The translations under genes were made by a program, and so were the position numbers. This document shows positions 1 through 64,000 of a stretch of DNA of 64,000 bases, in pieces (position 1 is the first letter of the stretch; each line of letters starts with the position of its first letter). Source of the stretch: Gammaproteobacteria bacterium (GTDB lineage Bacteria; Pseudomonadota; Gammaproteobacteria; Eutrophobiales; Eutrophobiaceae); contig OZ241853.1 in the NCBI GenBank assembly GCA_965202685.1, positions 1,176,262-1,240,261 on the forward strand, written 5' to 3'. The notes beneath the pieces are model-generated. The model was given only the letters and a program-made list of their open reading frames with translations. It ran no database searches and was not told where the DNA came from.

Positions 1-491
1 CCCAGATCCCGCAACAGCGGCGAAGTCAAAACGACTATGCAACTCCCTGTCAGGAGCGCCAGCGCGCCCCGCAACAGCGACTCAGCGCCAGTGCGCTCCA
101 ACAGGGCGCGACCGCCTGACAGGGCCGCCACAGCCACGATAAGGAAGAAAGTTTGACGCAACACATCACGGTCAAAATTCGCCGCGCGCTCCAGGCCGGC
201 GGCAAACCAGGCGCCAGACCCAAGGACGATGTAAGACGCCAAAGCGGCGATCAACAACGCGCCCGGCGTCCCCGGCCGCCAGCGACGGCGAATGGCGGCC
301 CGGCCCAACAGAAGCAGGCAACAACCCAGGGCCGCCAGGAGGCTGACGAGCTTTACCCCCGGCGCGCCCCAAAGATACAGGTGTTGCAAGTTAAACAGGG
401 TGATGACAGCCAGCCCCCAGAAGGCCAATGAGAAAAGCCGATCCTGGGCGCGGTCAAGTTGCCGAGGCGGCTGAGCCAAGTCCGGCTTCAT
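1..491 (-). CDS. Partial CDS (5' portion; continues left of window): polytopic membrane protein, possibly O-antigen polymerase/ligase-type
   Basis: Reverse-complement translation from ATG at 491..489 gives MKPDLAQPPRQLDRAQDRLFSLAFWGLAVITLFNLQHLYLWG... with several hydrophobic helices and no stop before the window edge. Not in the ORF track because it is truncated. Confidence 0.45.
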   Translation of the reverse strand, partial: MKPDLAQPPRQLDRAQDRLFSLAFWGLAVITLFNLQHLYLWGAPGVKLVSLLAALGCCLLLLGRAAIRRRWRPGTPGALLIAALASYIVLGSGAWFAAGLERAANFDRDVLRQTFFLIVAVAALSGGRALLERTGAESLLRGALALLTGSCIVVLTSPLLRDL

Positions 492-502
492 GGTCCCAGC
501 GG

Positions 503-1630
503 CTATTGAAGTCCCGGGTTGCAAGTCTCCCGTCCTTCACGGCAACCCATCTCGGCCCTCTGGTCCGGCCCGGTCTCCCGGAGGGGCGGTTCAACTGGGG
601 CGGGAGAGATCCGGGAATGCCAGCTATGGAATTCGCTGAGGGTCATGGAGCGGCAATGCCGCGCGGCCACCTCAAACAGGGCGGTGATCTCCTCGTAAAG
701 CCGGTCTATGTCCGCCTCGCTGTTCAGGCTTGGACTGCCCCCCGGCATTAGCTCCGAGGAGTGCAACAGGAACTCAAGGTGGGTCCTGCCAGCCTCTGCG
801 GCGCTGACGACCCTGCTGACCTGGCGCACCGCCGCCAAAAAACCGAAGCGCCTGGGGCGATACCGGGGATAGGTGGGATACAGCCATTGCAACGCAGGGA
901 AAACGCGGTTCACGGCTTGCTTGATCCACTCCCGTTTGCGGCCCGGGGCCGGGGGGGTTATCCAGCCCGGCCAGGAGCGGAACACCGTGACCGGCGCCTC
1001 GAGCAACGCGGAGGCGCCGGGGCGCGAAATGTCATCCAGGTCCAGCCAGTAGGCCGAGTCCCTGAATCCCGAGTAGTCCGGGCCGCCGTTTCCGTCGGCA
1101 TGGCCCAGGCAACCGGCCCAGGAGACATGGGGGGACACTGAGCAGTCCACCAAAAATCCCCTTTCCGCAAGTATGCGCGCGTAACGCTCGTCAAAGGCAA
1201 ACCGCCCGCTGCGATGACTGATTATGGGGATGTCAAAGATGTCCTCCAACAGAGAGGTGGCGCGATGCACCTTGGCGCGCATGATGTCTTTAGGATACTC
1301 CGTGAGGTATGGATTGGAGCGCCTGTCATTGTCAAGGGACGGCATGAAGGGCGGAGTCTCCCAGGCATGAAGATGCATGCCGATTTCGCCGGCATCGCGG
1401 GCGAGGAGGTCGCGGGCGAATTCCTGAAACACCGGCGACTGCGCCATGGTGTAATCAACCATGTAGCAGACCTTCAAGCCGTAAGTCTCGCACAGCGACT
1501 GAAACCGGGGAATGCGCGCCGCGTTCCGGGTCAGGGCCTGCTGGGGTCGGGCCCAGAGATTGTCGCCCTCGGCGTCAATCGTGACGATAAATGGCAACCG
1601 TGGGGGAGAAGTCAACTCAGAGGCGGCCAT
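503..1630 (-). CDS. Polysaccharide deacetylase-like protein (WalW-like family)
   Basis: 375-aa ORF. N-terminal FIVTIDAEGDNLW motif and overall composition resemble polysaccharide deacetylase/WalW-type proteins. Sits in a glycan-biosynthesis gene neighbourhood. Confidence 0.5.
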   Translation of the reverse strand: MAASELTSPPRLPFIVTIDAEGDNLWARPQQALTRNAARIPRFQSLCETYGLKVCYMVDYTMAQSPVFQEFARDLLARDAGEIGMHLHAWETPPFMPSLDNDRRSNPYLTEYPKDIMRAKVHRATSLLEDIFDIPIISHRSGRFAFDERYARILAERGFLVDCSVSPHVSWAGCLGHADGNGGPDYSGFRDSAYWLDLDDISRPGASALLEAPVTVFRSWPGWITPPAPGRKREWIKQAVNRVFPALQWLYPTYPRYRPRRFGFLAAVRQVSRVVSAAEAGRTHLEFLLHSSELMPGGSPSLNSEADIDRLYEEITALFEVAARHCRSMTLSEFHSWHSRISPAPVEPPLRETGPDQRAEMGCREGRETCNPGLQ

Positions 1631-1636
1631 GGCCCC

Positions 1637-2770
1637 TTACTCATCGCCGGCCGCGGTGGCGGCAAAGGGTTCGAATTCGCTGGCGGGCCCTGTCCGCCGG
1701 CACAGGCGGCGCAGGTCCGAGGCCATGCGGCCGTGCCAGTTCGCGCTGCGGAAACGCTCTCCTTGGCGTCTGGCGCCCTTGCTTAAACGGCGACGCAGGG
1801 CCGGATCCCCTAACAGACGCTCGATGGCGGCTCGCAAAGCCGCGGCGGAACGAGGCGCCACCAACAGCCCGTTTTCCTCGTGCTTGACCAGTTCCGGGAC
1901 TTCGCCGCAACGAGTGGCGATGACAGGCAGGCCGCATTGGAAAGCCTCAATGATGATGCCGGGGTAGCCCTCAGTGTCATAGCGACTTGGGAACAACAAG
2001 ATGTCGTGTTCGACTAGAACTCGCGGCACTTCCGCGGGTTCCAGGACGCCGCCGTAGCTGGCCCTGGGATGGTTGTCGAACAGGGAAAAGTCCGTGTTGG
2101 ACATGCCTGGCCCAAAAACCCGCAGGTGGCAATGCTCAGGCAGGCCGCGGCAGGCTTCCAGGGCCTCCGCCAGCCCTTTGTCCATCTCCAGGCGGGCAAT
2201 GAAGAGCAACTTGCCGGCGGCGCGCGCGGATGCGCCGGGCCGGGCCGAGGGCGGCGCGGGGACATTTCGCGTATTGGGAAACCAGCGAAAATTGGCGGGG
2301 TCGCCGAAGTCCCGGCGCAGGCGCCGGGTCTCGACATAGATCAGCGCGGAGCGCAACCAGGCGCGCTCGGCCAGCCAGCGCGCAACCGGGCCGTAGCCGC
2401 GATAGACCCGGTGCAGTTCGGAACCGGAGAAGCGCAACACCAAGGGGCGTCGCGCCAACGCGCAGACTATCCAGAGGGACGAGGCCAACAGGGTCGCCGA
2501 GTTGGCGCCCAAGACGAGAAACGCCAGCTGACAACGCCGAATCTTCCGCGCCGCTCCCCCGAACACCCGCAGAAACCGCATGAGGCGCGCAGCCTGAATC
2601 CTCCAGGCGGGCAGATTGGTGACATCGCCGGAGGTGTCAATGCACTCCAGGTCGAACCCCCGCCGGCGCAACTCGCTTGCGGACTCGGCGGATAGCAACC
2701 TGTTCCCGCCGATAACATTGGTGGCGGATTGCCCCGAACCCAAGGGGCTGATGAACAGGATCCGCGGCAT
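1637..2770 (-). CDS. Glycosyltransferase family 1 (GT4-type, GT-B fold)
   Basis: C-terminal EGYPGIIIEAFQCGLPVIATRCGEVPELVKHEENGLLV is the classic GT1 E-x7-E motif region. Likely start MPRILFISPLGSG at 2770 (ORF track start 2983 is probably too far upstream). ATGA start/stop overlap with the upstream flippase gene. Confidence 0.75.
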   Translation of the reverse strand: MPRILFISPLGSGQSATNVIGGNRLLSAESASELRRRGFDLECIDTSGDVTNLPAWRIQAARLMRFLRVFGGAARKIRRCQLAFLVLGANSATLLASSLWIVCALARRPLVLRFSGSELHRVYRGYGPVARWLAERAWLRSALIYVETRRLRRDFGDPANFRWFPNTRNVPAPPSARPGASARAAGKLLFIARLEMDKGLAEALEACRGLPEHCHLRVFGPGMSNTDFSLFDNHPRASYGGVLEPAEVPRVLVEHDILLFPSRYDTEGYPGIIIEAFQCGLPVIATRCGEVPELVKHEENGLLVAPRSAAALRAAIERLLGDPALRRRLSKGARRQGERFRSANWHGRMASDLRRLCRRTGPASEFEPFAATAAGDE

Positions 2771-4137
2771 CAGGGGGCAACTCTTTTCTCGGCGCCGCGC
2801 TCCCACAGGGCCCAGAGGGACTCGCGCAGGTAGGTCGCGTCCCCGCCTTGCGGCAACCACACGGCCCGCCAACTCATGCCGGTCAGCCTGCTGAACACCG
2901 CGGTGAGAAATAGACATTGGCAAACCATGCCGATGGTCAAAGCCCAAGCGGCACCCTGAACTCCCGTGAGCGGGAACAGCCAAAACAACGCGCCGACATT
3001 GACGCAGAGTCCCAGACAGACCCCCCAGGAGCAGATCCCCGGACGGTCAACCCCCTTGAAGTAGGTCATCAATATGTTGGCGGTCGCGGAGGCCAAGCTT
3101 CCAGGCGCGATGATCCAGAGCAACGGCGTCATGGGCAGGAAGGCCTCCGACAGCAACAAGCGCACCAGTGGCTCGCTAACTGCTAACAAGCAGAGAATGG
3201 GAAGGGCCGTGCCGCCGCAGACCAAGCGCAAACACCGGGCCGCCAGTTCGTGACGCTCCCGTCCCGCGATGCGGGGCAACATCGCGTTGCTCACCGAATT
3301 GGAGACCACGCCAAATCCGAATATGATCGAAATGGCGGCGGCGAACAGGCCAATGTCGGCGCCGCTGGCGATCACCCCCAACAGGACGATCCCTAATTGC
3401 GGCCCTATGCCCCCCCCGATGCGGGCAAGATGGTAGCGCCAGCCATAATGGAGGATCCGCGTGAAACACGAGCGGGATGGCGGAAAAGTCAGAACCAGCC
3501 CGCAATGTCGCCGCAGATACCAAAGACAGGTGGCTATCATCACCAAAGGCCCGGTGGCGAAAGCCGCGAGGGCGCCATCAACCCCTAACCCCCAGCCCCA
3601 GACGAACAACAACACCGCCAGCGCGTTGGTCGTCACCCTAAGCAACGAGAAGACCGCCAGCCGGGCAAAGCGTCTGAGGGCGGCCAGTTGATGTTCGACA
3701 GCGGCCGAGAAGGCCGTGAGGGGCACCAAAGCCAGCCCCCAGTAAAAAGAATGGGTTTCCGCCTTGTGAAAAAAGGCGAGGTCGCTGTGGATCAATGGGA
3801 TGGCCACCACGCTGGCCAACAGCCCGCCAACCAAGCAAATCGTCAGGGCCGAGGACACAGCCTGAGACACGGTGGTCTGCCCGGTCATCACAAACTGTTG
3901 CGCGCCCTGCTGAGCGCCAGGCGCGAAGAATAGGCCCAACAAGGTGCCGAACACAAGACACAGAGCGTAGCTGCCCCTGCCTTCAGGAAGCAACAGGTAG
4001 GCCAACATTCCCTGGATCAGGAGCCCGACTATGACAAGGCCAACCCGGGTGGCGAAGGCCATGGCGACATCCTGTCCGCCGGTGGTGTCCGGGCTATCCA
4101 GCGCGGCGCCTGTTCCGGTGCCAGGGGGGTTGAACAT
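2770..4137 (-). CDS. Polysaccharide/oligosaccharide flippase (MOP superfamily, Wzx-like)
   Basis: 455-aa ORF with about 12 predicted hydrophobic helices, typical of Wzx/MurJ-type exporters. Flanked by glycosyltransferases. The true start may be the internal Met (MAFATRV...). Confidence 0.6.
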   Translation of the reverse strand: MFNPPGTGTGAALDSPDTTGGQDVAMAFATRVGLVIVGLLIQGMLAYLLLPEGRGSYALCLVFGTLLGLFFAPGAQQGAQQFVMTGQTTVSQAVSSALTICLVGGLLASVVAIPLIHSDLAFFHKAETHSFYWGLALVPLTAFSAAVEHQLAALRRFARLAVFSLLRVTTNALAVLLFVWGWGLGVDGALAAFATGPLVMIATCLWYLRRHCGLVLTFPPSRSCFTRILHYGWRYHLARIGGGIGPQLGIVLLGVIASGADIGLFAAAISIIFGFGVVSNSVSNAMLPRIAGRERHELAARCLRLVCGGTALPILCLLAVSEPLVRLLLSEAFLPMTPLLWIIAPGSLASATANILMTYFKGVDRPGICSWGVCLGLCVNVGALFWLFPLTGVQGAAWALTIGMVCQCLFLTAVFSRLTGMSWRAVWLPQGGDATYLRESLWALWERGAEKRVAP

Positions 4138-4167
4138 GAGGCGTCGAGCTATCCCTCAGCTGGCGGC

Positions 4168-6405
4168 TTACGCCTCTGAAACGGCCTGCTCGACCCGGGC
4201 CGGCGGCGCGGCGCGCTGGGCCGTCCGGAACAGCGGCAGGAAGAAACCTAGCCCCCAGCTTAAATGCATGGTCACCAACACCACCGGCAGGATCAAGGCG
4301 GCCGGCTCCCGTTGGCGGATCCCCGCCGTCAAAGTCGTGGCGGCCAAGGCGCAAAGATATGCAAAGGGCACCAACGCCGCCGCCAGCCAAGGGGCCCCGG
4401 TCCAGCCCAACCCCGCCGACCCCGCCAGGCCCAACACCAACAACGGCGCCGCGAAGTGCCGCGGCAACGCCGCCTGCGGATGACGCCACAGCACCACCCG
4501 CTTCCAACGGCCGTAGCTAAAATATTGCCGGGCCAAAGACCACCAAGTGTCCCGCGCGCGATAATCCACCATCAACTTGGGGTCGAACCACACCACCCCG
4601 CCGTTTTTCCGCAACCGACAGTTCAATTCATAGTCCTCGGCGCAATCCAAGGAGGAATCATACCCCCCCGCCGCGTTCAAAGTCTTGCGCCAAAACACCC
4701 CTAAGTACACCGTGTTGTCCGGCCCCTCCGGTCCTCCGACCCGAAACCGCGCCCGCCCCGTGCCAAGCAAAGTGTCCAACGCGCACGACACCGCGCGCTC
4801 GAAAAACGTCGTCCCAAATGGCCGTTGCCGCCCCCCCACATTCGCCGCCCTGGTCTCCTCCAAAGTCTCAACCGCCAACCGCAGATAGTCCGGCGGCAAT
4901 ATCGTGTGCGCATCGCAACGCGCCACCACCTCCCCCGTCGCCACCTCCAGCGCCGCGTTCACCCCCGGCGCGATGACCCGACACGGATTCGGCACCACCC
5001 GCACCCACGGGTAGCGCTGTCGCAGCAACTCCATCATGGCCGGCGTGTCCGAGCCATCCGCCACGACAACCTCCACCCGTCCGGGATAGTCCTGAGCCCG
5101 CACCGACTCCAGCGCCTCCGCAATCGTCCCCTCCGCGTTGCGCGCCGGGATGATCACAGACACCCCCGGCGCCGAAGCATCGAGCGCTATGGCGGGCCGG
5201 GGACATTGCCATCCAAGAGCTTGTTGATTCGAGACGGCGGCGGATTCAGCGCTTTCTGCAAGGGTTGGCTTGGCCCGGGCCGGCGGCGCGGCGCGCCGGG
5301 CCGTCCGGAACAGCGGCAGGAAGAAGCCCAGACCCCAGCTTAAATGCATGGTCGCCAACACCACCGGCAGGATCAAGGCGGCCGGCTCCCGCTGGCGGAT
5401 CCCCGCCGCCAAGGTCGTGGCGGCCAAGGCGCAAAGATATGCAAAGGGCACCAACGCCGCCGCCAGCCAAGGCGCCCCGGCCCAACCCAACCCCGCCGAC
5501 CCCGCCAAGCCCAACACCAACAACGGCGCCGCGAAGTGCCGCGGCAACGCCGCCTGCGGATGACGCCACAGCACCACCCGCTTCCAACGACCATAGCCAA
5601 AATATTGCCGGGCCAAAGACCACCAAGTGTCCCGCGCGCGATAATCCACCATCAACTTGGGGTCGAACCACACCACCCCGCCGTTTTTCCGCAACCGACA
5701 GTTCAATTCATAGTCCTCGGCACCGTCCAAGGAGGAATCATACCCCCCCGCCGCGTCCAAAGTCTTGCGCCAAAACACCCCCAAGTACACCGTGTTGTCC
5801 GGCCCCTCCGGTCCTCCGACCCGAAACCGCGCCCGCCCCGTGCCAAGCAAAGTGTCCAACGCGCACGACACCGCGCGCTCGAAAAACGTCGTCCCAAATG
5901 GCCGTTGCCGCCCCCCCACATTCGCCGCCCTGGTCTCCTCCAAAGTCTCAACCGCCAACCGCAGATAATCCGGCGGCAATATCGTGTGCGCATCGCAACG
6001 CGCCACCACCTCCCCCGTCGCCACCTCCAGCGCCGCGTTCACCCCCGGCGCGATGACCCGACACGGATTCGGCACCACCCGCACCCACGGGTAGCGCTGT
6101 TGCAACAACTTCATCATGGCCGGCGTGTCCGAACCATCCGCCACGACAACCTCCACCCGTCCGGGATAGTCCTGAGCCCGCACCGACTCCAGCGCCTCCG
6201 CAATCGTCCCCTCCGCGTTGCGCGCCGGCATGATCACAGACACGCTCGGCGCCGAAGCATCAGGCGCTATGGCGGGCCGGGGACATTGCCACCCAAGAGC
6301 TTGTTGATTCGAGACGGCGGCGCCAAACTGCGCGGCATTCAGCGCTGGCTCGATGGACGGGTCGGAATCCGCGAATTGTTGAGACTGTCGATTTTCAGCA
6401 GTCAT
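4168..6405 (-). CDS. Tandemly duplicated GT2 glycosyltransferase: two GT2 domains, each followed by 4 TM helices, fused in frame. Polyprenyl-phosphate sugar synthase (GtrB/ArnC/DPM1-like) architecture is suspected.
   Basis: 745 aa. The motif block VSVI(M/I)PARNAEGTIAEALESVRAQDYPGRVEVVVADGSDT ... AEDYELNCRL ... hydrophobic C-terminus occurs twice. The two ~1080-bp nucleotide halves (4201-5243 and 5280-6322) are near-identical. Confidence 0.8.
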   Translation of the reverse strand: MTAENRQSQQFADSDPSIEPALNAAQFGAAVSNQQALGWQCPRPAIAPDASAPSVSVIMPARNAEGTIAEALESVRAQDYPGRVEVVVADGSDTPAMMKLLQQRYPWVRVVPNPCRVIAPGVNAALEVATGEVVARCDAHTILPPDYLRLAVETLEETRAANVGGRQRPFGTTFFERAVSCALDTLLGTGRARFRVGGPEGPDNTVYLGVFWRKTLDAAGGYDSSLDGAEDYELNCRLRKNGGVVWFDPKLMVDYRARDTWWSLARQYFGYGRWKRVVLWRHPQAALPRHFAAPLLVLGLAGSAGLGWAGAPWLAAALVPFAYLCALAATTLAAGIRQREPAALILPVVLATMHLSWGLGFFLPLFRTARRAAPPARAKPTLAESAESAAVSNQQALGWQCPRPAIALDASAPGVSVIIPARNAEGTIAEALESVRAQDYPGRVEVVVADGSDTPAMMELLRQRYPWVRVVPNPCRVIAPGVNAALEVATGEVVARCDAHTILPPDYLRLAVETLEETRAANVGGRQRPFGTTFFERAVSCALDTLLGTGRARFRVGGPEGPDNTVYLGVFWRKTLNAAGGYDSSLDCAEDYELNCRLRKNGGVVWFDPKLMVDYRARDTWWSLARQYFSYGRWKRVVLWRHPQAALPRHFAAPLLVLGLAGSAGLGWTGAPWLAAALVPFAYLCALAATTLTAGIRQREPAALILPVVLVTMHLSWGLGFFLPLFRTAQRAAPPARVEQAVSEA
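4201..6322 (-). repeat. ~1080-bp direct tandem duplication (2 units, ~97% identical) internal to the GT2 gene
   Basis: Sequence at 4201 onward (ccggcggcgcggcgcgctgggccgtccggaacagcggcagg...) recurs at 5280 onward, and the similarity runs to 5243/6322. The period is a multiple of 3, so the reading frame is preserved. Confidence 0.9.
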
Positions 6406-6530
6406 ATTGCGCTATTTTTAGCCATCTGCATATCGGGTTGATTATAATACAATGGAGAAAAGTGTCTATCCCCTTGCAGAATAACAGAAAATTGAGCTAA
6501 GCCGCTTTTTAACGCCAAGCCGCGGGGCCT
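6405..6530. promoter_or_regulatory. AT-rich divergent intergenic region with a TATAAT box (6442-6447, palindromic ATTATAAT); putative promoter(s)
   Basis: Locally AT-rich (ttgattataatacaatggagaaaag) in an otherwise GC-rich window. Lies between the divergently oriented GT2 gene and the pseudogene fragment/methyltransferase. No clean -35 box was identified. Confidence 0.3.
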
Positions 6531-6697
6531 CATCGCGCCTGAAGACGAGGCTCTGCTAAAGGTTGCGGCCCGCCGCGTCGCGCTGGAAAACGCGCCGGAG
6601 GGCGGGTGTGACAAATTAAACACGGCGGGCTTGGTTGAGCGCGACTAATCCGAGGCGGCAGGGGAGCTGAAGAAAAAACTTCGGCAGACAAAAATAG
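6528..6697 (+). pseudogene. Fragment (~55 codons) of the membrane-anchored periplasmic protein family (paralog of 7611-9278 and 52851-54581)
   Basis: 6531-6695 aligns at nucleotide level with 7770-7930 of gene 7611 (…gccgcggcccg(g/c)cgcgtcgcgctggaaaacgcgccggagggcg…aaacacggcgg…aaacttcgg…). Encodes LVAAARRVALENAPEGG...; there is no start codon and it is interrupted by a stop. Confidence 0.6.
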
Positions 6698-6713
6698 TGG
6701 TAAAGTTCAACGG

Positions 6714-7457
6714 GTGTTCAACCCCCCTCCCGAGTGGCGAAAAAAAGCCAAGCTAAAACTGGAGCGAGTCCACCTCCGCGACTTAGGCAGGCACTTGTAC
6801 CGGTGTCTGCGGACCTTGCGACAATGGCCGCGGACCCTGTTGCGCGCCAACAGCCGCATTGTCCAACGCTATTTTGCGCAGACAGACGAACCGAAATTGC
6901 ATCTTGGTTGTGGCGACTGCCTGCTGGAGGGCTGGCTGAATTCGGATTTGTTTCCCTGCTCTCCGCGGGTTTTGCGCCTGGATGCGACGCGCCCGTTTCC
7001 CTTTGCGTCCAACACTTTCGCCTACGCCTACAGCGAACATCTAATTGGGTTGCTTGCCACACGGCAGGCAAAGCGCATGTTGCGCGAGTGTTTTCGCGTG
7101 TTAGCGCCGGGCGGCAAGGTGCGCATCTGCACCCCGGATCTGGCTTTCCTGATTGAACTATGCGGCCCGCAACCTTCCGCGTTGCAAGAGCGGTACATTG
7201 AGTGGGCCAGCGGCCAGTCCACCGAAAGAGGGCGGGCCGTTGTAATCAACAACATGGGCGAGACTTACGGACCCTTTGTCTATGATGAACCGCACCTGCG
7301 CGGCGTCCTCGAGGACGCCGGTTTCTCGAATATAGTCTCGCGCGACCTGAACCAGAGCGATGACGCGGCGCTACGGGACCTGGCGAACGAGAAACGGTTG
7401 CCGGAGGGGTTTTTGCGGCTTGAATCACTCACCATGGAGGGGAGCAAACCTTTTTAG
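6714..7457 (+). CDS. Class I SAM-dependent methyltransferase (Methyltransf_11/25-like)
   Basis: LHLGCGDCLLEGWLNSD (motif I, GxGxG-like), FAYAYSEHLIGLL, and RVLAPGGKVRICTPD (motif post-II/III), typical of small-molecule/sugar methyltransferases. Confidence 0.7.
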   Translation: MFNPPPEWRKKAKLKLERVHLRDLGRHLYRCLRTLRQWPRTLLRANSRIVQRYFAQTDEPKLHLGCGDCLLEGWLNSDLFPCSPRVLRLDATRPFPFASNTFAYAYSEHLIGLLATRQAKRMLRECFRVLAPGGKVRICTPDLAFLIELCGPQPSALQERYIEWASGQSTERGRAVVINNMGETYGPFVYDEPHLRGVLEDAGFSNIVSRDLNQSDDAALRDLANEKRLPEGFLRLESLTMEGSKPF

Positions 7458-7610
7458 CTTGTTTTTAGCTTGTTAGTTTTTCGTCAGGCAACTGGCGTGA
7501 GGAGCGAGGAAGGGAGTGTGCAAGCAGCACATGACTGACTGAACGCGGAAGCGCCAGGACGCATGGCGGAAAACTAACAAGCTAAAAGCTAAAATGGTAG
7601 AATTGGGTGA

Positions 7611-9278
7611 ATGCTCAAACGCCTCCCTTTCATCCTGTTTGTCGCGGCCCTGGTTCTGGGCGCCTTCTTTGCTGGCATGTGGGTCTGGCAAGCCCGCGTG
7701 TTTCCCTATCACTTGGCGCACTCCGCTCACAAAACCCTGAGGGTCGCTCTGGAAATGCGCAACTTCATCGCGTCTGGAGACAGGGACAAGTTAGTGGCCG
7801 CGGCCCGGCGCGTCGCGCTGGAAAACGCGCCGGAGGGCGAAAGCAACAAGTTAAACACGGCGGACCTGCTTGAGTGCGACAGGTCCGAGGCGGCAAAGAA
7901 AACGAGGAGAAAACTTCGGTCAGAAAAATTCAAGCAACTGGGATGTCTGACAGCGCGCGTTGCCCGCCGCGAGGCGAGTGCAAAGCGCATCGAGTTCATC
8001 GTCGCCGACCGGCTCCATGACCCGGTGCTGGTAGGGGGAGGGGTCGGCATGTTTCTTGAGCATTGTCCACCCCCTCCGCATTCGGGGTTGTCTGGGGGTT
8101 GCTTGGCGGTGGAATATTCGCGCAATGGCGAAGTGAGCCGCGCCGTGCCATTCCGGCCCCAAGCCATCGAAGCGGCCAATATCGTTTCTGAAGAGGACTA
8201 CCTTTCTGAACATCCCCCGGGTTGGGTGTTCTGGAGAAATGTGAATGTGGTGTCAGTCGCCCCCTACCCTGACGGAGACTTGTTGGTCACTTTTCGACTG
8301 GCCCATACTTTTCCCTATGGCGGCGGCGCGGCCCGCGTGGCGCGAGACGGGCATCCGCGCTGGTTTCGCAAGGACTACAGCCACCACTGGCCCCATATTG
8401 TCGATGACCAACTCGCCTTGGTCCCAGGCGGGCGAATGGAATGGGGAAACAACGTTCTGCCCATGCGGGTGGGACATCTGAAAAAAGACATAACCTGTCA
8501 TCGCGATCAGAAATGGATGGTTGACACCGTCAACCTGATAGATGGCAAGGGGCGTCTATTGGAAGAGATTGACATCTTGGGCGCGTTGCTCGAATCTCCC
8601 TACAACGGCATCTTCCTCCTCCAGCTTAGGCAGTGTGATGTCACTCATCTTAACTTCGCGCACCAGCTGGGCGCCGACGCGGGCGGCGCGGACAGCATCG
8701 CCCCAGGCGACATCGTGGCCTCGTTGCGGAGTCTTAGCGCGTTCGGCATCATAGACCGGGACACTCGGCGGCTAAAGCGGTTGGTGCGAGGCAGTTTCGT
8801 CAATCAACACGCTGTCCGTCACTTTGAGAAGGCGCGGTTTCTCATGTTTGACAACTTGGGCACCGATGGCGTTCACGGCCCGTCCCGCTTGTTGATGGTT
8901 GACTTGGCCACCGGCAAGGAAACCACGCTGTTCCCCCGGGACCACACTCCGACCCATCTGCGCCGGGTTACGGCTGTCAATGGCCATATAGAGGTGTCGC
9001 CGGACCGGCAACGCGTTCTCTTCAATGAAAAAACACACGGCCGGATTCTGGAGTTGCGCCTTTCCGATGGCCGGGTTTTGAACATTTTTCGCCAGTTGCA
9101 TGATCTGTCGAGCGTCGATGCCATTCCTGACCCCTTTCGGCAACGGGCGTGGGTTTTCCAATCGGGGGCTTCTAGTTACGCTAACCAATGGTCCGATCAT
9201 CCCTCGACCGTTTCTTTTTCCTCAACATTGACGGCAAGATCGCCATCCGCCACGGAGACGAAAACGCGCCCGCCATGA
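7611..9278 (+). CDS. Membrane-anchored periplasmic protein of unknown function (paralog A). Weak resemblance to arylsulfotransferase-like beta-propeller proteins.
   Basis: 555 aa. N-terminal signal-anchor (LPFILFVAALVLGAFFAGMWVW) then a large soluble domain. Paralogous to 52851-54581. The C-terminal ~30 codons overlap the convergent clpA 3' end, so the real stop may be earlier. Confidence 0.6.
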   Translation: MLKRLPFILFVAALVLGAFFAGMWVWQARVFPYHLAHSAHKTLRVALEMRNFIASGDRDKLVAAARRVALENAPEGESNKLNTADLLECDRSEAAKKTRRKLRSEKFKQLGCLTARVARREASAKRIEFIVADRLHDPVLVGGGVGMFLEHCPPPPHSGLSGGCLAVEYSRNGEVSRAVPFRPQAIEAANIVSEEDYLSEHPPGWVFWRNVNVVSVAPYPDGDLLVTFRLAHTFPYGGGAARVARDGHPRWFRKDYSHHWPHIVDDQLALVPGGRMEWGNNVLPMRVGHLKKDITCHRDQKWMVDTVNLIDGKGRLLEEIDILGALLESPYNGIFLLQLRQCDVTHLNFAHQLGADAGGADSIAPGDIVASLRSLSAFGIIDRDTRRLKRLVRGSFVNQHAVRHFEKARFLMFDNLGTDGVHGPSRLLMVDLATGKETTLFPRDHTPTHLRRVTAVNGHIEVSPDRQRVLFNEKTHGRILELRLSDGRVLNIFRQLHDLSSVDAIPDPFRQRAWVFQSGASSYANQWSDHPSTVSFSSTLTARSPSATETKTRPP

Positions 9279-11458
9279 AGCAACTTGCCGAACAGGAGTT
9301 CCTCGGCGAGCTTCCTTTTAATCCGCTCCTGTAGGAGACGCGCCATGGGTCTGGCCCCCATAACCTTGTCGTAACCATGTTCCCCTAACCACAGGCGGGC
9401 AGCTTCATCCGTTTCGAGAGAGACCTTCTTGTCATCCAGTTGGGCCTGCAACTCCACCAGGAATTTATCCACCACATTGAGTATGGTTTTCTGGTCCAGC
9501 GCGTTGAATTCTATGATGGCGCTGAGACGATTGCGAAATTCCGGGCTGAAGGTCTTTTTGATGATCTCCAGGGCGTCGGAACTGTGGTCTTGCCGGGTGA
9601 AGCCTACGGAGGCTCGGCTGATGCGGTCGGCCCCCGCGTTGGTGGTCATGATTAACACCACATTGCGGAAATCGGCTTGGCGGCCGTTGGTGTCCGTCAA
9701 GGTCCCGTGGTCCATGACTTGCAACATCAGGTTGAACACATCGGGATGGGCCTTTTCCATCTCATCCAGGAGCAACACGCAATGCGGGCGCTTGTTTATC
9801 TCGTCGGTGAGCAGGCCGCCCTGATCGAAGCCCACATAGCCCGGAGGCGCGCCTAACAGGCGCGACACAGTGTGACGCTCCATGTATTCGGACATATCGA
9901 AGCGCACCAAGTCAATCCCCATCACATTGGCCAGTTGCTTGCTGACTTCTGTCTTGCCGACTCCCGTGGGGCCCGCGAACAGAAAAGCGCCTATGGGTTG
10001 TTGCGGATTGCCTAGCCCCGAGCGCGACATCTTGATGGCGAAAGCGAGAGATTCGATGGCCCGGTCCTGGCCGAACACCACCATCTTGAGGTTGCGCTCC
10101 AGATTTTTCATAACATCCTTGTCGGAGGCCGTCACCGTCTTGGATGGAATGCGCGCTATCCGAGAGACGATGGTTTCTATGTCGGGCGCGCCTATAACCT
10201 TCTTGCGCCGCGAGGGCGGCAACAGTTGTTGCGATGCGCCGGCCTCGTCGATGATATCTATGGCCTTGTCGGGCAGGCGGCGGTCAGTGATGTAACGCTC
10301 GGTCAATTCCGTCGCCGAGCGCAGGGATTGGTGGGTGTAGCGCACGGCGTGGTGTTGTTCGAATCTGGACTTGAGCCCTTGCAGGATTTTCACGGTCTCC
10401 TCGATGGAAGGCTCGGTCACATCGATCTTCTGGAAGCGCCGCGCCAGGGCCCGATCTTTCTCAAAGATGCCGCGAAACTCCTGGTAGGTGGTGGAACCTA
10501 TGCACTTGACCTCGCCGGAAGCCAGCACTGGCTTGATGATGTTGGAGGCGTCCATAACGCCGCCGGAGGCAGCGCCGGCGCCGATAACGGTGTGGATCTC
10601 ATCGATGAAAAGAATGGCGCCATCCTGTTCTGTCAGTTCGGCGATGACGCCTTTCAGGCGTTTTTCAAAGTCCCCGCGGTATTTGGTGCCGGCCAACAGG
10701 GCTCCCAGGTCCAAGGCGTGTATGGCGCAACCCGACAGAGCCTCCGGCACCTGTTTTTCGACGATCTGCCTGGCTATGCCCTCCACAATGGCGGTCTTGC
10801 CGACGCCTGCCTCGCCCACTAACAGGGGGTTGTTTTTCCGGCGTCGGCAAAGTATCTGCATGGTGCGCCGCACCTCGTGTTCACGCCCGATGAGCGGGTC
10901 TATCTTGCCCAGTTCCGCCTGCTGGTTCAGGTTCACGGTGAAGAGCTCCAAGGGACTCTTGGCGCTGTCGCCCTGGCGCGTCTCGCTGTCCGCGCCGGTG
11001 GCGGCGCCCTCAGCCCCCTCCTCCGGCACCTTGGAAATCCCGTGGGAGATGTAATTCACCACATCCAGTCGCGTGATGTCTTGCTCATTCAGAAAAAAGG
11101 CGGCATGGGATTCGCGCTCGCTGAAGATCGCCACTAACACATTGGCGCCGGTGACCTCTTGTTTGCCGGTGGACTGCACATGCAACGCCGCCCGTTGCAA
11201 CACCCGCTGAAAGCCCAAAGTGGCTTGGGGTTCCCGCTCGTCGCCCTCGACAAGCAACGGCGAATTGGCGCCAAGGAACTGGGACAGGAGGTCGCGCAAC
11301 TCGCCCAGGTCCGCGCCGCAGGCCCGTAGCGCTTGGGCGGCAGGGGGGTTGTCCAGCAGAGCCAACAGCAGACACTCGACCGTCAGATATTCGCGCCGCG
11401 CCTCCCGCGCCTTCCTGAAGGCGTCGTGCAGAGTTTGTTCCAAGTCTTTATCAAGCAT
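9197..11458 (-). CDS. clpA: ATP-dependent Clp protease ATP-binding subunit ClpA
   Basis: Two AAA+ modules with Walker A motifs (GEAGVGKT, GPTGVGKT) and the ClpA N-domain. Start probably MLDKDLEQTLH at 11458 rather than the ORF track's 11515. Immediately downstream of clpS, as in proteobacteria. Confidence 0.95.
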   Translation of the reverse strand: MLDKDLEQTLHDAFRKAREARREYLTVECLLLALLDNPPAAQALRACGADLGELRDLLSQFLGANSPLLVEGDEREPQATLGFQRVLQRAALHVQSTGKQEVTGANVLVAIFSERESHAAFFLNEQDITRLDVVNYISHGISKVPEEGAEGAATGADSETRQGDSAKSPLELFTVNLNQQAELGKIDPLIGREHEVRRTMQILCRRRKNNPLLVGEAGVGKTAIVEGIARQIVEKQVPEALSGCAIHALDLGALLAGTKYRGDFEKRLKGVIAELTEQDGAILFIDEIHTVIGAGAASGGVMDASNIIKPVLASGEVKCIGSTTYQEFRGIFEKDRALARRFQKIDVTEPSIEETVKILQGLKSRFEQHHAVRYTHQSLRSATELTERYITDRRLPDKAIDIIDEAGASQQLLPPSRRKKVIGAPDIETIVSRIARIPSKTVTASDKDVMKNLERNLKMVVFGQDRAIESLAFAIKMSRSGLGNPQQPIGAFLFAGPTGVGKTEVSKQLANVMGIDLVRFDMSEYMERHTVSRLLGAPPGYVGFDQGGLLTDEINKRPHCVLLLDEMEKAHPDVFNLMLQVMDHGTLTDTNGRQADFRNVVLIMTTNAGADRISRASVGFTRQDHSSDALEIIKKTFSPEFRNRLSAIIEFNALDQKTILNVVDKFLVELQAQLDDKKVSLETDEAARLWLGEHGYDKVMGARPMARLLQERIKRKLAEELLFGKLLHGGRVFVSVADGDLAVNVEEKETVEG

Positions 11459-11477
11459 GTTCGATCTTGCGGTTTTT

Positions 11478-11810
11478 TCAGGCTTTTTCCATTGTACACA
11501 GCAAAGGGTGTTCATGCTCGCGCGAATATTGGTTGACCTGCGCCACCTTGGTCTCCGCGATTTCCAAGGTAAAAACGCCGCACACTCCTATCCCCCTGGT
11601 GTGCACCTCTAACATGATCCGCGTCGCGGTTTCCCGGTCCATGACAAAAAAGGCCTCGAGAATATGGACGACGAACTCCATGGGCGTGTAGTCGTCATTC
11701 ACCAAGATGACCTTGTAGAGGGGCGGGCGCTTGAGTTTCGGCTCGGCTTCCTCCAGAGCCGTGCCGCCTTCGTATTGTTCGTAAGGCAATTGCGAGGACA
11801 TGGCGATCAC
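11478..11810 (-). CDS. clpS: ATP-dependent Clp protease adaptor protein ClpS
   Basis: 110 aa. [24 protein letters not shown] is the canonical ClpS core. In clpS-clpA operon order. Confidence 0.95.
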
Positions 11811-11899
11811 TTGTTTGACTTTCAGGGCGAATGATAGTGCAGTAAAGACGCCATTGCAACTTGCAGTTTTCCGTCATGCTGCCTAGCGCGACACTCGAG

Positions 11900-12012
11900 G
11901 GCCTAGCTTGGGGTCGGGCTTTTTGCGACACGCTGTGAATCCATCCTTGGACGCTCTCGGCGCGGCCATCCAGGCCGCACAGGGTCTTAAAGGCCCTGCC
12001 CCAAGCTACGCC
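11900..12012. repeat. ~115-nt hairpin-forming intergenic element (module C), copy 1 of 5. Candidate structured RNA or ERIC-like palindromic repeat.
   Basis: gggcctagcttggggtcgggcttttt...ccatcc...gctctcggcgcggccatccaggccgc(a/g)cagggtcttaaaggccctgccccaagct. The outer ~17-bp stem has compensatory changes across the copies at 25213-25348, 36600-36735 and 43893-44022, plus a truncated copy at 39036-39100. Confidence 0.6.
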
Positions 12013-12192
12013 CCTTTTAGCTTGTTAGTTTTCCGTTATCCTGCCTGGCGCTTCCGCGTTCAGTCAGTTTAGCTTGTCACATCCGCCATGCATCGCGGCA
12101 TTTCTTCACGCGGTCGGTCATGTATTTGACATACACTCCCTCCCGCGCTCATCATGCCGCTTGCCTGACGAAAAATTTCCGTCGCTAAATGC

Positions 12193-14283
12193 TTGTCGCG
12201 CCAGTTGCCTAACGAAAAACTTCCGTCGCTAAAACACACTTGCAGGCTCCATTATTTTGCCTGGCGCATTGACCGCTATAATGATGGCATTATGGCGGCA
12301 ATGAAAAATCGCATTGGAGAACGGATCCGGTTCCATGGCTTAGCGTTGATTGCATGCGCCCTGTTCCTCCTTGCGGGCCTCGCCATCGTCGATGACTACG
12401 GCGTTTCGGCGGACACAGACCCTCAACGGGATATCACCCTCGCTAACCTCAACCACATCCTGCATGACGGCCCAACCCTGTTGCGAAGGGCCGCTGACCA
12501 CCTCTACGGCGTCGCCTTCGAGTTGCCCCTGTTCCTGTTGACGGAACGGATCCTGGGGCTGGAAGACCCGCGTCATGTCCACTTGGCCCGCCATGTCCTG
12601 ACCCATCTGTTTTTTCTAATCGGCGGGTTCTGTTGCTATCTGCTGGCGTTTCGATTGTCCGGCGACCGGCTGGTGGCTCTGTTGGTCATGTTGCTGTTTC
12701 TCTTGTCCCCGCGTCTTTACGCCCATTCCTTTTTCAACAGCAAGGATCCGGTGTTCGCCAGCGCCTTCGTCATGGCCTTGCTCTTTGCGAGCCGCGCCTT
12801 TGACAGGGACTCGGTGGGGGCCTATCGGTGGAGCGGGATGGCAGTGGGGCTTCTCGTCAACCTGCGCATCATGGGCGTGGTTCTGTTTGCCGCCGTGTTG
12901 GTCTTTCGGGCCTGGGCCTGGTTCCGGGCCGAGGGGGGCGCGGCGCGGCGGCGGGTGGTGGCGACCACTGGCGTTTTTGCCCTGTGGGGGGGCCTTGTCT
13001 TGTTCATCAGCCTGCCCTACCTCTGGAGGGACCCCGCAGGGCGGCTGGCGGAAATGGTCGTTGCATCGGCCAATCATCCCACCACCGTTTACATGTTGTT
13101 TGGAGGGAAGGTTTTTCTCAGCGCGGCGTTGCCTTGGGACTATGTGTTGCGCTGGTTCGCCATCAGCCAGCCGCCGGTGACCCTGTTGTTGGGTTTGTTG
13201 GGCCTAGGAGCCTTGGGCCTTGCCGCTGGAAGCGTCGTCAGACGCGGCGCAGACGCCGCGCCGGGGCGCGGCTTGGGAGGGGGCGCCGAGTTGCGCTTCG
13301 GCGTCCTGCTCGCAGCCTGCTTTGCGTTGCCCCTGGTTGCTTTTGTTCTGTTGCGGCCCAATACCTACCATGGCTGGCGGCATTTTTATTTCCTGCACGG
13401 GCCGTTTTGCCTGCTGGCGACCTTCGCCCTGATGGGGATGCGCCAGCTGTCGGCGCGGGGGTTGCAAAGAAGATGGGTCGGCGGCGCGGCTTGCGCACTG
13501 ACGGCGATGGGGCTGGGCGTCGTGGTGGTCCAGATGGCGCAGATCCATCCCCACCAATATCTCTATTTCAACTTTTTTGTGGACCGGAAGACACCGGAGC
13601 GGTTGCGCGCTTGGCACGAGATGGATTACTGGAATATGACGCTACGGCAGGGTTACGAATACATGCTGAGACAGACCCCGGCCGGCGCCATTAACATCAA
13701 AGAAGACTTCGCAACAAGGAAAGAGAAGTTGGATATAGAGATTCTTCCCGCGGCAGACCGGCACCGGTTCGGCCACGACCCGACTCGCGATTTGAACTTC
13801 TATTTGGACAAAAGCCCGGGCCGGTACCTGCCGGTAGAGACTTTCCCCCCCGTTCTTTACCGGCTCAAGGTCTATAACAACACCATTATGACCATTTCCA
13901 CGCCAGATCTGTCCCGGGTTGACCCGAGGGTGGCGGAGGTGTATCGGGTCTTGCATCGAGCGGCGACGGAGGAGGAGGCGGCTCGCGGGGGCGGCTATGA
14001 AGTCCACCGGCACGGCCGGTGGCTGGCGTGGGTGAAAGAGGCTTGCGAGCCTGGGGCACTGAGGCGCGAGTTCTGGCTCAAGCTTTATCCGGCGGACGCG
14101 GGCCGCTTGCCGGCCCATCATCGGAAACGGGGCTACTTTATAATCAGCGTCCGCGGGGTGCGGTTTGACGGCAAGTGCCTGGGGGCGCGACGGCTGCCGG
14201 ACTTCGCCTTGGCCCGCGCGCGCCTGGGGCAGTCTGTTCCTGGAGGGGAGTTGCTATGGGAAACCGAGGTGCCTCTTCTTTAG
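12193..14283 (+). CDS. Array copy 1: GT-C-fold (ArnT/PMT/GtrC-like) polytopic membrane glycosyltransferase-like protein with conserved C-terminal periplasmic domain
   Basis: 696-aa ORF (likely start MAAMKNRIGE near 12292). 11 predicted TMs, DDYG in the first periplasmic loop, and conserved motifs LSPRLYAHSFFNSKDPVFASAFVMALL, WRHFYFLHGPFCLLATFAL, KVYNNT, VRFDGKCLGARRLPDFALAR. C-tail class ...LLWETEVPLL. Confidence 0.85.
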   Translation: MSRQLPNEKLPSLKHTCRLHYFAWRIDRYNDGIMAAMKNRIGERIRFHGLALIACALFLLAGLAIVDDYGVSADTDPQRDITLANLNHILHDGPTLLRRAADHLYGVAFELPLFLLTERILGLEDPRHVHLARHVLTHLFFLIGGFCCYLLAFRLSGDRLVALLVMLLFLLSPRLYAHSFFNSKDPVFASAFVMALLFASRAFDRDSVGAYRWSGMAVGLLVNLRIMGVVLFAAVLVFRAWAWFRAEGGAARRRVVATTGVFALWGGLVLFISLPYLWRDPAGRLAEMVVASANHPTTVYMLFGGKVFLSAALPWDYVLRWFAISQPPVTLLLGLLGLGALGLAAGSVVRRGADAAPGRGLGGGAELRFGVLLAACFALPLVAFVLLRPNTYHGWRHFYFLHGPFCLLATFALMGMRQLSARGLQRRWVGGAACALTAMGLGVVVVQMAQIHPHQYLYFNFFVDRKTPERLRAWHEMDYWNMTLRQGYEYMLRQTPAGAINIKEDFATRKEKLDIEILPAADRHRFGHDPTRDLNFYLDKSPGRYLPVETFPPVLYRLKVYNNTIMTISTPDLSRVDPRVAEVYRVLHRAATEEEAARGGGYEVHRHGRWLAWVKEACEPGALRREFWLKLYPADAGRLPAHHRKRGYFIISVRGVRFDGKCLGARRLPDFALARARLGQSVPGGELLWETEVPLL

Positions 14284-14468
14284 CTTGTTACATCCGCCAT
14301 GCAACTTGACGCATTGACCACATTTTAGCGACGGAAGTTTTTCGTCAGGCAAGCGGCGTGACGAGCGTTTAGCGACGGAAGTTTTTCGTCAGGCAACTGG
14401 CGTGACGAGCGCGGAAACGCCGCGCCACATGGCGGAAAGCTAACAAGCTAAAAGGGTAATATGGCGGT

Positions 14469-16478
14469 ATGGCGGCAATGACAAACCCCATTGGAGAACG
14501 GGCCCGATTTCATAGTCTGGCGTTGATCGTGTGGTCCCTGTTCCTGATAGCGGGCCTCGTCATCGGCGATGACTACGGCGTCCCGCCGTATGCGGGAGGC
14601 CAGCGTTTTGTCGCCATCGACACCCTCAACTATGTCCTGCATGGGGACCAAACCCTGTTGCAAATAGCCGCTGACCGCTTCTACGGCGTCGCCTTCGAGT
14701 TGCCCCTGTTCCTGTTGGAACGGGTCGTGGGTCTGGAAGACCCGCACTATGTTTATTTAGCCCGCCATGTTCTGACCCATCTGTTTTTTCTAATCGGCGG
14801 GTTCTGTTGCTATCTGCTGGCGCGGCGCTTGGCCGGCGACCGGCTGATCGCGCTGTTGGTCATGTTGCTGTTCCTGCTGTCCCCACGCCTTTACGCCCAT
14901 TCCTTCTTCAACAGCAAGGATGCGGTGTTCGCCAGCGCCTTCGTCATGGCATTGCTCTTTGCGAGCCGCGCCTTTGACAGGGACTCGGTGGGGGCCTATC
15001 GGTGGTGCGGGGCGGCGGCGGGGCTTCTCATCCACCTGCGCGTCATGGGCGTGGTTCTGTTTGCCGTCGTGTTGGTCTTTCGGGCCTGGGCCTGGTTCCG
15101 GGCCGGGCGCGGCGCGGGGCGGCGGCGGGTTGTAGTGACCACTGGGGTCTTTGCCCTGTGGGGGGGCCTTGTCTTGTTCATCAGCCTGCCCTATCTCTGG
15201 GGCGACCCCATAGGGCGTCTTTCAGAATATTGGACAGTGTTGGCCGACCATCCTGTCGTTTTTTATGAATTGTTCCGGGGTCAGGTGTTTTTCAGCGCGG
15301 CGTTGCCTTGGGATTATGTGTTGCGCTGGTTCGCCATCAGCCAGCCGCCGGTGACCTTGTTGTTGGGCCTGTTGGGCATGGGGGTCTTGGGCCTTGCCGT
15401 TAGGGGCGCCGTCAGACGCGGCGCGGGCGCCAGGCCGGGGCGCGGTTTGGGCGCCGCCGAGTTGCGCTTCGGCGTCTTGCTCGCAACCTGCTTTGCGTTG
15501 CCCCTGGTTGCCTTTGCCCTGTTGCGGCCCAACACCCTCCAGGGTTGGCGGCATTTTTATTTCCTGCACGGGCCGTTTTGCCTGCTGGCGACCTTCGCCC
15601 TGGCGTGGTTGCGCCAGCTGTCGGTTCGAGGGTTGCAAAGAAGATGGGTCGGCGGCGTTGCCTGCGCGCTGACAGCGGCGGGGCTAGGCGCGGCAGCGTT
15701 GGAGATGGCGCAGATCCATCCCCATCAATATCTCTATTTCAACTTTTTTGTGGACCGGAAGACCCCGGAACGGCTAAGCGAGCGCTACGAGACGGATTAC
15801 TGGAACATGATGTTGCGGCAAGGGTATGAACACATTCTGCGGCAAACGCCTGCTTCCACCATTAACATGAGGCCGCGGGTAGTTGGGACGGCGATGGTGG
15901 GGGTAGTTGGGACGGCGACGGTGGCGGACATCAACCGCAATGTGCAGATCCTTCCGGAGGCGGCCCGGAGCCGGTTCATCTTCGACCCCGCTCGGGACCC
16001 GGATTTCTACTTGGGCGGAAATGCGGAGAAAAGCTTCCTGCCTAAAGATCCTTTCTCTCCCGTTCTCCATCGGATCAAGGTCTATAACAACACCATTATG
16101 ACCATATCCACACCGGATTTGTCCCGGGTTGACCCAGCGGTGGCGAATGCGTATCGGGCTTTGCAGCGGGCGGCGATGGCGGGGGCGCCGGCGGCGCGGG
16201 CGGGGGGCTTTGATGTGCACCTGCATGGCCAGCGGCTGGCGTGGGTGAAGGAGGCTTGCGAGCCTGGGGAATTGATGTCGCCGTTCCGGCTCAGGTTTTA
16301 TCCGGCGGACGCGGGCCGGTTGCCGAACCATCTCCGGAAACATGGCTACTTTGCAACCAGCGTCCGCGGGGTGCGGTTTGACGGCAAGTGCCTGGGGGCG
16401 CGACGACTGCCGGATTTCGCCTTGGCCCGGGTGCGCTTGGGGCAACCAGGGAAGTGGGAAGTCGACATCCCCTTTTAG
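14469..16478 (+). CDS. Array copy 2: GT-C-like membrane glycosyltransferase paralog
   Basis: 669 aa with the same conserved TM core and C-terminal domain. Linker contains a 24-bp x2 in-frame tandem repeat (15879-15926, VVGTAMVG/VVGTATVA). C-tail class GKWEVDIPF. Confidence 0.85.
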   Translation: MAAMTNPIGERARFHSLALIVWSLFLIAGLVIGDDYGVPPYAGGQRFVAIDTLNYVLHGDQTLLQIAADRFYGVAFELPLFLLERVVGLEDPHYVYLARHVLTHLFFLIGGFCCYLLARRLAGDRLIALLVMLLFLLSPRLYAHSFFNSKDAVFASAFVMALLFASRAFDRDSVGAYRWCGAAAGLLIHLRVMGVVLFAVVLVFRAWAWFRAGRGAGRRRVVVTTGVFALWGGLVLFISLPYLWGDPIGRLSEYWTVLADHPVVFYELFRGQVFFSAALPWDYVLRWFAISQPPVTLLLGLLGMGVLGLAVRGAVRRGAGARPGRGLGAAELRFGVLLATCFALPLVAFALLRPNTLQGWRHFYFLHGPFCLLATFALAWLRQLSVRGLQRRWVGGVACALTAAGLGAAALEMAQIHPHQYLYFNFFVDRKTPERLSERYETDYWNMMLRQGYEHILRQTPASTINMRPRVVGTAMVGVVGTATVADINRNVQILPEAARSRFIFDPARDPDFYLGGNAEKSFLPKDPFSPVLHRIKVYNNTIMTISTPDLSRVDPAVANAYRALQRAAMAGAPAARAGGFDVHLHGQRLAWVKEACEPGELMSPFRLRFYPADAGRLPNHLRKHGYFATSVRGVRFDGKCLGARRLPDFALARVRLGQPGKWEVDIPF

Positions 16479-16653
16479 CTTGTTAATTTTCCGCCATGCA
16501 TCGCGGCGTTTCTTCGCTCGGTCAGTCATGTATTTAATATACACTTCTTCCCTCGCTCATCACGCCGCTTGCCTGACGAAAAATTTCCGTCGCTAAAATA
16601 GTCGTAGTTTTCCGTTATCCCGCCTGGTGCATTGACCACTATATAATAGCGGC

Positions 16654-18639
16654 ATGGCGGCTATGACCAATCGCATTCGAGAAGGGGGCCGATTTCATAG
16701 TCTGGCGTTGAGCGTGTGGGCCTTGTTTTTGATTACGGGCCTCGCCATCGTCGATGACTACGGCGTCTCGCCGGACACGGTGGAGCAACGTCGTGTCACC
16801 CTCAACACCCTCAACTATGTCCTGCATGACGACCAAACTCTGTTGCACATGGATGCTGACCGCTTCTACGGCGTCGCCTTCGAGGCGCCCCTGTTCCTGT
16901 TGGAACGGGTCCTGGGGCTAGAAGATCTGCGCCATATCTATTTGACCCGCCATGTCCTGACGCACCTGTTGTTTCTAATCGGCGGGTTCTGTTGCTATCT
17001 GCTGGCGTTTCGATTGTCCGGCGACCGGCTGGCGGCGCTGTTGGCCATGGCGCTGTTTCTCCTGTCCCCGCGCCTCTACGCCCATTCCTTCTTCAACAGC
17101 AAGGATCCAGTGTTCGCCAGCGCCTTCGTCATGGCCTTGCTCGTTGTGAGCTGCGCCTTTGACAGGGACTCGGTGGGGGCCTATCGGTGGGGCGGGGCGG
17201 CAGTGGGGCTTCTCGTCAACCTGCGCGTCATGGGCGTGGTTCTGTTTGCCATCGTGTTGCTTTTTCGGGCCTGGGCCTGGTTCCGGGCCGAGGGGGACGC
17301 GGCGCGGCGGCGGGTTGTAGTGACCACTGGGGCTTTCGCCCTGTGGGGGGGCGTTATTTTGTTCATTAGCCTGCCCTATCTCTGGGAGGACCCCGTAGGG
17401 CGTCTGGTGGAAATGCCAGCGGTACTGAGTGATCATCCTATCGTTCTTTATGAATTGTTCCGGGGGCAGGTGCTTTCCAGCGCGGCGTTGCCTTGGGACT
17501 ATGTGTTGCATTGGTTCGTCATCAGCCAGCCGCCGGTGACCTTGTTGTTGGGTCTGTTGGGCATGGGGGCCCTAGGTCTTGCCGTTTGGGGCGTCGTCAG
17601 GCGCGGCGCGGGCGCCGGGCCGGGGCGCAGCTTAGGGGGAGACGCCGAGTTGCGCTTCGGCGTCTTGCTCGCAATCTGCTTTGCGTTGCCCCTGGTTGCC
17701 TTTGCGCTGTTGCGACCCACCACCATCAATGGCTGGCGGCATTTTTATTTCCTGCACGGGCCTTTTTGTCTGCTGGCGACCTTCGCCCTGATGGGGTTGC
17801 GCCAGCTGTCGGCGCGGGGGTTGCCCAAAGAATGGCTCGGCGGCGCGGCGTGCGCGCTGACAGCGGCAGGGTTGTGCGTCGTGGTTGTCCAGATGGCGCA
17901 GATCCATCCTAACCAGCAACTTTATTTCAACTTCTTTGCGGACCGGAAGACCCCGGAACGGCTACACGCCTGGTACGAAATGGATTACTACGCCATAGCG
18001 GAGCGGCAAAGTTATGAACACATCCTGCGACAAGCATCTGCTTCCATCATTAACCTGAAGCCACGGCAGGCGGTATCGCCGCGGCGGGACAACCGCAATG
18101 TGCATATTCTTCCCTCGGCGGCCCGCAACCGGTTCACCAACGATCCGAAACGCGACCCGGATTTCTACTTGGGAACCACCGCCGTAAATTCGCTACCGGA
18201 GGTGCCTAGGGTGTTTTTCCCCCCCGTTCTCCACCGGATTAAGGTCTATAACAACACCATGATGACCGTATCCACGCCAGATCTGTCCCGGGTTGACCCA
18301 GTGGTGACGAATGCGTATCGGGATTTGCGCCGGGCAGTGATGACGGGGGAACCAGTGGCCCGGGCGGGAGGCTTTGATGTGTATCTGCATGGCAAGCGGC
18401 TGGCGTGGGCGAAGGAGGCTTGCGAGCCCGGGGCGCTGAGGCGCGAGTTCCGGTTCAAGCTTTATCCGGTGGACGCAGGCCGTTTGCTGGCCCATCACCA
18501 GAAACAGGGCTACTTCGAACTCAGCGTCCGCGGGGTGCGGTTTGATGGCAAGTGCCTGGGGGCGGCGCGGTTGCCGGATTTCGCCTTGGCCCGGATTCTC
18601 CTGAAGCAACCAGGGAAGTGGGTTGAGGTGCCTCTTTAA
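16654..18639 (+). CDS. Array copy 3: GT-C-like membrane glycosyltransferase paralog
   Basis: 661 aa with the conserved family motifs and a distinct linker (…INLKPRQAVSPRRDNRNVHILPSAARNRF…). Confidence 0.85.
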   Translation: MAAMTNRIREGGRFHSLALSVWALFLITGLAIVDDYGVSPDTVEQRRVTLNTLNYVLHDDQTLLHMDADRFYGVAFEAPLFLLERVLGLEDLRHIYLTRHVLTHLLFLIGGFCCYLLAFRLSGDRLAALLAMALFLLSPRLYAHSFFNSKDPVFASAFVMALLVVSCAFDRDSVGAYRWGGAAVGLLVNLRVMGVVLFAIVLLFRAWAWFRAEGDAARRRVVVTTGAFALWGGVILFISLPYLWEDPVGRLVEMPAVLSDHPIVLYELFRGQVLSSAALPWDYVLHWFVISQPPVTLLLGLLGMGALGLAVWGVVRRGAGAGPGRSLGGDAELRFGVLLAICFALPLVAFALLRPTTINGWRHFYFLHGPFCLLATFALMGLRQLSARGLPKEWLGGAACALTAAGLCVVVVQMAQIHPNQQLYFNFFADRKTPERLHAWYEMDYYAIAERQSYEHILRQASASIINLKPRQAVSPRRDNRNVHILPSAARNRFTNDPKRDPDFYLGTTAVNSLPEVPRVFFPPVLHRIKVYNNTMMTVSTPDLSRVDPVVTNAYRDLRRAVMTGEPVARAGGFDVYLHGKRLAWAKEACEPGALRREFRFKLYPVDAGRLLAHHQKQGYFELSVRGVRFDGKCLGAARLPDFALARILLKQPGKWVEVPL

Positions 18640-18790
18640 CTTTTAGCTTGTCAGTTTTCCGTTTTAGCTTGTTAGTTTTCCGCCATGCATCGCGGCATCT
18701 CTTCGCTCGGTCAGTCATGTATTTGATATACACTCCTTCCCGCGCTCATCACGCCGCTTGCCTGACGAAAAATTTCCGTCGCTAAAAGGG
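18640..18790. repeat. Exemplar of the ~125-bp MITE-like intergenic repeat (modules A+B, forward orientation). The family fills every spacer between 7446 and 57100 in both orientations.
   Basis: ttttagcttgttagttttccgccatgcatcgcggcatctcttcgctcggtcagtcatgtatttgatatacactccttcccgcgctcatcacgccgcttgcctgacgaaaaatttccgtcgctaaaa. Its reverse complement occurs e.g. at 29893-30033. The termini ttttagc…gctaaaa form a short inverted repeat. Confidence 0.8.
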
Positions 18791-18837
18791 TTGCGGGATA
18801 ACGGAAAACTAACAGGCTAAAAGGGTAATATGGCGGC

Positions 18838-20817
18838 ATGTCTGCAATAACCAGCCGTATTGGAGAACGGATCCGGTTCCATCGTTTAGCGTTGATTGCA
18901 TGCGCCCTGTTCCTGATTACGGGCCTCGCCATCGTCGATGACTACGGCGTCTCGTGGGATACGGGGATGCAGCGTCTTGTCGCCATCAACACTGTCAACT
19001 ATATCCTGCATGGCGACCAAACCATGTTGAAAATAGAGGCTGACCGTTTCTACGGCGCCGCCTTCGAGGCGCCCCTGCTTCTGTTGACGGAACGGGGCCT
19101 GGGCCTGGAAGACCCGCGCCACGTCTATTTGGCCCGCCATGTCCTCACGCACTTGTTTTTTCTGCTTGGCGGATTCTGTTGCTATCTGTTGGCGTTTCGC
19201 TTGTCCGGCGACCGGCTGGCGGCGCTGTTGGTCATGGCGCTGTTCCTGCTGTCCCCGCGTCTCTACGCCCATTCCTTCTTCAACAGCAAGGATCCAATGT
19301 TCGCCAGCGCCTTCGTCATGGCCTTGCTCGTTGTGTGTCGCACCTTTGACAAAGACTCGGTGGGGGCCTATCGGTGGGGCGGGATGGCGATGGGACTTCT
19401 CGTCCACCTGCGCATCATGGGCGTGGTTCTGTTTGCTCTCGTGTTGGTTTTTCGGACCTGGGCCTGGTTCCGGGCCGGGGGGCGGGCGGCGCGGCGGCGG
19501 GTGGCGGCGACCACTGGGGCTTTTGCCCTGTGGGGGGGCCTTGTCTTGTTCATCAGCCTGCCCTACCTCTGGAGGGACCCCGTAGGGCGGCTTTCAGAAT
19601 ATTGGATGGCGTTGGCCGATCATCCTGCCATCCACTCTCGCGAATTGCTCCGGGGTCAGGTGTTTCCTAACACGGCGTTGCCTTGGGACTATGTGTTGCA
19701 CTGGTTCGCCATCAGCCAGCCGCCGGTGACCTTGTTATTGGGGCTGTTGGGCCTAGTGGCCTTGGGCCTTGCCGCTGGGGGCGTCGTCAGACGCAACGCG
19801 GGCGCTGGGCCGGGCGCGGCATGGGGGGGTGCCGAGTTGCGCTTTGGCGTCCTGCTCGCAACCTGCTTTGCGTTGCCGCTGGTCGCCTTTGCGCTGTTGC
19901 GGCCCACCACTCTCGATAGCTGGCGGCATTTTTATTTCCTGCACGGGCCTTTTTGTCTGCTGGCGACCTTCGCCCTGATGGGGTTGCGCCAGTTGCCGGC
20001 GCGGGGGGCGCGAAAAGGATGGGTCGGCGGCGTTGCCTGCGGGCTGACAGCGGCGGGGCTGTGCGTCGCGGCGTTGGAGATGGCGCAGATCCATCCCCAC
20101 CAATATCTCTATTTCAACTTTTTTGTGGACCGCAAAACTCCGGAACGGCTACGGACCCGCTACACCATGGATCACTGGGACATGGCGATGCGGCAGAGTT
20201 ACGAACACCTACTAAGGCAAACTCCGACCGCCGCCATTAACCTGGAAAAGCAATACCTCATCTCGAGACTCAATTTGAGTAAAATGATTCTTCCCGCGGC
20301 AGACCGGCACCGGTTCACCCACGACCCCAGTCGCGACGCGGATTTCTATTTAAACGGAAGCACAAGGCAAAGCTTCCTGCTCAAAGATCCTTTTCCTCCC
20401 GTTCTCCACCGGTTCAAGGTCTATAACAACACGATGTTGATCTTATCCACGCCGGATTTGTCCCGGGTTGACCCGGCGTTGGCGGAGGCGTATCGGGATT
20501 TGCATCGGGCGGCGACAGCAGGGGAACCGGTGGCGCGGGCGGGCGGCTTCGATGCGCACCTGCATGGCAACCGGCTGGCGTGGGTGAAGGAGGATTGCGA
20601 GCCTGGGGCGCTGAGGCGCGAGTTCTTGCTCAAGCTTTATCCGGCGGACCCGGGCCGTTTGCCGGAATCTCGCCGGCGATGGGGCTACTTCGAATTCTAC
20701 GCCCGCGGAGTGCGGTTTGACGGCAAATGCCTGGGGGCGCGACAGTTGCCGGATTTCGCCCTAACCCGGATTCGCCTGGGACAACCAGGGAAGTGGGAAG
20801 TCGACATCCCCTTTTAG
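18838..20817 (+). CDS. Array copy 4: GT-C-like membrane glycosyltransferase paralog
   Basis: 659 aa with linker class …ILPAADRHRFTHDPSRD…. Only 55 bp separate it from copy 5. Confidence 0.85.
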   Translation: MSAITSRIGERIRFHRLALIACALFLITGLAIVDDYGVSWDTGMQRLVAINTVNYILHGDQTMLKIEADRFYGAAFEAPLLLLTERGLGLEDPRHVYLARHVLTHLFFLLGGFCCYLLAFRLSGDRLAALLVMALFLLSPRLYAHSFFNSKDPMFASAFVMALLVVCRTFDKDSVGAYRWGGMAMGLLVHLRIMGVVLFALVLVFRTWAWFRAGGRAARRRVAATTGAFALWGGLVLFISLPYLWRDPVGRLSEYWMALADHPAIHSRELLRGQVFPNTALPWDYVLHWFAISQPPVTLLLGLLGLVALGLAAGGVVRRNAGAGPGAAWGGAELRFGVLLATCFALPLVAFALLRPTTLDSWRHFYFLHGPFCLLATFALMGLRQLPARGARKGWVGGVACGLTAAGLCVAALEMAQIHPHQYLYFNFFVDRKTPERLRTRYTMDHWDMAMRQSYEHLLRQTPTAAINLEKQYLISRLNLSKMILPAADRHRFTHDPSRDADFYLNGSTRQSFLLKDPFPPVLHRFKVYNNTMLILSTPDLSRVDPALAEAYRDLHRAATAGEPVARAGGFDAHLHGNRLAWVKEDCEPGALRREFLLKLYPADPGRLPESRRRWGYFEFYARGVRFDGKCLGARQLPDFALTRIRLGQPGKWEVDIPF

Positions 20818-20871
20818 CTTGTTAGTTTTCCGCCATCCCGCCTGGCGCATTGACCGCTATATAATGGCGGC

Positions 20872-22854
20872 ATGGCGGCAATAACCAACCGCATTGGAGA
20901 ACGGGCCCGATTCCATGGCTTGGCGTTGATCTTGTTGTTCTTGTTTTTGGTCACGGGCCTCGCCATCGTCGATGACTACGGCGTCTCGTGGGATGCGGAT
21001 GGGCAGCGTGACGTCGCCATCGGCACCCTCAACTACATCCTGCATAGCGACCAAACCCTGTTGCAAATAGACGCTCACCGCTTCTACGGCGCCGCCTTCG
21101 AGTTGCCCCTGTTCCTGCTGACGCAACGGCTCCTGGGGCTGGAAGACCCGCGCCATGTCTATTTAGCTCGCTATGCTCTAACGCACCTGTTTTTTCTACT
21201 CGGCGGGTTCTGTTGCTACCTGTTGGCGCGGCGCTTGTCCGGCGACCGGCTGAGTGCGCTGTTGGTCATGTTGCTGTTCCTGCTGTCCCCGCGCCTCTAC
21301 GCCCATTCCTTCTTCAACAGCAGGGATCCAGTGTTCGCCAGCGCCTTCGTCATGACCTTGCTCGTTGTGAGCCGCGCCTTTGACAAGGACTCGGTGGGAG
21401 CCTATCGGTGGTGCGGGGCGGCAGCGGGGCTTCTGGTCAACCTGCGCATCATGGGCGTGGTTCTGTTTGCTCTCGTGTTGGTCTTTCGGGCCTGGGCCTG
21501 GTTTCGGGCCGGGGGGGACGCGGCGCGGCGGCGGGTTGTAGTGACCACTGGCGCTTTTGCCCTGTGGGGGGGCCTTGTCTTGTTCATCAGCCTGCCCTAT
21601 CTCTGGAGGGACCCCGCAGGGCGTCTTTCAGAATATTGGACAGCGTTGGCCAACCATCCTGTCGTTCCTTATGAATTATTCCGGGGGGAGGTGTTTTCCG
21701 GCGCGGCGTTGCCTTGGGACTTTATGTTGCGCTGGTTCGCCATCAGCCAGCCGCCGGTGACCTTGTTGTTGGGTCTGTTGGGCCTGGCGGCCCTGGGTCT
21801 TGCCGCTGGGAGCGTCGTCAGACGCGGCGCGGGCGCCGGATCGGGGCACGGCGTGGGGGGCGCTGAGTTGCGTTTCGGCATTCTGCTCGCAACTTGCTTC
21901 CTGTTGCCCCTAGTTGCCTTTGTTCTGTTGCGACCCACTTCCCTCGATGACTGGCGGCATTTTTATTTTCTGCACGGGCCTTTTTGCCTGTTGGCGACCT
22001 TCGCCCTGATGGGATTGCGAAGAGGATGGGTTGGCGGCGTTGCTTGCGCGCTGACAGCGGCGGGGTTGTGCGTCGCGGCCCTTGAGATGGCGCAGATCCA
22101 TCCTAACCAGCACCTCTATTTCAACTTTTTAGCGGACCGAAAAACCCCGGAACGGTTACGGTCCCGCTACGCCACAGATTACCACCTCATAGCGATGCGG
22201 CAAGGTTATGAGCACATCCTGCGGCAAGGGCCCGCTTCCATCATTAACCTGAAGCCGCAAGGGAAGGCGCCATCGCCGCGGCAGATCGACCTCCATGTGC
22301 AGATCCTCCCGGCGGCGGCCCGGAGCCGGTTCACCTACGACCGCAGTCGCGACCCGGATTTCTACCTGGCAAGCAACGCCAGAAATCCGGAGGCAAGCGT
22401 GCTTGAAGACTCTTTCCCCCCCGTTCTCCATCGGCTCAAGGTCTATAACAACACCATTGTAACCGTTTCCACGCCGGATTTATCCCGGGTTGCCCCGGCG
22501 GTGACGGATGAATATCGGGCTTTGCATCGGGCGGCCACGGCGGGGGAACCAGCGGCCCGGGCGAGGGGCTTTGATGTGCACCTGCATGGCAAGCAACTGG
22601 CGTGGGTGAAGGAGGCTTGCGAGCCTGGAGCGCTAAGGCACGAGTTCCAGCTCAAGCTTTATCCGATGGACTCGGGCCATTTGCCGGACCATCTCCGGAA
22701 ACAGGGCTACTTTGAATTCAGTGTCCGCGGGGTGCGGTTTGATGGCAAGTGCCTGGGGGCAACGCGGTTGCCGGATTTCGCCTTGGCCCGGATTCGCCTG
22801 TGGCAGTCCGGTCTTGGCGGGGGGTTGCTATGGGAAGTCGAGGTGCCTCTTTAG
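20872..22854 (+). CDS. Array copy 5: GT-C-like membrane glycosyltransferase paralog
   Basis: 660 aa. Small in-frame deletion after LMGLR relative to most copies. Tail ...GGGLLWEVEVPL. Confidence 0.85.
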   Translation: MAAITNRIGERARFHGLALILLFLFLVTGLAIVDDYGVSWDADGQRDVAIGTLNYILHSDQTLLQIDAHRFYGAAFELPLFLLTQRLLGLEDPRHVYLARYALTHLFFLLGGFCCYLLARRLSGDRLSALLVMLLFLLSPRLYAHSFFNSRDPVFASAFVMTLLVVSRAFDKDSVGAYRWCGAAAGLLVNLRIMGVVLFALVLVFRAWAWFRAGGDAARRRVVVTTGAFALWGGLVLFISLPYLWRDPAGRLSEYWTALANHPVVPYELFRGEVFSGAALPWDFMLRWFAISQPPVTLLLGLLGLAALGLAAGSVVRRGAGAGSGHGVGGAELRFGILLATCFLLPLVAFVLLRPTSLDDWRHFYFLHGPFCLLATFALMGLRRGWVGGVACALTAAGLCVAALEMAQIHPNQHLYFNFLADRKTPERLRSRYATDYHLIAMRQGYEHILRQGPASIINLKPQGKAPSPRQIDLHVQILPAAARSRFTYDRSRDPDFYLASNARNPEASVLEDSFPPVLHRLKVYNNTIVTVSTPDLSRVAPAVTDEYRALHRAATAGEPAARARGFDVHLHGKQLAWVKEACEPGALRHEFQLKLYPMDSGHLPDHLRKQGYFEFSVRGVRFDGKCLGATRLPDFALARIRLWQSGLGGGLLWEVEVPL

Positions 22855-23105
22855 CTTTTAGCTTGTTAGTTTTCCGTTTTAGCTTGTTAGTTTTCCGCCA
22901 TGTGGCGCGGCGTTTCCTCGCTCGGCCAGTTTTAGCTTGTTAGTTTTCCGTTATCCTGCCTGGCGCTTCCGCGTTCGGCCAGTCATGTATTTGACATACA
23001 CTCCCGTCCTCGCTCATCACGCCGCTTGCCTGACGAAAAACTTCCGTCGCTAAAAGGGTTGCGGGATGGCGGAAAGCTAACAAGCTAAAAGGGTAATATG
23101 GCGGC

Positions 23106-25172
23106 ATGTCTGCAATGACCAACCGCATTGGAGAACGGGCCCGATTCCATGGCCTAGCGTTGATTTTGTGGTCCCTGTTCTTAATAGCGGGCCTCGCCAT
23201 CGTTGATGACTACGGCGTCTCGCCGGATGTGGTAAACCAGCGTCGTATCGCCATAGACACCGTCGACTATGTCCTGCATAGCGACCAAGCCCTGTTGCAA
23301 ATAGACGCTGACCGCTTCTACGGCGCCGCCTTCGAGTTGCCCCTGTTGCTGTTGACGGAACAGGTCCTGGGGCTGGAAGACCCGCGCCATGTCCATTTGG
23401 CCTGTCATGTCCTGACGCACCTGTTTTTTCTGCTTGGCGGATTCTGTTGCTATCTGCTGGCGTGGCGCTTGTCCGGCGACCGGCTGGCGGCGCTGTTGGT
23501 CATGGCGCTGTTCCTGCTGTCTCCGCGTCTTTACGCCCATTCCTTCTTCAACAGCAAGGATCCAGTGTTCGCCAGCGCCTTCGTGATGGCCTTGCTCTTT
23601 GTGAGCCGCGCCTTTGACAAGGATTCGGTGGAGGCCTATCGGTGGTGCGGGGCGGCGGCGGGACTTCTCATCCACCTGCGCGTCATGGGCGTGGTTCTGT
23701 TTGCTCTCGTGTTGGTCTTTCGGGCCTGGGCCTGGTTCCGGGCCGGGGGGCGGGCGGCGCGGTGGCAGGTTGTGGCGACCACTGGGGTTTTTGCCCTGTG
23801 GGGGGGTGTTGTCTTGTTCATCAGCCTGCCCTATCTCTGGAGGGACCCCGCAGGGCGGCTGGTTGAAATGGTCGTGGCGTTGGCCGACCATCCCACTACC
23901 ACTGATGAATTGTTCCGGGGTCAGGTTTTTTCAAGCGCAGCGTTGCCTTGGGACTATATGTTGCACTGGTTCGCCATCAGCCAGCCGCCGGTGACCTTGT
24001 TGTTGGGCCTGTTGGGTCTAGTGGCCTTGGGCCTTGCCGCTCAGGGCGGCGCCAGGCCGGGCGCGGCATGGGGGGTTGCCGAGTTGCGCTTCGGCGTCCT
24101 GCTCGCAACCTGCTTTGCGTTGCCCCTAATTGCCTTTGTTCTGTTGCGACCCACTGCCTACCAGGGCTGGCGGCATTTTTATTTCCTGCACGGGCCTTTT
24201 TGCCTGCTGGCAACCTTCGCCCTGATGGGGGTGCGCCAGTTGCTGGCGCGGGGGTTGCGAAAAAAATGGGTTGGCGGCGCGGCTTGCGCGCTGACAGCGG
24301 CGGGACTGGGCGCGGCGGCGTTGGAGATGGCGCAAATTCATCCTTACCAATATCTCTATTTCAACTTTTTAGCGGACCGGAACACCCCGGAAGGGTTGCG
24401 CGAACGCTACGAGACATACTGGAACCTGATGTTGCGGCAAGGGTATGAACACATCCTGCGGCAAGCGCCCGCCTCCACTATTAACATGAGGCTGCGAGGG
24501 ATTAGCCCACGGGGAGGGGTTCGCCCACAGGCGGACATCAACCGCAATGTGCGGATTCTCCCGGCGGCGGCCCGGAGCCGGTTCACCTACGATCCTAGTC
24601 GCGATCCGGATTTCTACTTGGAAACCAACGCCAGAAACCTGCCGCCAGGCATGCTTAAGGACTCTTTCCCCCCCGTTCTCCACCGGTTCAAGGTCTATAA
24701 CAACACCATGTTGACCGTTTCCACGCCAGATCTGTCCCGGGTTGATCCGGCGGTGGCGGAGGCGTATCGGGCTTTGCGCCGGGCGGCGATGGCGGGGAAA
24801 CCGGTGGGCCGGGCAAAGGGCTTTGATGTCTGGCGAAGCCGCGAATGGCTCCGCGCCAGGGGGGAACCGGTGGCCCAGGCGAGAGGCTTTGATGTGCACC
24901 TGCATGGCAACCGGCTGGTGTGGGTGAAGGATGCTTGCGAGCCTGGGGCGATGATGCACAGGTTCCGGCTGGAACTTTACCCGGCGGACGCGGGCCGTTT
25001 GCCAGCCCAGCACCAGAAACGGGGCTACTTTATAATCAACGCCTCTGGGGTGCGGTTTGATGGCAAGTGCCTGTGGGCAACGCGACTGCCGGATTTCGCC
25101 CTGGCCCAGATTCGCCTGTGGCAATCCGTTCCTGGCTGGGGTTTGATGTGGCAAACCGACATTCACTTCTAG
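23106..25172 (+). CDS. Array copy 6: GT-C-like membrane glycosyltransferase paralog
   Basis: 688 aa. C-terminal domain contains an internal in-frame duplication (~24790-24900: GKPVGRAKGFDV...GEPVAQARGFDV). Tail ...GLMWQTDIHF. Confidence 0.85.
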   Translation: MSAMTNRIGERARFHGLALILWSLFLIAGLAIVDDYGVSPDVVNQRRIAIDTVDYVLHSDQALLQIDADRFYGAAFELPLLLLTEQVLGLEDPRHVHLACHVLTHLFFLLGGFCCYLLAWRLSGDRLAALLVMALFLLSPRLYAHSFFNSKDPVFASAFVMALLFVSRAFDKDSVEAYRWCGAAAGLLIHLRVMGVVLFALVLVFRAWAWFRAGGRAARWQVVATTGVFALWGGVVLFISLPYLWRDPAGRLVEMVVALADHPTTTDELFRGQVFSSAALPWDYMLHWFAISQPPVTLLLGLLGLVALGLAAQGGARPGAAWGVAELRFGVLLATCFALPLIAFVLLRPTAYQGWRHFYFLHGPFCLLATFALMGVRQLLARGLRKKWVGGAACALTAAGLGAAALEMAQIHPYQYLYFNFLADRNTPEGLRERYETYWNLMLRQGYEHILRQAPASTINMRLRGISPRGGVRPQADINRNVRILPAAARSRFTYDPSRDPDFYLETNARNLPPGMLKDSFPPVLHRFKVYNNTMLTVSTPDLSRVDPAVAEAYRALRRAAMAGKPVGRAKGFDVWRSREWLRARGEPVAQARGFDVHLHGNRLVWVKDACEPGAMMHRFRLELYPADAGRLPAQHQKRGYFIINASGVRFDGKCLWATRLPDFALAQIRLWQSVPGWGLMWQTDIHF

Positions 25173-25212
25173 TTTTAGCTTGTTTTAGCTTGTTAGTTTT
25201 CCGTTATTCTGC

Positions 25213-25348
25213 CTGCGCGACCCCCGAGGGCATAGCTTGGGGTCGGGCTTTTTACGACACGCTGTAAATCCATCCGCGAGACGCTCTCGGCGCGGCCATC
25301 CAAGCCGCACAGGGTCTTAAAAGCCCGACCCCAAGCTGCGCCCCTTTT
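25213..25348. repeat. Module C hairpin element, copy 2
   Basis: agcttggggtcgggcttttt…aaaagcccgaccccaagct: a perfect 17-bp outer stem, with the stem sequence co-varying relative to the other copies. Confidence 0.6.
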
Positions 25349-25617
25349 AGCTTGTTAGTTTTCCGCCATCCCGCAACACTTTTAGCGACGGAAGTTTTTC
25401 GTCAGGCAAGCGGCGTGACGAGCATTTAGCGACGGAAGTTTTTCGTTAGGCAACTGGCGCGACAAGTGAAGGAAGAAGTGTGCATAAAGCACATGACTGA
25501 CTGAACGCGGAAGCGCCAGGCAGGATAACGGAAAACTAACAAGCTAAAACTGACCGAGCGAGGAAACGCCGCGCCACATGGCAGAAAACTAACAAGCTAA
25601 AAGGGTAATATGGCGGC

Positions 25618-34529: not shown

Positions 34530-36575
34530 GTGTATACTAAATACATGACTGACCAAGCGAGGAAACGCCGCGATGCATGGCGGAAAACTGACAAGCTAAA
34601 ACGGGCCCGATTCCATAGTCTGGCGCTGATCGCATGCGCCCTGTTCCTAATCACGGGCCTCGCCATCGTCGATGATTACGGCGCCTCAGGGGACGACGGG
34701 TTGCAACGCGAACTTGCTGAGAACACCCTTAATTATGTTTTGGATGGCGACCAGGCCCTGTTGCAAGCCCATGACCGCTTCTACGGTGCCGCCTTTGAAG
34801 TGTTGCCGCTGTTTGTTGAGCGCGCCTTGGGCCTGGAAGACTCCCGGGACATCTACTTAAGCCGCCACCTGATGGTGCATCTGTTGTTCTTGGTCAGCGG
34901 TTTCTTTTGCTACCTATTGGCGTTGCGCTTGTCCGGCGACCGGTTGGTCGCGCTGTTGGTCATGTTGTTATTCTTGCTGTCTCCGCGCCTCTACGCCCAT
35001 TCCTTCTTCAACAGCAAGGATCCGCCGTTTCTTAGCGCATTCGTCATTGCTCTCTATTTTGCTAACCGCGCTTTCCGCAAAGATACTGTTGGGGCTTTTC
35101 TACTATGTGGGGCGGTTGTCGGACTCTTGACCAGCCTGCGCATCATGGGCGCGACTCTGTTTGCCATCGTGTTGGCGTTTCGGGTTTGGGATTTCTTTCT
35201 GGCCGGTGGGGGGGAAGGAGGTTGGAGGGAACGCAGATGGATCTTGACGACCAGTTATGCGTTTGTCTTGGCAGGGCTTTTTGCCTTAGCCGCCAGCCTG
35301 CCGTATGTTTGGGAAAACCCCCTCAGGCTCCGGAACATGCCGGAGGATCTCCCTGAAATCTATAACCTGACGCCCACTTTGCAACTGTTCCGAGGGGAGC
35401 TGTTCCTCGGCGCGAACTTGCCTTGGGATTACCTGACGCACTGGCACGCCATCACCACCCCGCTGGTGACTCTGGTGTTGGGTCTATTGGGAATTGGGGC
35501 GCTGGGTCTTGCCACTTGGGGCGTCTTCAGAGGGGATCTGAACCAAGCCGCCGGGCTGAACGCCGCGCGAGACCGCAACTTGCCGCGCTTCGGCTGGTTT
35601 CTCATCGCCTGCCTCGCGTTGCCCTTGACCGCCGTCATCTTGATGCGGCCCAACATCCACGATGGCTGGCGGTATTTTTTCTTTCTACACGCGCCCTTCT
35701 GCCTATTGGCGACTTTCGCCCTGATGTGGTTGCGCCAGCTACCTGTCCGGGGCCTAAGGAAAGGATTGATTAGCGGCGTTGCCTGCGCGTTGACAGCGGC
35801 GGGGCTGGGCGGCGCGGCGTTGGAGATGGCGCGACTCCATCCTAACCAGCACCTCTATTTCAATGCCCTGACGGAGCGCCATATCCCGGGGCGGTTGAAG
35901 ACCCAGTACGAGACGGATTACGAGAATGCGATGCTGCGGCAGGGCTATGAGCATATCCTGGAACGGGTGCCGCCCCCGGCTGTGATCAACATGCGCAAGC
36001 GCGGCGTTCCAATGTTCGAGGATGCTATCAACCCAAACATAGAGTTGCTTCCCGCGGCGGCCCGCAACCGGTTCACCTACGATCCCAGTCGCGATCCGGA
36101 TTTCTATTTAAGCGGAAACTCGCACCGAAAAAGCCTGCCCAAAGATCCTTTTCCCCCCGTTCTCTACCGGATCGAGGTCTATAACAACGCCATGATGACC
36201 GTATCCACGCCAGATCTGTCCCAGGTTGACTTGGCGGTGGCGGATGCGTATCGGGCTTTGCATAGAGCGGCGACAGCGGGGAATCCGGTGGGTGGCGCGG
36301 GGGGCTTCAATACGTATCTGCATGGCGGCCGGCTAGTGTGGGTAAAGGAGGCCTGCGGGCCAGGGGAGTTGATGCCTCTGTTCTGGCTCAAGCTCTACCC
36401 GGCGGCCGTGGACCGCTTGCCGGACCACCGCCGGAAATGGGGTTACTTCGAACTCGACGCCCGCGGGGTGCGGTTTGACGGCAAGTGCCTGGGGGCGCGA
36501 CGACTGCCGGACTTCGCCCTAACCCGGATTCGCCTGGGGCAACTAGGGAGGTGGGAAGTTGAGGTACCGTTTTAG
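34530..36575 (+). CDS. Array copy 11: most divergent GT-C-like paralog; 5' end replaced (junction 34602/34603)
   Basis: 681 aa with the same architecture and many substitutions across the TM core (e.g. DGWRYFFFLHAPFCLLATFALMWL). Has an extra insertion after TM6. Confidence 0.8.
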   Translation: MYTKYMTDQARKRRDAWRKTDKLKRARFHSLALIACALFLITGLAIVDDYGASGDDGLQRELAENTLNYVLDGDQALLQAHDRFYGAAFEVLPLFVERALGLEDSRDIYLSRHLMVHLLFLVSGFFCYLLALRLSGDRLVALLVMLLFLLSPRLYAHSFFNSKDPPFLSAFVIALYFANRAFRKDTVGAFLLCGAVVGLLTSLRIMGATLFAIVLAFRVWDFFLAGGGEGGWRERRWILTTSYAFVLAGLFALAASLPYVWENPLRLRNMPEDLPEIYNLTPTLQLFRGELFLGANLPWDYLTHWHAITTPLVTLVLGLLGIGALGLATWGVFRGDLNQAAGLNAARDRNLPRFGWFLIACLALPLTAVILMRPNIHDGWRYFFFLHAPFCLLATFALMWLRQLPVRGLRKGLISGVACALTAAGLGGAALEMARLHPNQHLYFNALTERHIPGRLKTQYETDYENAMLRQGYEHILERVPPPAVINMRKRGVPMFEDAINPNIELLPAAARNRFTYDPSRDPDFYLSGNSHRKSLPKDPFPPVLYRIEVYNNAMMTVSTPDLSQVDLAVADAYRALHRAATAGNPVGGAGGFNTYLHGGRLVWVKEACGPGELMPLFWLKLYPAAVDRLPDHRRKWGYFELDARGVRFDGKCLGARRLPDFALTRIRLGQLGRWEVEVPF

Positions 36576-36599
36576 CTTGTTAATTTTCCACCATCCTGC

Positions 36600-36735
36600 C
36601 TAACGCGACACCCTAGGGCCTAGCTTGGGGCAGGGCTTTTTACGACACGCTGTGAATCCATCCTTGGACGCTCTCGGCGCGGCCATCCAGGCCGCGCAGG
36701 GTCTTAAAAGCCCTGCCCCAAGCTACGCTACCCCG
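36600..36735. repeat. Module C hairpin element, copy 3
   Basis: agcttggggcagggcttttt…aaaagccctgccccaagct: a perfect stem with a third stem variant. Confidence 0.6.
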
Positions 36736-37025
36736 TCTCCCCTTTTAGCTTATCGCGCCAGTTGTCTAACAGAACCTGCAACACTTTTAGCGACGGAAGT
36801 TTTTCGTCAGGCAAGCGGCGCATTGGCCACTTTTTAGCGACGGAAGTTTTTCGTTAGACAACTGGCGCGACAAGTGAAGGAAGGAGTGTGCAAACAGCAC
36901 ATGACTGACTGAACGCGGAAGCGCCAGGCAGGATAGCGGAAAACTAACAAGCTAAAACTGACCGAGCGAGGAAACGCCGCGCCACATGGCAGAAAACTAA
37001 CAGGCTAAAAGGGTAATATGGCGGC

Positions 37026-39008
37026 ATGGCGGCAATGACCAACCGCATTGGAGAATGGGCCCGATTTCATAGTCTGGCATTGATTGCATGCGCCCTGTTC
37101 CTGATTACGGACCTCGCCATCGTCGATGACTACGGCGTCTCGCCGGATACGGCGGGGCAGCGTCTTGTCGCCATCAACACCCTCAACTATGTCCTGCATG
37201 GGGACCAAACCCTGTTGCGAACCCATGACCGCTTCTACGGCGCGGCCCTGGAATTGCCTCTGTTCCTGTTGACGGAACGGGTCCTGGGGCTGGAAGACCC
37301 GCGCCATGTCCATTTGGCCCGCCATGTCTTGACGCACCTGTTGTTTCTAATCGGCGGGTTCTGTTGCTATCTGCTGGCGCGGCGCTTGGCCGGCGACCGG
37401 CTGGTGGCGTTGTTGGTCATGTTGTTGTTCCTGCTGTCTCCGCGCCTGTACGCCCATTCCTTTTTCAACAGCAAGGATCCAGTGTTCGCCAGCGCCTTCG
37501 TCATGGCCTTGCTCTTTGCGAGCCGCGCCTTTGACAGGGACTCGGTGGGGACCTATCGGTGGTGCGGGGCGGCAGCGGGACTTCTCGTCAACCTGCGCAT
37601 CATGGGCGTGGTTCTGTTTGCTCTCGTGTTGGTCTTTCGAGCCTGGGCCTGGTTCCGGGCCGGGGGGCGCGGGGCGCGGCGGCGAGTGGCGGCGACCGCT
37701 GGCGCTTTCGTCCTATGGGGGGTCGTTGTCTTGTTCATCAGTCTGCCCTATCTCTGGGAGGACCCCGTAGTGCGGCTGGTGGAGATGTTCGTGGTGTTGA
37801 CCAATCATTCCACTGCCACTTATGAATTGTTCCGGGGTCAAGTGTTTTCCGGCGCGGCGTTGCCTTGGGATTATGTGTTGCATTGGTTCGCCATCAGCCA
37901 GCCGCCGGTGACCTTGTTGTTGGGGCTGTTGGGCCTGGGGGCCTTGGGCCTTGCCGCTCAGGGTGCCGTCAGACGCGGTGGGGGCGCCGGGCCGGAGCGC
38001 GGTTTGGGCGCCGCCGAGTTGCGCTTCGGCGTCCTGCTCGCAACCTGCTTTGCGTTGCCCCTGGTCGCCTTTGCGCTGTTGCGACCCACCACCATCGATG
38101 GCTGGCGGCATTTTTATTTCCTGCACGGGCCTTTTTGCCTGCTGGCGACCTTCGCCCTGATGGCGTTGCGCCAGCTGTCGACGCGGGGGTTGCGAAAAGG
38201 ATGGCTCGGCGGCGCGGCTTGCGCGCTGACAGCGGCGGGGCTGGGCGCGGCGGCGTTGGAGATGGCGCAGATCCATCCTCACCAATATCTCTATTTCAAC
38301 TTTTTAGCGGACCGGAAGACCCCGGAACGATTGCACAAGCGCTACGAGACGGATTACTGGAGCATGATGTGGCGGCAAGGTTATGAACACATCCTAGGGC
38401 AAGGGCCCGCTTCCACCATTAACATAAGGCCGTGGACTTTTCCGGCGCCAGCGGACATCAACCACAATGTGCGGATTCTCCCGGCGGCGGCCCGGAGCCG
38501 GTTCACCTACGACCCCGCTCGGGACCCGGATTTCTACCTGGTAATCAACACCAGACATCCGGCGGTAGGCGTGCTTAAGGACTCTTTCCCCCCCGTTCTC
38601 CACCGGTTCAAGGTCTATAACAACACCATGTTGACCGTTTCCACGCCAGATCTGTCCCGGATTGATCCAATGGCGGCGAATGCGTATCGGGATTTGCGCC
38701 GGGCAGTGATGGCGGGGGAACTGGCGGCCCGGATGGGGGGCTTCGATGTGCACCTGCATGGCAAGCAACTGGCGTGGGTGAAGGAGGCTTGCGAGCCTGG
38801 GGCGTTGACGCATCCGTTCCGGCTCAGGCTTTACCCGGCGGACATGCGTCGTTTGCCGGCCCATCACCAGAGACGGGGCTACTTCGAACTCAGTGCCCGC
38901 GGGGTGCGGTTTGACGACAAGTGCCTAGGGGCGGCGCGGTTGCCGGACTTCGCCCTGGCCCGCGCGCGCTTGGGGCAACTAGGGAAGTGGGTTGAGGTAC
39001 CCCTTTAG
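37026..39008 (+). CDS. Array copy 12: GT-C-like membrane glycosyltransferase paralog
   Basis: 660 aa with the conserved family motifs. Tail ...GKWVEVPL. Confidence 0.85.
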   Translation: MAAMTNRIGEWARFHSLALIACALFLITDLAIVDDYGVSPDTAGQRLVAINTLNYVLHGDQTLLRTHDRFYGAALELPLFLLTERVLGLEDPRHVHLARHVLTHLLFLIGGFCCYLLARRLAGDRLVALLVMLLFLLSPRLYAHSFFNSKDPVFASAFVMALLFASRAFDRDSVGTYRWCGAAAGLLVNLRIMGVVLFALVLVFRAWAWFRAGGRGARRRVAATAGAFVLWGVVVLFISLPYLWEDPVVRLVEMFVVLTNHSTATYELFRGQVFSGAALPWDYVLHWFAISQPPVTLLLGLLGLGALGLAAQGAVRRGGGAGPERGLGAAELRFGVLLATCFALPLVAFALLRPTTIDGWRHFYFLHGPFCLLATFALMALRQLSTRGLRKGWLGGAACALTAAGLGAAALEMAQIHPHQYLYFNFLADRKTPERLHKRYETDYWSMMWRQGYEHILGQGPASTINIRPWTFPAPADINHNVRILPAAARSRFTYDPARDPDFYLVINTRHPAVGVLKDSFPPVLHRFKVYNNTMLTVSTPDLSRIDPMAANAYRDLRRAVMAGELAARMGGFDVHLHGKQLAWVKEACEPGALTHPFRLRLYPADMRRLPAHHQRRGYFELSARGVRFDDKCLGAARLPDFALARARLGQLGKWVEVPL

Positions 39009-39399
39009 CTTGCCAGTTTTCCGCCATGCATCCTAAGCGCGACATCTGAGGGCCTAGCTTGGGGCAGGGCTTTTTGCGACACGCTGTAAATCCATCCGAG
39101 CAAGGAGACGCCAAGCAGGATCACGGAGCCTGCAACACTTTTAGCGACGGAAGTTTTTCGTCAGAAAACTGGCGCGACAAGTGAAGGAAGGAGTGTGCAA
39201 ACAGCACATGACTGACTGAACGCGGAAGCGCCAGGCAGGATAACGGAATCTGCAACTATTTTAGCGACGGAAATTTTTCGTCAGGCAAGCGGCATGATGA
39301 GCGAGGTCGGGAGTGTGCAATTAGCACATGACCGAGCGAGCGAGGAAACGCCGCGCCACATGGCGGAAAACTAACAGGCTAAAGGGGTAATATGACGGC

Positions 39400-41385
39400 A
39401 TGTCTGCGGTGACAAATCGCATCGGAGAACGGGCCCGATTTCATAGTCTGGCATTGATTGCATGCACCCTGTTCCTCCTTACAGGCCTCGCCATCGTCGA
39501 TGACTACGGCGTCTCGCCGGATACGGGAGGCCAGCATCTTGTCGCCATCAACACCCTCAATTATGTCCTGCATGGGGACCCAACCCTGTTGCAACTCCAT
39601 GACCGCTTCTACGGCGCGGCCCTGGAGTTGCCCTTGCTTCTGTTGACGGAACGGGTCCTGGGGCTGGAAGACCCGCGCCACGTCTATCTGGCCCGCCATG
39701 TCCTGACGCACCTGTTTTTTCTGCTTGGCGGGTTCTGTTGCTATCTGTTGGCGCGGCGCCTGTCCGGCGACCGGCTGGCCGCGCTGTTGGTCATGTTGCT
39801 GTTCCTGCTGTCCCCGCGCCTCTACGCCCATTCCTTCTTCAACAGCAAGGATGCGGTGTTCGCCAGCGCCTTCGTCATGGCCTTGCTCGTTGTGAGCCGC
39901 GCCTTTGACAGGGACTCGGTGGGGGCCTATCGGTGGGGCGGGATGGCAGTGGGACTTCTCGTCCACCTGCGCATCATGGGCGTGGTTCTGTTTGCCATCG
40001 TGTTGCTCTTTCGGGCCTGGGCCTGGTTTCGGGCCGAGGGGCCCGCGGCGCGGCGGCGGGTTGTGGCGACCGCTGGGGTCTTCGTCCTGTGGGGGGGGCT
40101 TGTCTTGCTCATCAGCCTGCCCTATCTCTGGGGCGACCCCGTAGGGCGTTTTTCAAAATATTGGGCGACGTTGACCGACCATCCCCTCATCGCAGGCAAC
40201 TTGTTCCGGGGCGAGATGTTTTCCAGCGGGGCACTGCCTTGGGACTATGTGTTGCACTGGTTCGCCATCAGCCAGCCGCCGGTGACCTTGTTGTTGGGGC
40301 TGTTGGGTCTGGGGGCCTTGGGCCTTGCCGCTGGGAGCGTCGTCAGACGCGGCGCGGGCGCCAGGCCGGGGCGCGGCGTGAGGGACGCTGAGTTGCGCTT
40401 TGGCGTCTTGCTCGCAACCTGCTTTGCGTTGCCCCTGGTTGCCTTTGTTCTGTTGCGGCCCAATGCCTACCATGGCTGGCGGCATTTCTATTTCTTGCAC
40501 GGGCCTTTTTGCCTGCTGGCGACTTTCGTCCTGATGGGATTGCGCCAGCTGTCGGCGCAGAGGGTGCGAAAAGGATGGCTCGGCGGCGCGGCTTGCGCGC
40601 TGACAGCGGCGGGACTGGGCGTCGTGGTTGTCCAGATGGCGCAGATCCATCCTAACCAGCACCTTTATTTCAACTTTTTGGCGGACCGGAAGACCCCGGA
40701 AGGGTTGCGCGAGCGCTACGAGACGGATTACTGGAACATGATGTTGCGGCAAGGGTATGAACACATCCTGCGGCAAGCGCCCGCTTCCACCATTAACATG
40801 AGGGCGCGGACGGTTCCGGCGCCAGCGGACATCAACCGCAATGTGCAGATTCTCCCGGCAGCGGCCCGGAGCCGGTTCACCTACGACCCTGGTCGAGATC
40901 CGGATTTCTACCTGGGAAGCAACGCCATAAATCCGTTGCCAGGCGTGTTTAAGGACTCTTTTCCCCCCGTTCTCCACCGGTTCAAGGTCTATAACAACAC
41001 CATGATGACCGTGTCCACGCCAGATCTGTCCCGGGTTGATCCAGTGGTGTCGAATGCGTATCGGGATTTGGACCGGGTAGCGATGACGGGGGAACCGGCG
41101 GCCCGGGCGGGTGGCTTCGATGTGTACCTACATGGCAAGCGGCTGGCGTGGGTGAAGGAGAATTGCGAGCCTGGGGAATTGATGCTTCCGTTCCTGCTCA
41201 GGCTTTACCCGGTGGACGCGCGTCGTTTGCTGGACCATCACCAGAAACGGGGCTACTTTGAACTCGGCGTCCGCGGGGTGCGGTTTGACAGCAAATGCCT
41301 GGGGGCGCGGCAACTGCCGGATTTCGCCCTGGCCCGGGCGCGTTTGGGGCAACCAGGGAGGTGGGAAGTTGAGGTGCCGTTTTAG
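39400..41385 (+). CDS. Array copy 13: GT-C-like membrane glycosyltransferase paralog
   Basis: 661 aa with the conserved family motifs. Confidence 0.85.
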   Translation: MSAVTNRIGERARFHSLALIACTLFLLTGLAIVDDYGVSPDTGGQHLVAINTLNYVLHGDPTLLQLHDRFYGAALELPLLLLTERVLGLEDPRHVYLARHVLTHLFFLLGGFCCYLLARRLSGDRLAALLVMLLFLLSPRLYAHSFFNSKDAVFASAFVMALLVVSRAFDRDSVGAYRWGGMAVGLLVHLRIMGVVLFAIVLLFRAWAWFRAEGPAARRRVVATAGVFVLWGGLVLLISLPYLWGDPVGRFSKYWATLTDHPLIAGNLFRGEMFSSGALPWDYVLHWFAISQPPVTLLLGLLGLGALGLAAGSVVRRGAGARPGRGVRDAELRFGVLLATCFALPLVAFVLLRPNAYHGWRHFYFLHGPFCLLATFVLMGLRQLSAQRVRKGWLGGAACALTAAGLGVVVVQMAQIHPNQHLYFNFLADRKTPEGLRERYETDYWNMMLRQGYEHILRQAPASTINMRARTVPAPADINRNVQILPAAARSRFTYDPGRDPDFYLGSNAINPLPGVFKDSFPPVLHRFKVYNNTMMTVSTPDLSRVDPVVSNAYRDLDRVAMTGEPAARAGGFDVYLHGKRLAWVKENCEPGELMLPFLLRLYPVDARRLLDHHQKRGYFELGVRGVRFDSKCLGARQLPDFALARARLGQPGRWEVEVPF

Positions 41386-41423
41386 CTTGTTACATCCGCC
41401 ATGCAACTTGGCGAATTGACCAC

Positions 41424-41760
41424 TGTTTTAGCGACGGAAATTTTTCGCCAGGCAACTGGCGCGACAAGTGAAGGAAGGAGTGTATGTCAAATACATGACT
41501 GACTGAACGCGGAAGTGCCAGGCAGAATAACGGAATCTGCAACTATTTTAGCGACGGAAATTTTTCGCCAGGCAACTGGCGCGACAAGTGAAGGAAGGAG
41601 TGTATGTCAAATACATGACTGACTGAACGCGGAAGTGCCAGGCAGAATAACGGAATCTGCAACTATTTTAGCGACGGAAATTTTTCGCCAGGCAACTGGC
41701 GCGATGAGCGAGGGCAGGAGTGTATGTCAAATACATGACTGGCCGAGCGAGGAAACGCCA
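41424..41760. repeat. Tandem repeat, ~120-bp unit x ~2.7, composed of the intergenic MITE-like modules
   Basis: Unit ttttagcgacggaaatttttcgccaggcaactggcgcgacaagtgaaggaaggagtgtatgtcaaatacatgactgactgaacgcggaagtgccaggcagaataacggaatctgcaacta repeats at 41424, 41544 and 41664. Confidence 0.85.
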
Positions 41761-41859
41761 GGACGCATGGCGGAAAATTAACAAGCTAAAACTGACCGAG
41801 CGAGGAAATGCCGCGCCACATGGCAGAAAACTAACAGGCTAAAAGGGTAATATGGCGGC

Positions 41860-43863
41860 ATGTCTGCAATAACCAACCACATCGGAGAACGGGCCCGATT
41901 CCATAGTCTGGCACTGAGCGTATGCGCCCTGTTTTTGATTACGGGCCTAGCCATCGTCGATGACTACGGCGTCTCGTTAGATGCGAATGGACAACGTCGT
42001 GTCGCCATCAACACCGTCAACTATGTCCTGCATGAAGTCCAAACCCTGTTGCGAACCCATGACCGCTTCTACGGCGCCGCCTTCGAGTTGCCTCTATTGC
42101 TGTTGACGGAACGAATCCTGGGGCTGGAAGACCCGCGCCATGTCTATCTGGCCCGCCATGTCCTGACGCACTTGTTTTTTCTAGTCGGCGGGTTCTGTTG
42201 CTATCTGTTGGCGTTTCGATTGTCCAGCGACCGGCTGGTCGCGCTGTTGGTCATGTTGCTGTTTCTCCTGTCCCCGCGTCTTTACGCCCATTCCTTCTTC
42301 AACAGCAAAGACGCGGTGTTCGCCAGCGCCTTCGTCATGGCCTTGCTCGTTGCAAGCCGCACCTTTGACAGGGACTCGGCGGGGGCCTATCGGTGGTGCG
42401 GCGCGGCGGCGGGGCTTCTCGTCAACCTGCGCATCATGGGCGTGGTTCTGTTTGCCGCCGTGTTGCTCTTTCGGGCCTGGGCCTGGTTTCGGGCCGAGGG
42501 CGCGGCGCGGCGGCGGGTGGCGGCGACCGCTGGGGTTTTTGCCCTGTGGGGTGTCCTTGTCTTGTTCATCAGCCTGCCCTATCTCTGGGAAGACCCCGTA
42601 GGGCGGCTGGCGGAAATGGTCGTGATGTTGGCCAATCATCCTAACATCGTTTTCGAACTGTTCCGGGGTCAAGTGTTTTCCAGCGCGGCGTTGCCTTGGG
42701 ACTATGTGTTGCGCTGGTTCGCCATCAGCCAGCCGCCGGTGACCTTGTTGTTGGGGTTGTTGGGTCTGGGGGCCTTGGGCCTTGCCGCTGGGGGCGTCGT
42801 CAGACGCGGCGCGGGCGCCGGGCCGGGGCGCGGTTTGGGCGCCGCCGAGTTGCGCTTCGGCGTCTTGCTTGCAAGTTGCTTTGCGTTGCCCCTAGTTGCC
42901 TTTGTCCTGTTGCGGCCTAACACCTTCCATGGCGGTCGGCATTTTTATTTCTTGCACGGGCCGTTTTGCCTGCTGGCGACATTCGCTCTGATGGGGTTGC
43001 GCCAGCTGGCGGCGCGGGGGTTGCAAAGAAGATGGGTTGGCGGCGCGGCTTGCGCACTGACGGCGGCGGGGCTGGGCGCGGCGGCGTTGGAAATGGCGCA
43101 GATCCATCCTAACCAATATCTCTATTTCAACTTCTTGGCGGACCGGAACACCCCGGAACGGTTGCGCGAGCGCTACGAGACGGATTACTGGAACATGATG
43201 TTGCGGCAAGGGTATGAACACATCCTGCGGCAAGCGCCCGCTTCCATCATTAACATGAGAACGCGAAAGGTTCAATCGTGGGCGGACATCAACCGCAATG
43301 TGCAGATTCTCCCGGCGGCGGCCCGGAGCCAGTTCACCTACGACCCCGCTCGGGACCCGTATTTCTACCTGGAAAACGCCGCCAGAAATCTGCCGCCAGG
43401 CGCGCTTAAGGACTCTTTTCCCCCCGTTCTCCACCGGTTCAAGGTCTATAACAACACGATGTTGACCGTATCCACACCAGTTCTATCTCGGGTTGACCCG
43501 GTGGTGGCGGAGGCGTATCGGGCTTTGCATCGGGCGGCCACGGCGGGGGAACCGGCGGCCCGCGGGGGGGGCTTTGATGCGCACCTGCATGGCAACCGGC
43601 TGGTGTGGGTGAAGGAGGCTTGCGAGCCTGGGGCGCTGAGGCGCAAGTTCCGGTTGGATCTTTACCCGGCGGACGCGGGCCGTTTGCCGGCCCATCACCA
43701 GAAACGGGGCTACTTTATCATCAGCGTCTTTGGGGTGCGGTTTGACGGCAAGTGCCTGGGGGCGGCGCGACTGCCGGATTTCGCCCTGGCCCGGATTCGC
43801 CTGTGGCAGTTCGTTCTTGGCGAGGATCTGCTATGGCTAACCGACATAAACTTCCACCGCTAA
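41860..43863 (+). CDS. Array copy 14: GT-C-like membrane glycosyltransferase paralog
   Basis: 667 aa; the conserved family core is present. Confidence 0.85.
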   Translation: MSAITNHIGERARFHSLALSVCALFLITGLAIVDDYGVSLDANGQRRVAINTVNYVLHEVQTLLRTHDRFYGAAFELPLLLLTERILGLEDPRHVYLARHVLTHLFFLVGGFCCYLLAFRLSSDRLVALLVMLLFLLSPRLYAHSFFNSKDAVFASAFVMALLVASRTFDRDSAGAYRWCGAAAGLLVNLRIMGVVLFAAVLLFRAWAWFRAEGAARRRVAATAGVFALWGVLVLFISLPYLWEDPVGRLAEMVVMLANHPNIVFELFRGQVFSSAALPWDYVLRWFAISQPPVTLLLGLLGLGALGLAAGGVVRRGAGAGPGRGLGAAELRFGVLLASCFALPLVAFVLLRPNTFHGGRHFYFLHGPFCLLATFALMGLRQLAARGLQRRWVGGAACALTAAGLGAAALEMAQIHPNQYLYFNFLADRNTPERLRERYETDYWNMMLRQGYEHILRQAPASIINMRTRKVQSWADINRNVQILPAAARSQFTYDPARDPYFYLENAARNLPPGALKDSFPPVLHRFKVYNNTMLTVSTPVLSRVDPVVAEAYRALHRAATAGEPAARGGGFDAHLHGNRLVWVKEACEPGALRRKFRLDLYPADAGRLPAHHQKRGYFIISVFGVRFDGKCLGAARLPDFALARIRLWQFVLGEDLLWLTDINFHR

Positions 43864-43892
43864 AAGTTTGCAGTTTTCCGCCATGCAACCTG

Positions 43893-44022
43893 GCGCGCCA
43901 ACCAGGGCCTAGCTTGGGGTGGGGTTTTTTGCGACACGCTGTAAATCCATCCTTGGACGCTCTCGGCGCGGCCATCCAGGCCGCGCAGGGTCTTAAAAGC
44001 CCCACCCCAAGCTACGCCCACC
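43893..44022. repeat. Module C hairpin element, copy 4
   Basis: agcttggggtggggtttttt…aaaagccccaccccaagct: a stem with a fourth co-varying variant. Confidence 0.6.
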
Positions 44023-44117
44023 CCACCCTTTTAGCTTGTCAGTTTTCCGCCATCTCGCAATACTTTTAGCGACGGAAGTTTTTCGTCAGGCAAGCGGCAT
44101 GATAAGCGCGGGAGGGA

Positions 44118-46118
44118 GTGTATATTAAATACATGACCGACCGCGTGAAGAAATGCCGCGATGCATGGCGGAAAACTGACAAGCTAAAAGGCTTGGCGTT
44201 GAGCGTGTGGGCCTTGTTCCTGATAGCGGGCCTCGCCATCGTCGATGACTACGGCGTCTCGTCGGCTACGGAACCCCAGCGTCTTATCGCCATCAACACC
44301 CTCAATTATGTCCTGCATAACGACCCAACCCTGTTGCAAATAGCCGCTGACCGCTTCTACGGCGCCGCCTTCGAGGCGCCCCTGTTCCTGTTGACGGAAC
44401 GGGGCCTGGGCCTGGAAGACCCGCGCCATGTCTATTTAGCTCGCCATGCCCTGACCCATCTGTTTTTTCTGCTTGGCGGGTTCTGTTGCTATCTGTTGGC
44501 GTTTCGCTTGTCCGGCAACCGGCTGGCGGCGCTGTTGGTCATGGCGCTGTTCCTGCTGTCCCCGCGTCTCTACGCCCATTCCTTCTTCAACAGCAAGGAT
44601 CCAGTGTTCGCCAGCGCCTTCGTCATGGCCTTGCTCGTTGTGAGCCGCGCCTTTGACAAGGACTCGGTGGGGGGCTATCGGTGGGGCGGGGCGGCAACGG
44701 GGCTTCTCATCCACCTGCGCGTCATGGGCGTGGTTCTGTTTGCCGCCGTGTTGCTCTTTCGGGCTTGGGCCTGGTTTCGGGCCGGGGGTGGCGCGGCGCG
44801 GCGGCGGGTTGTGGCGACCACTGGCGCTTTCGCCCTGTGGGGGGTCCTTGTCTTGTTCATCAGCCTGCCCTATCTCTGGGGCGACCCCGCAGGGCGGTTT
44901 TCAGAATATTGGACAGTGTTGGCCGACCATCCTGTCGTTTCTAATGAATTATTTCGGGGCAAGGTGTTTTCCAGCGCGGCGTTGCCTTGGGACTATGTGT
45001 CGCACTGGTTCGTCATCAGCCAGCCGCCGGTGACCTTGTTGTTGGGGCTGTTGGGCCTAGTGGCCCTGGGCCTTGCCGCTGGGGGCGTCGTCAGACGCGG
45101 CGCGGGCGCCAGGCCGGGCGCGGCATGGGGGGGTGCCGAGTTGCGCTTCGGCATGTTGCTCGCAACCTGCTTTGCGTTGCCCCTGGTCGCCTTTGCGCTG
45201 TTGCGACCTAACACCCTCACTGGCTGGCGGCATTTTTATTTCCTGCACGGGCCTTTTTGCCTGCTGGCGACCTTCGCCCTGATGGGGTTGCGCCAGCTGG
45301 CGGCGCGGGGGTTGCAAAGGGGCTTGCTGAGCGGCGCGGCGTGCGCGCTGACGGTGGTGGGACTGGGCGCGGCGGCGTTGGAGATGGCGCAGATCCATCC
45401 CAACCAGCACCTTTATTTCAACTTTTTGGCGGACCGGAAAACCCCGGAGCGGCTACGGGCCCGCTACACCATGGATTACAATTTCATGGCGATGCGGCAG
45501 GGTTACGAATACCTGTTAAGACAAACCCCGTCCGCCGCCATTAACCTGGGAAAAAATCACTTCATCTCGAGGCTCATGTGGGGTGCAATGATTCTTCCCG
45601 CGGCAGACCGGCACCAGCTCACCTACGACCGCAGTCGCGACCCGGATTTCTATTTAAGCGGAAACGCAAGGCGAATCTTCTTGCTCAAAGATCCTTTCCC
45701 CCCTGTTCTCCATCGGCTCAAGGTCTATAACAACACCATTATAACCGTATCCACGCCGGATTTGTCCCGGGTTGCCCCGGCGGTGGCGGAGGCGTATCGG
45801 GCTTTGCATCGGGCGGCGACGGCGGGGGAACCGGTGGCGCGTGCGAGCGGCTATGAAGTCCACCGGCACGGCCAGCGGCTGGCATGGGTGAAAGAGGCTT
45901 GCGAGCCTGGGGAATTGATGTCGCCGTTCTGGCTCGCGCTTTATCCGGCGGACGCGGGCCGTTTGCCGGAATCGCGCCGGCGATGGGGCTACTTTATGCT
46001 CGGCACCCTTGGGGTGCGGTTTGACGGCAAGTGCCTGGGAGCAACGCGACTGCCGGACTTCGCCCTGGCCCGGGCGCGCCTGGGGCAACCAGGGAAGTGG
46101 ATCGAGTTGCCTCTTTAG
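44118..46118 (+). CDS. Array copy 15: GT-C-like paralog with 5' end replaced (junction ~44189)
   Basis: 666-aa ORF begins in the repeat (MYIKYMTDRVKKCRDAWRKTDKLK) and joins the family sequence at GLALSVWALF. Confidence 0.75.
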   Translation: MYIKYMTDRVKKCRDAWRKTDKLKGLALSVWALFLIAGLAIVDDYGVSSATEPQRLIAINTLNYVLHNDPTLLQIAADRFYGAAFEAPLFLLTERGLGLEDPRHVYLARHALTHLFFLLGGFCCYLLAFRLSGNRLAALLVMALFLLSPRLYAHSFFNSKDPVFASAFVMALLVVSRAFDKDSVGGYRWGGAATGLLIHLRVMGVVLFAAVLLFRAWAWFRAGGGAARRRVVATTGAFALWGVLVLFISLPYLWGDPAGRFSEYWTVLADHPVVSNELFRGKVFSSAALPWDYVSHWFVISQPPVTLLLGLLGLVALGLAAGGVVRRGAGARPGAAWGGAELRFGMLLATCFALPLVAFALLRPNTLTGWRHFYFLHGPFCLLATFALMGLRQLAARGLQRGLLSGAACALTVVGLGAAALEMAQIHPNQHLYFNFLADRKTPERLRARYTMDYNFMAMRQGYEYLLRQTPSAAINLGKNHFISRLMWGAMILPAADRHQLTYDRSRDPDFYLSGNARRIFLLKDPFPPVLHRLKVYNNTIITVSTPDLSRVAPAVAEAYRALHRAATAGEPVARASGYEVHRHGQRLAWVKEACEPGELMSPFWLALYPADAGRLPESRRRWGYFMLGTLGVRFDGKCLGATRLPDFALARARLGQPGKWIELPL

Positions 46119-46348
46119 TTTTTAGCTTGTTAGTTTTCCGCCATGTGGCGCGGCGTTCCCTCGCTCGGTCAGTTTTAGCTTGTTAGTTTTCCGTTATCCT
46201 GCCTGGCGCTTCCGCGTTCAGTCAGTCATGTATTTGATATACACTCCTTTCCGCGCTCATCACGTCGCTTGCCTGACGAAAAATTTCCGTCGCTAAAATG
46301 GTTGCGGGATAACGGAAAGCTAACAGGCTAAAAGGGTAATATGGCGGC

Positions 46349-48328
46349 ATGTCTGCAATGACAAGCCGCATTGGAGGACGGATACGGTTCCATCGCTTAG
46401 CGTTGAGCGTGTGGGCCTTGTTCCTGATAGCGGGTCTCGCCATCGTCGATGACTACGGCGTTTCGTGGGATACGGGAGTCCAGCGTGGCATCGCCCTCAC
46501 CACTCTCAACTACATCCTGCCTGACAACTCAGACCGGCTGCAAAGGTTTGCTGACCGCTTCTACGGCGCCGCTTTCGAGTTGCCCCTGTTCCTGTTGACG
46601 GAACGGATCCTGGGGCTGGAGGATCCGCGCCATGTCTATCTGACCCGCCATGTCCTGACCCATCTGTTTTTTCTGCTTGGCGGGATCTGTTGCTATCTGC
46701 TGGCGTGGCGCCTGTCCAGCGACCGGCTGGCGGCGCTGTTGGTCATGTTGCTGTTCCTGCTGTCCCCGCGTCTTTACGCCCATTCCTTCTTCAACAGCAA
46801 GGATGCGCCGTTCGCCAGCGCCTTCGTCATGGCCTTGCTCGTTGTGAGCCGCGCCTTTGACAGGGACTCGTTGGGGGCCTATCGGTGGGGTGGGATGGCG
46901 GTGGGGCTTCTCATCAACCTGCGCATCATGGGCGTGGTTCTGTTTGCCGTCGTGTTGCTCTTTCGAGCCTGGGCCTGGTTTCGGGCCGGGGGTGGCGCGA
47001 CGCGGCGGCGGATTGTGGCAACCACTAGCGCTTTCGCCCTGTGGGGGGTTCTTGTCTTGTTCATCAGCCTGCCCTACCTCTGGGGCGACCCCGCAGGGCG
47101 GCTTTCAGAATATTGGACAGTGTTGGCCGATCATCCTGTCGCTCAACGCGAATTGTTCCGGGGTCAGGCGTTTTCCGGCGCGGCGTTGCCTTGGGACTAT
47201 GTGTTGCACTGGTTCGCCATCAGCCAGCCGCCGGTGACCTTGTTGTTGGGTCTGTTGGGCCTAGTGGCCTTGGGCCTTGCCGCTAAGGGCGTCGTCAGAT
47301 GCGGCGCGGACGCCGGGCCGGGGCGCGGTTTGGGCGCCGCCGAGTTGCGCTTCGGCGTCTTGCTCGCAACCTGCTTTGCGTTGCCGCTGGTTGCCTTTGC
47401 GCTGTTGCGGCCCACCACTCTCGATAGCTGGCGGCATTTTTATTTCCTGCACGGGCCTTTTTGTCTGCTGGCGACCTTCGCCCTGATGGGGTTGCGCCAG
47501 TTGCCGGCGCGGGGGGCGCGAAAAGGATGGCTGGGCGGCGCGGCGTGCGGGCTGACAGCGGCGGGGCTGTGCGTCGCGGCGTTGGAGATGGCGCAGATCC
47601 ATCCCTACCAATATCTCTATTTCAACTTTCTAGCGGACCGGAAGACCCCGGAAGGGTTGCGCGAGCGCTACGAGACGGATTACTGGTTCCTGATGTTTCG
47701 GCAAGGATATGAACACATCCTGAAGCAAACGCCCGCTTCCACCATTAACATGAGGCCGCGAGCGCCAGCGGGCATCAACCGCAATGTGTGGATTCTCCCG
47801 GCGGCGGCCCGCAACCGGTTCACCCACGACCCCGCTCGGGATCCGGATTTCTACCTGGCAAGAAACTCCGGAATTCCGCCGCCAGGCGTGCTTAAGGACT
47901 CTTTTCCCCCCGTTCTCCACCGGTTCAAGGTCTATAACAACACCATGATGACCGTTTCCACGCCAGACCTGTCTCGGGTTGACCCGGCGGTGGCGGAGGC
48001 GTATCGGGCTTTGCATCGGGCGGCGACAGCGGGGGAACCGGTGGCGCGAGAGAGCGGCTATGAAGTGCACCGGCACGGCTCGCGGCTGGTGTGGGTGAAG
48101 GAGGCTTGCGAGCCTGGGGCGTTGATGTCGCCGTTCCGGCTCAGGTTTTACCCAGCGGACGCGACCCGTTTGCCGGCCCAGCGCCAGAAACGAGACTACT
48201 TCCGACTTAGAACCAGCGGGGCGCGGTTTGACGATAAGTGCCTGGGAGCGGCGCGGTTGCCAAACTTCGCCCTGGCCCGGGTGCGCTTGGGGCAACCAGG
48301 GAAGTGGGAAGTCGACATCCCCTTTTAG
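46349..48328 (+). CDS. Array copy 16: GT-C-like membrane glycosyltransferase paralog
   Basis: 659 aa; the conserved family core is present. Confidence 0.85.
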   Translation: MSAMTSRIGGRIRFHRLALSVWALFLIAGLAIVDDYGVSWDTGVQRGIALTTLNYILPDNSDRLQRFADRFYGAAFELPLFLLTERILGLEDPRHVYLTRHVLTHLFFLLGGICCYLLAWRLSSDRLAALLVMLLFLLSPRLYAHSFFNSKDAPFASAFVMALLVVSRAFDRDSLGAYRWGGMAVGLLINLRIMGVVLFAVVLLFRAWAWFRAGGGATRRRIVATTSAFALWGVLVLFISLPYLWGDPAGRLSEYWTVLADHPVAQRELFRGQAFSGAALPWDYVLHWFAISQPPVTLLLGLLGLVALGLAAKGVVRCGADAGPGRGLGAAELRFGVLLATCFALPLVAFALLRPTTLDSWRHFYFLHGPFCLLATFALMGLRQLPARGARKGWLGGAACGLTAAGLCVAALEMAQIHPYQYLYFNFLADRKTPEGLRERYETDYWFLMFRQGYEHILKQTPASTINMRPRAPAGINRNVWILPAAARNRFTHDPARDPDFYLARNSGIPPPGVLKDSFPPVLHRFKVYNNTMMTVSTPDLSRVDPAVAEAYRALHRAATAGEPVARESGYEVHRHGSRLVWVKEACEPGALMSPFRLRFYPADATRLPAQRQKRDYFRLRTSGARFDDKCLGAARLPNFALARVRLGQPGKWEVDIPF

Positions 48329-48742
48329 CTTGTTAGTTTTCCACCATGCGTCCTGGCGTTTCCTCGCTCGGCCAGTCATGTATTTGACATACACTCCTGC
48401 CCTCGCTCCTCACGCCAGTTGCCTGACGAAAAACTTCCGTCGCTAAAATAGTTGCAGTTTTCCGTTATTTTGCCCGGTGCTTCCGCGTTCAGTCAGTTTA
48501 GCTTGTTAGTTTTCCGCCATGCATCGCGGCGTTTCCTCACGCGGTCAGTCATGTATTTAATATACACTCCATCCCGTGCTCGTCACGCCGCTTGCCTGAC
48601 GAAAAACTTCCGTCGCTAAAAGTGTTGCAGGCTCCGTTATCCTGCCTGGCGCTTCCGCGTTCAGTCAGTCATGTATTTGATATACACTCCCTCCCTCACT
48701 TGTCGCGCCAGTTGTCTAACGAAAAACTTCCGTCGCTAAAAA

Positions 48743-50729
48743 ATGGTCAATTCACCGCTTGCATGGCGGAAAACTAACAAGCTAAAACGGGCCCGATTTC
48801 ATAGTCTGGCGCTGGTCGTGTGCGCCCTGTTTTTGATAGCGGGCCTCGTCATCGTCGATGACTACGGCGTCTCGTTAGATGCGGATGGACAACGCCGTGT
48901 CGCCATCAACACCCTCAACTATGTCCTGCATGAAGTCCAAACCCTGTTGCGAACCCATGACCGCTTCTACGGCGCCGCCTTCGAGGCGCCCCTGTTCCTC
49001 TTGACGGAACGGGTCCTGGGCCTGGAAGACCCGCGCCATGTCTATTTGGCCCGCCATGTCTTGACGCACTTGTTTTTTCTAATCGGCGGGTTCTGTTGCT
49101 ATCTGCTGGCGCGGCGCTTGGCCGGCGATCGTCTGATCGCGCTGTTGGTCATGTTGCTGTTCCTGCTGTCCCCGCGTCTTTACGCCCATTCCTTCTTCAA
49201 CAGCAAGGATCCAGTGTTCGCCAGCGCCTTCGTCATGGCCTTGCTCGTCGTGAGCCGCGCCTTTGACAGGGACTCGGTGGGGGCCTATCGGGGGTGCGGG
49301 GCAATGGCAGGATTTCTCATCAACCTGCGCATCATGGGCGTGGTTCTGTTTGCCGTCGTGTTGCTCTTTCGGGCCTGGGCCTGGTTTCGGGCCGAGGGCG
49401 CGGCGCGGCGGCGGGTTGTGGCGACCGCTGGCGCTTTCGCATTGTGGGGGGGTCTTGTCTTGTTCATCAGCCTGCCTTACCTCTGGAGGGACCCCGCAGG
49501 GCGGCTGGCGGAAATGGTCGCGCTGTTGTCCCACCATCCTAACATTGTCTTCGAACTGTTCCGGGGTCAGGTGTTTTCCAGCGCGGCGTTGCCTTGGGAC
49601 TATGTGTTGCGCTGGTTCGCCATCAGCCAGCCGCCGGTGACCTTGTTGTTGGGGCTGTTGGGCCTGGGGGCCTTGGGTCTTGCCGCTGGGAGCGTCGTCA
49701 GACGCGGCGCGGGCGCCGGGCCGGGCGCGGCATGGGGGGGGGGGGGGGGGGGAGTTGCGCTTCGGCATTCTGCTGGCAACCTGTTTTGCGTTGCCCCTGG
49801 TCGCCTTTGTCCTGTTGCGGCCCACGCTTTTCGATGGCTGGCGGCATTTTTATTTCCTGCACGGGCCTTTTTGCCTGCTGGCGACCTTCGCCCTGATGGG
49901 GTTGCGCCAACTATCGGTTCGAGGGTTGCAAAGAAAATGGCACGGCGGCGTTGCCTGCGCGCTGACGGCAACGGGTCTGGGCACGGCGGCGTTGGAGATG
50001 GCGCAGATCCATCCCCACCAATATCTCTATTTCAACTTTTTTGTGGACCGGAAGACCCCGGAACGGCTAAGCGAGCGCTACGAGACGGATTACTGGAACA
50101 TGATGTTGCGGCAAGGGTATGAACACATCCTGCGGCAAGCGCCCGCTTCCACCATTAACATGAGGCCGCGATTCAACCGCAGTGTGCAGATTCTCCCGGC
50201 GGCGGCCCGGAGCCGGTTCACCTACGACCCCGAGCGGGATCCGGATTTCTACTTGGTAAGCAACACCATAAATTCGCCGTCAAGCATGCTTAAGGACTCT
50301 TTTCCTCCCGTTCTTCATCGGCTCAAGGTCTATAACAACACCATGTTGATCGTATCCACGCCGGATCTGTCCCGGGTTGACCCGGCGGTGGCGGAGGCGT
50401 ATCGGGCTCTGCATCGGGCGGCGACAGCGGAGGCGCCGGCGGCCCGGGCGGGGGGCTTCGATGCGCGCCTGCATGGCGAGCGGCTGGCGTGGGTGAAGGA
50501 GGCTTGCGAGCCCGGGGAATTGATGGCGCCGTTCCGGCTCAGGCTTTATCCGGCGGACGCGGGCCGTTTGCCTAGTGGAAGCTACTTCGAACTCGGCATC
50601 CGCGGGGTGCGGTTTGATGGCAAGTGCCTGGGGGCGGCGCGACTGCCGGATTTCGCCCTGGCCCGGATTCGCCTGTGGCAGTTCGTTCTTGGCGGAGGTT
50701 TGCTGTGGGAAACTGATATCCACTTCTAA
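48743..50729 (+). pseudogene. Array copy 17: GT-C-like paralog split by a frameshift at a G19 homopolymer (ORFs 48743-50122 and 49680-50729). Either a pseudogene or a phase-variable gene. 5' end is also the replaced type (junction 48787/48788).
   Basis: Other copies read ...ggcgcggcatgggggggtgccgagttgcgc... (GAWGGAELRFG). Here the sequence is catg + 19 G + agttgcgc, and the frame switches at the tract. The downstream ORF resumes the conserved ELRFGILLATCF... sequence. Confidence 0.7.
49734..49752 (+). repeat. Homopolymeric G19 tract inside array copy 17 (candidate slipped-strand phase-variation site, or a sequencing error)
   Basis: Counted directly: G run from 49734 to 49752. Paralogous positions in other copies carry G7-TGCCG. 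Confidence 0.8.
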
Positions 50730-50844
50730 TTTTAGCTTGTTAGTTGCCTGGCGCTTCCGCGTTCAGTCAGTCATGTATTTGATATACACTCCTTCCTTCA
50801 CTTGGCGCGCCAGTTGCCTAACGAAAAACTTCCGTCGCTAAAAA

Positions 50845-52851
50845 ATGGTCAATTCACCGCTTGCATGGCGGAAAACTAACAAGCTAAAACGGGCCCGATT
50901 TCATAGTTTGGCGCTGGTCGTGTGGTCCCTGTTTTTGATCGCGGGCCTCGCCATTGTCGATGACTACGGCGTCTCGTGGGATGCGGGAGCCCAGCGTCTT
51001 ATCGCCATCAACACCGTCGACTATGTCCTGCATGATGACCCAGGCCGGTTACGATGGGTCGCTGACCGCTTCTACGGCGTCGCCTTCGAGTTGACCCTGT
51101 CCCTGTTGACGGAACGGGTCCTGGGGCTGGAAGACCCGCGCCATGTCTATTTGGCCCGCCATATCCTGACGCACTTGTTTTTTCTATTCGGCGGGTTCTG
51201 TTGCTATCTGCTGGCGTGGCGTCTGTCCGGCGACCGGCTGGTCGCGCTGTTGGTCATGTTGCTGTTCCTGCTGTCTCCGCGCCTGTACGCCCATTCCTTC
51301 TTCAACAGCAAGGATGCGGTGTTCGCCAGCGCCTTCGTGATGGCCTTGCTCTTTGTGTGTCGCGCCTTTGACAGGGACTCGGTGGGGGCCTATCGGTGGG
51401 GCGGGATGGCAGTGGGACTTCTCGTCCACCTGCGCATCATGGGCGTGGTTCTGTTTGCTCTCGTGTTGGTCTTTCGAGCCTGGGCCTGGTTTCGGGCCGA
51501 GGGGTGCGCGGCGCAACGACGGATTGTGGCGACCACTAGCGTCTTCGCCCTGTGGGGGGGCGTTGTCTTGTTCATCAGCCTGCCCTATCTCTGGGGCGAC
51601 CCCATAGAGCGGCTGGCGGAAATGGCCGTGGTGTCAGCTGATCATCCCATTCATCTTACCTCTTATGAGTTGTTCAGGGGGCAAGTGTTTCCTAGCGCGG
51701 CGTTGCCTTGGGACTATGTGTTGCGCTGGTTCGCCATCAGTCAGCCGCCTGTGGCCTTGTTGTTGGGGCTGTTGGGCCTGGGGGCCTTGGGTCTTGCCGT
51801 TTGGGGCGTCGTCAGGCGCGGCGCGGGTGCCGGGCCGGGCGCGGCATGGGGGGGCGCCGAGTTGCGCTTCGGCGTCCTGCTGGCAACCTGCTTCGTGTTG
51901 CCCATGGTTGCCTTTATTCTGTTGCGACCCACCACCATCGATGGCTGGCGGCATTTTTATTTCCTGCACGGGCCTTTTTGCCTGCTGGCGACCTTCGCCC
52001 TGATGAGAATGCGTCAGCTGTCAGTGCGAGGGTTGCGAAAAAGATGGGTTGGCGGCGCGGTCTGCGCACTGATGGCGGCGGGGGTGTGCGTCGTGGCCCT
52101 TGAGATGGCGCAGATCCATCCTAACCAGCATCTCTATTTCAATTTTTTTGTGGACCGGAAAACCCCGGAACGGCTAAACGAACGCTACGAGATGGATTAC
52201 TGGGACATGATGTTGCGGCAAGGATATGAACATATCCTGCGGCAAGCGCCCGCTTCCACCATTAACATGAGGCCGCGAGCGTCAGCGAACAACCGCCATG
52301 TGCAGATCCTGCCGGCGGCAGCCCGGAGCCAGTTCACCCACGACCCCGATCGGGACCCGGATTTCTACTTGGCAAGAAACGCCGGAATTCCGCCGCCAAG
52401 CTTGCTCAAGGGCTCTTTTCTCCCCGTTCTCCACCGGTTCAAGGTCTATAACAACACCATGATGACCGTTTCCACGCCGGATTTATCACGGATTGCTCCG
52501 ACGGCGGCGGATGCGTATCGGGCGTTGCATCAGGCGGCGACAGCAGGGGAACCAGCGGCCTGGGCGGGGGGGGTTGATGTGTATCTGCTTGGCGACCGGC
52601 TGGCGTGGGTGAAGGAGGCTTGCGAGCCTGGGGAATTGATGTCGCCGTTCCAGATCAGACTTTATCCGGCGGACGCGGGCCGTTTGCCTAGCGGTCTGCG
52701 GGAACGGGGTTACTTCGGACTCAGTGCCAGCGGGGTGCGGGTTGACGGCAATTGCCTATGGGGAACGCGACTGCCGGACTTCGCCCTAACCCGGATTCGC
52801 CTAAGGCAACCAGGGAAGTGGGAAGTTGAGGTAGTGGTAGAATTTGACTGA
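50845..52851 (+). CDS. Array copy 18: GT-C-like paralog. 5' end replaced (junction 50889/50890). 3' end lacks the family stop and intergenic spacer, and abuts the start of gene 52851.
   Basis: Family C-terminus ...GKWEVEV then continues VVEFD*. The stop TGA overlaps the ATG of the next gene (ttgacTGATGcc). The motif ggtagaatt at the junction matches the upstream region of paralog A (7596-7606). Confidence 0.75.
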   Translation: MVNSPLAWRKTNKLKRARFHSLALVVWSLFLIAGLAIVDDYGVSWDAGAQRLIAINTVDYVLHDDPGRLRWVADRFYGVAFELTLSLLTERVLGLEDPRHVYLARHILTHLFFLFGGFCCYLLAWRLSGDRLVALLVMLLFLLSPRLYAHSFFNSKDAVFASAFVMALLFVCRAFDRDSVGAYRWGGMAVGLLVHLRIMGVVLFALVLVFRAWAWFRAEGCAAQRRIVATTSVFALWGGVVLFISLPYLWGDPIERLAEMAVVSADHPIHLTSYELFRGQVFPSAALPWDYVLRWFAISQPPVALLLGLLGLGALGLAVWGVVRRGAGAGPGAAWGGAELRFGVLLATCFVLPMVAFILLRPTTIDGWRHFYFLHGPFCLLATFALMRMRQLSVRGLRKRWVGGAVCALMAAGVCVVALEMAQIHPNQHLYFNFFVDRKTPERLNERYEMDYWDMMLRQGYEHILRQAPASTINMRPRASANNRHVQILPAAARSQFTHDPDRDPDFYLARNAGIPPPSLLKGSFLPVLHRFKVYNNTMMTVSTPDLSRIAPTAADAYRALHQAATAGEPAAWAGGVDVYLLGDRLAWVKEACEPGELMSPFQIRLYPADAGRLPSGLRERGYFGLSASGVRVDGNCLWGTRLPDFALTRIRLRQPGKWEVEVVVEFD

Positions 52852-54581
52852 TGCCCAAACAACCCCCTTTTATCCTGTTGATCGCGGCCCTGGCTCTGGG
52901 CGCTTTCTTTGTGGCCATGTGGATCTGGCAACCCCGCATGTCCCTCCACCACTTGGCGCACTCTGCCCACAAGGCCCTGAGCGGAGCCTTGGAAATGCGC
53001 GGCCTCAGTGCGCCTGAAGACGATGACGAGTCAGTCGAATCCCTTGACGGAAGCAACGAGAAAAACACGGTGGGCCTGCTTGAGTGCGATAGGGATGAGG
53101 CGACAGAGAAAACGACGACAGAGAAAACGAGGATAAAACTTCGGGCGAAAAAATTCAGTCAACTGAGATGTCTGACAGCGCGCGTTGCCAGCCGTGAGGC
53201 GAGCGCAAAGCGCATCGAGTTCATCGCCGCCGAGAGATTCGATGACCCGGTGCTGGTAGGGGGAGGGATCGGCATGTTTCTTGAGCATTGTCCGCCCTCT
53301 CCACCGGGGCTGTCTGGGGGTTGCCTGGCGGTGGAATACTCGCGCAATGGCGAAGTGAGCCGCGCCGTGCCACTCCGGCTCCAAGCCATCAAAGAGGCCA
53401 ACATCGTTTCTGCATACAACTGGAAGGGTGAAGATCACCTCCACCGACAAGTTGATTGGCCAGAGCTGATAGTGCGCTCAGTCTCCCTTTATCCCGGTGG
53501 AGACTTGTTGGTCCATTTTGAAGTGGGTGTTCCTTTTTCCCACGGCGCCGGCGTGGCCCGCGTGGCGCAGGACGGGCGACCGCGCTGGTTTCGCGAGGAC
53601 TACAGCCAACCCTGGCCCCATATTATCGATGACAATCTCGCCTTGGTCCGAAGCAGGCAACCGCAACGACTGAGAACCAAGACTCTTCGAGTGAACCATA
53701 AGGAAAAAGTCGTGGCGTGTTATGAGAACTGGAAATGGCATGACACCGTCAACCTGATAGATGGCAGGGGACGTCTGTTGGATGAAATTGACCTCCTGGA
53801 GGCGTTGCTTGAATCCCCCTACAGCATCCTCTTTGAACGCAACTTTAACGGGCGCGACAACCCCGCTTTTACCAACTCCATACACCGCGGCGGATCTGGA
53901 TTCCCTCAGGGAGGCGGGTGCAACAATCCCGCTCTTACTAACTCCATACACCATTGCCGCCTGGCGGCCGGCACTTTGGCGGGATGCAACAACCCCGCTT
54001 TTGCTAACTCCATACACCAGCTGGGCGCCGACGCGGGCGGCGCGAACAACATCGCCCCGGGCGACATCGTGGCATCGTTGCCATTCCTCAACGCCTTCGG
54101 CATCATAGATCAGAACAACCGGCGGTTTAAGGAGCTGGTCCGGGGCAGTTTCATTCAGCAACACGCCGTTCGCCATCTTGAGAAGGCGCGGTTCCTCATG
54201 TTCGACTCGGGCAGCTTCCCGACCCGCTTGTTGATGTTTGACTTGGCCACCGGCAAGGAAACCACCCTGTTCCCCCGGGACCACACTCCGCCCCATCTGC
54301 GCCAGATTGCGCCCCTTAACTTTCCCCCCAACACCGGCTACGCTAAGAACTCCGAGTTCAAGATAGGGATACATATAGCGGTGGCGCCGGACCGACAGCG
54401 CATTCTCTTCGGCAAACCAAGGTCCGGCCTAGCTTTTGAGTTGCGCCTTTCCGACGGCCGGGTTTTGAACATTTTTCGCCAGTTGCATGATCTGTCGAGT
54501 GTCGTTAACATTCCTGACTTATTTCGGCAACGAGCGGGGGTTTTTCAGGCAACGGCTTATGACTATGCTAACCGGTTTTAG
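52851..54581 (+). CDS. Membrane-anchored periplasmic protein of unknown function (paralog B of 7611-9278), with an internal 63-bp x ~2.5 tandem repeat
   Basis: 576 aa. Same N-terminal anchor (PFILLIAALALGAFFVAMWIW) and shared blocks (CLTARVA(R/S)REASAKRIEFI, RWFR(K/E)DYS, LMxDLATGKETTLFPRDHTP, LRLSDGRVLNIFRQLHDLSSV). Repeat CNNPA(F/L)TNSIH occurs 3 times at 53862-54040. Confidence 0.8.
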   Translation: MPKQPPFILLIAALALGAFFVAMWIWQPRMSLHHLAHSAHKALSGALEMRGLSAPEDDDESVESLDGSNEKNTVGLLECDRDEATEKTTTEKTRIKLRAKKFSQLRCLTARVASREASAKRIEFIAAERFDDPVLVGGGIGMFLEHCPPSPPGLSGGCLAVEYSRNGEVSRAVPLRLQAIKEANIVSAYNWKGEDHLHRQVDWPELIVRSVSLYPGGDLLVHFEVGVPFSHGAGVARVAQDGRPRWFREDYSQPWPHIIDDNLALVRSRQPQRLRTKTLRVNHKEKVVACYENWKWHDTVNLIDGRGRLLDEIDLLEALLESPYSILFERNFNGRDNPAFTNSIHRGGSGFPQGGGCNNPALTNSIHHCRLAAGTLAGCNNPAFANSIHQLGADAGGANNIAPGDIVASLPFLNAFGIIDQNNRRFKELVRGSFIQQHAVRHLEKARFLMFDSGSFPTRLLMFDLATGKETTLFPRDHTPPHLRQIAPLNFPPNTGYAKNSEFKIGIHIAVAPDRQRILFGKPRSGLAFELRLSDGRVLNIFRQLHDLSSVVNIPDLFRQRAGVFQATAYDYANRF

Positions 54582-54906
54582 CTTGTTTAGCTTGTTAGTT
54601 TTCCGCCATGTGGCGCGGCGTTTCCCCGCTCGGCCAGTTTTAGCTTGTTAGTTTTCCGTTATGTTGCCTAGCGCTTCCGCGTTCAGTCAGTTTAGCTTGT
54701 TACATCCGCCATGCGTCCTGGCGTTTCCTCGCTCGGCCAGTCATGTATTTGACATACACTCCCGCCCTCGCTCCTCACGCCAGTTGCCTGGCGAAAAATT
54801 TCCGTCGCTAAATGTTTGTCGCGCCAGTTGTCTAACGAAAAACTTCCGTCGCTAAAAAGTGGTCAATTCGCCAGTTGCCTGACGAAAAATTTCCGTCGCT
54901 AAAAAT

Positions 54907-56889
54907 GTGTGGTTTTCCGCCATGACAGCAATAACAAATCGCATTGGAGAACGGATCCGGTTCCATCGCTTAGCCTTGATTACCTGCGCCCTGTTCCTCC
55001 TCGCGGGCCTCGCCCTCGTCGATGACTACGGCGTCTCGTGGGATACGAAAGCCCAGCGTCTTGTCGCCATCAACACCTTCAACTATGTCCTGCATGGGGA
55101 TCCAGCCCTGTTGCGAACCCATGACCGCTTCTACGGCGCCGCTTTCGAGGCGCCCCTGTTGCTGTTGACGGAACGAATCCTGGGGCTGGAAGACCCGCGC
55201 CATGTCCACTTGGCCCGCCATGTCTTGACCCACCTGTTTTTTCTAATCGGCGGGTTCTGTTGCTATCTGTTGGCGCGGCGCCTGTCCGGCGACCGGCTGA
55301 CCGCGCTGTTGGTCATGGCGCTGTTCCTGCTGTCTCCGCGCCTGTACGCCCATTCCTTCTTCAACAACAAGGATCTAGTGTTCGCCAGCGCCTTCGTGAT
55401 GGCCTTGCTCGTTGTGAGCCGCGCCTTTGACAAGGATTCGGTGGGGGCCTATCGATGGTGCGGAGCGGCGGCGGGGCTTCTCGTCAACCTGCGCATCATG
55501 GGCATGGTTCTGTTCGCCGTCGTGTTGCTCTTTCGGGCCTGGGCCTGGTTCCGGGCCGGGGATGGCGTAGCGCGGCGGCGAGTTGTGGCAACCACTGGGG
55601 CTTTTGCCCTGTGGGGGGTCATTGTCTTGTACATCAGCCTGCCCTATCTATGGGAAGACCCCGTAGGGCGGTTTTCAGAATATTGGACAGTGTTGTCCGA
55701 CCCTCCTTTCAACAGGCACCGCATATTGTTCCAGGGTCAGGCATTTTGGGCGTTTTCCGGCGCGGCGTTGCCTTGGGATTATATGTTGCACTGGTTCGCC
55801 ATCAGCCAGCCGCCGGTGACCTTGTTGTTGGGTCTGTTGGGCCTAGTGGCCCTGGGCTTTGCCGCTGGGGGCGTCGTCAGACGCGGCGCAGGCGCCGGGC
55901 CGGGACGCGGTTTGGGCGCCGCCGAGTTGCGCTTTGGCATCCTGCTCGCAACCTGCTTCGTGTTGCCCCTGCTCGCCTTTGCGCTGTTGCGGCATAACAC
56001 CATCAATGGCTGGCGGCAATTTTATTTCCTGCACGGGCCGTTTTGCCTGCTGGCGACCTTCGCCCTGGCGTGGTTGCGCGGGTTGTCTGTCCGGGGGTTG
56101 CGAAAAGAATGGGTGGGCGGCGCGGCGTGCGCGCTGACGGCGGCGGGACTGGGCGCGGCGGCGTTGGAGATGGCGCAGATCCATCCTAACCAGCACCTTT
56201 ATTTCAACTTTTTAGCGGACCGGAAAACCCCGGAACGACTGCGCGAGCGCTATCGGATGGATTACTGGGACCTGATGTTTCGGCAAGGATATGAACACAT
56301 CATGCAACGAGAGCCTGCTTCCATCATTAACATGAGAGGGCACCGGAATATGCAGATCCTCCCGGCGGCGGTCCGGAGCCGGTTCACCTTCGACCCCGCT
56401 CAGGATCCGGATTTCTATTTAAGCGGAAGCGGAGAGCCCAGCTTCCTACTCAAAGATCCTTTCCCTCCCATTCTCCATCGGATCAAGCTCTATAACAACA
56501 CGATGTTGACCGTGTCCACACCGGATCTGTCTCGGGTTGACCCGGCGGTGGCGAATGAGTATCGGGCTTTGCATCGGGCGGCGACGGCGGGGGAACCGGC
56601 GGTCCGGGCGGGGGGCTTCGATGTGCACCTGCATGGCGACCGGCTGGCGTGGGTGAAGGAGGCTTGCGAGCCTGGGGAATTGTGGTTTCCGTTCCGGCTC
56701 AGACTTTATCCGGCGAACGCGGACCTTTTGCCGGACCCTCTCCTCCGGAAACAGGGCGGCTTTGCAATCAGCGCCTTTGGGGTGCGGTTTGACGGCAAGT
56801 GCCTGGGGGCGGCGCGGTTGCCGGACTTCGCCCTAACCCGGATTCGCCTAGGGCAACGGGGGATGTGGGAAACCGAAGTGCCCCTTTAG
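54907..56889 (+). CDS. Array copy 19: GT-C-like membrane glycosyltransferase paralog
   Basis: 660-aa ORF (probable start MTAITNRIGE at ~54922) with the conserved family core. Last copy before rsmA. Confidence 0.85.
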   Translation: MWFSAMTAITNRIGERIRFHRLALITCALFLLAGLALVDDYGVSWDTKAQRLVAINTFNYVLHGDPALLRTHDRFYGAAFEAPLLLLTERILGLEDPRHVHLARHVLTHLFFLIGGFCCYLLARRLSGDRLTALLVMALFLLSPRLYAHSFFNNKDLVFASAFVMALLVVSRAFDKDSVGAYRWCGAAAGLLVNLRIMGMVLFAVVLLFRAWAWFRAGDGVARRRVVATTGAFALWGVIVLYISLPYLWEDPVGRFSEYWTVLSDPPFNRHRILFQGQAFWAFSGAALPWDYMLHWFAISQPPVTLLLGLLGLVALGFAAGGVVRRGAGAGPGRGLGAAELRFGILLATCFVLPLLAFALLRHNTINGWRQFYFLHGPFCLLATFALAWLRGLSVRGLRKEWVGGAACALTAAGLGAAALEMAQIHPNQHLYFNFLADRKTPERLRERYRMDYWDLMFRQGYEHIMQREPASIINMRGHRNMQILPAAVRSRFTFDPAQDPDFYLSGSGEPSFLLKDPFPPILHRIKLYNNTMLTVSTPDLSRVDPAVANEYRALHRAATAGEPAVRAGGFDVHLHGDRLAWVKEACEPGELWFPFRLRLYPANADLLPDPLLRKQGGFAISAFGVRFDGKCLGAARLPDFALTRIRLGQRGMWETEVPL

Positions 56890-57048
56890 CTTGTTAGTTT
56901 TCCGCCAGGCGTCCTGGCGTTTCCTCGCTCGGCCAGTCATGTATTTGACATACACTCCTGCCCTCGCTCCTCACGCCAGTTGCCTGACGAAAAACTTCCG
57001 TCGCTAAAAGTGTGTGGTTTTCCGCCATGTGGCGTGGCGTTTCTTCAT

Positions 57049-57876
57049 TTATCTTGTCAGTTTTGCGTTATTCTGCCTGGTGCTTCCGCGTTCGGCCCAG
57101 GCATTGGCAAGATTGCTGTAGTCCTCAACACTTAAATCCGCCGGACGGGCCGAAGGCGGGATGTTCAGGGCCTCCAGGCACTCTGCCAAAGGCAAGGCCT
57201 TTAGGCTGTTGCCGATTTTTTTGCGCCGTTGGGAGAAGGCCGCGCGAACCAACTCAGAAAACCGTCCGTAGTCTTTGACCCGTTTGCGAGAATGGAGCGC
57301 GGCAGTCAGGCGGGTCAAAGCCGAATGAACTTTCGGCGGCGGGGAAAAGGCCGCCGGCCCCACCTCAAACAGCTTTTCCGGAGCGCATTGCGCCTGCGCC
57401 ATGACGCTGAGCCGGCCATAGCCGGGGTCGCCCGGCGCGGCGCACAGCCTGTCCACCACCTCTTTTTGCAACATGAAGACCATCTGGTGGATATGGGGGA
57501 AACGCAACAGGTGGAACAGCAAGGGGGTGGATATATTGTAAGGCAGGTTGCCCACCAGCTTGAGCCGGCGCTCCGGGAAGGTCGTGGCGAAATCCAGTCG
57601 CAGGGCGTCTTGGCGCAACACTTTGAGCTTCCCCTGGCCACGGCATTTTTCCTCGAGGCGGGCGGCCAGGTCCCAGTCTATCTCAACCACATCCAGCTGT
57701 CCGACCCGGGCCAGCAACGGCAAGGTCAGCGCGCCTTTGCCAGGGCCGATCTCCACGATCCGTTCGTCCGGGCGCGGGTCTATGGCCTGCGCAACTCGCT
57801 CCACCACCGAGTCGTCGATGAGAAAACGCTGGCCGAAGCGTTTGCGCGGGCGCGGCAAGCTAGCTCTTCTCGCCAA
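57049..57876 (-). CDS. rsmA: 16S rRNA (adenine1518-N6/adenine1519-N6)-dimethyltransferase RsmA/KsgA
   Basis: N-terminus RKRFGQRFLIDDSVVERV and the SAM-binding region EIGPGKGALT. Position next to pdxA-surA-lptD matches conserved proteobacterial synteny. Confidence 0.95.
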   Translation of the reverse strand: MARRASLPRPRKRFGQRFLIDDSVVERVAQAIDPRPDERIVEIGPGKGALTLPLLARVGQLDVVEIDWDLAARLEEKCRGQGKLKVLRQDALRLDFATTFPERRLKLVGNLPYNISTPLLFHLLRFPHIHQMVFMLQKEVVDRLCAAPGDPGYGRLSVMAQAQCAPEKLFEVGPAAFSPPPKVHSALTRLTAALHSRKRVKDYGRFSELVRAAFSQRRKKIGNSLKALPLAECLEALNIPPSARPADLSVEDYSNLANAWAERGSTRQNNAKLTR

Positions 57877-58891
57877 GCTGGGACGCGCGCCGCCGCGCCC
57901 CCAAGGCTAGGGCGCAACGCAACGCGGCCTCCATGGAAGAGGTCTCCGCCCGACCCGTTCCCGCCAGGTCGAAGGCGGTGCCGTGGTCCACCGAGGTCCT
58001 GATGATGGGCAGGCCCAGGGTGATGTTCACGGTCTTGCCAAAGCCCTGGGACTTCAGGGCCGGCAACCCCTGGTCGTGGAACATGGCGACAACCGCATCC
58101 ACCTCCCGCAGGGAAGCCGGGGTGAACGCGGTGTCGGCGGGCGCGGGGCCTAGCAATGTCAGCCCCTGCTCCCTCAGGGCTTCCAGAGTCGGAATCATGG
58201 CGTCGATTTCCTCCCGGCCCAGGAGGCCCTGTTCCCCGGCGTGGGGGTTGAGGCCGCAAACTCGGAGCCGCGGTTTGGCTATTCCGAATTTCGCCTTTAG
58301 GTCGCCATGAACGACGGTGATGACATCTCGCAGGCGGCGCCGGGTGACCCGTTCCGGCACCTGGGCCAGGGGCAGATGGGTGGTAAGCAGGGCCACTCGC
58401 GCAAAATCGTTCATCAGCATCATCACCGGCAACGCGCTGTCGCAGAGCGCGGCGATGTATTCGGTGTGGCCGGTGAAAACGAACCCGCCCTCCGCGATGA
58501 CCGCCTTGCTTACAGGCGCGGTGGCCATGGCGGCGAAGGCGCCCGTCAGGCACCCCCGGACAGCGGTTTCGATGGCCTCTAACACCCGGCCCGCGTTGCG
58601 GGGATCCGGGCGCCCCGGCGCGACGCCGCGCTTTAGGGGTTGCGGCAAACAACAGAGCCGCCCCGGCCGCTGGGGTTCGCCAACGCGGTCGGGGTGGTAT
58701 TCTGTCAGTTCGAGGGGAACGCCAAGCCGCTGGGCCCGGCTCTCCAATAGGTCCGGATCGGCTATGACCACCAATTGCGCCTCCAGAGCGCGCTGGGCCG
58801 CCCCGATTACGATGTCGGGGCCGATGCCCGCCGGCTCGCCGACGGTCAGCGCCAGCCTGGGCAGAGAGAGCGCAACTTCACTCACAGCCAT
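57860..58891 (-). CDS. pdxA: 4-hydroxythreonine-4-phosphate dehydrogenase PdxA
   Basis: LALTVGEPAGIGPDIV N-terminus and the conserved TEY/HGTA blocks. 17-bp overlap with rsmA. Confidence 0.95.
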   Translation of the reverse strand: MAVSEVALSLPRLALTVGEPAGIGPDIVIGAAQRALEAQLVVIADPDLLESRAQRLGVPLELTEYHPDRVGEPQRPGRLCCLPQPLKRGVAPGRPDPRNAGRVLEAIETAVRGCLTGAFAAMATAPVSKAVIAEGGFVFTGHTEYIAALCDSALPVMMLMNDFARVALLTTHLPLAQVPERVTRRRLRDVITVVHGDLKAKFGIAKPRLRVCGLNPHAGEQGLLGREEIDAMIPTLEALREQGLTLLGPAPADTAFTPASLREVDAVVAMFHDQGLPALKSQGFGKTVNITLGLPIIRTSVDHGTAFDLAGTGRAETSSMEAALRCALALGARRRASQLGEKS

Positions 58892-58906
58892 GGGCGACGC
58901 GGGGGG

Positions 58907-60202
58907 TCAGAGGGACTTCAAGGCCCCCAGGCGGTACTCGACGTAGGCTTCGTCCCGCAACTGGCGCAACCAGTCGCCCCGCGCCTCCTCCAGCTTGCGC
59001 CGGCGAATAGCCTCCCGCGCCCGCGCCCGCCTGACATCCTCGGTGCTGTCGTGTTCCCGACGCTCCAACACCTGGAGGATGTGAAAACCGAACTGGGAGC
59101 GGAACGGCGCGCTGGTCTGGCCGGGTTCCAGGACATTCATCACCTGCTCGAACTCCGGCACCAGGTCGCCGGGGCTGACCCAGCCCAGATCGCCGCCCTG
59201 GGCCGCCGACATGGTGTCATTGGAATTGCCTTTGGCCAGCTCGGCAAAGTCGTCGCCGCCATCTATGCGGGTCTTCAGTTGCTCCAGGCGGCGGTAGGCG
59301 TCTTCGTTAGTGACCAGCTCGTTAGGCCGAATCAGGATGTGCCGGGCCCGAGTCTGGGTCACCACCACCTTCTCGCCACTGCGCCGCTCCGTGAGTTTGA
59401 TGATGTGGTAGCCGCTGGGACTCTTAATCAGTTCGCTGACCTCCCCCGGCTCCATGTCGGCGATGAAGTCGGCAAACAGGGTCGGCACCTGACCGGCCTT
59501 GCGCCAGCCCAAGTCGCCGCCGTTCAGGGCTTGCGAGCCATCCGAGTAGATGGCGGCAAGGCGGCTGAAATCGTCGCCGGCTTTGAGTTCCGCTAAGGCT
59601 TTTTCCGCCTTCTCCTTGATCTCAGCCAATTGCCGATACGAGGCTCCCTCAGGCGTCGCGATAAGGATGTGGGCGATGCGAAACTCCGTGTCCGTCTCCC
59701 CTCGCAGAACCTGGTTTGAGAGAAAGTTATCGATCTCCCTGTCGGTCACGCCCACCCGGTTGTCAACCTGCCGTTGTTGCAAGCGCGAAATCAGTATCTC
59801 GTCGCGTATGTCTTCCCGAAACCTCTCGTAGCTGTAGCCGTCCTCTTCCAGGATCTCCCGAAACTGGCTCAGGCTCAGTTCATTTTCCGCGGCGATCCTG
59901 CCGAGGGCGCGGTTCAGGGTCTCCTCGTCCACTCGTATGCCGGTGTTATCCGCCATCTGGGTCTGCAACTTCGTCAGGATCAGTTGGTCAAGCACCTGCT
60001 TCTCAAGAATGTCCTGGGGGGGCAGGGGGATGTTTTGCTCGCTCATCTGGTTTGTCACCGTTCTGATTTTCGCGCGCAACTCACTGCGCATGATCACATC
60101 GTCGTTGATGATGGCGACGATGCGGTCCAGTTCAACGGCGCCGACGGGCCACCCGCCGGCCAAGAAAGCCAACAACAGGCAGACAGCCAAGGGCCTTCCC
60201 AT
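58907..60202 (-). CDS. surA: Periplasmic chaperone/peptidyl-prolyl isomerase SurA
   Basis: Signal peptide, N-terminal chaperone domain and two parvulin-like domains (…ARHILI…, …HILQVLERR…). Located between pdxA and lptD. Confidence 0.9.
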   Translation of the reverse strand: MGRPLAVCLLLAFLAGGWPVGAVELDRIVAIINDDVIMRSELRAKIRTVTNQMSEQNIPLPPQDILEKQVLDQLILTKLQTQMADNTGIRVDEETLNRALGRIAAENELSLSQFREILEEDGYSYERFREDIRDEILISRLQQRQVDNRVGVTDREIDNFLSNQVLRGETDTEFRIAHILIATPEGASYRQLAEIKEKAEKALAELKAGDDFSRLAAIYSDGSQALNGGDLGWRKAGQVPTLFADFIADMEPGEVSELIKSPSGYHIIKLTERRSGEKVVVTQTRARHILIRPNELVTNEDAYRRLEQLKTRIDGGDDFAELAKGNSNDTMSAAQGGDLGWVSPGDLVPEFEQVMNVLEPGQTSAPFRSQFGFHILQVLERREHDSTEDVRRARAREAIRRRKLEEARGDWLRQLRDEAYVEYRLGALKSL

Positions 60203-60205
60203 GGA

Positions 60206-62569
60206 CTAAAATTCGCTCTCGTAGCCAGGGATGACCTGGTGGAGAAAATCCACCGTGTTTCTGCCGACGCCCGCCAAACCCTTGAGTTCCAGTTGCAGGA
60301 AAACGCCGGTGTTGAAATCGCCATCCAAATTGGTCAGATAGCGCCGGCCCACAACCCGCACGCCGAAACAGCAACTGTGGTATTCCACGCCCGCGAACAA
60401 ATCCGGCGACCGGCCTTCGGGAATGGCGTAATTCCACCGGCCCACCACGCTCCAGCTGGGGTTAAGAGGCCAGCGAAAAGACAGATCGGTCTGTTCGATG
60501 TCGGTGAGGTTGCGTCGCAACTGGCCGGACTTCGAGCGCACCGCCCGGTAGAAAAAATTGAAAACCCGGTCGTTGGCGGGCCGGTACTGGGCCCTGAGCC
60601 ACTTTTTCAGGACGGTGTTTTCCTCGGGGTCCCATTGCAACTCGCCGTTCAAGTTCCAAGGGCCGAACTCGGCGCCGGCCTCCGCCACGAGGGGGGAAAA
60701 CAGGATTGTGTTGGGCGTCCCGATGTCCTCGAGTTCGCCTTGGGCGTTCAGCCGTTGCCTGAGCACCTTCTGGTCTTCGAATGAATAGGACTGCGCGACT
60801 CGGACAAACGCCGTTTGCTGTCCCGTTTCTGAGCTGATCAGCCGGCTTGCCACGCCTATGGCGAGCCGGTTGGCATCGCCTATCCGATCCGTCCCCACAA
60901 GCCGGTTGTCCGTGAACGGCGCGTCATAATTCAGATTGAGACTGGCGCTGTCGAACACGGGCAAATGGGTTTGATCCTTGTAGGGGATGTAGAGGTAATA
61001 CAGCCGGGATTCCAGGGTGTGCAGATAAGACCCGCCGGCAAATCGGGCGTCGCGCTCCAAAAACAGGCCGCTGTCGACGCTGACGATGGGCAGGGTCCGA
61101 TCCGGGTTCTTCTCGAAGGAGCCTTGTTCGTCCAAGTCGTAGCGGGTGTAGCGCAGGCCCGCTCTAGGGATGAAAAACGCCCCGGAGGAACGCAACGGAA
61201 ACCTGACAGACGGGTACAGGTCGGCGCGCAGGCCGGTCACATTGACTCCCAGCCCCGAGTCACCGCCGCGGTCGAAATAAACGGCCTCTGAGACAAAATC
61301 CACATTCAGCCGGTTGTTGCCGGATAGCGGAGCGTATCTGAAACGGACTCGGGGCAAGGTCTTGTAGGGTCTGGAAATGGCGTCGATGCTGCGATCCACC
61401 ACTTGGTAATCCCGCAACCGCGCCAACAGGTCCCACTTGTTCCCCCGGAAGCGCAGGCTGGCGCGGCGCGGCAGGTAGCGACGACTGGAGTTGCTTAGCT
61501 GGCTGCCGAAGTCTTCCAGATATTCGCGGTCCGAGACGCGATTGTAGAGCAGGGACAAGCTCCCATTGGCTAACAGGCTTTGCTCGTGCTGGAACCTGAT
61601 GAGGCTGCGGTCGCGGCCGTTGAAATCGTCGTCGTCCGGCAGGTACTCCAGGTTCAGGGCGCCCCGACCCGAGCCAAGCAGGTAGCGGTATTCGGCCATG
61701 CCCATGACGCCGTTGTCGGCCATCACCCGCGGCGTGAAGGTGGCGTCCATGTTGGGCGCGATGTTCCAGTAGTAGGGCAAACGCAGTTCCAGCCCGTTGC
61801 CGCGGGAGACGCCGTAGCCGGGCATGAGAAAGCCCGATTTTCGTTCCCGGCTCAGCGGAAAGGTGAAGTAAGGTGCGTACAGGGCCGGGACGCCTTTGAT
61901 CTTCAGGACAATGTTTCTACCAGCGCCGCGCTCGGTCTCGTGATTAAGGGTCAGTTTGCTGGCCGAGAGCTCCCAGAAATTGCCTCCCACCCCGCCGGCG
62001 CCCGCCGTCGAACAGGTGGTGTAGTTGATGTTTTTTCCCGTAGTAAGCTTGTCGGCCTCAGCGAACAGCTCCTCGGCCCGACCCCGGCCGCGGCGCTTCA
62101 GCAGATAGTATTCGGCCTCCGTAAAGCGGCCCGTGCTGTCATCGAGTTCGACCTGGCCGGCGGCGCCGCCCAGGTACAGGGTCTCGTCCCAGTATTGCAC
62201 ATTGCCGGAGAAATCGGCGTTGTTCTCGTCCCGGTTGTAAACCACCTCGTCGGCGCGGGCCTGCCGGCGGTCCTGCGCAAACTCGACATTGCCCTGCAAG
62301 CGCGAGAGCCCCTGATCCGTCGCGCTGATGTTGTCGGCGTTGATGTAGATGTCCCCCGCCTCCAGGATGGCGTCCACCACGGGGCGGGCGAGAAGGTCGG
62401 CGTCCGCCGGGCAAAGACCGGCGCCGGGGGCGCCTTGGGCCCAGGCGTTTCCAGCGGCAAGCAGGCACAGGGCCAAGGGCCAAGCTGGCCGCCATCCATT
62501 GCCAGACAAGGGGGGTGATTCCATAGGCCTATTATCATTTAACGCTGGCGGTCTGACAAGCCGCAACAA
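60206..62569 (-). CDS. lptD: LPS-assembly outer-membrane protein LptD (OstA/Imp)
   Basis: 787 aa. Signal peptide, N-terminal OstA-like domain and a large C-terminal beta-barrel. Canonical neighbour of surA. Confidence 0.9.
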   Translation of the reverse strand: MLRLVRPPALNDNRPMESPPLSGNGWRPAWPLALCLLAAGNAWAQGAPGAGLCPADADLLARPVVDAILEAGDIYINADNISATDQGLSRLQGNVEFAQDRRQARADEVVYNRDENNADFSGNVQYWDETLYLGGAAGQVELDDSTGRFTEAEYYLLKRRGRGRAEELFAEADKLTTGKNINYTTCSTAGAGGVGGNFWELSASKLTLNHETERGAGRNIVLKIKGVPALYAPYFTFPLSRERKSGFLMPGYGVSRGNGLELRLPYYWNIAPNMDATFTPRVMADNGVMGMAEYRYLLGSGRGALNLEYLPDDDDFNGRDRSLIRFQHEQSLLANGSLSLLYNRVSDREYLEDFGSQLSNSSRRYLPRRASLRFRGNKWDLLARLRDYQVVDRSIDAISRPYKTLPRVRFRYAPLSGNNRLNVDFVSEAVYFDRGGDSGLGVNVTGLRADLYPSVRFPLRSSGAFFIPRAGLRYTRYDLDEQGSFEKNPDRTLPIVSVDSGLFLERDARFAGGSYLHTLESRLYYLYIPYKDQTHLPVFDSASLNLNYDAPFTDNRLVGTDRIGDANRLAIGVASRLISSETGQQTAFVRVAQSYSFEDQKVLRQRLNAQGELEDIGTPNTILFSPLVAEAGAEFGPWNLNGELQWDPEENTVLKKWLRAQYRPANDRVFNFFYRAVRSKSGQLRRNLTDIEQTDLSFRWPLNPSWSVVGRWNYAIPEGRSPDLFAGVEYHSCCFGVRVVGRRYLTNLDGDFNTGVFLQLELKGLAGVGRNTVDFLHQVIPGYESEF

Positions 62570-62610
62570 GCGAGGCGGCGGATCTGCTCCCGCGCGAATC
62601 CTGTATTATC

Positions 62611-63762
62611 ATGGCGGTCATGCGCATCGCGGCCATACTTGCAGGGACCCTGCTCAGCGCCGGGCTGATCTTCCTGACCCGCCCTGAGCCCCAAGCGGAT
62701 TTGCGCGAACCGCCCCCCCAGATCGTGACGACGGTGGCCGTCGAACAACGGGATGTCCGGCGCGTCGTCTGGATCGCCGGCAAACTGCAACCCTCGCGCA
62801 CGGCGGAATTGCGTTTTGAGGTGGCGGGACGGGTGCAACGGCGCTTGGTGGAACCGGGGCAGAGGGTGGCCGCGGGTCAGGCCCTGCTGGAGATTGACGA
62901 TGGCGATTATCAGGACGCCGTGACGGAAAACAGCGCCCAGCTGAGCCGGGAGATCAGCGCCATAGAGCGAGATCGCGCCCTGCTGGCACTGGAGGAAAAA
63001 GAAGCGGCCCTGTTTAAGCAGGAATTGGAGCGGTTGGCGCAACTGCAACAGGCCTCCTTGGCTTCCCGCTCCCGCTACGATGAGGCGGAGCAAAGGCTGA
63101 CGCGCCAGCAACAGGAGGCGGCCCGGTTGCGGCACAGCGTCGCCACGGCGGCGGCCCGGCGGCGGCAGAAAGAGGCGGCCCTGGCCAAGGCGCGCCGCAA
63201 CCAGGAGCGGGCCACCTTGAGGGCTCCCTTTGACGGCGTGGTGAACTCGGCGCGCCTGGAGGAGGGGGACTATGTGACCCCGGGCCAGCTTGCCGTGGTC
63301 TTGGTGCAAGCGCGGGAACTGGATGCGTATCTGGAGGCGCCCGGCGCGTTGGCGGAAAACCTGTCCCTGGGGCAAACTCTGAATCTTACAGTCGAGGGGA
63401 AACCCCTGCAGGGCGTCCTGGTGGCCTTGGCCATGGATCCGGACCCTTCCACCAACACCCATGCCCTGCGGGTGCGGGTTGACGGCGCCGGCCTGTACCC
63501 CGGCAAGATCGCCCAGGTGGCGTTGCCGGGCCGCCTGCATAGAGACGCCAAGGTGGTCCCCGCCACCGCCGCCCTGGATGAGGAAGGCGGCAGCTATGTG
63601 TTCGCCCTCCGGCGCGACAAGCTGTTCAAACAACCGGTGCGCATCATCGCCCGCCATGAAGATCTGCGCATCGTTGAAGGCGTGGAAACCGGCGCGCTGA
63701 TCGTGGCGCGCAATGTGGCGGCGTATTCCGACGGCCAGGAAGTCTCCGTCAAACAACCCTGA
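62611..63762 (+). CDS. Efflux RND transporter periplasmic adaptor subunit (HlyD/MFP family)
   Basis: N-terminal anchor, a long coiled-coil (…LSREISAIERDRALLALEEKEAALFKQELERLAQLQQ…) and beta-barrel/MP domains. Immediately followed by an RND pump gene. Confidence 0.85.
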   Translation: MAVMRIAAILAGTLLSAGLIFLTRPEPQADLREPPPQIVTTVAVEQRDVRRVVWIAGKLQPSRTAELRFEVAGRVQRRLVEPGQRVAAGQALLEIDDGDYQDAVTENSAQLSREISAIERDRALLALEEKEAALFKQELERLAQLQQASLASRSRYDEAEQRLTRQQQEAARLRHSVATAAARRRQKEAALAKARRNQERATLRAPFDGVVNSARLEEGDYVTPGQLAVVLVQARELDAYLEAPGALAENLSLGQTLNLTVEGKPLQGVLVALAMDPDPSTNTHALRVRVDGAGLYPGKIAQVALPGRLHRDAKVVPATAALDEEGGSYVFALRRDKLFKQPVRIIARHEDLRIVEGVETGALIVARNVAAYSDGQEVSVKQP

Positions 63763-63764
63763 CC

Positions 63765-64000
63765 ATGCCTGTCATCCGCTTCGCCATCAACAACCCGTTG
63801 CTGGTCAACCTCAGCTTGCTCATGGTCATGATCCTGGGCGTCATGGCGTGGCGCTCCATGCCTCAGGAGCTATTCCCGGTGGTGCAGTTGGACATGGTGC
63901 GGATAGGCACGGAATTCGAGGGCGCCGCGCCGGTGGAGGTGGAGGCCCAGGTCACCATCCCCATAGAGGATGGCTTCGAGGACACCCAGGACATAGACTA
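63765..64000 (+). CDS. Partial CDS (5' end): RND family efflux pump inner-membrane permease (AcrB-like)
   Basis: MPVIRFAINNPLLVNLSLLMVMILGVMAWRSMPQELFPVV... is a typical AcrB/CzcA N-terminus. Runs off the window edge. Confidence 0.85.
   Translation, partial: MPVIRFAINNPLLVNLSLLMVMILGVMAWRSMPQELFPVVQLDMVRIGTEFEGAAPVEVEAQVTIPIEDGFEDTQDID

Follow-up and report, generated by a model that had tools for sequence, protein, structure and literature searches.

The window analyzed here, a stretch of 64,000 nucleotides from a gammaproteobacterial genome, carries an array in which a membrane glycosyltransferase-like gene is repeated in tandem approximately 20 times. A readout of all spacers placed 19 paralogs, all on the plus strand and each of approximately 660 aa, between positions 12193 and 56889; their matches to the Pfam families PMT/PMT_2 are weak. 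The array is bordered by clpS-clpA on one side and by rsmA-pdxA-surA-lptD on the other.

Composition of the intergenic spacers

The initial annotation proposed that every spacer is assembled from common modules that occur in either orientation and in part as tandem copies, and the spacer readout and module searches confirmed this over positions 7452-57103. Module a (TTTTAGCTTGTTAGTTTTCCG) was matched 47 times with at most three mismatches (0.01 expected), module d (GACGAAAAAYTTCCGTCGCTAAAA) 34 times (0 expected), and module c (CATGTATTTGAYATACACTCC) 18 times (0 expected); these matches occur on both strands and are confined to 7463-57009, and a map made with blastn-short contains 159 module matches between 7452 and 57093. 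All module boundaries fall at one heptamer, TTTTAGC/GCTAAAA, and sub-units of 21, 44, 53, and 120 bp begin or finish at it. The hexamer TTTAGC within it is found 95 times in approximately 6 kb of spacer, versus 11 times across approximately 38 kb of array genes and 5 times across 18.6 kb of flank.

Spacer lengths range from 54 to 677 bp, and each spacer contains zero to three full elements in either orientation (Table 1), the extremes of this count being a 54-bp spacer with none (20818-20871) and a 474-bp spacer with three. The tandem copies of approximately 120 bp claimed at 41424-41760 were recovered by Tandem Repeats Finder (41422-41762, 2.8 copies, 94% matches), together with additional tandem arrays with periods of 21, 44, 53, and 173 bp. 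Elements were also correctly said to flank gene A and rsmA, as they lie at gene A1 (7458-7610), gene A2 (54582-54906), and rsmA (56890-57103). A second, unrelated palindromic element of approximately 125 bp, termed e, is present in five spacers. The mosaic is not an assembly artefact, since a separate assembly made independently from this strain is colinear with 31933-64000 and the common modules recur in a sister strain and in a metagenome scaffold.

Table 1. Repeat features of the array and its edges (positions in the window).
Feature	Position	Strand	Remarks
Full-length 126-bp element	7463..7587	-	Lies between gene A1 and the methyltransferase gene; covers nhmmer model 1-126 at E 6.5e-29; hybrid of d and module a at the d end
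Second repeat family, e	11888..12011	+	Arms of 23-26 bp, 65-nt loop; loop flipped inside identical outer flanks in strain sequence L005 (12026-12142)
Full-length element, first spacer (clpS to paralog 1)	12068..12189	+	5' neighbors: e element, a+b2 unit; 100% identical to orthologous copy in L005
Reverse copies: 44-bp d unit twice, then apex-deleted element (d joined to b1-a, without module c)	14323..14453	-	14324-14411 tandem, period 44 (Tandem Repeats Finder); L005 counterpart retains c and b2
Full-length element	16473..16598	+	First TTTTAG carries stop codon of upstream paralog; profile search
161-bp unit, "F" orientation	18662..18822	+	Full element 18662-18787, 14-nt linker x, inverted solo a 18802-18822; 90% reverse-complementary over 165 nt to 44025-44189, linker included
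Minimal spacer: module a alone, then CCATCCCGCCTGGCGCATTGACCGCTATATAATGGCGGC, ATG	20812..20871	+	Resembles an unoccupied site
Composite spacer: a, a+b1 (53-bp unit), full element, linker x, inverted solo a	22856..23090	+	Full element 22930-23055
Reverse full element and reverse a+b1 unit	25425..25602	-	Full element 25425-25549; extra d unit 25380-25423
Full element, then inverted a fused in frame to next paralog	27581..27752	+	Element 27581-27706; inverted a 27732-27752 makes N-terminus MVNSPLAWRKTNKLK joined to RARFH
Near-full reverse and full reverse element	29788..30033	-	Full element 29908-30033 fused in frame to paralog 9, product MTDQARKRRDAWRKTDKLK joined to GLALS; TATATT 6 nt 5' of its ATG
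Two reverse full elements	34283..34601	-	34283-34407 and 34476-34601; second fused in frame to most divergent paralog
Reverse full element, c2 apex variant (TGTGC…GCACA), and reverse a+b1	36832..37009	-	The a+b1 unit lies immediately 5' of GGGTAATATGGCGGC-ATG
Reverse near-full and full elements	39139..39383	-	Tandem of 120-bp period; Tandem Repeats Finder, profile search
120-bp tandem array of reverse elements, and reverse a+b1	41422..41844	-	2.8 copies, 94% matches
161-bp unit, "R" orientation	44029..44189	-	Plus-strand solo a at 44029-44049 and linker x' precede a reverse full element (44064-44189) that is joined in frame to paralog 15
a+b1 unit, full element, linker x, inverted solo a	46120..46333	+	Full element 46173-46298
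Three forward elements, then inverted a fused to next paralog	48323..48787	+	48323-48448, 48497-48621, 48633-48741; 173-bp period
Forward element with 12-nt internal deletion, then inverted a fused to next paralog	50730..50889	+	
Spacer 3' of gene A2: two a+b units, full element, two more 44-bp d units	54586..54904	+	Full element 54691-54812
Last full element, 3' of final paralog	56885..57009	+	Profile search
Diverged a+b2 unit	57048..57103	+	nhmmer E 4e-7; sequence and translation
Further e copies	25217-25337, 36605-36728, 39049-39097 (partial), 43904-44017		

The 126-bp palindrome, its fold, and its coding contributions

A profile search with nhmmer defined the basic unit as an imperfect palindrome of 126 bp (TTTTAGC…GCTAAAA), a discrete unit with sharp ends whose two terminal heptamers are invariant among copies. 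The window contains 20 full-length copies (11 on the plus and 9 on the minus strand), five near-full copies, and approximately 35 fragments whose breakpoints recur (model positions 1-54, 82-126, 17-126, and 1-30). The short terminal inverted repeat described earlier (ttttagc…gctaaaa) is thus present but was drawn too small, being the tip of a palindrome that extends from end to end; module a and reversed module d match at approximately 16 of 22 positions. A larger recurrent unit of approximately 161 bp has near-perfect inverted repeats of 21-24 bp, CCCTTTTAGCTTGTTAGTTTTCCG and CGGAAAACTAACAAGCTAAAAGGG, as its edges.

Single copies each fold end to end, with z-scores of -0.9 to -4.9. Covariation was examined in an alignment of 40 element copies from three loci, in which the hairpin comprises 41 pairs, with 94.6% of cells paired and with both partners substituted in 12 pairs (110 cells), figures that none of 500 shuffles reached; when the partners were slid by 1-3 columns, 34-50% of cells paired, versus 94.6% in register. 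One covarying pair, columns 14 and 113, joins the termini approximately 100 nt apart (G-C in 18 copies, A-U in 11), and the apex hairpin takes the form TGTAT-N5-ATACA or TGTGC-N5-GCACA. This preservation of the hairpin by compensatory substitutions indicates selection on the folded state, whether this is single-stranded DNA, a cruciform, or RNA. Among the pairing exceptions, G-U and A-C are equally frequent (13 each), so that no transcribed strand is favored. A search of Rfam gave no match for the element.

The element also contributes to the genes themselves. The TAG within TTTTAGC is the stop codon of 14 of the 21 genes, the rsmA stop is the TAA within GCTAAAA, and the minus strand of the diverged unit at 57048..57103 encodes the last approximately 15 codons of rsmA together with that stop (…AWAERGSTRQNNAKLTR, TAA). 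Six paralogs receive an in-frame ATG, along with a basic N-terminal tail, from reverse-oriented copies, inverted module a lies just 5' of most paralog starts, and element-encoded residues also open P0077 and P0107, two paralogs located outside the window in the source genome. The suggestion that the spacers carry promoters or terminators was not borne out by a spacer scan, which found no enrichment of consensus sigma-70 promoters (3 sites versus 5.3 expected) or intrinsic terminators. No promoter was found inside the flippable core except a weak GTGACG-16-TATATT, and the best -10-like hexamers (TATATT or TATACT) lie in gene-fused reverse copies, 6 nt 5' of the ATG.

Independent copying and restriction to arrays

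Of 780 element pairs, 35 have an identity of 97.6% or more; two copies from arrays 1 Mb apart match at 100%, and two from different strains and arrays match at 99.2%. Identity ends at TTTTAGC and GCTAAAA, and the flanks beyond are unrelated. As a control, 0.15% of 126-bp windows from non-orthologous paralogs reach 97.6%, none of them in gene 3' ends, corresponding to an approximately 30-fold excess of near-identical pairs among elements over gene windows; neighboring paralogs are at most 87% identical over the whole gene. Since copies that are 98-100% identical sit in unrelated flanks among paralogs of at most 87% identity, they are not merely spacers carried along by gene duplication. Element copies are renewed or homogenized independently of the adjacent genes, across spacers, arrays, strains, and both orientations. 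Sharp identity boundaries would also be expected from gene conversion between copies with dissimilar flanks, and transposition is thus not demonstrated by them.

A second array of the same gene family, approximately 1 Mb away in the sister strain, is filled with the same repeat. The initial annotation had considered that the element might occur nowhere else and lack structural conservation; given this second locus and the compensatory changes described above, that is not the case. Across the approximately 130 kb of two genomes read for its distribution, all copies lie within two arrays of one gene family or at array edges. The element is absent from 23.5 kb of non-array flank, from 185,579 species-representative genomes, and from JGI metagenomes, plasmids, and phages.

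The proposed resemblance to MITEs holds for the shape of the family (small, non-coding, with inverted termini, in both orientations, tandem, and truncated) but not for dispersal, target-site duplication, or a transposase. No transposase or recombinase gene was found in the 64-kb window or the 4.9 kb beyond it, no transposase in the window or the independent assembly L004, and no RAYT gene within the approximately 130 kb read from two genomes. When the flanks of 40 full copies were tabulated, neither a target-site duplication nor a direct repeat across the element was seen; most left flanks are …CCCC, …TCAG, or a further module, and right flanks are approximately five recurring junction types rather than random targets. 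No dispersal to unrelated loci was seen in the 23.5-kb flank, both element-bearing loci being arrays of one gene family. In form, the repeat looks like a mobile element, and it is no more than a candidate for transposition.

Strain comparison revealed orthologous spacers with different content and orientation, as well as the gain or loss of one paralog, which fits the earlier proposal that the elements are substrates for recombination. The spacer differences are replacements and indels rather than clean flips, and among them there was no case in which a single element was cleanly present in one strain and absent from another.

Interpretation and related repeat systems

We consider it probable that the spacers have been populated by a lineage-specific, non-coding 126-bp palindrome that is discretely propagated, restricted to the arrays, and similar to MITEs and REPINs. 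Copies would be spread or refreshed by a mechanism acting at, or bounded by, the element termini, either through mobilization in trans by an enzyme encoded elsewhere or through gene conversion and template switching between palindromic copies. Local rearrangements seen in the array may then be driven by these palindromes together with the 21-24-bp inverted repeats, among them apex deletions, tandem partial duplications, inversion between inverted repeats, and unequal exchange by which paralogs are added or removed.

It is possible, although we hold this only tentatively, that the spacers were duplicated with the genes and that the hairpin serves each gene unit as a functional element in cis, such as a hypothetical inter-cistronic mRNA stabilizer, processing site, or regulator binding site, homogenized by gene conversion with no mobility. 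Its fixed position relative to the genes (TTTTAG over the stop in 14 of 21, inverted a 5' of most starts), its confinement to one gene family, and the lack of a transposase and target-site duplication are consistent with such a role, and the structural conservation fits a functional hairpin. However, one spacer may contain several, partial, and opposite-orientation copies, the number of elements varies from zero to three, and orthologous spacers differ between strains; this variability in copy number, orientation, and strain content is not predicted by a fixed cis function. The equal numbers of G-U and A-C exceptions, which favor no transcribed strand, and the lack of terminator or promoter consensus matches and of an Rfam match also argue against it.

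Invertons are invertible promoters, such as fimS and the Bacteroides capsule promoters, and the array resembles them in having short segments flanked by inverted repeats, in both orientations, upstream of surface-glycan-type genes. A site-specific recombinase encoded elsewhere, with the TTTTAGC core and the 21-24-bp inverted repeats as its sites, might operate invertible switches or shuffle cassettes, although we find this unlikely. We are equally doubtful that segments between paralogs are flipped or exchanged so as to change start codons or promoters, which would amount to phase variation of a glycosyltransferase-like repertoire of approximately 40 members. Segments of approximately 115-120 bp do lie between near-perfect 21-24-bp inverted repeats in both orientations, with the linker also inverted (18662-18822 and 44029-44189 are 90% complementary), every module boundary falls at one heptamer, and the gene-fused reverse copies hold the best -10-like hexamers 6 nt before the ATG. 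Orientation also differs at orthologous spacers between strains, and the e-element loop is flipped within identical outer flanks in L005. Nevertheless, a low-coverage independent assembly of the same strain (L083, L004) revealed no flip in any of the 11 spacers of 31933-64000, no recombinase gene lies at either array end and no invertase gene nearby, the invertible segment contains no consensus promoter, and the differences between strains are not clean flips. Small inversions between hairpin stems can occur without a dedicated enzyme, and small loop inversions are known in chloroplast spacers. TTTTAGC and the 21-24-bp inverted repeats are improbable candidates for the sites of a dedicated recombinase that is encoded elsewhere and shuffles, inverts, or duplicates inter-paralog segments across at least two arrays.

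In the attC sites of sedentary chromosomal integrons (e.g., the Vibrio cholerae repeats), as in the present element, it is the folded strand that matters. Near-identical imperfect palindromes of approximately 126 bp between co-oriented genes of a very long array recall the 123-126-bp VCRs of the Vibrio superintegron, but an integron-like cassette array with attC-type sites is highly improbable and was rejected: both array ends are visible (clpS, rsmA) with neither integrase nor attI, the "cassettes" are paralogs of one gene, several elements occur per spacer in both orientations, and the R'/R'' cores (RYYYAAC/GTTRRRY) are absent from the consensus, the nearest motifs, AACTAAC and GTTAGTT, each being one position off.

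Returning to the propagated palindrome, its closest parallels are other hairpin repeats. REPINs (REP doublets that fold into hairpins) and BIMEs (bacterial interspersed mosaic elements) owe their mobility to RAYT transposases. They are lineage-specific, non-coding hairpins of approximately 90-130 nt that form mosaic clusters in alternating orientation (PMC2817692, PMC3337134), each REP unit consisting of a GT(A/G)G head and a short palindrome of approximately 20-35 nt (PMC2817692). The present element is similarly a non-coding hairpin of this size, specific to one lineage, with arms kept complementary through correlated changes and with solo and partial units in mosaic clusters of alternating orientation. 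It differs in that its alignment consensus lacks the GT(A/G)G head and short GC-rich palindrome and has AT-rich tips, in that it was seen solely in the arrays of one gene family whereas REPs normally exceed 100 copies and are spread extragenically, in the absence of a RAYT gene from the window, and in its termini, which overlap coding sequence and supply stop codons and N-terminal codons. The Correia/NEMIS MITEs of Neisseria are approximately 100-160 bp long, have inverted termini, lie near genes, can contribute regulatory or coding signals, and include nested and truncated copies. Size, inverted termini, use of either orientation, proximity to genes, the capacity to contribute such signals, and nested and truncated copies are shared with the present element, which nonetheless lacks TA or any other target-site duplication, has no dispersed copies among those seen, is palindromic throughout rather than at its ends alone, and has no known parent insertion sequence. 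Rickettsia palindromic elements are dispersed among many unrelated genes, lying in frame within the coding sequence; the array element likewise lies in frame within genes and adds residues to proteins, but its coding input is limited to the N-termini of one paralog family, their stop codons, and the rsmA tail.

REPINs, MITEs, attC sites, and similar palindromic repeats are as a rule genome-wide or tied to an integrase, whereas the present one was encountered solely among the paralogs of a single gene family, in two or more arrays. It has the form and covariation signature of such elements and is renewed independently of its neighbors. The array therefore offers a compact natural case for studying how hairpin repeats spread locally (by transposition, gene conversion, or template switching) and whether they drive the growth, shrinkage, and remodeling of large paralog arrays. 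The repeat also illustrates how an element becomes part of genes, as stop codons, as the C-terminal tail of rsmA, and as alternative N-termini. If a recombinase did act on it, start codons, N-termini, and expression signals would be reassigned among approximately 40 glycosyltransferase-like paralogs, and a hairpin repeat would then underlie a new system of cassette shuffling or phase variation; a dedicated enzyme, if there is one, would represent a new way of diversifying the gene repertoire for cell-surface glycosylation.

Modular architecture of the intergenic spacers

When printed and read, all spacers proved to be visibly built from common modules, and pattern searches, a module map and a profile search confirm this description, which the initial annotation had offered. 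In a pattern search of the window, module a (TTTTAGCTTGTTAGTTTTCCG) gave 47 matches where 0.01 were expected, module d (GACGAAAAAYTTCCGTCGCTAAAA) gave 34 (0 expected) and module c gave 18 (0 expected), all confined to 7463-57009; the module map comprises 159 matches, from 7452 to 57093. The modules follow one another in the order a-b-c-d to form a 126-bp element, for which a profile built from five copies recovered 20 full-length examples (11 on the plus strand and 9 on the minus strand), five near-full ones, and fragments with recurrent breakpoints (model positions 1-54, 82-126, 17-126, and 1-30). The profile search also placed elements beside gene A1, its paralog A2, and rsmA, in keeping with the flanking positions proposed for gene A and rsmA, and Tandem Repeats Finder recovered the expected tandem array as a 120-bp repeat at 41422-41762, together with other arrays with periods of 21, 44, 53, and 173 bp. 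Module b has two versions (b1 and b2), module d has two that match b1 or b2, and the apex (module c) reads either TGTAT…ATACA or TGTGC…GCACA.

Nearly every spacer opens with module a on the plus strand, and most close with an inverted module a, then GGGTAATATGGCGGC, then ATG; with the flanking CCC/GGG included, near-perfect inverted repeats of 21-24 bp bracket each spacer core. The cores occur in two states, a-b-c-d-x-a' and a-x'-d'-c'-b'-a' (primes mark inverted modules and x is a 14-nt linker), the linker being inverted too, and 18662-18822 is 90% complementary to 44029-44189 over 165 nt. Module boundaries coincide with TTTAGC, a hexamer with 95 occurrences in the spacers (~6 kb), compared with 11 in the array genes (~38 kb) and five in 18.6 kb of flank. 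The terminal heptamer TTTTAGC also runs in tandem directly upstream of full elements, with ~8 copies in the second array of sister strain ERZ25068319 (L006:3017-3076) and two at window spacers 27573-27586 and 25173-25189. A second, unrelated palindromic repeat of ~125 bp, designated e, consists of 23-26-bp arms (GGGC[C/A]TAGCTTGGGG…) around a 65-nt loop, and its arm variants co-vary (TCGGGC/GCCCGA, CAGGGC/GCCCTG, and TGGGGT/GCCCCA); the copy in the orthologous array of the sister strain (L005) has its loop inverted between identical outer flanks of unchanged orientation.

Hairpin covariation and renewal of copies

Every copy folds into one end-to-end hairpin. Across 40 full copies, taken from the window plus two sister-strain loci, a hairpin of 41 pairs has 94.6% of its cells paired. 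Among these copies 12 pairs have changed on both sides, accounting for 110 cells, and none of 500 shuffles matched the data in pairing, in double changes, or in covariation score, although kinship alone can beat such shuffles without any structure. When partners were slid by 1-3 columns, 34-50% of cells paired. The copies split differently at different pairs (19/17, 25/8, 26/8, 27/8, 28/7, 23/7, 30/8, and 18/11), which implies several independent events, and one covarying pair joins the two termini, ~100 nt apart. We argue that the covariation signal is real, since the slid controls pair far less and many distinct pair types are involved. G-U and A-C exceptions are equally frequent, and thus neither strand is favoured as RNA.

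Mean identity among element copies is 84-87% regardless of spacer, array, or strain, yet an identity of 97.6% or more is reached by 35 of 780 pairs; two copies in arrays 1 Mb apart match at 100%, and another pair, between a sister-strain array and the window, at 99.2%. Near-identical pairs match from TTTTAGC through GCTAAAA and lie between unrelated flanks. As controls, 0.15% of 126-bp windows of non-orthologous paralog genes reach 97.6% identity, as do none of the gene windows adjoining spacers. Because near-identical copies have unrelated flanks while whole paralogs stay at or below 87% identity, the element is renewed as a discrete unit; the alternative raised in the initial annotation, of mere spacer duplicated along with the genes, is contradicted by these same copies. 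We consider it rather probable that the element is a discrete-unit repeat selected for its structure. Gene conversion between copies with differing flanks gives equally sharp boundaries, so transposition is not proven. A conceivable but unlikely alternative is a passive spacer that serves in cis and is kept uniform by conversion.

Between the source and sister strains, flanking genes are 91-98% identical, but spacers at orthologous positions vary in both content and orientation; one of the two strains has a paralog that the other lacks, and an apex deletion distinguishes the copy at 14368-14453 from its ortholog. At orthologous spacers of the sister strain there was no clean presence/absence or flip polymorphism, only complex replacements. 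Programmed recombination or inversion, which we judge improbable, invites comparison with an inverton, whose structural tests the element passes but whose heterogeneity test, made against an independent assembly, it fails. Window positions 31933-64000 keep the same order in that low-coverage assembly of the source strain (L083 and L004), and its spacers are unchanged (11 of 11), a result that argues against rapid switching.

Gene setting, coding overlap, and start regions

The left part of the window is a glycan-type gene cluster, among whose members are a GT2 and a methyltransferase gene, and clpA and clpS lie on the minus strand between gene A1 and the paralog array. The GT2 product consists of two nearly identical halves with one Glycos_transf_2 domain each. 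The array paralogs match Pfam PMT/PMT_2 only weakly and are accordingly described as GT-C glycosyltransferase-like membrane proteins. Relative to the 2.97-Mb genome, the paralog family is very large, with 19 copies in the window array; the source genome holds at least six more beyond the window, and over 980 homologs stand in the protein database, nearly all of them from ENA metagenomes, with hundreds of related contigs in ENA. Six of the window paralogs match proteins of a 2,971,370-bp NCBI/ENA contig at 100% identity, which places the window in that complete genome or in one almost identical to it. One paralog is far more divergent than the rest (60-73% identity where others have 85-94%), and another, broken into two overlapping frames, looks like a frameshifted pseudogene; assembly L004 likewise calls two genes there. 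Genes A1 and A2 are 56% identical, both with an N-terminal membrane anchor and without a Pfam match; A1 lies outside the array, beyond clpA, A2 lies inside it, repeats border both, and the start of A2 shares an ATGA with the stop of the paralog before it.

Coordinates of genes, start-region motifs, and e repeats (window positions unless a contig or locus is named)
Feature	Coordinates	Strand	Remark
GT2 gene	4168-6405	minus	745 aa, in-frame tandem duplication
Methyltransferase gene	6714-7457		left glycan-type cluster
-10-like hexamer TGGTAGAAT	7594-7599		before gene A1
Gene A1	7611-9278		directly right of glycan-type cluster
19 tandem paralogs	12193-56889	plus	~660 aa
-10-like hexamers, examples	14457-14462, 20857-20862, 29965-29970		before paralog ATGs
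Divergent paralog	34530-36575
Split paralog	48743-50729		frames 48743-50122 and 49680-50729
Gene A2, gene A paralog	52851-54581		inserted among array paralogs
rsmA-pdxA-surA-lptD		minus	right of array
e copies	11888-12011, 25217-25337, 36605-36728, 39049-39097, 43904-44017; L005:12026-12142
L006	ERZ25068319 contig_1 1,354,419-1,376,407		second paralog array

Fourteen of 21 genes use the TAG of TT(T)TAGC as their stop codon, and in five others the stop lies at most 5 nt upstream of this motif. Six paralogs have their coding sequence fused to inverted module a without a gap, at one of two junction types, GCTAAAA followed by CGGGCCCGATT or by GG(T/C)(C/T)TGGCG, and in each the element provides an ATG in frame together with a basic tail at the N-terminus, MVNSPLAWRKTNKLK… or MTDQARKRRDAWRKTDKLK…; two source-genome paralogs beyond the window (P0077 and P0107) start with the same element-encoded residues. 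On the minus strand, rsmA takes its final ~15 codons and its stop from a diverged a+b2 unit (57048-57103), and a housekeeping gene has thus absorbed part of the repeat. A weak test for element-derived tails elsewhere, in which a concatenated six-frame translation was compared with 5.8 billion proteins, gave no match at E 0.001.

The proposal that the elements carry promoters or terminators for each copy found no support in a consensus scan of 14-33 kb, where neither sigma-70 promoters nor intrinsic terminators were enriched. Rfam screening, also suggested at the outset, returned no match at gathering thresholds, and a permissive search with two spacers returned RT-17 alone, below threshold (E 0.25). 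All start types place a -10-like hexamer 6-7 nt before the ATG, without a Shine-Dalgarno sequence: type 1 reads TAATAT or TATAAT, then GGCGGC, then ATG, and type 2, that of the fused reverse copies, TATATT or TATACT, then AAATAC, then ATG. This suggests leaderless transcription of the paralogs and gene A1.

Distribution and classification of the element

The orthologous array of the sister strain (ERZ25068319 contig_1, 2,972,662 bp) is filled with the same modules, as is a further array, with 11 or more paralogs, ~1 Mb away in that strain. An assembly artefact was rejected because the same modules occur in three other assemblies. In a related strain, a scaffold assembled from short metagenome reads (L001; ERZ23495697 scaffold_8039) breaks off inside the first paralog. 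Outside the arrays, no element was found in 23.5 kb of non-array flank. An exact scan of 185,579 species-representative genomes, evidently not including the source genome, gave no match to module d and two single matches to module a in unrelated MAGs, which is chance level. Module d was absent from the JGI metagenomes scanned, where related loci (520 kb) were distant homologs alone, at most 33% identical, and contained no element; IMG/VR, plasmids, and phages gave no element match. Arrays of this kind evidently cause short-read assemblies to break or collapse, a possible reason for the absence of the locus from representative genomes.

An integron-like array is extremely improbable and was rejected, as there is no integrase at either array end, core motifs are missing, and the elements lie in both orientations; module c was also compared by eye with dif/Xer sites, and this identity was rejected. 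The element most resembles REPINs/BIMEs (features from PMC2817692 and PMC3337134) and MITEs in its form and its covariation. It has no REP head motif, and the region read shows no target-site duplication, dispersed copies, or transposase. We therefore class it as a palindromic repeat that is constrained by its structure and, in the sequence searched, confined to arrays of one gene family.

Follow-up and report, generated by a model that had tools for sequence, protein, structure and literature searches.

Genes A and B and their surroundings

The window, i.e., the whole stretch of 64,000 nucleotides that was analyzed, carries two paralogous genes, here called A and B, as well as a pseudogene fragment of the same family (Table 1). 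The preliminary description regarded A and B as paralogues with a shared membrane anchor, and both points hold. The proteins are real full-length paralogues that align end to end with 56% identity (BLASTP E = 0), and each has a single strong hydrophobic segment at its N-terminus (residues 1–28) that is modeled as a helix. Together with the conserved cysteines, this anchor suggests a periplasmic location for both proteins. B indeed sits inside the GT-C array, between the copies at 50845–52851 and 54907–56889. The placement of A “just upstream of clpSA” was imprecise: A is close to clpA, but the two genes are convergent and A overlaps the 3′ end of clpA by 82 nt. This overlap falls in a C-terminal extension of 28 aa that A has compared to its orthologues.

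Table 1. Features of the window that bear on genes A and B
Feature	Position	Strand	Remark
GT4	1637–2983	-	polysaccharide cluster 1637–6405, divergently transcribed
Wzx-type flippase	2770–4137	-	polysaccharide cluster 1637–6405
tandem-fused GT2 x 2	4168–6405	-	polysaccharide cluster 1637–6405
A-type pseudogene fragment	6523–6723	+	A residues 50–114, in-frame TAA
class I SAM methyltransferase	6714–7457	+	conserved partner of A
hairpin repeat element, ~113 bp, one copy	7465–7585	.	between methyltransferase and A
gene A	7611–9278	+	555 aa ORF; membrane-anchored ASST/Cpz4-like six-bladed beta-propeller (predicted)
A H258/H259	8382–8387	+	family-invariant, putative catalytic
A H346-x-N348	8646–8654	+	family-invariant, putative catalytic
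A S371-x-R373	8721–8729	+	family-invariant, putative catalytic
A Q399-H400	8805–8810	+	family-invariant, putative catalytic
A D414-N415 and S425-R426	within gene A	+	family-invariant, putative catalytic
clpA	9197–11515	-	convergent with A
GT-C-like tandem array, ~20 genes	12193–56889		contains B
GT-C-like gene directly 5′ of B	50845–52851	+	stop codon overlaps B start
gene B	52851–54581	+	576 aa ORF; A paralogue, same fold (predicted), degenerate active site
B substitutions	gene B	+	Q253-P254 for HH, F384 for H346, P411 for R373, S453 for N415, T458 for S425
B in-frame repeat, 66 bp x 3	53850–54047	+	GRDNPAFTNSIH... / GCNNPALTNSIH... / GCNNPAFANSIH...

The family remnant, earlier located near 6528–6697, is real as well: a tblastn search of the window with A matches 6523–6723 at 57% identity (E 6e-13), with an in-frame TAA. 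The remnant retains a 30-nt block that is found in A and missing in B, and is thus of A-type. It must also be old, since it is conserved with ~90% nucleotide identity in the relative L017. A larger duplicated unit around A and B was not found, the similarity of the flanks beginning merely 16 nt 5′ of the start codons. Homology between the flanks was considered as a sign of such a unit and rejected, because the sequence they share is a ubiquitous 113-bp repeat element.

The methyltransferase upstream of A is 55–56% identical to the N-terminal half of a dual methyltransferase whose gene, in L008/9 and L013, has Sulfotransfer_3 and A-family genes as neighbors; the identity to its L005 counterpart is 49%. 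Homology begins at about codon 35, and the true start is thus probably located 3′ of the annotated GTG. In L017 the methyltransferase abuts A directly and the hairpin element is absent at the corresponding site; the polysaccharide cluster is present there in the same order, plus Wzy_C/LRR genes. This cluster is the likely source of a glycan acceptor. The tandem GT2 of the window has no similarity at E 1e-4 to the GT2 of the Sulfotransfer_3–methyltransferase–GT2 module of distant relatives.

Predicted fold and putative active site of A

In the predicted models the catalytic domain of A and B is a six-bladed beta-propeller as in EcAST and Cpz4, with Foldseek TM-scores to the characterized enzymes of only 0.40–0.48 and sequence identities to Cpz4 and EcAST of only 15–18%. 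The Pfam family PF14269 (Arylsulfotran_2) is matched by 18 of 48 family members. Its gathering score of 27 bits is exceeded by both a close relative of A (P0010, 73% identical, 31.5 bits) and a distant one (P0081, 33.9 bits), but not by A or B, which give no Pfam match even at E <= 1 and none in the NCBIfam scan. Their clade thus lies at or past the edge of the current model.

Profile comparisons connect the family to both characterized enzymes. A profile of 114 sequences matches Cpz4 (E 3.8e-5) with the SxRN, QH, FDN and SR motifs aligned. In the hhalign comparison with EcAST (E 0.0014, probability 18%), Arg374 is paired with A R373 and His436 with A H400. A separate HMM alignment to EcAST covers the QH…FDN…SR block plus one earlier blade; HxN and the upstream histidines are explicitly aligned by neither method. 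The residue numbering published for EcAST agrees with the CFT073 sequence once an offset of 27 residues is applied. Searches of the PDB sequences with a profile of close homologues (A2) or with P0081 as single sequence returned chance matches only. An N-terminal sub-profile (A5), aimed at the HH and HxN of Cpz4, gave only spurious matches to SLM4 and CylK.

In EcAST, His436 is the nucleophilic histidine that is transiently sulfurylated and Arg374 is the sulfuryl-binding arginine. The corresponding motifs of A are Q399-H400, which aligns with Q-H436 of EcAST (motif T-Q-H) and W-Q-H of Cpz4, and S371-L-R373, which aligns with S-S-R374 and S-G-R, respectively. H346-L-N348 and H258-H259 are near-invariant and occur in the right order between these aligned anchors. 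Judged by motif order, H346/N348 would correspond to EcAST His356/Asn358 and H258/H259 to His252. Each of the 38 non-B sequences has all twelve residues (H258, H259, H346, N348, S371, R373, Q399, H400, D414, N415, S425 and R426), and across 112 diverse sequences their conservation is ~90–99%; the H400 position is conserved in 109 of these 112.

The fold, the Pfam matches of close relatives and the conservation of the catalytic motifs thus point the same way, and the “weak arylsulfotransferase-like impression” of the preliminary description was correct and now stands on firmer ground. We estimate at roughly 55% the probability that A is a membrane-anchored beta-propeller of the PAPS-independent, histidine-dependent ASST/Cpz4 kind of sulfuryl transferases; its sulfotransferase activity is putative. 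With 1,810 cluster representatives at 50% identity, the family is a large one. No source gives a name for proteins of the A/B type, and their functional assignment is now a reasoned one.

Comparison with characterized sulfotransferases

EcAST (E. coli CFT073, PDB 3ELQ, Pfam PF05935) forms soluble homodimers in the periplasm; its signal peptide is cleaved off, and a beta-sandwich makes up its N-terminal part. A, 15% identical to it, has a transmembrane anchor and a linker in their place. Whereas the EcAST gene adjoins dsbL/dsbI, A has no such neighbor, and an equivalent of EcAST Thr501 was not identified in A. Cpz4 and LipB (PDB 9kf4, 9kf6) are Streptomyces arylsulfate sulfotransferases of caprazamycin and A-90289 biosynthesis. 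Cpz4 measures ~470 aa and has no membrane anchor, in contrast to the predicted anchoring of A and B (17–18% identity). It belongs to actinobacterial secondary metabolism and relies on a pyrone carrier made by a type III PKS, whereas A and B are surrounded by envelope genes of Gram-negative type (lptD, surA, Wzx/Wzy).

Sulfation proceeds in two steps from Cpz8 to Cpz4, which prefers a sugar hydroxyl (PMC6731281, PMC4257720, PMC13426309). This system combines a PAPS-dependent sulfotransferase, a carrier synthase and an ASST, and the window differs from it in the first two. No Sulfotransfer_3 homologue occurs in the 64 kb, and of the best 120 of 3,375 Sulfotransfer_3 matches, none lies on the 2,971,370-bp chromosome of the organism. 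Likewise, a PKS family is contained neither in the Pfam gene lists for the examined loci nor in those window ORFs that were scanned.

Alternatively, the ASST-like propeller with its His/Arg pocket might be used not for sulfuryl transfer but for another chemistry on an anionic group, e.g., a transfer or hydrolysis of sulfatase-like or phosphoryl type, or a lyase-type reaction. Many different reactions are catalyzed by six-bladed propellers, and such a function would be in line with the low identity to characterized enzymes, with the position of A below the Pfam threshold and with a window devoid of donor-generating genes. We nevertheless consider it unlikely, as both Cpz4 and EcAST align with the family at the nucleophile histidine, the arginine, FDN and SR, and the commonest neighbor in distant taxa is a PAPS-dependent sulfotransferase, mirroring the Cpz8/Cpz4 pair.

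Family context and the GT-C array

The neighbor statistics comprise 17 loci. A scan of genome contigs with A gave only three loci, and a scan of metagenome contigs with the family alignment gave 600 pattern matches, none of which was confirmed. GT-C genes of the window type adjoin A/B-type genes only within the A/B clade (L001, L007, L010, L011, L017) and are absent from L002–L006, L008/9 and L012–L015; seven more distant types of context lack them. The recurring neighbors in those distant contexts are Sulfotransfer_3, a homologue of the methyltransferase at 6714–7457, and GT2. The PAPS-dependent Sulfotransfer_3 stands beside family arrays in five distant context types (L002/L014, L005, L006, L008/9, L013).

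These contexts bear on the earlier proposal that A and B serve the GT-C enzymes as dedicated partners, for acceptor preparation or as partner enzyme, and that the array grew by duplication of a [B-type + GT-C] unit. Several observations speak for it: B is embedded in the array with its start overlapping the stop of the GT-C gene upstream, a GT-C followed by B is also the syntenic arrangement in L001, L010 and L011, three A-type genes lie directly 5′ of a 55%-identical GT-C (PMT_2 match) in L007, and a single PMT_2-like DUF6311 protein occurs inside the A-family array of L008. The accessory role thus survives as a statement on the local association within the A/B clade. As a general claim it fails, since homologues are widespread without GT-C and their predicted structure falls within a characterized family; the conserved partners of the family are the methyltransferase and Sulfotransfer_3. 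The ancestral unit is likewise unsupported. Some 20 GT-C copies stand against one B, which is single-copy in relatives as well; the spacers between the array genes contain no further A/B fragment according to tblastn, and the sole remnant is A-type and adjoins the methyltransferase, not a GT-C. The partnership in its dedicated form, including the growth of the array by joint duplication, is thus improbable. Closeness to the GT-C array characterizes A and B in this lineage alone and does not extend to the protein family, and A is to be grouped with the methyltransferase and the Wzx/Wzy cluster rather than with the array.

B as a putative pseudoenzyme

The main difference between A and B, absent from the preliminary description, is the loss of conserved, putatively catalytic residues in B. 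H258, H259, H346, R373, N415 and S425 are lost in 10 of 10 B-clade proteins, and the position of R373 is occupied by proline in each of them. B itself retains H438, the equivalent of A H400, but this histidine is missing in three of the ten. Simultaneously, the fold-defining residues are invariant in the B clade, i.e., five cysteines, R242, W251, D367, S371, G394, R426 and D431.

B furthermore contains an in-frame tandem repeat. Its existence had been recognized correctly, yet the period is 66 bp (22 codons) rather than 63 bp and there are three copies (53850–53915, 53916–53981, 53982–54047) rather than ~2.5. The 38-nt cores of the copies are 84–89% identical (self-blastn E 9e-16). The repeat was detected by a repeat search and self-blastn, and was not reported by Tandem Repeats Finder at score 30. 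Since the native segment with homology to A is copy three, the insertion amounts to two extra copies. The degenerate HxN strand is thereby present three times, with a disordered loop predicted for copies one and two (pLDDT 34–45), and B orthologues carry one, two or three copies.

B goes back to an A-type gene that was duplicated within this lineage, and in relatives it is single-copy and syntenic at the distal end of the array. Its start codon overlaps the stop codon of the GT-C gene 50845–52851 by 1 nt (TGATG, 52849–52853), and the same 1-nt overlap is seen in L010. Because of this start/stop overlap, the sequence suggests translational coupling of B with the upstream GT-C.

B evolves faster than A: dN/dS amounts to 0.6–0.8 for B (0.60–0.77) and to about 0.35 for A (0.34–0.38), at a dS of 0.24–0.46. 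The value for B is high enough that partial decay may be under way. The most plausible reading of B is that of a pseudoenzyme, a non-catalytic derivative under continued selection: the fold is retained in the model, the six residues are lost in 10 of 10 proteins, dN/dS is below 1, and the ORF is intact beyond what a neutral simulation gives. This is similar to pseudoenzymes that are retained beside active enzymes, since B likewise keeps fold and structural residues after a clade-wide loss of six invariant pocket residues, and likewise evolves faster with an ORF that stays intact. We know of no described pseudoenzyme of the ASST family, and literature searches found none. That B is instead a functionless, redundant duplicate decaying to loss, its repeat expansion being slippage noise, would agree with the clade-wide residue losses, a dN/dS about twice that of A and a disordered insertion of variable copy number, but is very improbable in view of full-length intact ORFs in 10 divergent orthologues (67–87% identity to B), a probability of only ~5e-4 for an ORF free of stops under neutrality at the observed divergence (300 substitutions), the invariant fold-defining residues including the five cysteines, and the conserved synteny and start/stop overlap.

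Proposed mechanism and significance

We propose that A is a bitopic inner-membrane protein with one N-terminal transmembrane helix, a flexible linker and a six-bladed propeller that most likely faces the periplasm. By analogy with ASST/Cpz4, H400 would accept the sulfuryl group from a sulfated donor, with R373, H346/N348, H258/H259, N415 and S425/R426 holding this group, before it would move to the hydroxyl of an acceptor. An envelope glycan, possibly one handled by the neighboring GT-C enzymes, is the most likely acceptor, because Cpz4 sulfates a sugar hydroxyl and because A and the methyltransferase form an operon-like pair next to a Wzx/Wzy-type cluster. B, in turn, is probably co-translated with the GT-C directly upstream and may serve as its binding or adaptor partner. 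Inferred elements of this scheme are the sulfotransferase activity and periplasmic orientation of A, the nature of its donor and glycan acceptor, and any interaction of B with the GT-C.

PAPS does not exist outside the cytoplasm. A Sulfotransfer_3 protein associated with the family has an N-terminal transmembrane helix and, after it, an Arg-rich stretch. Speculatively, and at rather long odds, the A family might act on the periplasmic side of a relay that passes sulfate across the membrane and so overcomes the lack of PAPS there. An anchored, cytoplasm-facing Sulfotransfer_3 and the methyltransferase would load a membrane-soluble carrier, the carrier would flip, and arrays of membrane-anchored ASST-like paralogues would sulfate different envelope glycans. 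In the present lineage the catalytic repertoire would have shrunk to A, with B as a non-catalytic adaptor that is coupled translationally to a GT-C and links glycan transfer and sulfation.

To our knowledge, almost no physiological roles of ASST-type enzymes are known besides those of Cpz4/LipB. The present clade has links to a PAPS-dependent sulfotransferase, a methyltransferase and polysaccharide genes; if membrane-anchored and widespread, it would indicate that bacteria have a general route for extracytoplasmic glycan sulfation without periplasmic PAPS. Within the window, the GT-C array is to be reread, with B as a conserved, putatively dead-enzyme derivative that is tied to one GT-C and represents a concrete candidate partner.

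Genes A and B, the A-type remnant and the glycosyltransferase-like array

Both A and B were found as open reading frames where the preliminary description had placed them, and their paralogy is borne out by 56% identity in an alignment spanning the full length. The remnant of the same family expected upstream of A was likewise recovered by tblastn. It is interrupted by an in-frame TAA and shares with A a 30-nt block that is missing from B. We read it as an old A-type fragment, because ~90% nucleotide identity is preserved in the related locus L017. The placement of A upstream of clpSA does not hold transcriptionally: A and clpA are convergent, with an 82-nt overlap at the clpA 3' end. B lies between the last two array copies.

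Features of the window, with coordinates, strand and description
Feature	Coordinates	Strand	Description
GT2 gene	4168-6405	-	Two almost identical GT2 + TM modules fused head to tail, 745 aa
A-type remnant	6523-6723		Matches A residues 50-114 (tblastn with A, E 6e-13)
MTase	6714-7457		Methyltransferase, annotated GTG start
ORF A	7611-9278	+	555 aa
GT-C array	12193-56889	all +	~20 tandem polytopic membrane-protein genes, ~660 aa each
ORF pair in array	48743-50122; 49680-50729	+	Overlapping, 459 and 349 aa, in place of one ~660-aa ORF
ORF B	52851-54581	+	576 aa
B repeat	53850-53915; 53916-53981; 53982-54047		66-bp period, three copies
~113-bp element	7465-7585; 12017-12234; nearly every array spacer up to 57064 (e.g., 54585-54700, downstream of B)	both	Inverted TTAGCTTGTTAGTTTT termini

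Direct Pfam matches of the array genes to PMT_2 are weak; the label "GT-C-like" is acceptable since an L007 homologue (55% identity) has a solid precomputed PMT_2 match. The ORF pair in the array looks like a frameshifted GT-C copy, and split GT-C genes also occur in L001 (529+127 aa and 383+277 aa).

The C-terminus of A in the window (9200-9278) is a 28-aa disordered extension overlapping the clpA 3' end. The L017 orthologue ends at 530 aa and is followed by two ~113-bp elements and then by A-tail-like sequence (95% over 22 aa; L017 region 11588-11929). In the P0001 cluster, another assembly has P0275 and P0276 on one 17,088-bp contig, where A appears to be divided between products of 343 and 193 aa; the cause is either an assembly error or an allele that is disrupted in part of the population.

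Family, fold and putative active site of A

A search with A returned 369 homologues, none named by any source, and an exhaustive profile search gave 1,810 cluster representatives at E <= 1e-3 (822 at E <= 1e-10). Pfam scans of A and B themselves gave no match. PF14269 (Arylsulfotran_2) is matched by 18 of 48 aligned family members. P0010 (73% identical to A; 31.5 bits) and P0081 (33.9 bits) both pass its gathering score of 27. The AF2 model of A is confident (pLDDT 81.7, pTM 0.78): a TM helix (4-28) and another helix precede a linker (51-86) modeled as disordered, and the beta-rich domain spans ~110-523. From sequence alone, a 114-sequence family profile reached the Streptomyces aryl-sulfate sulfotransferase (ASST) Cpz4 (E 3.8e-5), aligning the motifs SxRN, QH, FDN and SR.

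The active site of E. coli EcAST consists of His252, His356, Asn358, Arg374, the transiently sulfurylated His436 and Thr501 (review, PMC13426309). In strain CFT073 the gene (L016:18857-20653) adjoins dsbL and dsbI, and with a 27-residue signal-peptide offset this numbering lands on ATH-ES, WAH-V-N-S, LSS-R-H, YTQ-H-T and SPI-T-S. An hhalign comparison of the family profile with EcAST (E 0.0014, low probability) equates R373 and H400 of A with Arg374 and His436, and pairs FDN with FDN and SR with SR; the same pairing of the QH...FDN...SR block came out of a plain HMM alignment. H346-x-N348 and H258-H259, near-invariant and correctly ordered between these anchors, were explicitly paired with EcAST by neither alignment and may map onto its active site as well. 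Twelve positions (H258, H259, H346, N348, S371, R373, Q399, H400, D414, N415, S425, R426) are kept in all 38 non-B proteins of a 48-sequence alignment and are ~90-99% conserved over 112 diverse sequences. A is a membrane-anchored new variant of an already known enzyme kind, and nothing mechanistically unprecedented has been demonstrated.

Genomic context and proposed role of A

The neighborhood of A is conserved in L017 (85% identity). There, the plus strand carries MTase and A (one base between stop and start), and the minus strand carries two Wzy_C/LRR genes, a 375-aa protein, GT4, Wzx and GT2 x 2. Beyond A come clpA, clpS and the first GT-C. The Wzy_C/LRR pair (1-3019, -), two adjoining 612-aa proteins each combining a Wzy_C (O-antigen ligase/polymerase) domain with leucine-rich repeats, sits at the far end of this polysaccharide cluster, which diverges from MTase-A. 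The L017 form of the fused GT2 protein has 763 aa. Homology of the MTase to its relatives starts near codon 35, and its annotated start (6714-6816 region) falls inside the A-type remnant, so that translation probably begins at a later codon.

Outside the A/B clade, tandem arrays consist of A-family genes themselves (at least seven copies in L008, four in L006, 4-5 in L013, three in L005). Sulfotransfer_3 (ST3) genes stand beside family arrays in five context types (L002/L014, L005, L006, L008/9, L013), and a dual methyltransferase plus GT2 additionally in L005, L008/9 and L013; two types (L003/L015, beside lnt; L012, solitary) have none of these partners. The linkage of MTase with an ASST-like gene is the conserved one, because the dual methyltransferase matches the window MTase in its N-terminal half (55-56% identity in L008/9 and L013, 49% in L005). 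Between the window GT2 and the GT2 that belongs to the distant ST3-MTase-GT2 module, no homology was found at E 1e-4. No ST3 homologue occurs within the 64-kb window, and none of the best 120 ST3 relatives lies on the organism's 2,971,370-bp chromosome. In several of the partner ST3 proteins an Arg-rich stretch comes directly after an N-terminal TM helix, a topology that would hold the catalytic domain at the membrane on its cytoplasmic side.

Where the A family is the amplified gene (L008 99-21554, L006 8075-14814, L013, L005; up to seven or more copies), large polytopic membrane proteins number just one or two (DUF6311/PMT_2-like, a 573-aa protein, DCC1-like/HTTM fusions). The window presents the reciprocal expansion, with GT-C ~20-fold and the A family down to one copy predicted to be active. 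ST3 N-terminus-like stretches (48-49% over ~66-69 aa) between A-family copies of L006 (9519-9716, 11424-11621, 14831-15028) may have been left behind when an [A-family + ST3] unit was duplicated repeatedly.

In the caprazamycin pathway, PAPS-dependent Cpz8 sulfates a pyrone, from which Cpz4 passes the sulfate on to the hydroxyl of an aminoribose (PMC6731281, PMC4257720). Cpz4 prefers sugar hydroxyls (PMC13426309). On the best-supported reading, A would be a PAPS-independent sulfuryl transferase that is anchored in the membrane, probably faces the periplasm and has an envelope glycan as its acceptor, because the pairing of ST3 with ASST-like genes recurs in distant taxa, the catalytic set of A is intact and A adjoins the MTase and the Wzx/Wzy polysaccharide cluster. 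A trans-membrane sulfate relay involving the family is an attractive, though unlikely, reading.

Association with GT-C genes and a repeat element

The proposed association of A and B with GT-C genes stands within the lineage (L001, L007, L010, L011, L017) but not beyond the A/B clade, where no window-type GT-C was found within 10 kb of family members. As three A-type copies immediately precede a single GT-C in L007, this association seems older than the array expansion in this lineage. An ancestral, repeatedly duplicated [B + GT-C] unit is unsupported: tblastn searches of the entire window with A and B found nothing besides A, B and the single remnant, A/B similarity begins just 16 nt upstream of the start codons, and the sequence common to their flanks and the array spacers belongs to a separate repeat element that is ubiquitous there.

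This ~113-bp element occurs 48 times (0.02 expected), often in tandem. For the copy upstream of A, the computed fold is a long hairpin (-70.9 kcal/mol, z = -9.5). The interval between MTase and A has a copy in the window and none in L017; downstream of A, L017 has two and the window none. Given this difference, the element behaves like a mobile MITE/REP-like element. It could drive recombination in the array.

B as a probable non-catalytic derivative

Orthologues of B are syntenic in L001, L010 and L011 (GT-C, B, then rsmA-pdxA-surA-lptD), on contigs that typically end inside the repetitive array. The B start codon overlaps the stop codon of the upstream GT-C (TGATG), and a 1-nt overlap is also called in L010. 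In a neighbor-joining tree, B and its nine orthologues group together within the wider family; their stem is long, and the A-type clade is their sister. All ten have lost H258, H259, H346, R373 (always to Pro), N415 and S425; N348 and C342 are missing from half of them and H400 from three. The fold-level residues (five cysteines, R242, W251, D367, S371, G394, R426 and D431) are invariant in B-clade and non-B proteins alike. The B model (pLDDT 76.4) retains the propeller, again with Cpz4 as best match.

The in-frame repeat of B (53850-54047) exists, but with a 66-bp period and three copies instead of 63 bp and ~2.5; TRF missed it. It triplicates exactly the degenerate HxN strand, with PAF(T/A)NSIH in place of PTHLNFxH. 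Copy number among orthologues is one, two or three, and the two extra copies of B (residues 332-378; pLDDT 34-45) are modeled as a disordered loop.

Between orthologues, B has a dN/dS of 0.60-0.77, compared with 0.34-0.38 in A (dS 0.24-0.46, unsaturated), and in a neutral simulation the probability of no stop codon after 300 substitutions is ~5e-4. The ORF of B is thus being kept intact, although the constraint on it is relaxed or altered. Literature searches found no ASST-family pseudoenzyme, and no such clade is known to have been described earlier. The preferred reading of B is as a non-catalytic derivative that may cooperate with the upstream GT-C, to which it is probably coupled in translation, and its clade appears to be the first pseudoenzyme clade noticed in the ASST family.

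Follow-up and report, generated by a model that had tools for sequence, protein, structure and literature searches.

A folded intergenic repeat, probably related to TwoAYGGAY, in the spacers of a gammaproteobacterial glycosyltransferase array

The RNA motif TwoAYGGAY (RF01731) was originally described with a P1 stem that is often very large, e.g. 24 bp (Weinberg et al. 2010; PMC2864571). A published motif analysis proposed that TwoAYGGAY binds CsrA (PMC4333381), and in the literature we found this published hypothesis only, with no report of experimental CsrA binding to the motif. The alignment deposited for TwoAYGGAY includes several copies from one Psychromonas genome record, and in Psychromonas the motif is laid out as an A/U-rich stem, GCA, the hairpin CAUGGAUG, AAG, the hairpin CAUGGAUG again and UGC. 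To our knowledge, no function has been assigned to TwoAYGGAY since 2010. Ysr224 (RF02770) has been reported as an expressed, temperature-responsive, multi-copy sRNA of Yersinia. The sites of CsrA and RsmE carry GGA in a hairpin loop with a CANGGANG-type consensus, and one protein dimer binds two such sites.

In the present study, we analysed a 64 kb stretch of gammaproteobacterial DNA (hereafter, the window), in which a preliminary description had pointed to a repeated hairpin as a candidate structured RNA. The element is quite probably a structured repeat related to TwoAYGGAY. The fuller reading, in which the window holds local copies of a gammaproteobacterial repeat of this kind that would be transcribed from the minus strand and would serve as a docking site of CsrA type, is put forward tentatively, at slightly below an even chance.

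Hairpin copies in the spacers of the array

The window contains an array of approximately 20 tandem, co-oriented paralogous genes (12.2–56.9 kb), the products of which (650–696 aa) gave weak matches to Pfam PMT_2/PMT, that is, to GT-C-type membrane glycosyltransferases. The array is flanked by clpS-clpA and a polysaccharide-synthesis cluster on one side and by ksgA-pdxA-surA-lptD on the other. Within this region we identified four full copies of the hairpin, of approximately 115 nt each, and one half copy, all on the plus strand and co-oriented with the array genes. The preliminary description had listed the same five copies, one of them as truncated, and its coordinates agree with ours to within a few bases. 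Four copies begin approximately 25–55 nt past the stop codon of an array gene, and copy 1 is situated between clpS and the first array gene. The element marks a subset of the spacers in an unusual array of approximately 20 glycosyltransferase paralogues.

Based on BLAST analysis of the window with copy 3 as the query, the full copies were located at approximately 11879–12011, 25209–25341, 36595–36745 and 43894–44017, with 88–94 % identity and E values of 1e-43 to 1e-55, and the half copy, corresponding to the 5′ half, at 39032–39097. The covariance model R1 gave 68–84 bits for the four full copies and 17 bits for the truncated one. Neither BLAST nor R1 detected a copy beyond these five in the 64 kb, and the MAFFT alignment of the window copies was clean.

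The predicted fold of each full copy is a long closing stem that encloses a branched centre (−68 to −74 kcal/mol; z values of −5.7 to −8.2 relative to dinucleotide-shuffled sequences), and the full copies folded about equally well on the complementary strand. The closing stem, first given as 17 bp, comprises approximately 27 pairs with one to three irregularities. Its two arms had been taken to be perfectly complementary within each copy, which is the case in copies 2 and 3, but not in copies 1 and 5. Copy 2 (25228..25343; 68 bits), located approximately 55 nt past the stop codon of array gene 6, has a fully compensated closing stem (TCGGGC/GCCCGA). Copy 3 (36616..36730; 84.2 bits), approximately 40 nt past the stop codon of array gene 11, carries CAGGGC/GCCCTG and 20 contiguous pairs. 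In copy 5 (43905..44019; 81 bits), approximately 40 nt past the stop codon of array gene 14, TGGGGT stands opposite GCCCCA when the arms are in register, so that the two variable positions are compensated as TG/CA and one adjoining T.G wobble is left. Copy 1 (11899..12013; 76.7 bits) is a chimera, with the TCGGGC of the copy 2 type in its 5′ arm and the GCCCTG of the copy 3 type in its 3′ arm, which results in a C.U mismatch and two wobbles. The truncated copy 4 (39032..39097; 17.2 bits, E 0.24) retains the 5′ arm and the core up to AATCCATCC, followed by unrelated sequence. For all five copies, the minus strand is the putative functional strand.

The centre of the element is described here on copy 3. 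Its conserved core GACACGCTGTGAATCCATCCTTGGACGCTC (36644..36673), which reads GAGCGUCCAAGGAUGGAUUCACAGCGUGUC on the minus strand, holds a short hairpin, UCC-AAGGAU-GGA, that forms the second of two GGA loops. The first is the minus-strand loop UGGAU of the inner hairpin GCGCGGCC-ATCCA-GGCCGCGC (36677..36697, minus strand). The presence of this inner hairpin had been noted before; copies 3 and 5 form it without a mismatch, while copies 1 and 2 contain a single C.A mismatch on the plus strand, which is G.U on the minus strand. Since only three pair positions vary in the window lineage, of which two belong to the closing stem and the third to the inner hairpin, the local copies are thin evidence for covariation.

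The spacers of the array are mosaics of a unit of approximately 125 nt with the terminal inverted repeats TTTTAGC/GCTAAAA, which occurs in both orientations and up to four times per spacer. Such mosaic spacers with units in two orientations are worth study in themselves. The hairpin was present in four of the eight spacers with minus units and in none of the ten with plus units, and each local copy is flanked by direct repeats of the TTTTAGCTTGTTAGTTTTCCG module. On the right-hand side of copy 2, alignment revealed an inverted copy of the leader found upstream of array genes (..CGCTTGCCTGACGAAAAACTTCCGTCGCTAAAAGTGTTGCGGGATGGCGGAAAACTAACAAGCTAAAAGGG; 25344..25425, minus strand), from which the minus-strand reading runs straight into copy 2, and equivalent inverted leaders lie to the right of copy 3 (approximately 36731–36880) and copy 5 (approximately 44020–44140). 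The leader is full at copies 2, 3 and 5, and the right side of copy 1 has its proximal part only. By alignment, this leader of approximately 100 nt (..CGCTTGCCTGACGAAAAAYTTCCGTCGCTAAAAGKGTTGCGGGATRRCGGAAAACTAACARGCTAAAAGGG) is nearly identical between the minus-strand sequence on the right of the copies and the plus strand upstream of the type-I array genes. It is followed either by TAATATGGCGGC-ATG and a gene or, within 0–14 nt, by the hairpin in its GGA orientation. The leader itself has two GGA motifs, GGGAUGG and CGGAAAA. A scan with the sigma-70 consensus near the copies gave no convincing promoter on either strand.

Because the copies have homologous flanks in common, and one of them is chimeric and another truncated, we conclude that the local copies spread as pieces of spacer, through duplication or gene conversion, and not by five separate insertions. 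Their common orientation is therefore not independent evidence. These same features, together with the three varying pair positions, also suit an explanation in which the element is a by-product of array dynamics, namely, a palindromic spacer segment moved by unequal crossing-over, the arms of which are kept complementary by intrastrand templated repair and not by selection. The sequences described in the next section bear on this explanation.

A family of folded repeats in Gammaproteobacteria

The 20-nt core GACACGCTGTRAATCCATCC was found in 41 loci, comprising 29 loci of species-representative genomes and 12 metagenome contigs; by our own arithmetic, approximately two matches to this 20-mer are expected by chance. 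All of the named genomes are gammaproteobacterial, and include many Xanthomonas as well as Shewanella, Marinobacter, Microbulbifer, Alkalimonas, Tolumonas, Oceanisphaera, Saccharospirillum, Aquisalimonas and others; the organism from which the window derives does not figure in these matches. The 20-mer had no match in a viral contig collection, the element had no BLAST match among plasmids and all complete E. coli genomes (5,426), and a lineage-specific 23-mer had none in metagenome contigs. Within the window lineage, an exact-protein look-up yielded a 5 kb metagenome contig, L030, which spans clpS-clpA and copy 1.

Nearly every locus follows a common plan. A variable closing stem, unrelated in sequence between genera and still pairing, ends in GAC..GUC; then comes a nearly invariant core, ACGCTGTRAATCCATCCnTGGAnGCTC, in which the columns 3′ of the 20-mer are likewise invariant or nearly so; this is followed by a variable-stem hairpin with the conserved loop CATCCnTG, and finally by nAnGGTC. 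Across the family, the stem of the inner hairpin shows compensated variation at seven of its eight pairs, while the loop is conserved. Judging from these loci, the family is a widespread folded intergenic repeat of Gammaproteobacteria that had not been catalogued until now.

To assess pairing across the family, we analysed two alignments. In a MAFFT alignment of 27 members from many genera, to which no model was fitted, 83.7 % of the cells were standard pairs, compared with 63.1 % after column shuffling and 32–44 % when the partner was slid; both sides had changed in 21 of the 29 pairs, and the covariation score was 0.484 versus 0.144. In the model-fitted alignment of 53 distinct sequences, which leans towards structure and the shuffle control of which is inflated by related sequences, the corresponding values were 88.2 % paired, 62.9 % shuffled and 34–41 % slid. 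The short second hairpin covaries in the type B core of Xanthomonas, where C-G is replaced by A-U (eight sequences) or G-C (two sequences). Covariation across the family is strong, and the slid control, together with the many pair types per position, is hard to explain without selection on pairing. Selection on secondary structure, which the preliminary description had deduced from the local copies, is thus supported chiefly by relatives in other genomes.

The presence of the same core and plan in dozens of unrelated loci and in other genera, where the stems are wholly different and yet pair, largely refutes array dynamics as a full explanation of the element. We consider that explanation improbable in the extreme; it survives only as a route of spread within the array.

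A different alternative places the element at the DNA level: it would be a REPIN- or MITE-like repeat, or a hairpin of single-stranded DNA, multiplied by a transposase or in the course of replication and recombination, with a palindrome maintained by processes acting on DNA and without an RNA function. The family is multi-copy, as are TwoAYGGAY and Ysr224. In Xanthomonas loci, the R1 model detected extra copies whose cores fall into two types, A (..GTGAATCCATCCATGGACGCTC) and B (..GCAAGTACGTCCATGTAAGCTC), and these alternate strictly in orientation at a spacing of approximately 160–230 nt, in the fashion of BIME clusters. Locally, the recombinant arms of copy 1, the truncation of copy 4 and the direct repeats of the TTTTAGCTTGTTAGTTTTCCG module around each copy would also fit such an element. 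On the other hand, this family has a conserved centre between arms that differ from copy to copy within a genome and from genus to genus; in REPINs and MITEs the pattern is the opposite. Among the flanking genes of the window, none had a transposase, RAYT or recombinase domain, the hairpin ends show no target-site duplication, and the plasmid, E. coli and viral collections gave no matches. In addition, several Alkalimonas genomes have retained copies at orthologous loci, as have two species of Shewanella. Taken together, we consider a DNA repeat without RNA function distinctly unlikely.

Strand of the element and possible docking of CsrA

Both strands of the full copies fold well, and we examined the distribution of wobble pairs between them. 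In the two variable stems across the family, stem mismatches that are A.C on the plus strand, and hence G.U on the minus strand, accounted for 58 cells, and the reverse case for 10. When wobbles were collapsed by lineage, with one event per position and arm lineage, 36 events fell on the minus strand versus 14 on the plus strand (binomial p = 0.0026). The bias holds in both Xanthomonas core types despite their opposite genomic orientation, which argues against a simple mutation bias of the replication or transcription strand. In the closing stems of the window copies, the wobbles were four on the plus strand versus one on the minus strand, but this difference lacks statistical significance and depends in part on the placement of a bulged T. 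The inner hairpin of the window lineage forms a series from C-G (copies 3 and 5) through C.A on the plus strand, i.e. G.U on the minus strand (copies 1 and 2), to U-A (L030), a pattern in favour of the minus strand. On the minus strand, both loops are (CA)NGGAUG throughout the family and lie approximately 25 nt apart. In conjunction, the wobble asymmetry and the two GGAUG loops suggest that the minus strand is the likely functional RNA. The G.U asymmetry could equally reflect a single-stranded DNA hairpin, in which G.T mismatches would mark the active DNA strand, and it therefore also suits the DNA repeat considered above.

The main rival to a minus-strand RNA is a plus-strand hairpin in the 3′-UTR, co-transcribed with the upstream glycosyltransferase gene; the mobile or single-stranded DNA element comes next. 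Such a hairpin would act in the mRNA in a REP- or ERIC-like manner, by blocking exonucleases, by partial termination or by insulating the paralogues, with the core having another role or none. It would account for the co-orientation of the five copies with the array genes and for the start of four of them shortly after a stop codon, and the plus strand folds at the energies given above. The sequence UUUUAGCUUGUU follows directly after copies 1 and 2, and Ysr224, the reported multi-copy sRNA of Yersinia, matches the plus strand. In other genomes, the plus orientation is co-directional with the upstream gene in four lineages, as it is in this window, and opposite in two, based on crude and noisy ORF calls; in the four lineages (L004, L012, L021/L023 and L022), it lies 22–63 nt past the co-directional ORF.

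The same explanation offers no reason for the near invariance across orders of an unpaired 30-nt core between drifting stems. The wobble asymmetry of the family favours the minus strand, and the local orientation is that of duplicated segments and not of independent insertions. A terminator-like element, one of the identities suggested at first, is also poorly matched: UUUU directly follows the stem only in copies 1 and 2, that is, in two of the four full copies, the U-run is 12–14 nt from the stem in copies 3 and 5, no U-run was seen after the relatives inspected by eye, and a terminator scan did not flag the copies. The element is thus no general terminator, and the wider 3′-UTR explanation is, in our view, unlikely.

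For the preferred reading, a minus-strand RNA, we propose the following mechanism. The long closing stem, which drifts with compensation between lineages, would hold a nearly invariant centre of two short hairpins, whose GGAU(G) loops are spaced by approximately 25 nt, with the conserved tail GGAUUYACAGCGUGUC behind them. This centre could offer a docking site to a dimeric RNA-binding protein, for which CsrA/RsmA, at one dimer per element, is the likeliest candidate. The sequence features expected of a CsrA/RsmA target are present, in that two GGA loops at this distance are conserved family-wide on the minus strand; both loops fit the CANGGANG-type site in most relatives, and the first loop of the window copies differs from it by one base. 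Binding of CsrA itself to the element is nevertheless a possibility that we consider rather doubtful. Copies 2, 3 and 5 sit behind a full leader on the minus strand, and the element is possibly transcribed from a promoter of the gene type; if the leader carries the promoter of the array genes, minus-strand transcription would follow, and it would run convergent with the upstream gene. Minus-strand transcription, the binding of a protein and an influence on regulation of the array are inferred here, whereas the copies, their fold, the covariation across the family, the strand asymmetry, the shared leader and the sub-threshold likeness to TwoAYGGAY are observed.

If the GGA loops are read correctly, bacteria would carry small, dispersed, single-dimer decoys of a global regulator beside the multi-site sponge RNAs. 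The most extended form of this proposal holds that the element is a unit of an uncatalogued, dispersed family of single-dimer docking RNAs for CsrA/RsmA in many Gammaproteobacteria, the Xanthomonas copies included, that TwoAYGGAY and Ysr224 represent its two strands, and that antisense copies transcribed from promoters of the glycosyltransferase-gene type, with two GGA motifs in the leaders, would tie a surface-glycosylation array of 20 paralogues to the Csr system in its expression. As a combined statement, this is quite improbable.

Comparison with known repeats and RNA families

Several known systems were compared with the element. ERIC (IRU) had been named as a candidate identity, and it resembles the element as an imperfect intergenic palindrome of approximately 120 nt with the octamer GTGAATCC in common. 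The central 44-mer of ERIC, which is present in all 5,426 complete E. coli genomes, served to locate genuine ERIC sequence; the family model gave at most 5 bits on a genuine E. coli ERIC locus, and the element had no BLAST match in the 5,426 genomes. ERIC was rejected on these grounds. REP/BIME and REPIN sequences are likewise hairpin-forming intergenic repeats, and the alternating two-type clusters of Xanthomonas resemble those of BIMEs. In contrast to REPs and REPINs, the element lacks a short GTAG-headed palindrome and has variable arms around a conserved centre, and the window copies differ from BIMEs in that they share one orientation, lie 2–13 kb apart and are not clustered. The suggestion of a BIME-like repeat therefore holds for the Xanthomonas relatives only, and the window copies were not assigned to REP, BIME or REPIN.

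Other classes were rejected in the same manner. An integron attC site lacks support, since no R″/R′ core sites (RYYYAAC/GTTRRRY) occur at the hairpin ends, the scanned genes of the window include no integrase, and the relatives occur in both orientations. A retron, a CRISPR and a coding sequence were likewise rejected: the flanking genes scanned include no reverse transcriptase, a spacer-repeat pattern is absent, and the stems vary with compensation and not by codon.

With regard to RNAs of the Csr/Rsm system, the element shares GGA motifs in hairpin loops with CsrB/RsmZ-type sponges and with RsmU. It differs from the CsrB/RsmZ-type sponges in having only two GGA loops and a long closing stem. 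RsmU of Xanthomonas is a 3′-UTR-derived RNA, and illustrates that short, GGA-bearing, gene-adjacent RNAs can bind RsmA (PMC7694677). The element is not RsmU, the published primers of which give the ends GACGCGAGGAUGCGUGGCC.. and ..CCGACAAGACGUGAAAUCGCC, of unrelated sequence.

A search of Rfam, as the preliminary description had proposed, gave no family in the window at the gathering threshold, and only tRNAs and a glycine riboswitch in 18 related loci. Ysr224, with a gathering cut-off of 70 bits, scored 12–22 bits on the plus strand (18.3 bits for copy 3), far under this cut-off. Its consensus ..GaCGCcGuaAAuaCauCCaUGUAgGCuCGagccGCGCCaUCCcuGGCGCggAC aligns with the core and the inner hairpin on the plus strand, the strand opposite to that matched by TwoAYGGAY. 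Because the two families match opposite strands of the element, RF01731 and RF02770 may be two strands of one repeat superfamily. If this is the case, the annotation of such ‘sRNAs’ would be affected.

At a permissive threshold, TwoAYGGAY, the nearest of the curated RNA families, matched the minus strand of copy 3 with 21.9 bits (E 0.3); the preliminary description had read the opposite strand. Among the relatives, it scored 23.5 bits in Bacterioplanoides (L017) and 39.5 bits in Marinobacter koreensis (L004; E 2.6e-05). The gathering cut-off of TwoAYGGAY is 43 bits, and both the window copy and the best relative fall under it. On the minus strand, the window copies have the loops CUGGAU and AAGGAU, each of which retains GGAU without being a strict AYGGAY; AUGGAU is present in the two loops of most relatives (Xanthomonas, Marinobacter). 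Two further differences concern the second hairpin, which has 3–4 bp here and a long stem in TwoAYGGAY, and the conserved tail GGAUUYACAGCGU, which is absent from TwoAYGGAY.

The likeness to TwoAYGGAY extends over most of the layout. On the same strand, the closing stem of both is very long and A/U-rich at its inner end, and the approximately 27 pairs of the window copies agree with the long P1 of the original description. Next to it is a short stem, GAC..GUC here and GCA..UGC in Psychromonas, with ..CG(U)GUC in the 3′ strand, and then two hairpins with loops (C)AUGGAU(G) and an AG linker between them. Both are multi-copy in a gammaproteobacterium. Because of the scores and the loops, the element is regarded as a relative and not a member of TwoAYGGAY; we withhold membership and suggest that it is best filed as a related variant. 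The family brings a motif of the TwoAYGGAY type into many cultivable Gammaproteobacteria, such as Xanthomonas, Marinobacter and Shewanella, in which it would be easy to assay.

The glycosyltransferase array and its spacer unit

The window carries a tandem array of approximately 20 co-oriented paralogous genes (12193-56889), the products of which are 650-696 aa in length and give weak matches to PMT_2/PMT (GT-C glycosyltransferase). The paralogues are 80-93% identical in conserved stretches, and a polysaccharide-synthesis cluster adjoins the array. An array of this size is unusual for the GT-C glycosyltransferase class, and may reflect variable surface glycosylation.

The spacers of the array are composed of a unit of approximately 125 nt, which is bounded by 7-nt terminal inverted repeats (TTTTAGC...GCTAAAA), contains the imperfect palindrome TGTATTTGATATACA, and is present in either orientation at one to four units per spacer. 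Examples include the single unit at 27580-27707, the three units at 41386-41859 and the spacer at 48329-48742; the unit was also detected beyond the array, at 7463-7588. This unit has the appearance of either a MITE or an invertible segment; the flanking genes that were scanned included no recombinase.

Gene ends, leaders, a probable pseudogene and unmatched ORFs

Three alternative 5′ ends were identified among the array genes, namely, M(A/S)AMTNRIGERARFH, MVNSPLAWRKTNKLKRARFH and MTDQARKRRDAWRKTDKLK (with starts, for example, at 18838, 27708 and 29962), of which MVNSPLAWRKTNKLKRARFH and MTDQARKRRDAWRKTDKLK appear to be coding sequence derived from the spacer unit in reverse orientation. The stop codon of every array gene falls within the beginning of a unit (..TTTTAG|CTTGTTAG). 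Each gene thus has its own leader on both sides, in inverted copies. The conserved leader of the type-I array genes, approximately 100 nt in length, carries two GGA motifs (GCGGGAUGGCGGAAAAC) a short distance 5′ of a Shine-Dalgarno-like AAGGG (e.g. 18770-18837 and 23040-23105); these motifs would be candidate CsrA sites, provided that the organism has CsrA.

The array member at 48743-50729 appears to be frameshifted, its sequence being divided between a pair of ORFs that overlap (48743-50122 and 49680-50729); it is probably a pseudogene. Two long ORFs, 52851-54581 (576 aa) and 7611-9278 (555 aa), gave no matches in Pfam, the former lying inside the array with a 1-base overlap with the stop of the preceding gene.

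Relatives of the hairpin element

The junction of clpA, clpS, copy 1 of the element (the copy between clpS and the array) and the first array gene was also found on the 5265-nt metagenome contig ERZ23495697, indicating that close relatives of the source organism were present in that sample. This contig differs from the window at this junction by a few substitutions, and with one of them a compensatory change in the element's inner hairpin becomes complete.

In Rfam, opposite strands of the same elements were matched, below the cut-offs, by TwoAYGGAY (RF01731) and Ysr224 (RF02770), as observed at L004 6195-6333 (Marinobacter koreensis), L017 7424-7684 (Bacterioplanoides) and window 36604-36730. 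These two curated families may each represent one strand of a single repeat superfamily.

In Xanthomonas, the element occurs in clusters (L027 79-718, L013 1421-2061, L003 124-591 and L024 1052-1299), in which two core variants, types A and B, alternate strictly in orientation with a period of approximately 390 nt. At L010 4479-4573, also from Xanthomonas, the 5′ half of a type A copy is fused head-to-head with an inverted type B core, forming a palindromic dimer. These alternating A/B clusters are much like the BIME arrays of E. coli.

Follow-up and report, generated by a model that had tools for sequence, protein, structure and literature searches.

The GtrABC systems of Shigella and Salmonella are O-antigen glucosylation modules in which GtrC is the serotype-specific GT-C transferase, and they are phase-variable in Salmonella. 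Most examples of phase-variable surface glycosylation come from pathogens and gut Bacteroides, and as a rule entire operons are switched. The locus described here lies in a 64,000-nucleotide stretch of DNA (the window) and consists of tandem paralogous genes separated by short repeat-bounded cassettes. The best explanation, to which we assign a probability of about 0.55, is that these genes encode 19 inner-membrane GT-C glycosyltransferases of a PMT_2/GT39-like subfamily, and that cassette inversion gives gene-by-gene phase variation of surface glycans. The bacterium can probably vary which enzymes decorate its surface.

Like the Gtr systems, the locus encodes polytopic GT-C-type transferases with a periplasmic domain and has several paralogous specificity genes per genome; the ON/OFF switching proposed here would likewise produce surface-glycan heterogeneity. 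Unlike them, it has 19 tandem copies rather than one per module, and cassette inversion is proposed in place of Dam/OxyR epigenetic control. The window is without gtrA/gtrB partners, and none of its ORFs was recognised as a donor synthase of the GtrA/GtrB or ArnC type; the neighbouring GT4, Wzx-like Polysacc_synt protein and two-domain GT2 match neither partner. Nor did the array proteins show Gtr-family membership at the sequence level in NCBIfam, where they had no match. Compared with the GT39 enzymes Pmt1/2/4, with which they share 9-10% sequence identity, they lack a MIR domain in a large lumenal loop, and their extra domain is C-terminal and β-rich. ArnT (GT83), the lipid A L-Ara4N transferase, differs in being a single copy in a donor-supplying arn operon (the window has no arn genes) and in its C-terminal domain.

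In their architecture, the spacers resemble the invertons of Bacteroides capsular polysaccharide loci, which are invertible promoters, and also gene-altering programmed inversions (Milman et al. 2023, PMC9881135), in which short inverted repeats surround a segment that either precedes the 5' end of a surface-structure gene or overlaps it, and many independently switching loci yield combinatorial phenotypes, as proposed here. They depart from those systems in serving single genes of a tandem array, one switch each, and not operons; in a cassette that bears a Shine-Dalgarno (SD)-like motif as well as a start codon and that occurs in tandem copies; and in the host, an uncultured gammaproteobacterium-like lineage with no invertase identified in the window.

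The tandem array and its surroundings

ORF listing and all-vs-all BLASTP placed 19 paralogous units within 12193-56889, all on the + strand, as the first-pass annotation had described, and its account of the flanks also held, with ClpA/ClpS upstream and RsmA, PdxA, SurA and LptD downstream. The gene length given earlier, 650-700 aa, applies to the 18 intact copies of the 19 (651-696 aa) and not to paralog 17, which is split by a frameshift into ORFs of 459 and 349 aa, with the break at a G19 homopolymer (49734-49752). Pairwise amino acid identity is 57-88%, with paralog 11 the most divergent copy (~60%). Core nucleotide identity, put at 85-95% before, was somewhat lower when measured, at 87% (83-91%) for the TM core and a median of 82% for whole genes. 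The reported absence of mobile-element genes was confirmed: no transposase or recombinase, and no dedicated site-specific recombinase, was found among the ORFs of the 64-kb window. An Rfam search of the window gave no matches.

The genes fall into two classes by their 5' ends. In the 13 class I genes, the gene's own SD and ATG follow the right-hand inverted repeat (IRR) of the spacer, and six class II genes have an in-frame start codon carried by the cassette. Assemblies of related strains are designated L072 to L075.

503-7457: glycan-biosynthesis neighbours; on the - strand an unknown ORF, a GT4, a Wzx-like flippase and a two-domain GT2; on the + strand a methyltransferase
7611-9278, + strand: second arylsulfotransferase (ASST)-like paralog, outside the array; 55% identical to the product of 52851-54581
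12193-14283, + strand: paralog 1, class I 5' end; likely start at 12295, MAAMKNRIGERIRFH
14469-16478, + strand: paralog 2, class I
16654-18639, + strand: paralog 3, class I
18838-20817, + strand: paralog 4, class I in the window; class II 5' end in the L073 and L075 orthologs
20872-22854, + strand: paralog 5; 54-bp upstream spacer; no ortholog at ≥89% nucleotide identity in L074 or L075
23106-25172, + strand: paralog 6, class I
25618-27579, + strand: paralog 7, class I; copy used for the structure model
27708-29717, + strand: paralog 8, class II; IRR inside the ORF, encoding WRKTNKLK
29962-31974, + strand: paralog 9, class II; + oriented cassette gives the start codon (MTDQARKRRDAWRKTDKLK)
32244-34199, + strand: paralog 10, class I
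34530-36575, + strand: paralog 11, class II; Pfam PMT 29.5 bits, above the gathering cutoff
37026-39008, + strand: paralog 12, class I
39400-41385, + strand: paralog 13, class I
41860-43863, + strand: paralog 14, class I; three tandem + cassettes before the gene
44118-46118, + strand: paralog 15, class II; start codon within a + oriented cassette
46349-48328, + strand: paralog 16, class I
48743-50729, + strand: paralog 17, class II; frame broken at the G19 homopolymer
50845-52851, + strand: paralog 18, class II; stop overlaps the ATG of the ASST-like ORF (TGATG)
52851-54581, + strand: membrane-anchored ASST-like protein, 576 aa; inside the array, unrelated to the GT-C paralogs
54907-56889, + strand: paralog 19, class I; Pfam PMT_2 31.3 bits, above the gathering cutoff

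Enzyme family and predicted activity

An AlphaFold model of paralog 7, built on a diverse 86-sequence alignment (an alignment of the 18 paralogs alone gave a pLDDT of 38), has 11 TM helices and a periplasmic C-terminal domain. The 11-TM core reported earlier is thus reproduced; so is the C-terminal domain, at ~230 aa and not the ~250 aa claimed. As in the GT-C superfamily, the fold is polytopic, its N-terminal TM module is the conserved one and its first extracytoplasmic loop is long, with acidic residues (D34 and D35) at the start of that loop. The DD motif noted previously (IVDDYGVS) holds up, with D34, D35, Y36 and G37 invariant in 18/18 intact copies; among 86 diverse homologs D41 never varies and D35 is retained in ≥90%. 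Across the 18 paralogs and the 86 homologs together, little or no variation occurs at D34, D35, Y36, G37, R141, H145, N149, K151, D152 or R192, in keeping with catalytic competence; of these residues, K151, R141 and R192 could bind phosphate.

Pfam scans of five window copies placed two above the gathering cutoff (PMT, PF02366, 29.5 versus 22.7; PMT_2, 31.3 versus 26.1) and three just below it. PMT_2 matched at E ≤ 0.01 in 28 of 35 diverse family members, and the protein database's precomputed annotation lists PF13231 (PMT_2) for many homologs. The closest structural and sequence neighbours are Pmt4 and Pmt2, and Pmt2 was the sole relevant match in PDB sequence-profile searches (E 0.04). No MIR domain was matched in the Pfam scans of window copies and diverse family members, and the array GT-C proteins matched no NCBIfam model, those for ArnT included. 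Of the hits that the first-pass annotation had anticipated (PMT_2, ArnT, GT39 or GT83), the PMT-type ones were obtained above the cutoff for two of the five copies scanned, and an ArnT NCBIfam match was not obtained. The β-rich C-terminal domain is specific to the family and had no structural match. The subfamily forms an uncharacterised GT-C clade whose periplasmic domain is new.

If they act as all characterised GT-C enzymes do, the paralogs would each take a sugar from a polyprenyl-phosphate-linked donor and pass it to an acceptor at the periplasmic face. The dN/dS ratio is 0.46 overall and rises to ~0.7-1.1 in periplasmic loop residues 43-81 and in residues 456-486 and 603-621 of the C-terminal domain. 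Because the paralogs vary most in periplasmic segments, they probably differ in acceptor or linkage specificity.

Spacer cassettes and their orientation in related strains

A 23-bp inverted-repeat motif occurs in 45 copies in the window at ≤3 mismatches, against 0 expected by chance. The cassette between repeats is ~115-130 bp long and contains a conserved A box, an SD-like GGAGG, a small hairpin and an ATG; conservation over the 45 cassette copies is ≥95% for the A box, the SD-like motif and the ATG. In 11 of the 19 spacers the layout is left-hand repeat (IRL), inner segment in + or - orientation, and IRR. IRL overlaps the upstream gene's stop codon, and IRR lies just before the next gene's 5' end or inside it; as in invertons, the repeat-bounded segment keeps the same place with respect to the gene. 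Tandem duplication of cassettes also occurs, with variable copy number, and the spacers are therefore generally recombinogenic, not only invertible. A sigma-70 and terminator pattern scan did no better than on shuffled sequence, and no convincing promoter was found in the cassettes. A leaderless-mRNA promoter, with a -10-like TATATT box placed 6 nt ahead of the cassette's ATG, was considered and dropped because in 18 of 45 cassettes GC pairs replace the box, keeping only the hairpin.

Orientation was compared at orthologous spacers in independent assemblies, with flanking genes at 92-96% nucleotide identity.

7463-7587, + orientation: cassette upstream of the ASST-like gene; IRL 7463-7485, IRR 7565-7587
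18641-18822, - orientation: upstream of paralog 4; IRL 18641-18684, IRR 18800-18822; - also in L074, + in L073 and L075
22856-23090, - orientation: upstream of paralog 6; IRL 22930-22952, IRR 23068-23090; + in L073
25345-25602, + orientation: upstream of paralog 7; IRL 25345-25367, IRR 25527-25549 and 25580-25602; + also in L075, inverted (-) in L073 and L074
27581-27752, - orientation: upstream of paralog 8; IRL 27581-27603, IRR 27730-27752
29720-30033, + orientation: cassettes upstream of paralog 9; IRL 29720-29742, IRR 30011-30033
36570-37010, + orientation: upstream of paralog 12; IRL 36570-36592, IRR 36935-36957 and 36988-37010
39003-39384, + orientation: cassettes upstream of paralog 13; IRL 39003-39025, IRR 39362-39384
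44029-44189, + orientation: upstream of and inside paralog 15; IRL 44029-44051, IRR 44167-44189
46120-46333, - orientation: upstream of paralog 16; IRL 46120-46142 and 46173-46195, IRR 46311-46333
48323-48787, - orientation: cassettes upstream of paralog 17; IRL 48323-48345 and 48496-48518, IRR 48765-48787
50730-50889, - orientation: upstream of paralog 18; IRL 50730-50752, IRR 50867-50889
56884-57008, - orientation: terminal cassette after paralog 19, without a right-hand repeat

Both orientations thus occur at the same locus in different strains, as expected of an inverton, and base-level alignment gives a clean flip between the repeats. Since all four orientation combinations of the gene 4 and gene 7 spacers are present (window, L073, L074 and L075), this sequence comparison between related strains points to recurrent DNA inversion of cassettes. 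The 2-kb gene bodies, likewise flanked by inverted repeat copies, were never seen inverted; the inner segment alone flips.

We propose that each gene is an independent unit bounded by the 23-bp inverted repeats, between which the cassette inverts. In the six class II genes, inversion would exchange the start codon and N-terminal tail; in the others, it would reorient any transcription or translation signals on the cassette. Phase variation of this kind, gene by gene, could give a clonal population many combinations of surface-glycan decorations.

Several other explanations bear on this proposal. Repetitive loci are prone to mis-assembly and one copy is frameshifted at a long homopolymer, as might be expected had one or two genes been expanded or mis-joined, a danger that the first-pass annotation had itself named. 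This is extremely improbable. The copies are 13-22% divergent at the nucleotide level, and the order of genes 3-7, 3-10 (without gene 5) and 4-8 (without gene 5) is repeated at 87-96% identity in three independent assemblies, one of them a 2.97-Mb single contig; together these exclude a collapsed or expanded artefact. The array's downstream end also has a counterpart in a fourth assembly, L072, where the match takes in part of a gene-18-like copy, the ASST-like ORF and paralog 19 and continues into the rsmA-pdxA-surA-lptD flank. Alternatively, the cassettes could be selfish or structural repeats (REP- or MITE-like) that flip and duplicate by homologous recombination with no regulatory effect, the genes being co-expressed and their expansion serving broad substrate range or dosage. 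Consistent with this are the tandem multimers of variable copy number, the lack of a recombinase in the window and of a robust promoter, the retention by class I genes of their own SD and ATG outside the cassette, and stretches of as many as 138 nt that are identical in different paralogs, indicating ongoing homologous exchange. Such repeats would, however, not account readily for positions fixed at gene boundaries (stop codon and next gene's 5' end), for flipping of the inner segment and never of equally flanked gene bodies, for the in-frame start codon in six genes, for a cassette before the unrelated ASST-like gene, or for the strong conservation of A box, SD-like motif and ATG; we consider this explanation unlikely, if by no means negligible.

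The enzymes might also be protein O-glycosyltransferases acting on secreted or periplasmic proteins, not on LPS or exopolysaccharide, with different protein targets for each paralog. Their best structural and sequence neighbours (Pmt4 and Pmt2) and Pfam families (PMT and PMT_2) are in keeping with this, and the large, variable periplasmic domain could be where protein acceptors bind; we nonetheless view this alternative as doubtful. On the preferred reading, that of a GT-C array switched by cassette inversion, one locus in an uncultured bacterium with a genome of ~3 Mb would hold a combinatorial set of periplasmic sugar transferases, each gene being switched on its own, and the cassette repeats provide a concrete, testable switch sequence. 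The earlier reading of the genes as GT-C transferases in a combinatorial or switchable surface-glycan system is supported.

Spread of the subfamily and the ASST-like genes

Independent amplifications of this GT-C subfamily, reaching at least 20 copies, occur in MAGs of Gammaproteobacteria, Dehalococcoidia, Caldilineaceae and Binatia. In a 1.83-Mb genome, at least 20 genes of ~2 kb occupy about 40 kb, or roughly 2%. So large a share of small genomes in unrelated phyla implies that diversity of surface glycans has been selected strongly and repeatedly, for example as a means of evading phages or host phagocytes. Inverted cassettes are absent from same-family arrays in other phyla, where spacer similarity is forward only. 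No relatives were found on phages, and the one plasmid match is distant (25% identity).

A broader scenario is tentative, and we would sooner bet against it than for it: that every GT-C and ASST-like gene has its own invertible 5' cassette, allowing up to about 2^19 surface states, and that the subfamily, with its unique periplasmic domain, is a habitat-specific invention that spread horizontally and rose independently to 20 or more copies in five lineages or more, from three phyla, whose members are probably symbionts of a single type of host. Were it true, the subfamily would be an overlooked factor of major importance in interactions with hosts or phages. Sponges are a speculative candidate for the host, going by the names and accession style of the MAGs.

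The same cassette lies upstream of two ASST-like genes, one in the window and the other in the related strain L072, and the two ASST-like genes may be part of the same variable decoration system. The ASST-like ORF between paralogs 18 and 19 had been missed by the earlier reading.

Array structure and strain comparison

The 19 paralogous same-strand units that the first-pass annotation had read from the sequence were borne out by an ORF list and all-against-all BLASTP. The flanking genes it had named were also confirmed: those for ClpA and ClpS upstream, and for RsmA, PdxA, SurA and LptD downstream.

Features of the array and its surroundings
503-7457: glycan-biosynthesis cluster adjoining the array (unknown ORF, GT4, Wzx-like Polysacc_synt flippase, 745-aa protein with two GT2 domains, methyltransferase)
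7611-9278: arylsulfotransferase (ASST)-like ORF
12193-56889, + strand: array of 19 GT-C paralogs (genes 1-19)
34530-36575, + strand: outlier copy, ~60% protein identity
48743-50729, + strand: paralog 17, two ORFs, frame change at a G19 run (49734-49752)
52851-54581: ASST-like ORF (576 aa), the lone array-internal ORF unrelated to the paralogs by BLASTP

Eighteen of the 19 units are intact, encoding proteins of 651-696 aa with pairwise identities of 57-88%. Core nucleotide identity, earlier estimated at 85-95%, measured slightly lower, with medians of 87% for the transmembrane (TM) core and 82% for whole genes. The G19 run of paralog 17 lies within the region coding for a cytoplasmic loop, and could reflect slipped-strand switching, pseudogene decay or a sequencing error in the homopolymer; G7-G8 tracts occur at other gene positions in other copies (e.g., in ALWGG codons). 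The adjoining glycan-biosynthesis cluster could be the source of the acceptor polymer or of lipid-linked donors. Rfam gave no match anywhere in the window.

An assembly artefact was rejected because the copies differ by 13-22% in DNA and their order is common to independent assemblies. Locus L073, on a 2.97-Mb single contig (ERZ25068319), matched genes 3-7 at 87-96% identity, L074 (ERZ25070167) matched genes 3, 4 and 6-10, L075 (ERZ23495584) matched genes 4 and 6-8, and L072 (a JGI contig) matched the array end and the rsmA-pdxA-surA-lptD flank at 92-97%. Gene content differs among strains: neither L074 nor L075 contains a gene 5 ortholog at ≥89% identity, an additional split gene separates genes 9 and 10 in L074, and a gene-13-like copy comes after gene 8 in L075. 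A related genome carries at least one more array at another site (L071).

Fold, family and divergence of the array proteins

All copies tested matched the Pfam families PMT or PMT_2, two of them above the gathering cutoff, and among 35 diverse family members PMT_2 was matched in 28 and PMT in 13. The best PDB sequence for the family profile was yeast Pmt2, a weak match (E 0.04). AlphaFold with the paralogs alone as alignment reached a pLDDT of 38; modeling of gene 7 (25618-27579) with 86 diverse homologs gave a pLDDT of 90.7 and a pTM of 0.91. The gene 7 model has the 11 TM helices and C-terminal periplasmic domain originally predicted, together with a long first periplasmic loop containing short helices and a second periplasmic insertion (residues ~241-294); the C-terminal domain is β-rich (residues ~420-653). 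The DD motif noted earlier also held up, D34, D35, Y36 and G37 being invariant across the paralogs. The 86-sequence alignment shows no variation at G37, D41, P140, N149, K151 and R192 and very little at D35, R141, H145 and D152, a pattern that fits an active GT-C catalytic site. Together, the PMT/PMT_2 matches, the modeled fold and the conserved residues establish that the paralogs belong to the GT-C superfamily; membership of the ArnT, GtrC or eukaryote-type PMT families was not established from Pfam, NCBIfam or the neighboring genes in the window.

The dN/dS ratio over all paralog pairs was 0.46. It was 0.15-0.4 in most TM segments and rose to ~0.7-1.1 in loop 1 (residues 43-81) and in stretches 456-486 and 603-621 of the periplasmic domain, a distribution from which we infer that acceptor-facing surfaces may have diversified on a conserved catalytic core. 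Residues 162-201 likewise gave ratios of 0.7-1.05, with very low dS (0.09-0.15; 0.09 around residues 162-181), so that homogenization rather than diversification is the likelier cause there. Paralogs only ~82% identical share stretches without a single difference, up to 138 nt long, for example between the genes starting at 18838 and 46349 (138 nt) and at 29962 and 46349 (111 nt). These stretches and the low dS are signs of patchy gene conversion within the array. The analysis showed a GT-C fold, a conserved catalytic motif, tandem amplification and variable periplasmic surfaces, and the original interpretation, a combinatorial or switchable system of surface-glycan modification, is supported.

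Spacer cassettes and their orientation between strains

The intergenic regions consist of ~120-bp cassette units with four modules.

Cassette modules
A: TTTTAGCGACGGAAGTTTTTCGTCAGGCAAC
B: GGAAGGAGTGT, Shine-Dalgarno (SD)-like, then a small hairpin and an ATG
C1: ACTGACCGAGCGAGGAAACGCC
C2: GGCGGAAAACTAACAAGCTAAAA, the 23-bp repeat

With up to 3 mismatches allowed, 45 copies of C2 were counted in the window (0 expected), and both inverted repeats are detectable in 11 of the 19 spacers. The reverse copy touches or overlaps the stop codon in most genes. The position of the forward copy defines two classes: in class I genes (n=13, N-terminus M[SA]A[MI]TNRIGERARFH) it stands 15 nt before the ATG, and in class II genes (n=6; genes 8, 9, 11, 15, 17 and 18) it falls within the 5′ coding region and encodes WRKT[ND]KLK. 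Modules A, B and C1 are in the + orientation upstream of genes 7, 9 and 11-15, and in the − orientation upstream of genes 3, 4, 6, 8, 10, 16-18 and 19. In class II genes the + cassette provides the in-frame start MTDQARKRRDAWRKTDKLK, and the − cassette leaves another in-frame ATG (MVNSPLAWRK) without an SD. A promoter and terminator pattern scan of the window was uninformative as to the ON orientation.

The hairpin of module B, which separates the SD-like GGAGG from the cassette ATG (e.g., 44112-44140, 25468-25500), has two forms, GTGTAT-N5-ATACAT in 27 of 45 cassettes and GTGTGC-N5-GCACAT in the other 18. No mixed form was found among the 45, which implies that two base pairs changed in a compensatory manner and hints at a structural role of the hairpin in RNA or DNA. 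The −10-like TATATT that precedes the cassette ATG was considered as part of a promoter and rejected, since 18 of 45 cassettes have GC pairs instead and keep the hairpin alone. Left of the cassette, five spacers (25195-25344, ~11865-12044, 36584-36728, 39009-39097 and 43868-44050) carry a GC-rich palindromic element, ~150-180 bp long, whose hairpins resemble terminators (GACCCC...GGGGTCGGGCTTTTT and the mirror image of this sequence).

Orthologous spacers in other assemblies were mapped by cassette modules and BLAST.

Cassette orientation upstream of orthologous genes
Gene 3: window −, L073 −, L074 −, L075 n/a, L072 n/a
Gene 4: window −, L073 +, L074 −, L075 +, L072 n/a
Gene 6: window −, L073 +, L074 −, L075 −, L072 n/a
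Gene 7: window +, L073 −, L074 −, L075 +, L072 n/a
Gene 8: window −, L073 n/a, L074 −, L075 −, L072 n/a
Gene 9: window +, L073 n/a, L074 +, L075 n/a, L072 n/a
Gene 19: window −, L073 n/a, L074 n/a, L075 n/a, L072 −

At the gene 7 spacer, L074 carries between 8654-8676 and 8792-8814, in reverse complement, the inner segment that the window has between 25345-25367 and 25527-25549; the flanks are collinear. For genes 4 and 7, all four combinations of orientation are present among four assemblies, a pattern that one ancestral event would not produce and that requires flips to have recurred independently. Control arrays from the gammaproteobacterium OZ251487, Dehalococcoidia and Binatia gave forward similarity only, with no inverted spacer matches, and the 2-kb gene bodies, though they too lie between inverted C2 copies, were not inverted in any assembly. 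The cassettes are thus bounded by repeats, differ in orientation between strains and carry the start codons of six genes; from the strain comparison we put the probability that they are invertible elements at about 80%. No dedicated recombinase is encoded in the window. Besides inversion, 5′ ends have been exchanged between genes or strains, because paralog 4 (18838-20817) is class I in the window, with its own SD and ATG, and its orthologs (L073 2981-4987, L075 180-2189) are class II, with the start codon within the cassette.

Cassettes also precede ASST-like genes. The copy at 7611-9278 has a complete + cassette with both repeats upstream (7463-7587), and + cassettes lie upstream of the array-embedded ortholog of 52851-54581 in L072 (2058-3788); in the window, the 52851 ATG overlaps the stop codon of paralog 18. 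The two window copies are 55% identical, and neither matched Pfam. An exhaustive search (264 representatives) yielded distant relatives; eight of 10 of these matched PF14269 (Arylsulfotran_2), seven above the gathering cutoff, and 52851-54581, which has an N-terminal membrane anchor, is on this basis identified as an arylsulfotransferase-like β-propeller. In a Caldilineaceae MAG, a 36% homolog (L030 14850-16055, − strand) lies beside a gene of the GT-C family; ASST-like genes accompany the GT-C family in this MAG and in the window's lineage.

Comparison with known systems and distribution

In the proposed mechanism, the GT-C paralogs would use polyprenyl-phosphate sugars to modify an acceptor at the cell surface, and cassette orientation would control expression, giving combinatorial phase variation. 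The evidence supports placing the locus in an already known class, phase-variable surface glycosylation by GT-C enzymes, with the effect on expression inferred. As regards chemistry, the closest functional analogs are ArnT and the Gtr modules for O-antigen glucosylation; as regards switching, they are the capsule invertons of Bacteroides and gene-altering programmed inversions (PMC9881135). Unlike all of these, the array has one switch per gene across 19 paralogs, its cassette carries translation signals, and the periplasmic domain of its proteins is new. A limited literature search found no description of this GT-C subfamily or of such arrays.

Gene 7 has at least 1,629 homologs in the protein database, the best 120 of which are 73-92% identical and spread over many contigs; for a Dehalococcoidia relative the figure is at least 3,298. 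Full-length relatives, C-terminal domain included, at 38-48% identity form tandem arrays in Gammaproteobacteria, Dehalococcoidia (several MAGs), Caldilineaceae and Binatia MAGs. The loci retrieved from OZ251487 (1.83 Mb) contain at least 20 copies, a Caldilineaceae MAG has at least 10 and a Binatia MAG at least 20. Nearly every protein has its nearest relative within its own genome, and between-phylum identities are uniform (42-50%) whatever the phylogenetic distance. This pattern is compatible with horizontal transfer and, after it, either independent amplification within lineages or concerted evolution. Phage records held no relative, and plasmids one distant match only. The names of the MAGs and the style of their accessions hint at marine metagenomes from hosts, possibly sponges. 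Distant relatives (Polynucleobacter, Bacteroidia, Eisenbacteria and others; 22-32% identity), some named 'glycosyltransferase family 39 protein' by their sources, have the TM domain alone in common. The spacers of the Binatia OZ241744 arrays are just 87 bp and all forward. In that genome (L013, L017, L021, L022, L024, L029) the region matching residues ~420-650 is found twice per gene, which suggests an internally duplicated C-terminal domain. Among the relatives that the Dehalococcoidia query brought up, many are longer (880-1190 aa), with an extended additional region outside the ~650-aa core present in the window.

Follow-up and report, generated by a model that had tools for sequence, protein, structure and literature searches.

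Phase variation of glycan genes by homopolymers is textbook knowledge for a few host-adapted pathogens. In Helicobacter, fucosyltransferases are controlled by poly-G or poly-C switches. The Neisseria genes lgtA, lgtC, lgtD and lgtG carry poly-G within the coding sequence of a glycan enzyme, changes in tract length shift the reading frame, and several related genes are switched independently; these enzymes are soluble or peripheral proteins of the GT-A and GT-B types, and their switching has been measured in a cultured human pathogen. In Campylobacter jejuni, G/C tracts are found in surface-glycan genes of the capsule, LOS and flagellar glycosylation loci, which include paralogous families, and tract lengths differ both between and within strains. 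The Campylobacter poly-G tracts are typically G8–G13 and reside in an AT-rich genome without mismatch repair. With respect to protein class, a phase-variable modifier of surface glycans is known from the gtrABC loci of Salmonella and Shigella, where GtrC is an enzyme of the GT-C type and where the switch is epigenetic, depending on Dam methylation together with OxyR. Finally, in the invertible promoters of Bacteroides fragilis capsular polysaccharide loci and in E. coli fimS, segments bounded by short inverted repeats occur in either orientation in front of surface genes.

The locus described here is located in a 64-kb window (the whole stretch of DNA that was analysed, 64,000 nucleotides) that contains a tandem array of 19 paralogous genes, one of which, copy 17, carries a run of 19 G. 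As in the Neisseria lgt genes, the poly-G lies in the coding sequence of a putative glycan enzyme and its length shifts the frame, and independent switching of several related genes is proposed here too. Unlike the lgt enzymes, the product of copy 17 would be a GT-C-like integral-membrane protein of ca. 660 amino acids, the tract is located in the middle of the gene (codon 331), one of 19 paralogs carries it, and the organism is uncultured. The likeness to Campylobacter consists in the presence of G/C tracts in surface-glycan genes and paralogous families; the length differences seen here are differences between strains, and the tracts (G16–G23) are found in a genome of about 60% GC. For this class of protein, GtrC comes closest in function, but gtr loci are single phage-borne operons that switch without a repeat tract, whereas the array described here has 19 copies, with no evident GtrA or GtrB partner beside each of them, and the proposed switch of copy 17 is the tract. 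The likeness to the invertible segments of B. fragilis and fimS concerns the spacers of the array, two of which are inverted between strains, and not the G19 run itself.

The features on which the analysis is based are as follows (positions are those of the window):

12193–56889, + strand: tandem array of 19 GT-C-like paralogs of 651–696 amino acids, the other 18 copies being intact
19823–19829, + strand: homologous site in copy 4, G7 followed by TGCC-GAG, the short in-frame state of the loop
45127–45133, + strand: homologous site in copy 15, G7-TGCC-GAG; among the window paralogs, copy 15 is closest to the three copies with a tract in the related contig L080 (see below)
48323–48787, no strand: spacer upstream of copy 17, with TTTTAGCTTGTTAGTTTTCC in + orientation at 48323 and in − orientation at 48768
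48743–49733, + strand: 5′ part of copy 17, codons 1–330 in the native frame, holding the invariant DDYG and the PMT_2-like region
49734–49752, + strand: G19 homopolymer, encoding poly-Gly, assigned to a loop by a low-confidence structure model
49753–50729, + strand: 3′ part of copy 17, open in the +1 frame over 325 codons as far as the normal stop of the family
51848–51854, + strand: homologous site in copy 18, G7-CGCC-GAG

Copy 17 as a whole occupies positions 48743–50729 and starts with the ATG at 48743. A census of homopolymers of seven or more nucleotides revealed no run other than G19 longer than 8 in the 64-kb window, the next longest being 8, and about 3 × 10⁻⁵ runs of 19 are expected by chance (calculated from a G content of ~0.31, both strands). 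The run is located on the + strand at codon 331 and is uninterrupted, as the preliminary description of this DNA had claimed, and the frameshift that it reported was likewise borne out by the ORFs. The native frame enters the tract after “...GAGAGPGAAW” and continues through it to a stop at 50122, yielding a product of 459 amino acids, the last 129 of which are out of frame, while the conserved family sequence “ELRFGILLATCF...” picks up again in the +1 frame, which is open to 50729. The same description stated that the other copies have G7-TGCCG at this site. This is the case for copies 4 and 15; copy 18 has G7-CGCCG, and the other 15 copies differ and have shorter G runs. Its argument that the tract is at least partly real because the region differs from the paralogs in sequence and not just in length withstood the comparison: G19 exceeds the 12-nt G7-TGCC-G by 7 nt and is devoid of TGCC, so that a simple miscall of what the paralogs have does not account for it.

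We simulated run lengths from 10 to 25 in copy 17 and measured the resulting ORFs. Lengths of 12, 15, 18, 21 and 24, i.e., multiples of 3, produced a single ORF of 659–663 amino acids, and lengths not divisible by 3 led to truncated products of either 381–385 or 456–461 amino acids. Some tract lengths, a point that had been left to be checked, therefore do restore the full ORF. Copy 17 thus has a long G/C run (about 8 or more) inside an ORF, and a change in repeat number, at least at the simulated lengths, toggles between full-length and truncated products, as is characteristic of contingency loci.

The array proteins resemble membrane glycosyltransferases of the GT-C class, an assignment that is weak. 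In a Pfam search, the 5′ ORF of copy 17 matched PMT_2 with 27.9 bits (cut-off 26.1). Within the family, PMT_2 was matched by 34 of 37 members and PMT by 17 of 37 at E ≤ 0.01 (best value 1.4 × 10⁻⁷), with PMT_2 scores near or below the curated cut-off; copy 18 had no Pfam match to PMT_2 or PMT at all. The residues D39-D40-Y41-G42, located directly after the first hydrophobic helix, show no variation among the 19 copies or in 37 homologs. Enzymes of the GT-C class carry an acidic motif directly after the first transmembrane helix; if the side of the membrane is the one that we infer, DDYG sits in the first extracytoplasmic loop, as this motif does. A comparison of the family profile with PDB sequences matched no chain, and no NCBIfam model matches an array protein. 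An AlphaFold2 model built from a shallow alignment was poor (mean pLDDT 44, pTM 0.32) and consisted of many helices followed by a strand-rich C-terminal part; this poor model puts the residues encoded by the tract in a non-helical stretch between two long helices.

The paralogs of the array are 63–84% identical to copy 17, which is the only one of the 19 window copies with a tract, and the array is broken once, by an unrelated 576-amino-acid ORF (52851–54581). Upstream of the array there is a polysaccharide locus (GT4, a Wzx-like flippase, a double GT2 and a methyltransferase). The gene order downstream of the array is rsmA-pdxA-surA-lptD, which corresponds to the E. coli lptD-surA-pdxA-rsmA cluster and marks the organism as a Gram-negative proteobacterium. 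Housekeeping genes in the window are intact, and Rfam and tRNA scans of the window returned no match. GGG accounts for 39% of glycine codons in the array vs 17% in clpA, lptD and surA, so seeds of G runs are common in the array. The preliminary description had referred to the array genes as glycan-modifying. The weak but consistent PMT_2/PMT matches, the DDYG motif and the adjacent polysaccharide locus agree with this label, which, judging from sequence, is reasonable but unproven.

An independent assembly of the same strain, L001 (ENA ERZ26167708, 59.8 kb), is 99.9% identical to positions 40843–62847 of the window (22 kb) and has G17 at the site where the window has G19. Since a long run is present in the independent contig too, the tract cannot be put down to an artefact of a single assembly. 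Both lengths recorded for the strain, 17 and 19, are out of frame. The two sequences differ by seven indels including the tract, all of them in homopolymers and the other six of a single base, and by one cluster of 13 substitutions in copy 14, for which a gene-conversion donor was not found in the window. In L001, surA and two array copies are broken. This contig is error-prone, and the difference between G17 and G19 is therefore not to be taken as biological heterogeneity; it may partly reflect read or consensus error. When ten simulated copy 17 products (lengths 12–24) were compared with a collection of 15 billion proteins, the sole exact match was the product of L001 with G17, and an intact copy 17 product of any simulated length was absent from the collection. 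Matches to the C-terminal half included a 312-amino-acid C-terminal fragment that is identical to the window and is recorded on a contig that is probably the source.

Tracts were also found at the same site in close relatives. The copy closest to copy 17, with 87.7% nucleotide identity, is located in L079 (ERZ25070167) and has G23 in the context GCAT-G23-AGCGAG, in frame (“AAWGGGGGGGSELRFG”). A second contig from the same sample, L080 (71.6 kb), contains a syntenic array 89–96% identical to window copies 9–14 as well as three extra copies in which this loop carries G21, G16 and G19, flanked as in GCAT-Gn-CGAG. The G16 and G19 copies are in frame (662 and 668 amino acids), and the G21 copy is split at the tract, so that three of the five tract-bearing loci of the lineage are in frame. 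The names of the related contigs carry “3x” to “5.88x”, which we read as low coverage, and their run lengths may be off by one or two bases. Thus, tract lengths vary between strains in low-coverage long-read consensus sequences while the flanks are conserved, again as at contingency loci. In a neighbour-joining tree, the tract-bearing copies fall into at least two or three separate clades, from which it follows that the site was expanded or kept more than once. Long tracts are lacking in L078, another fragment of a related genome, in which one copy is split although it bears no tract. A scan of JGI metagenomes with the pattern CATG7-N(0-25)-GAGTTGCGYTTCGG yielded 0 matches.

The part of the gene downstream of the tract was compared by pairwise Nei–Gojobori dN/dS. 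Copy 17 yielded values of 0.36–0.41 with its relatives; for W17 vs L79_3, both of which bear a tract, dN/dS was 0.38 at a dS of 0.22. Pairs of intact paralogs gave 0.32–0.63. There is no stop in the 325 codons 3′ of the tract. Copy 17 is therefore otherwise intact and appears to be under the same selection as intact paralogs, which, together with the open frame, indicates that, over most of its history, it was read in frame. Inactivation of copy 17 in the very recent past would be compatible with this test.

A scan of GTDB species genomes did not find the species of the window, the best matches being 45–50% identical. Multi-copy homologs with 38–50% identity are present in metagenome-assembled genomes (MAGs) labelled Gammaproteobacteria, Pseudomonadales, Dehalococcoidia, Binatia and Caldilineaceae. 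We suspect, from the mix of taxa, that these MAGs come from sponge symbionts; this suspicion is not used as evidence. The homolog loci are rich in long G/C runs (10–28) at other positions of the gene. Runs of C15–C28, which encode poly-Pro, occur in 11 family genes of the Gammaproteobacteria MAG OZ251487, about 11 codons after the ATG or GTG start, and only two of these genes are in frame with the start. In one Dehalococcoidia MAG, G12 and G13 are located 8–9 codons after the ATG, both in frame. Most copies of the Binatia MAG are intact and have the run interrupted as G9TG5; a copy with uninterrupted G15 is intact as well, while copies with uninterrupted G14, G13 and G12 change frame exactly at the run. 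In Caldilineaceae and in a second Dehalococcoidia MAG, runs of G10–G11 coincide with frame changes in another loop. By our tally, about one third of all tract-bearing genes examined are in frame, as would be expected if run lengths were random, be they the product of switching or of error.

After removal of overlaps between loci, and with 150 nt upstream of each gene included in the family sequence, we counted, in the homologs from MAGs of four phylum-level groups, 19 G/C runs of at least 10 in 187 kb of family sequence vs 5 in 133 kb of flanks. The G11 of locus L039 falls between two alignment blocks within a gene of the family, and its reassignment changes the counts to 20 vs 4. No G/C run of 9 or more was present in 72 distant relatives (≤31% identity) from JGI metagenomes. 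Tracts occur at four or more positions of the protein and are built from different bases; it thus follows that the association between tracts and the family arose repeatedly.

The 20-nt element TTTTAGCTTGTTAGTTTTCC flanks every spacer of the array on both sides, as a pair of inverted copies. Each spacer also holds a 25-nt element, present once to three times, which is in + orientation in 8 spacers and in − orientation in 11, and the spacing is mirror-symmetric, with 80 nt between the inverted repeat and the 25-nt element in both orientation classes. When the window was compared with L080, the interiors of the spacers before copies 14 and 11 aligned in reverse, while the flanking genes aligned forward. 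Segments flanked by inverted repeats are therefore found in both orientations at orthologous sites, as in described invertons, and reverse-aligned interiors between repeats are what DNA inversion would produce. This suggests that inversion of spacers is a second layer of switching in the array, and apparently invertible spacers point to selection for variable expression. The spacer upstream of copy 17 contains three copies of the 25-nt element in − orientation, and its TTTTAGCTTGTTAGTTTTCC copy at 48768 lies inside the first codons of the gene; this spacer is a candidate invertible segment and hence a possible second switch on the gene with the tract. Unlike in the B. fragilis and fimS systems, neither a recombinase gene nor a recombinase domain was found in the scanned window ORFs, and a recombinase could be encoded elsewhere in the genome. 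Promoter and terminator scans returned no more sites than in shuffled sequence, and no promoter was assigned in the array spacers.

Taken together, we consider it likely that G19 is a real hypermutable tract that acts as a slipped-strand on/off switch of copy 17, which is how the preliminary description had read it. This reading draws support from G17 vs G19 in the two assemblies, the related lengths of 16–23, the constrained downstream frame and the recurrence of tracts in the family, as well as from the apparently invertible spacers and the polysaccharide locus beside the array; that the tract is at least partly real rather than an assembly artefact, as was also proposed there, is favoured by the independent contig with G17 and by G16–G23 at the same loop in relatives. 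According to the proposed mechanism, G residues would be gained or lost in the run during replication. With a length divisible by 3, e.g., 18 or 21, the product would be a protein of ~661 amino acids with a few extra glycines in an interhelix loop, and with other lengths it would be truncated after residue 330 and would lack both the C-terminal domain (~250 amino acids) and the last transmembrane helices. As the likely outcome, one among many paralogous modifications of surface glycans would be present or absent at random. The parts of this scheme that we infer are switching within a population, the function of the enzyme and any adaptive value. Since a single copy among 19 bears a tract, the phenotypic effect of switching may be small.

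Several other explanations have to be weighed. The tract may be real and its true length in frame, G18 or G21, in which case copy 17 would be an intact gene that was miscalled. Long-read assemblies are known to miscall long homopolymers, the two assemblies of this strain disagree (G19 vs G17) with all their other indels in homopolymers as well, and the addition or removal of one or two bases would restore the frame. Moreover, the rest of copy 17 is undamaged and constrained, and the other 18 copies and the housekeeping genes of the window are intact. On the other hand, clear out-of-frame states are seen at homologous tracts (G21 in L080 and G12–G14 in Binatia), and a run of 18–21 G would still be highly unstable, for which the poly-G tracts of Neisseria and Campylobacter provide an established basis. 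A miscalled length, which we regard as unlikely, would thus change the present state of the gene and leave the mechanism unaffected. It is similarly improbable that the tract is a product of neutral decay, in which a G7 seed in a glycine-tolerant loop ran away by slippage and left copy 17 as a recent pseudogene with no switching role. Selection on any one copy is probably weak in the presence of 18 others, dN/dS in the family is fairly high (0.3–0.6), G-run seeds are common given the GGG usage (39% vs 17%) and paralogs already have G7 at the site, and the split copy without a tract in a related genome indicates that ordinary pseudogenes occur in such arrays. However, G16–G23 persist uninterrupted at the same site across ~12% nucleotide divergence, the frame downstream is free of stops and under the same constraint as that of intact copies, and three of the five tract-bearing loci of the lineage are in frame. 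The independent gain of 5′-proximal tracts in other phyla is also hard to explain by drift alone.

A further alternative, which we consider very improbable, is that polymerase slippage or ribosomal frameshifting produces some full-length protein from the G19 gene, so that the tract would affect dose or isoforms and would not be a genetic switch. The downstream frame is conserved even though both lengths recorded for the strain are out of frame, which speaks for such rescue, and transcriptional slippage at long homopolymers is established, e.g., at poly-A tracts in insect endosymbionts. Slippage of this kind is, however, best documented at A/T runs and less so at G/C runs, and the Rfam scan of the window was without a match. 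The slipped-strand switch therefore remains the explanation that we prefer.

Whether the same holds for the family at large is a more tentative matter. It is conceivable, though we would not yet call it probable, that in this family G/C switches were gained independently at four or more positions and, together with invertible spacers, provide two-layer combinatorial variation of surface glycans. A literature search returned nothing on the family, nor on repeat-mediated phase variation in sponge symbionts or MAGs, and to our knowledge such variation is unreported in the phyla to which the homolog-bearing MAGs belong. The proposed mechanism is of a kind already known, while the expanded family, the repeated gain of tracts across phyla and the invertible spacers are undescribed in the literature searched.

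Homopolymer phase variation is rarely recognised in MAGs, where such sites tend to be taken for frameshift errors or pseudogenes. For annotation, this means that neither automatic correction nor a pseudogene label is appropriate where the frame of a gene of this family breaks at a G/C run of at least 10. If reads confirm heterogeneity in length, stochastic switching of surface glycans would extend to uncultured environmental or host-associated bacteria, in which, in our view, recognition by phages or by the host may be what drives it.

Long homopolymers were also found in family homologs encoded by other MAGs. In the gammaproteobacterial MAG OZ251487 (loci L005 and L007-L011), 11 family genes carry a tract of C15-C28 located ca. 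11 codons past the start codon. These tracts code for poly-Pro, and no Met codon is present between the tract and the first transmembrane helix in the translated copies. Of the 11 tract-bearing genes, only two keep the frame of an ATG or GTG start; a further three share theirs with a TTG situated at most 6 nt upstream of the tract.

In the Binatia MAG OZ241744 (loci L016, L022, L023, L026-L028 and L030), most family copies contain an interrupted run, G9TG5, and are intact. A copy with an uninterrupted G15 is likewise intact, and copies with G14, G13 and G12 shift frame precisely at the run. The interrupted and uninterrupted runs look like locked and unlocked versions of one site. Many homologs from Binatia and Caldilineaceae (loci L016-L040) are followed by two to four recurrences of a C-terminal segment of ~110 aa (query residues ~547-659), which gives rise to proteins of 800-950 aa or to separate modules downstream.

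One array copy of a related 2.97-Mb genome (L078, positions 7349-9237) is broken into parts of 370 and 271 aa, and no long homopolymer is present at the break. Ordinary frameshifts or assembly errors occur in these arrays too. When the window was aligned with L001, an independent contig of the same strain, all 13 substitutions (13/13) were confined to 324 nt of copy 14 (window 43331-43654, L001 2489-2813), and none was present in the remaining ~21.7 kb. This cluster could be a patch of recombination or gene conversion, or else a paralog mix-up in a low-coverage assembly; no better donor for the patch was found within the window.

Inverted copies of a 20-nt element, TTTTAGCTTGTTAGTTTTCC, flank every intergenic spacer of the array (window 12015-57008), and each spacer contains one to three copies of a 25-nt element, TTTAGCGACGGAARTTTTTCGYCAG, whose orientation varies among spacers ("+", n = 8; "-", n = 11). 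The same spacer pattern is seen at window 7463/7568, upstream of the ORF at 7611-9278. Relative to the orthologous spacers of L080, a related strain, the window spacers preceding copies 11 and 14 lie in reverse orientation, with the neighboring genes collinear. The array spacers are candidates for invertible promoter segments; among the scanned ORFs of the 64-kb window, no recombinase was found.

Two further features of the window are as follows:

503-7457, polysaccharide biosynthesis locus (GT4, Wzx-like flippase, 745-aa double GT2, methyltransferase)
52851-54581, + strand, 576-aa ORF interrupting the array

The polysaccharide locus is located 5′ of clpA and the array. The start of the 576-aa ORF adjoins the copy 18 stop; its product contains the motif NNPAxTNSIH three times and had no match in Pfam or NCBIfam. 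A 539-aa ORF that follows an array copy in L078 (11992-13611) is similarly placed.

The array's coding strand is rich in G and shows positive GC skew along its whole length. Across the 18 intact copies, GGG accounts for 39% of the codons for glycine, compared to 17% in the housekeeping genes clpA, lptD and surA.

Long G/C runs were also present outside of family genes, in four of the MAG loci:

L009, 1781-1803, C23
L006, 5743-5758, C16
L017, 231-245, G15
L065, 6123-6137, C15

Since such runs extend beyond the family, homopolymer switches in these MAG genomes may not be restricted to family genes.
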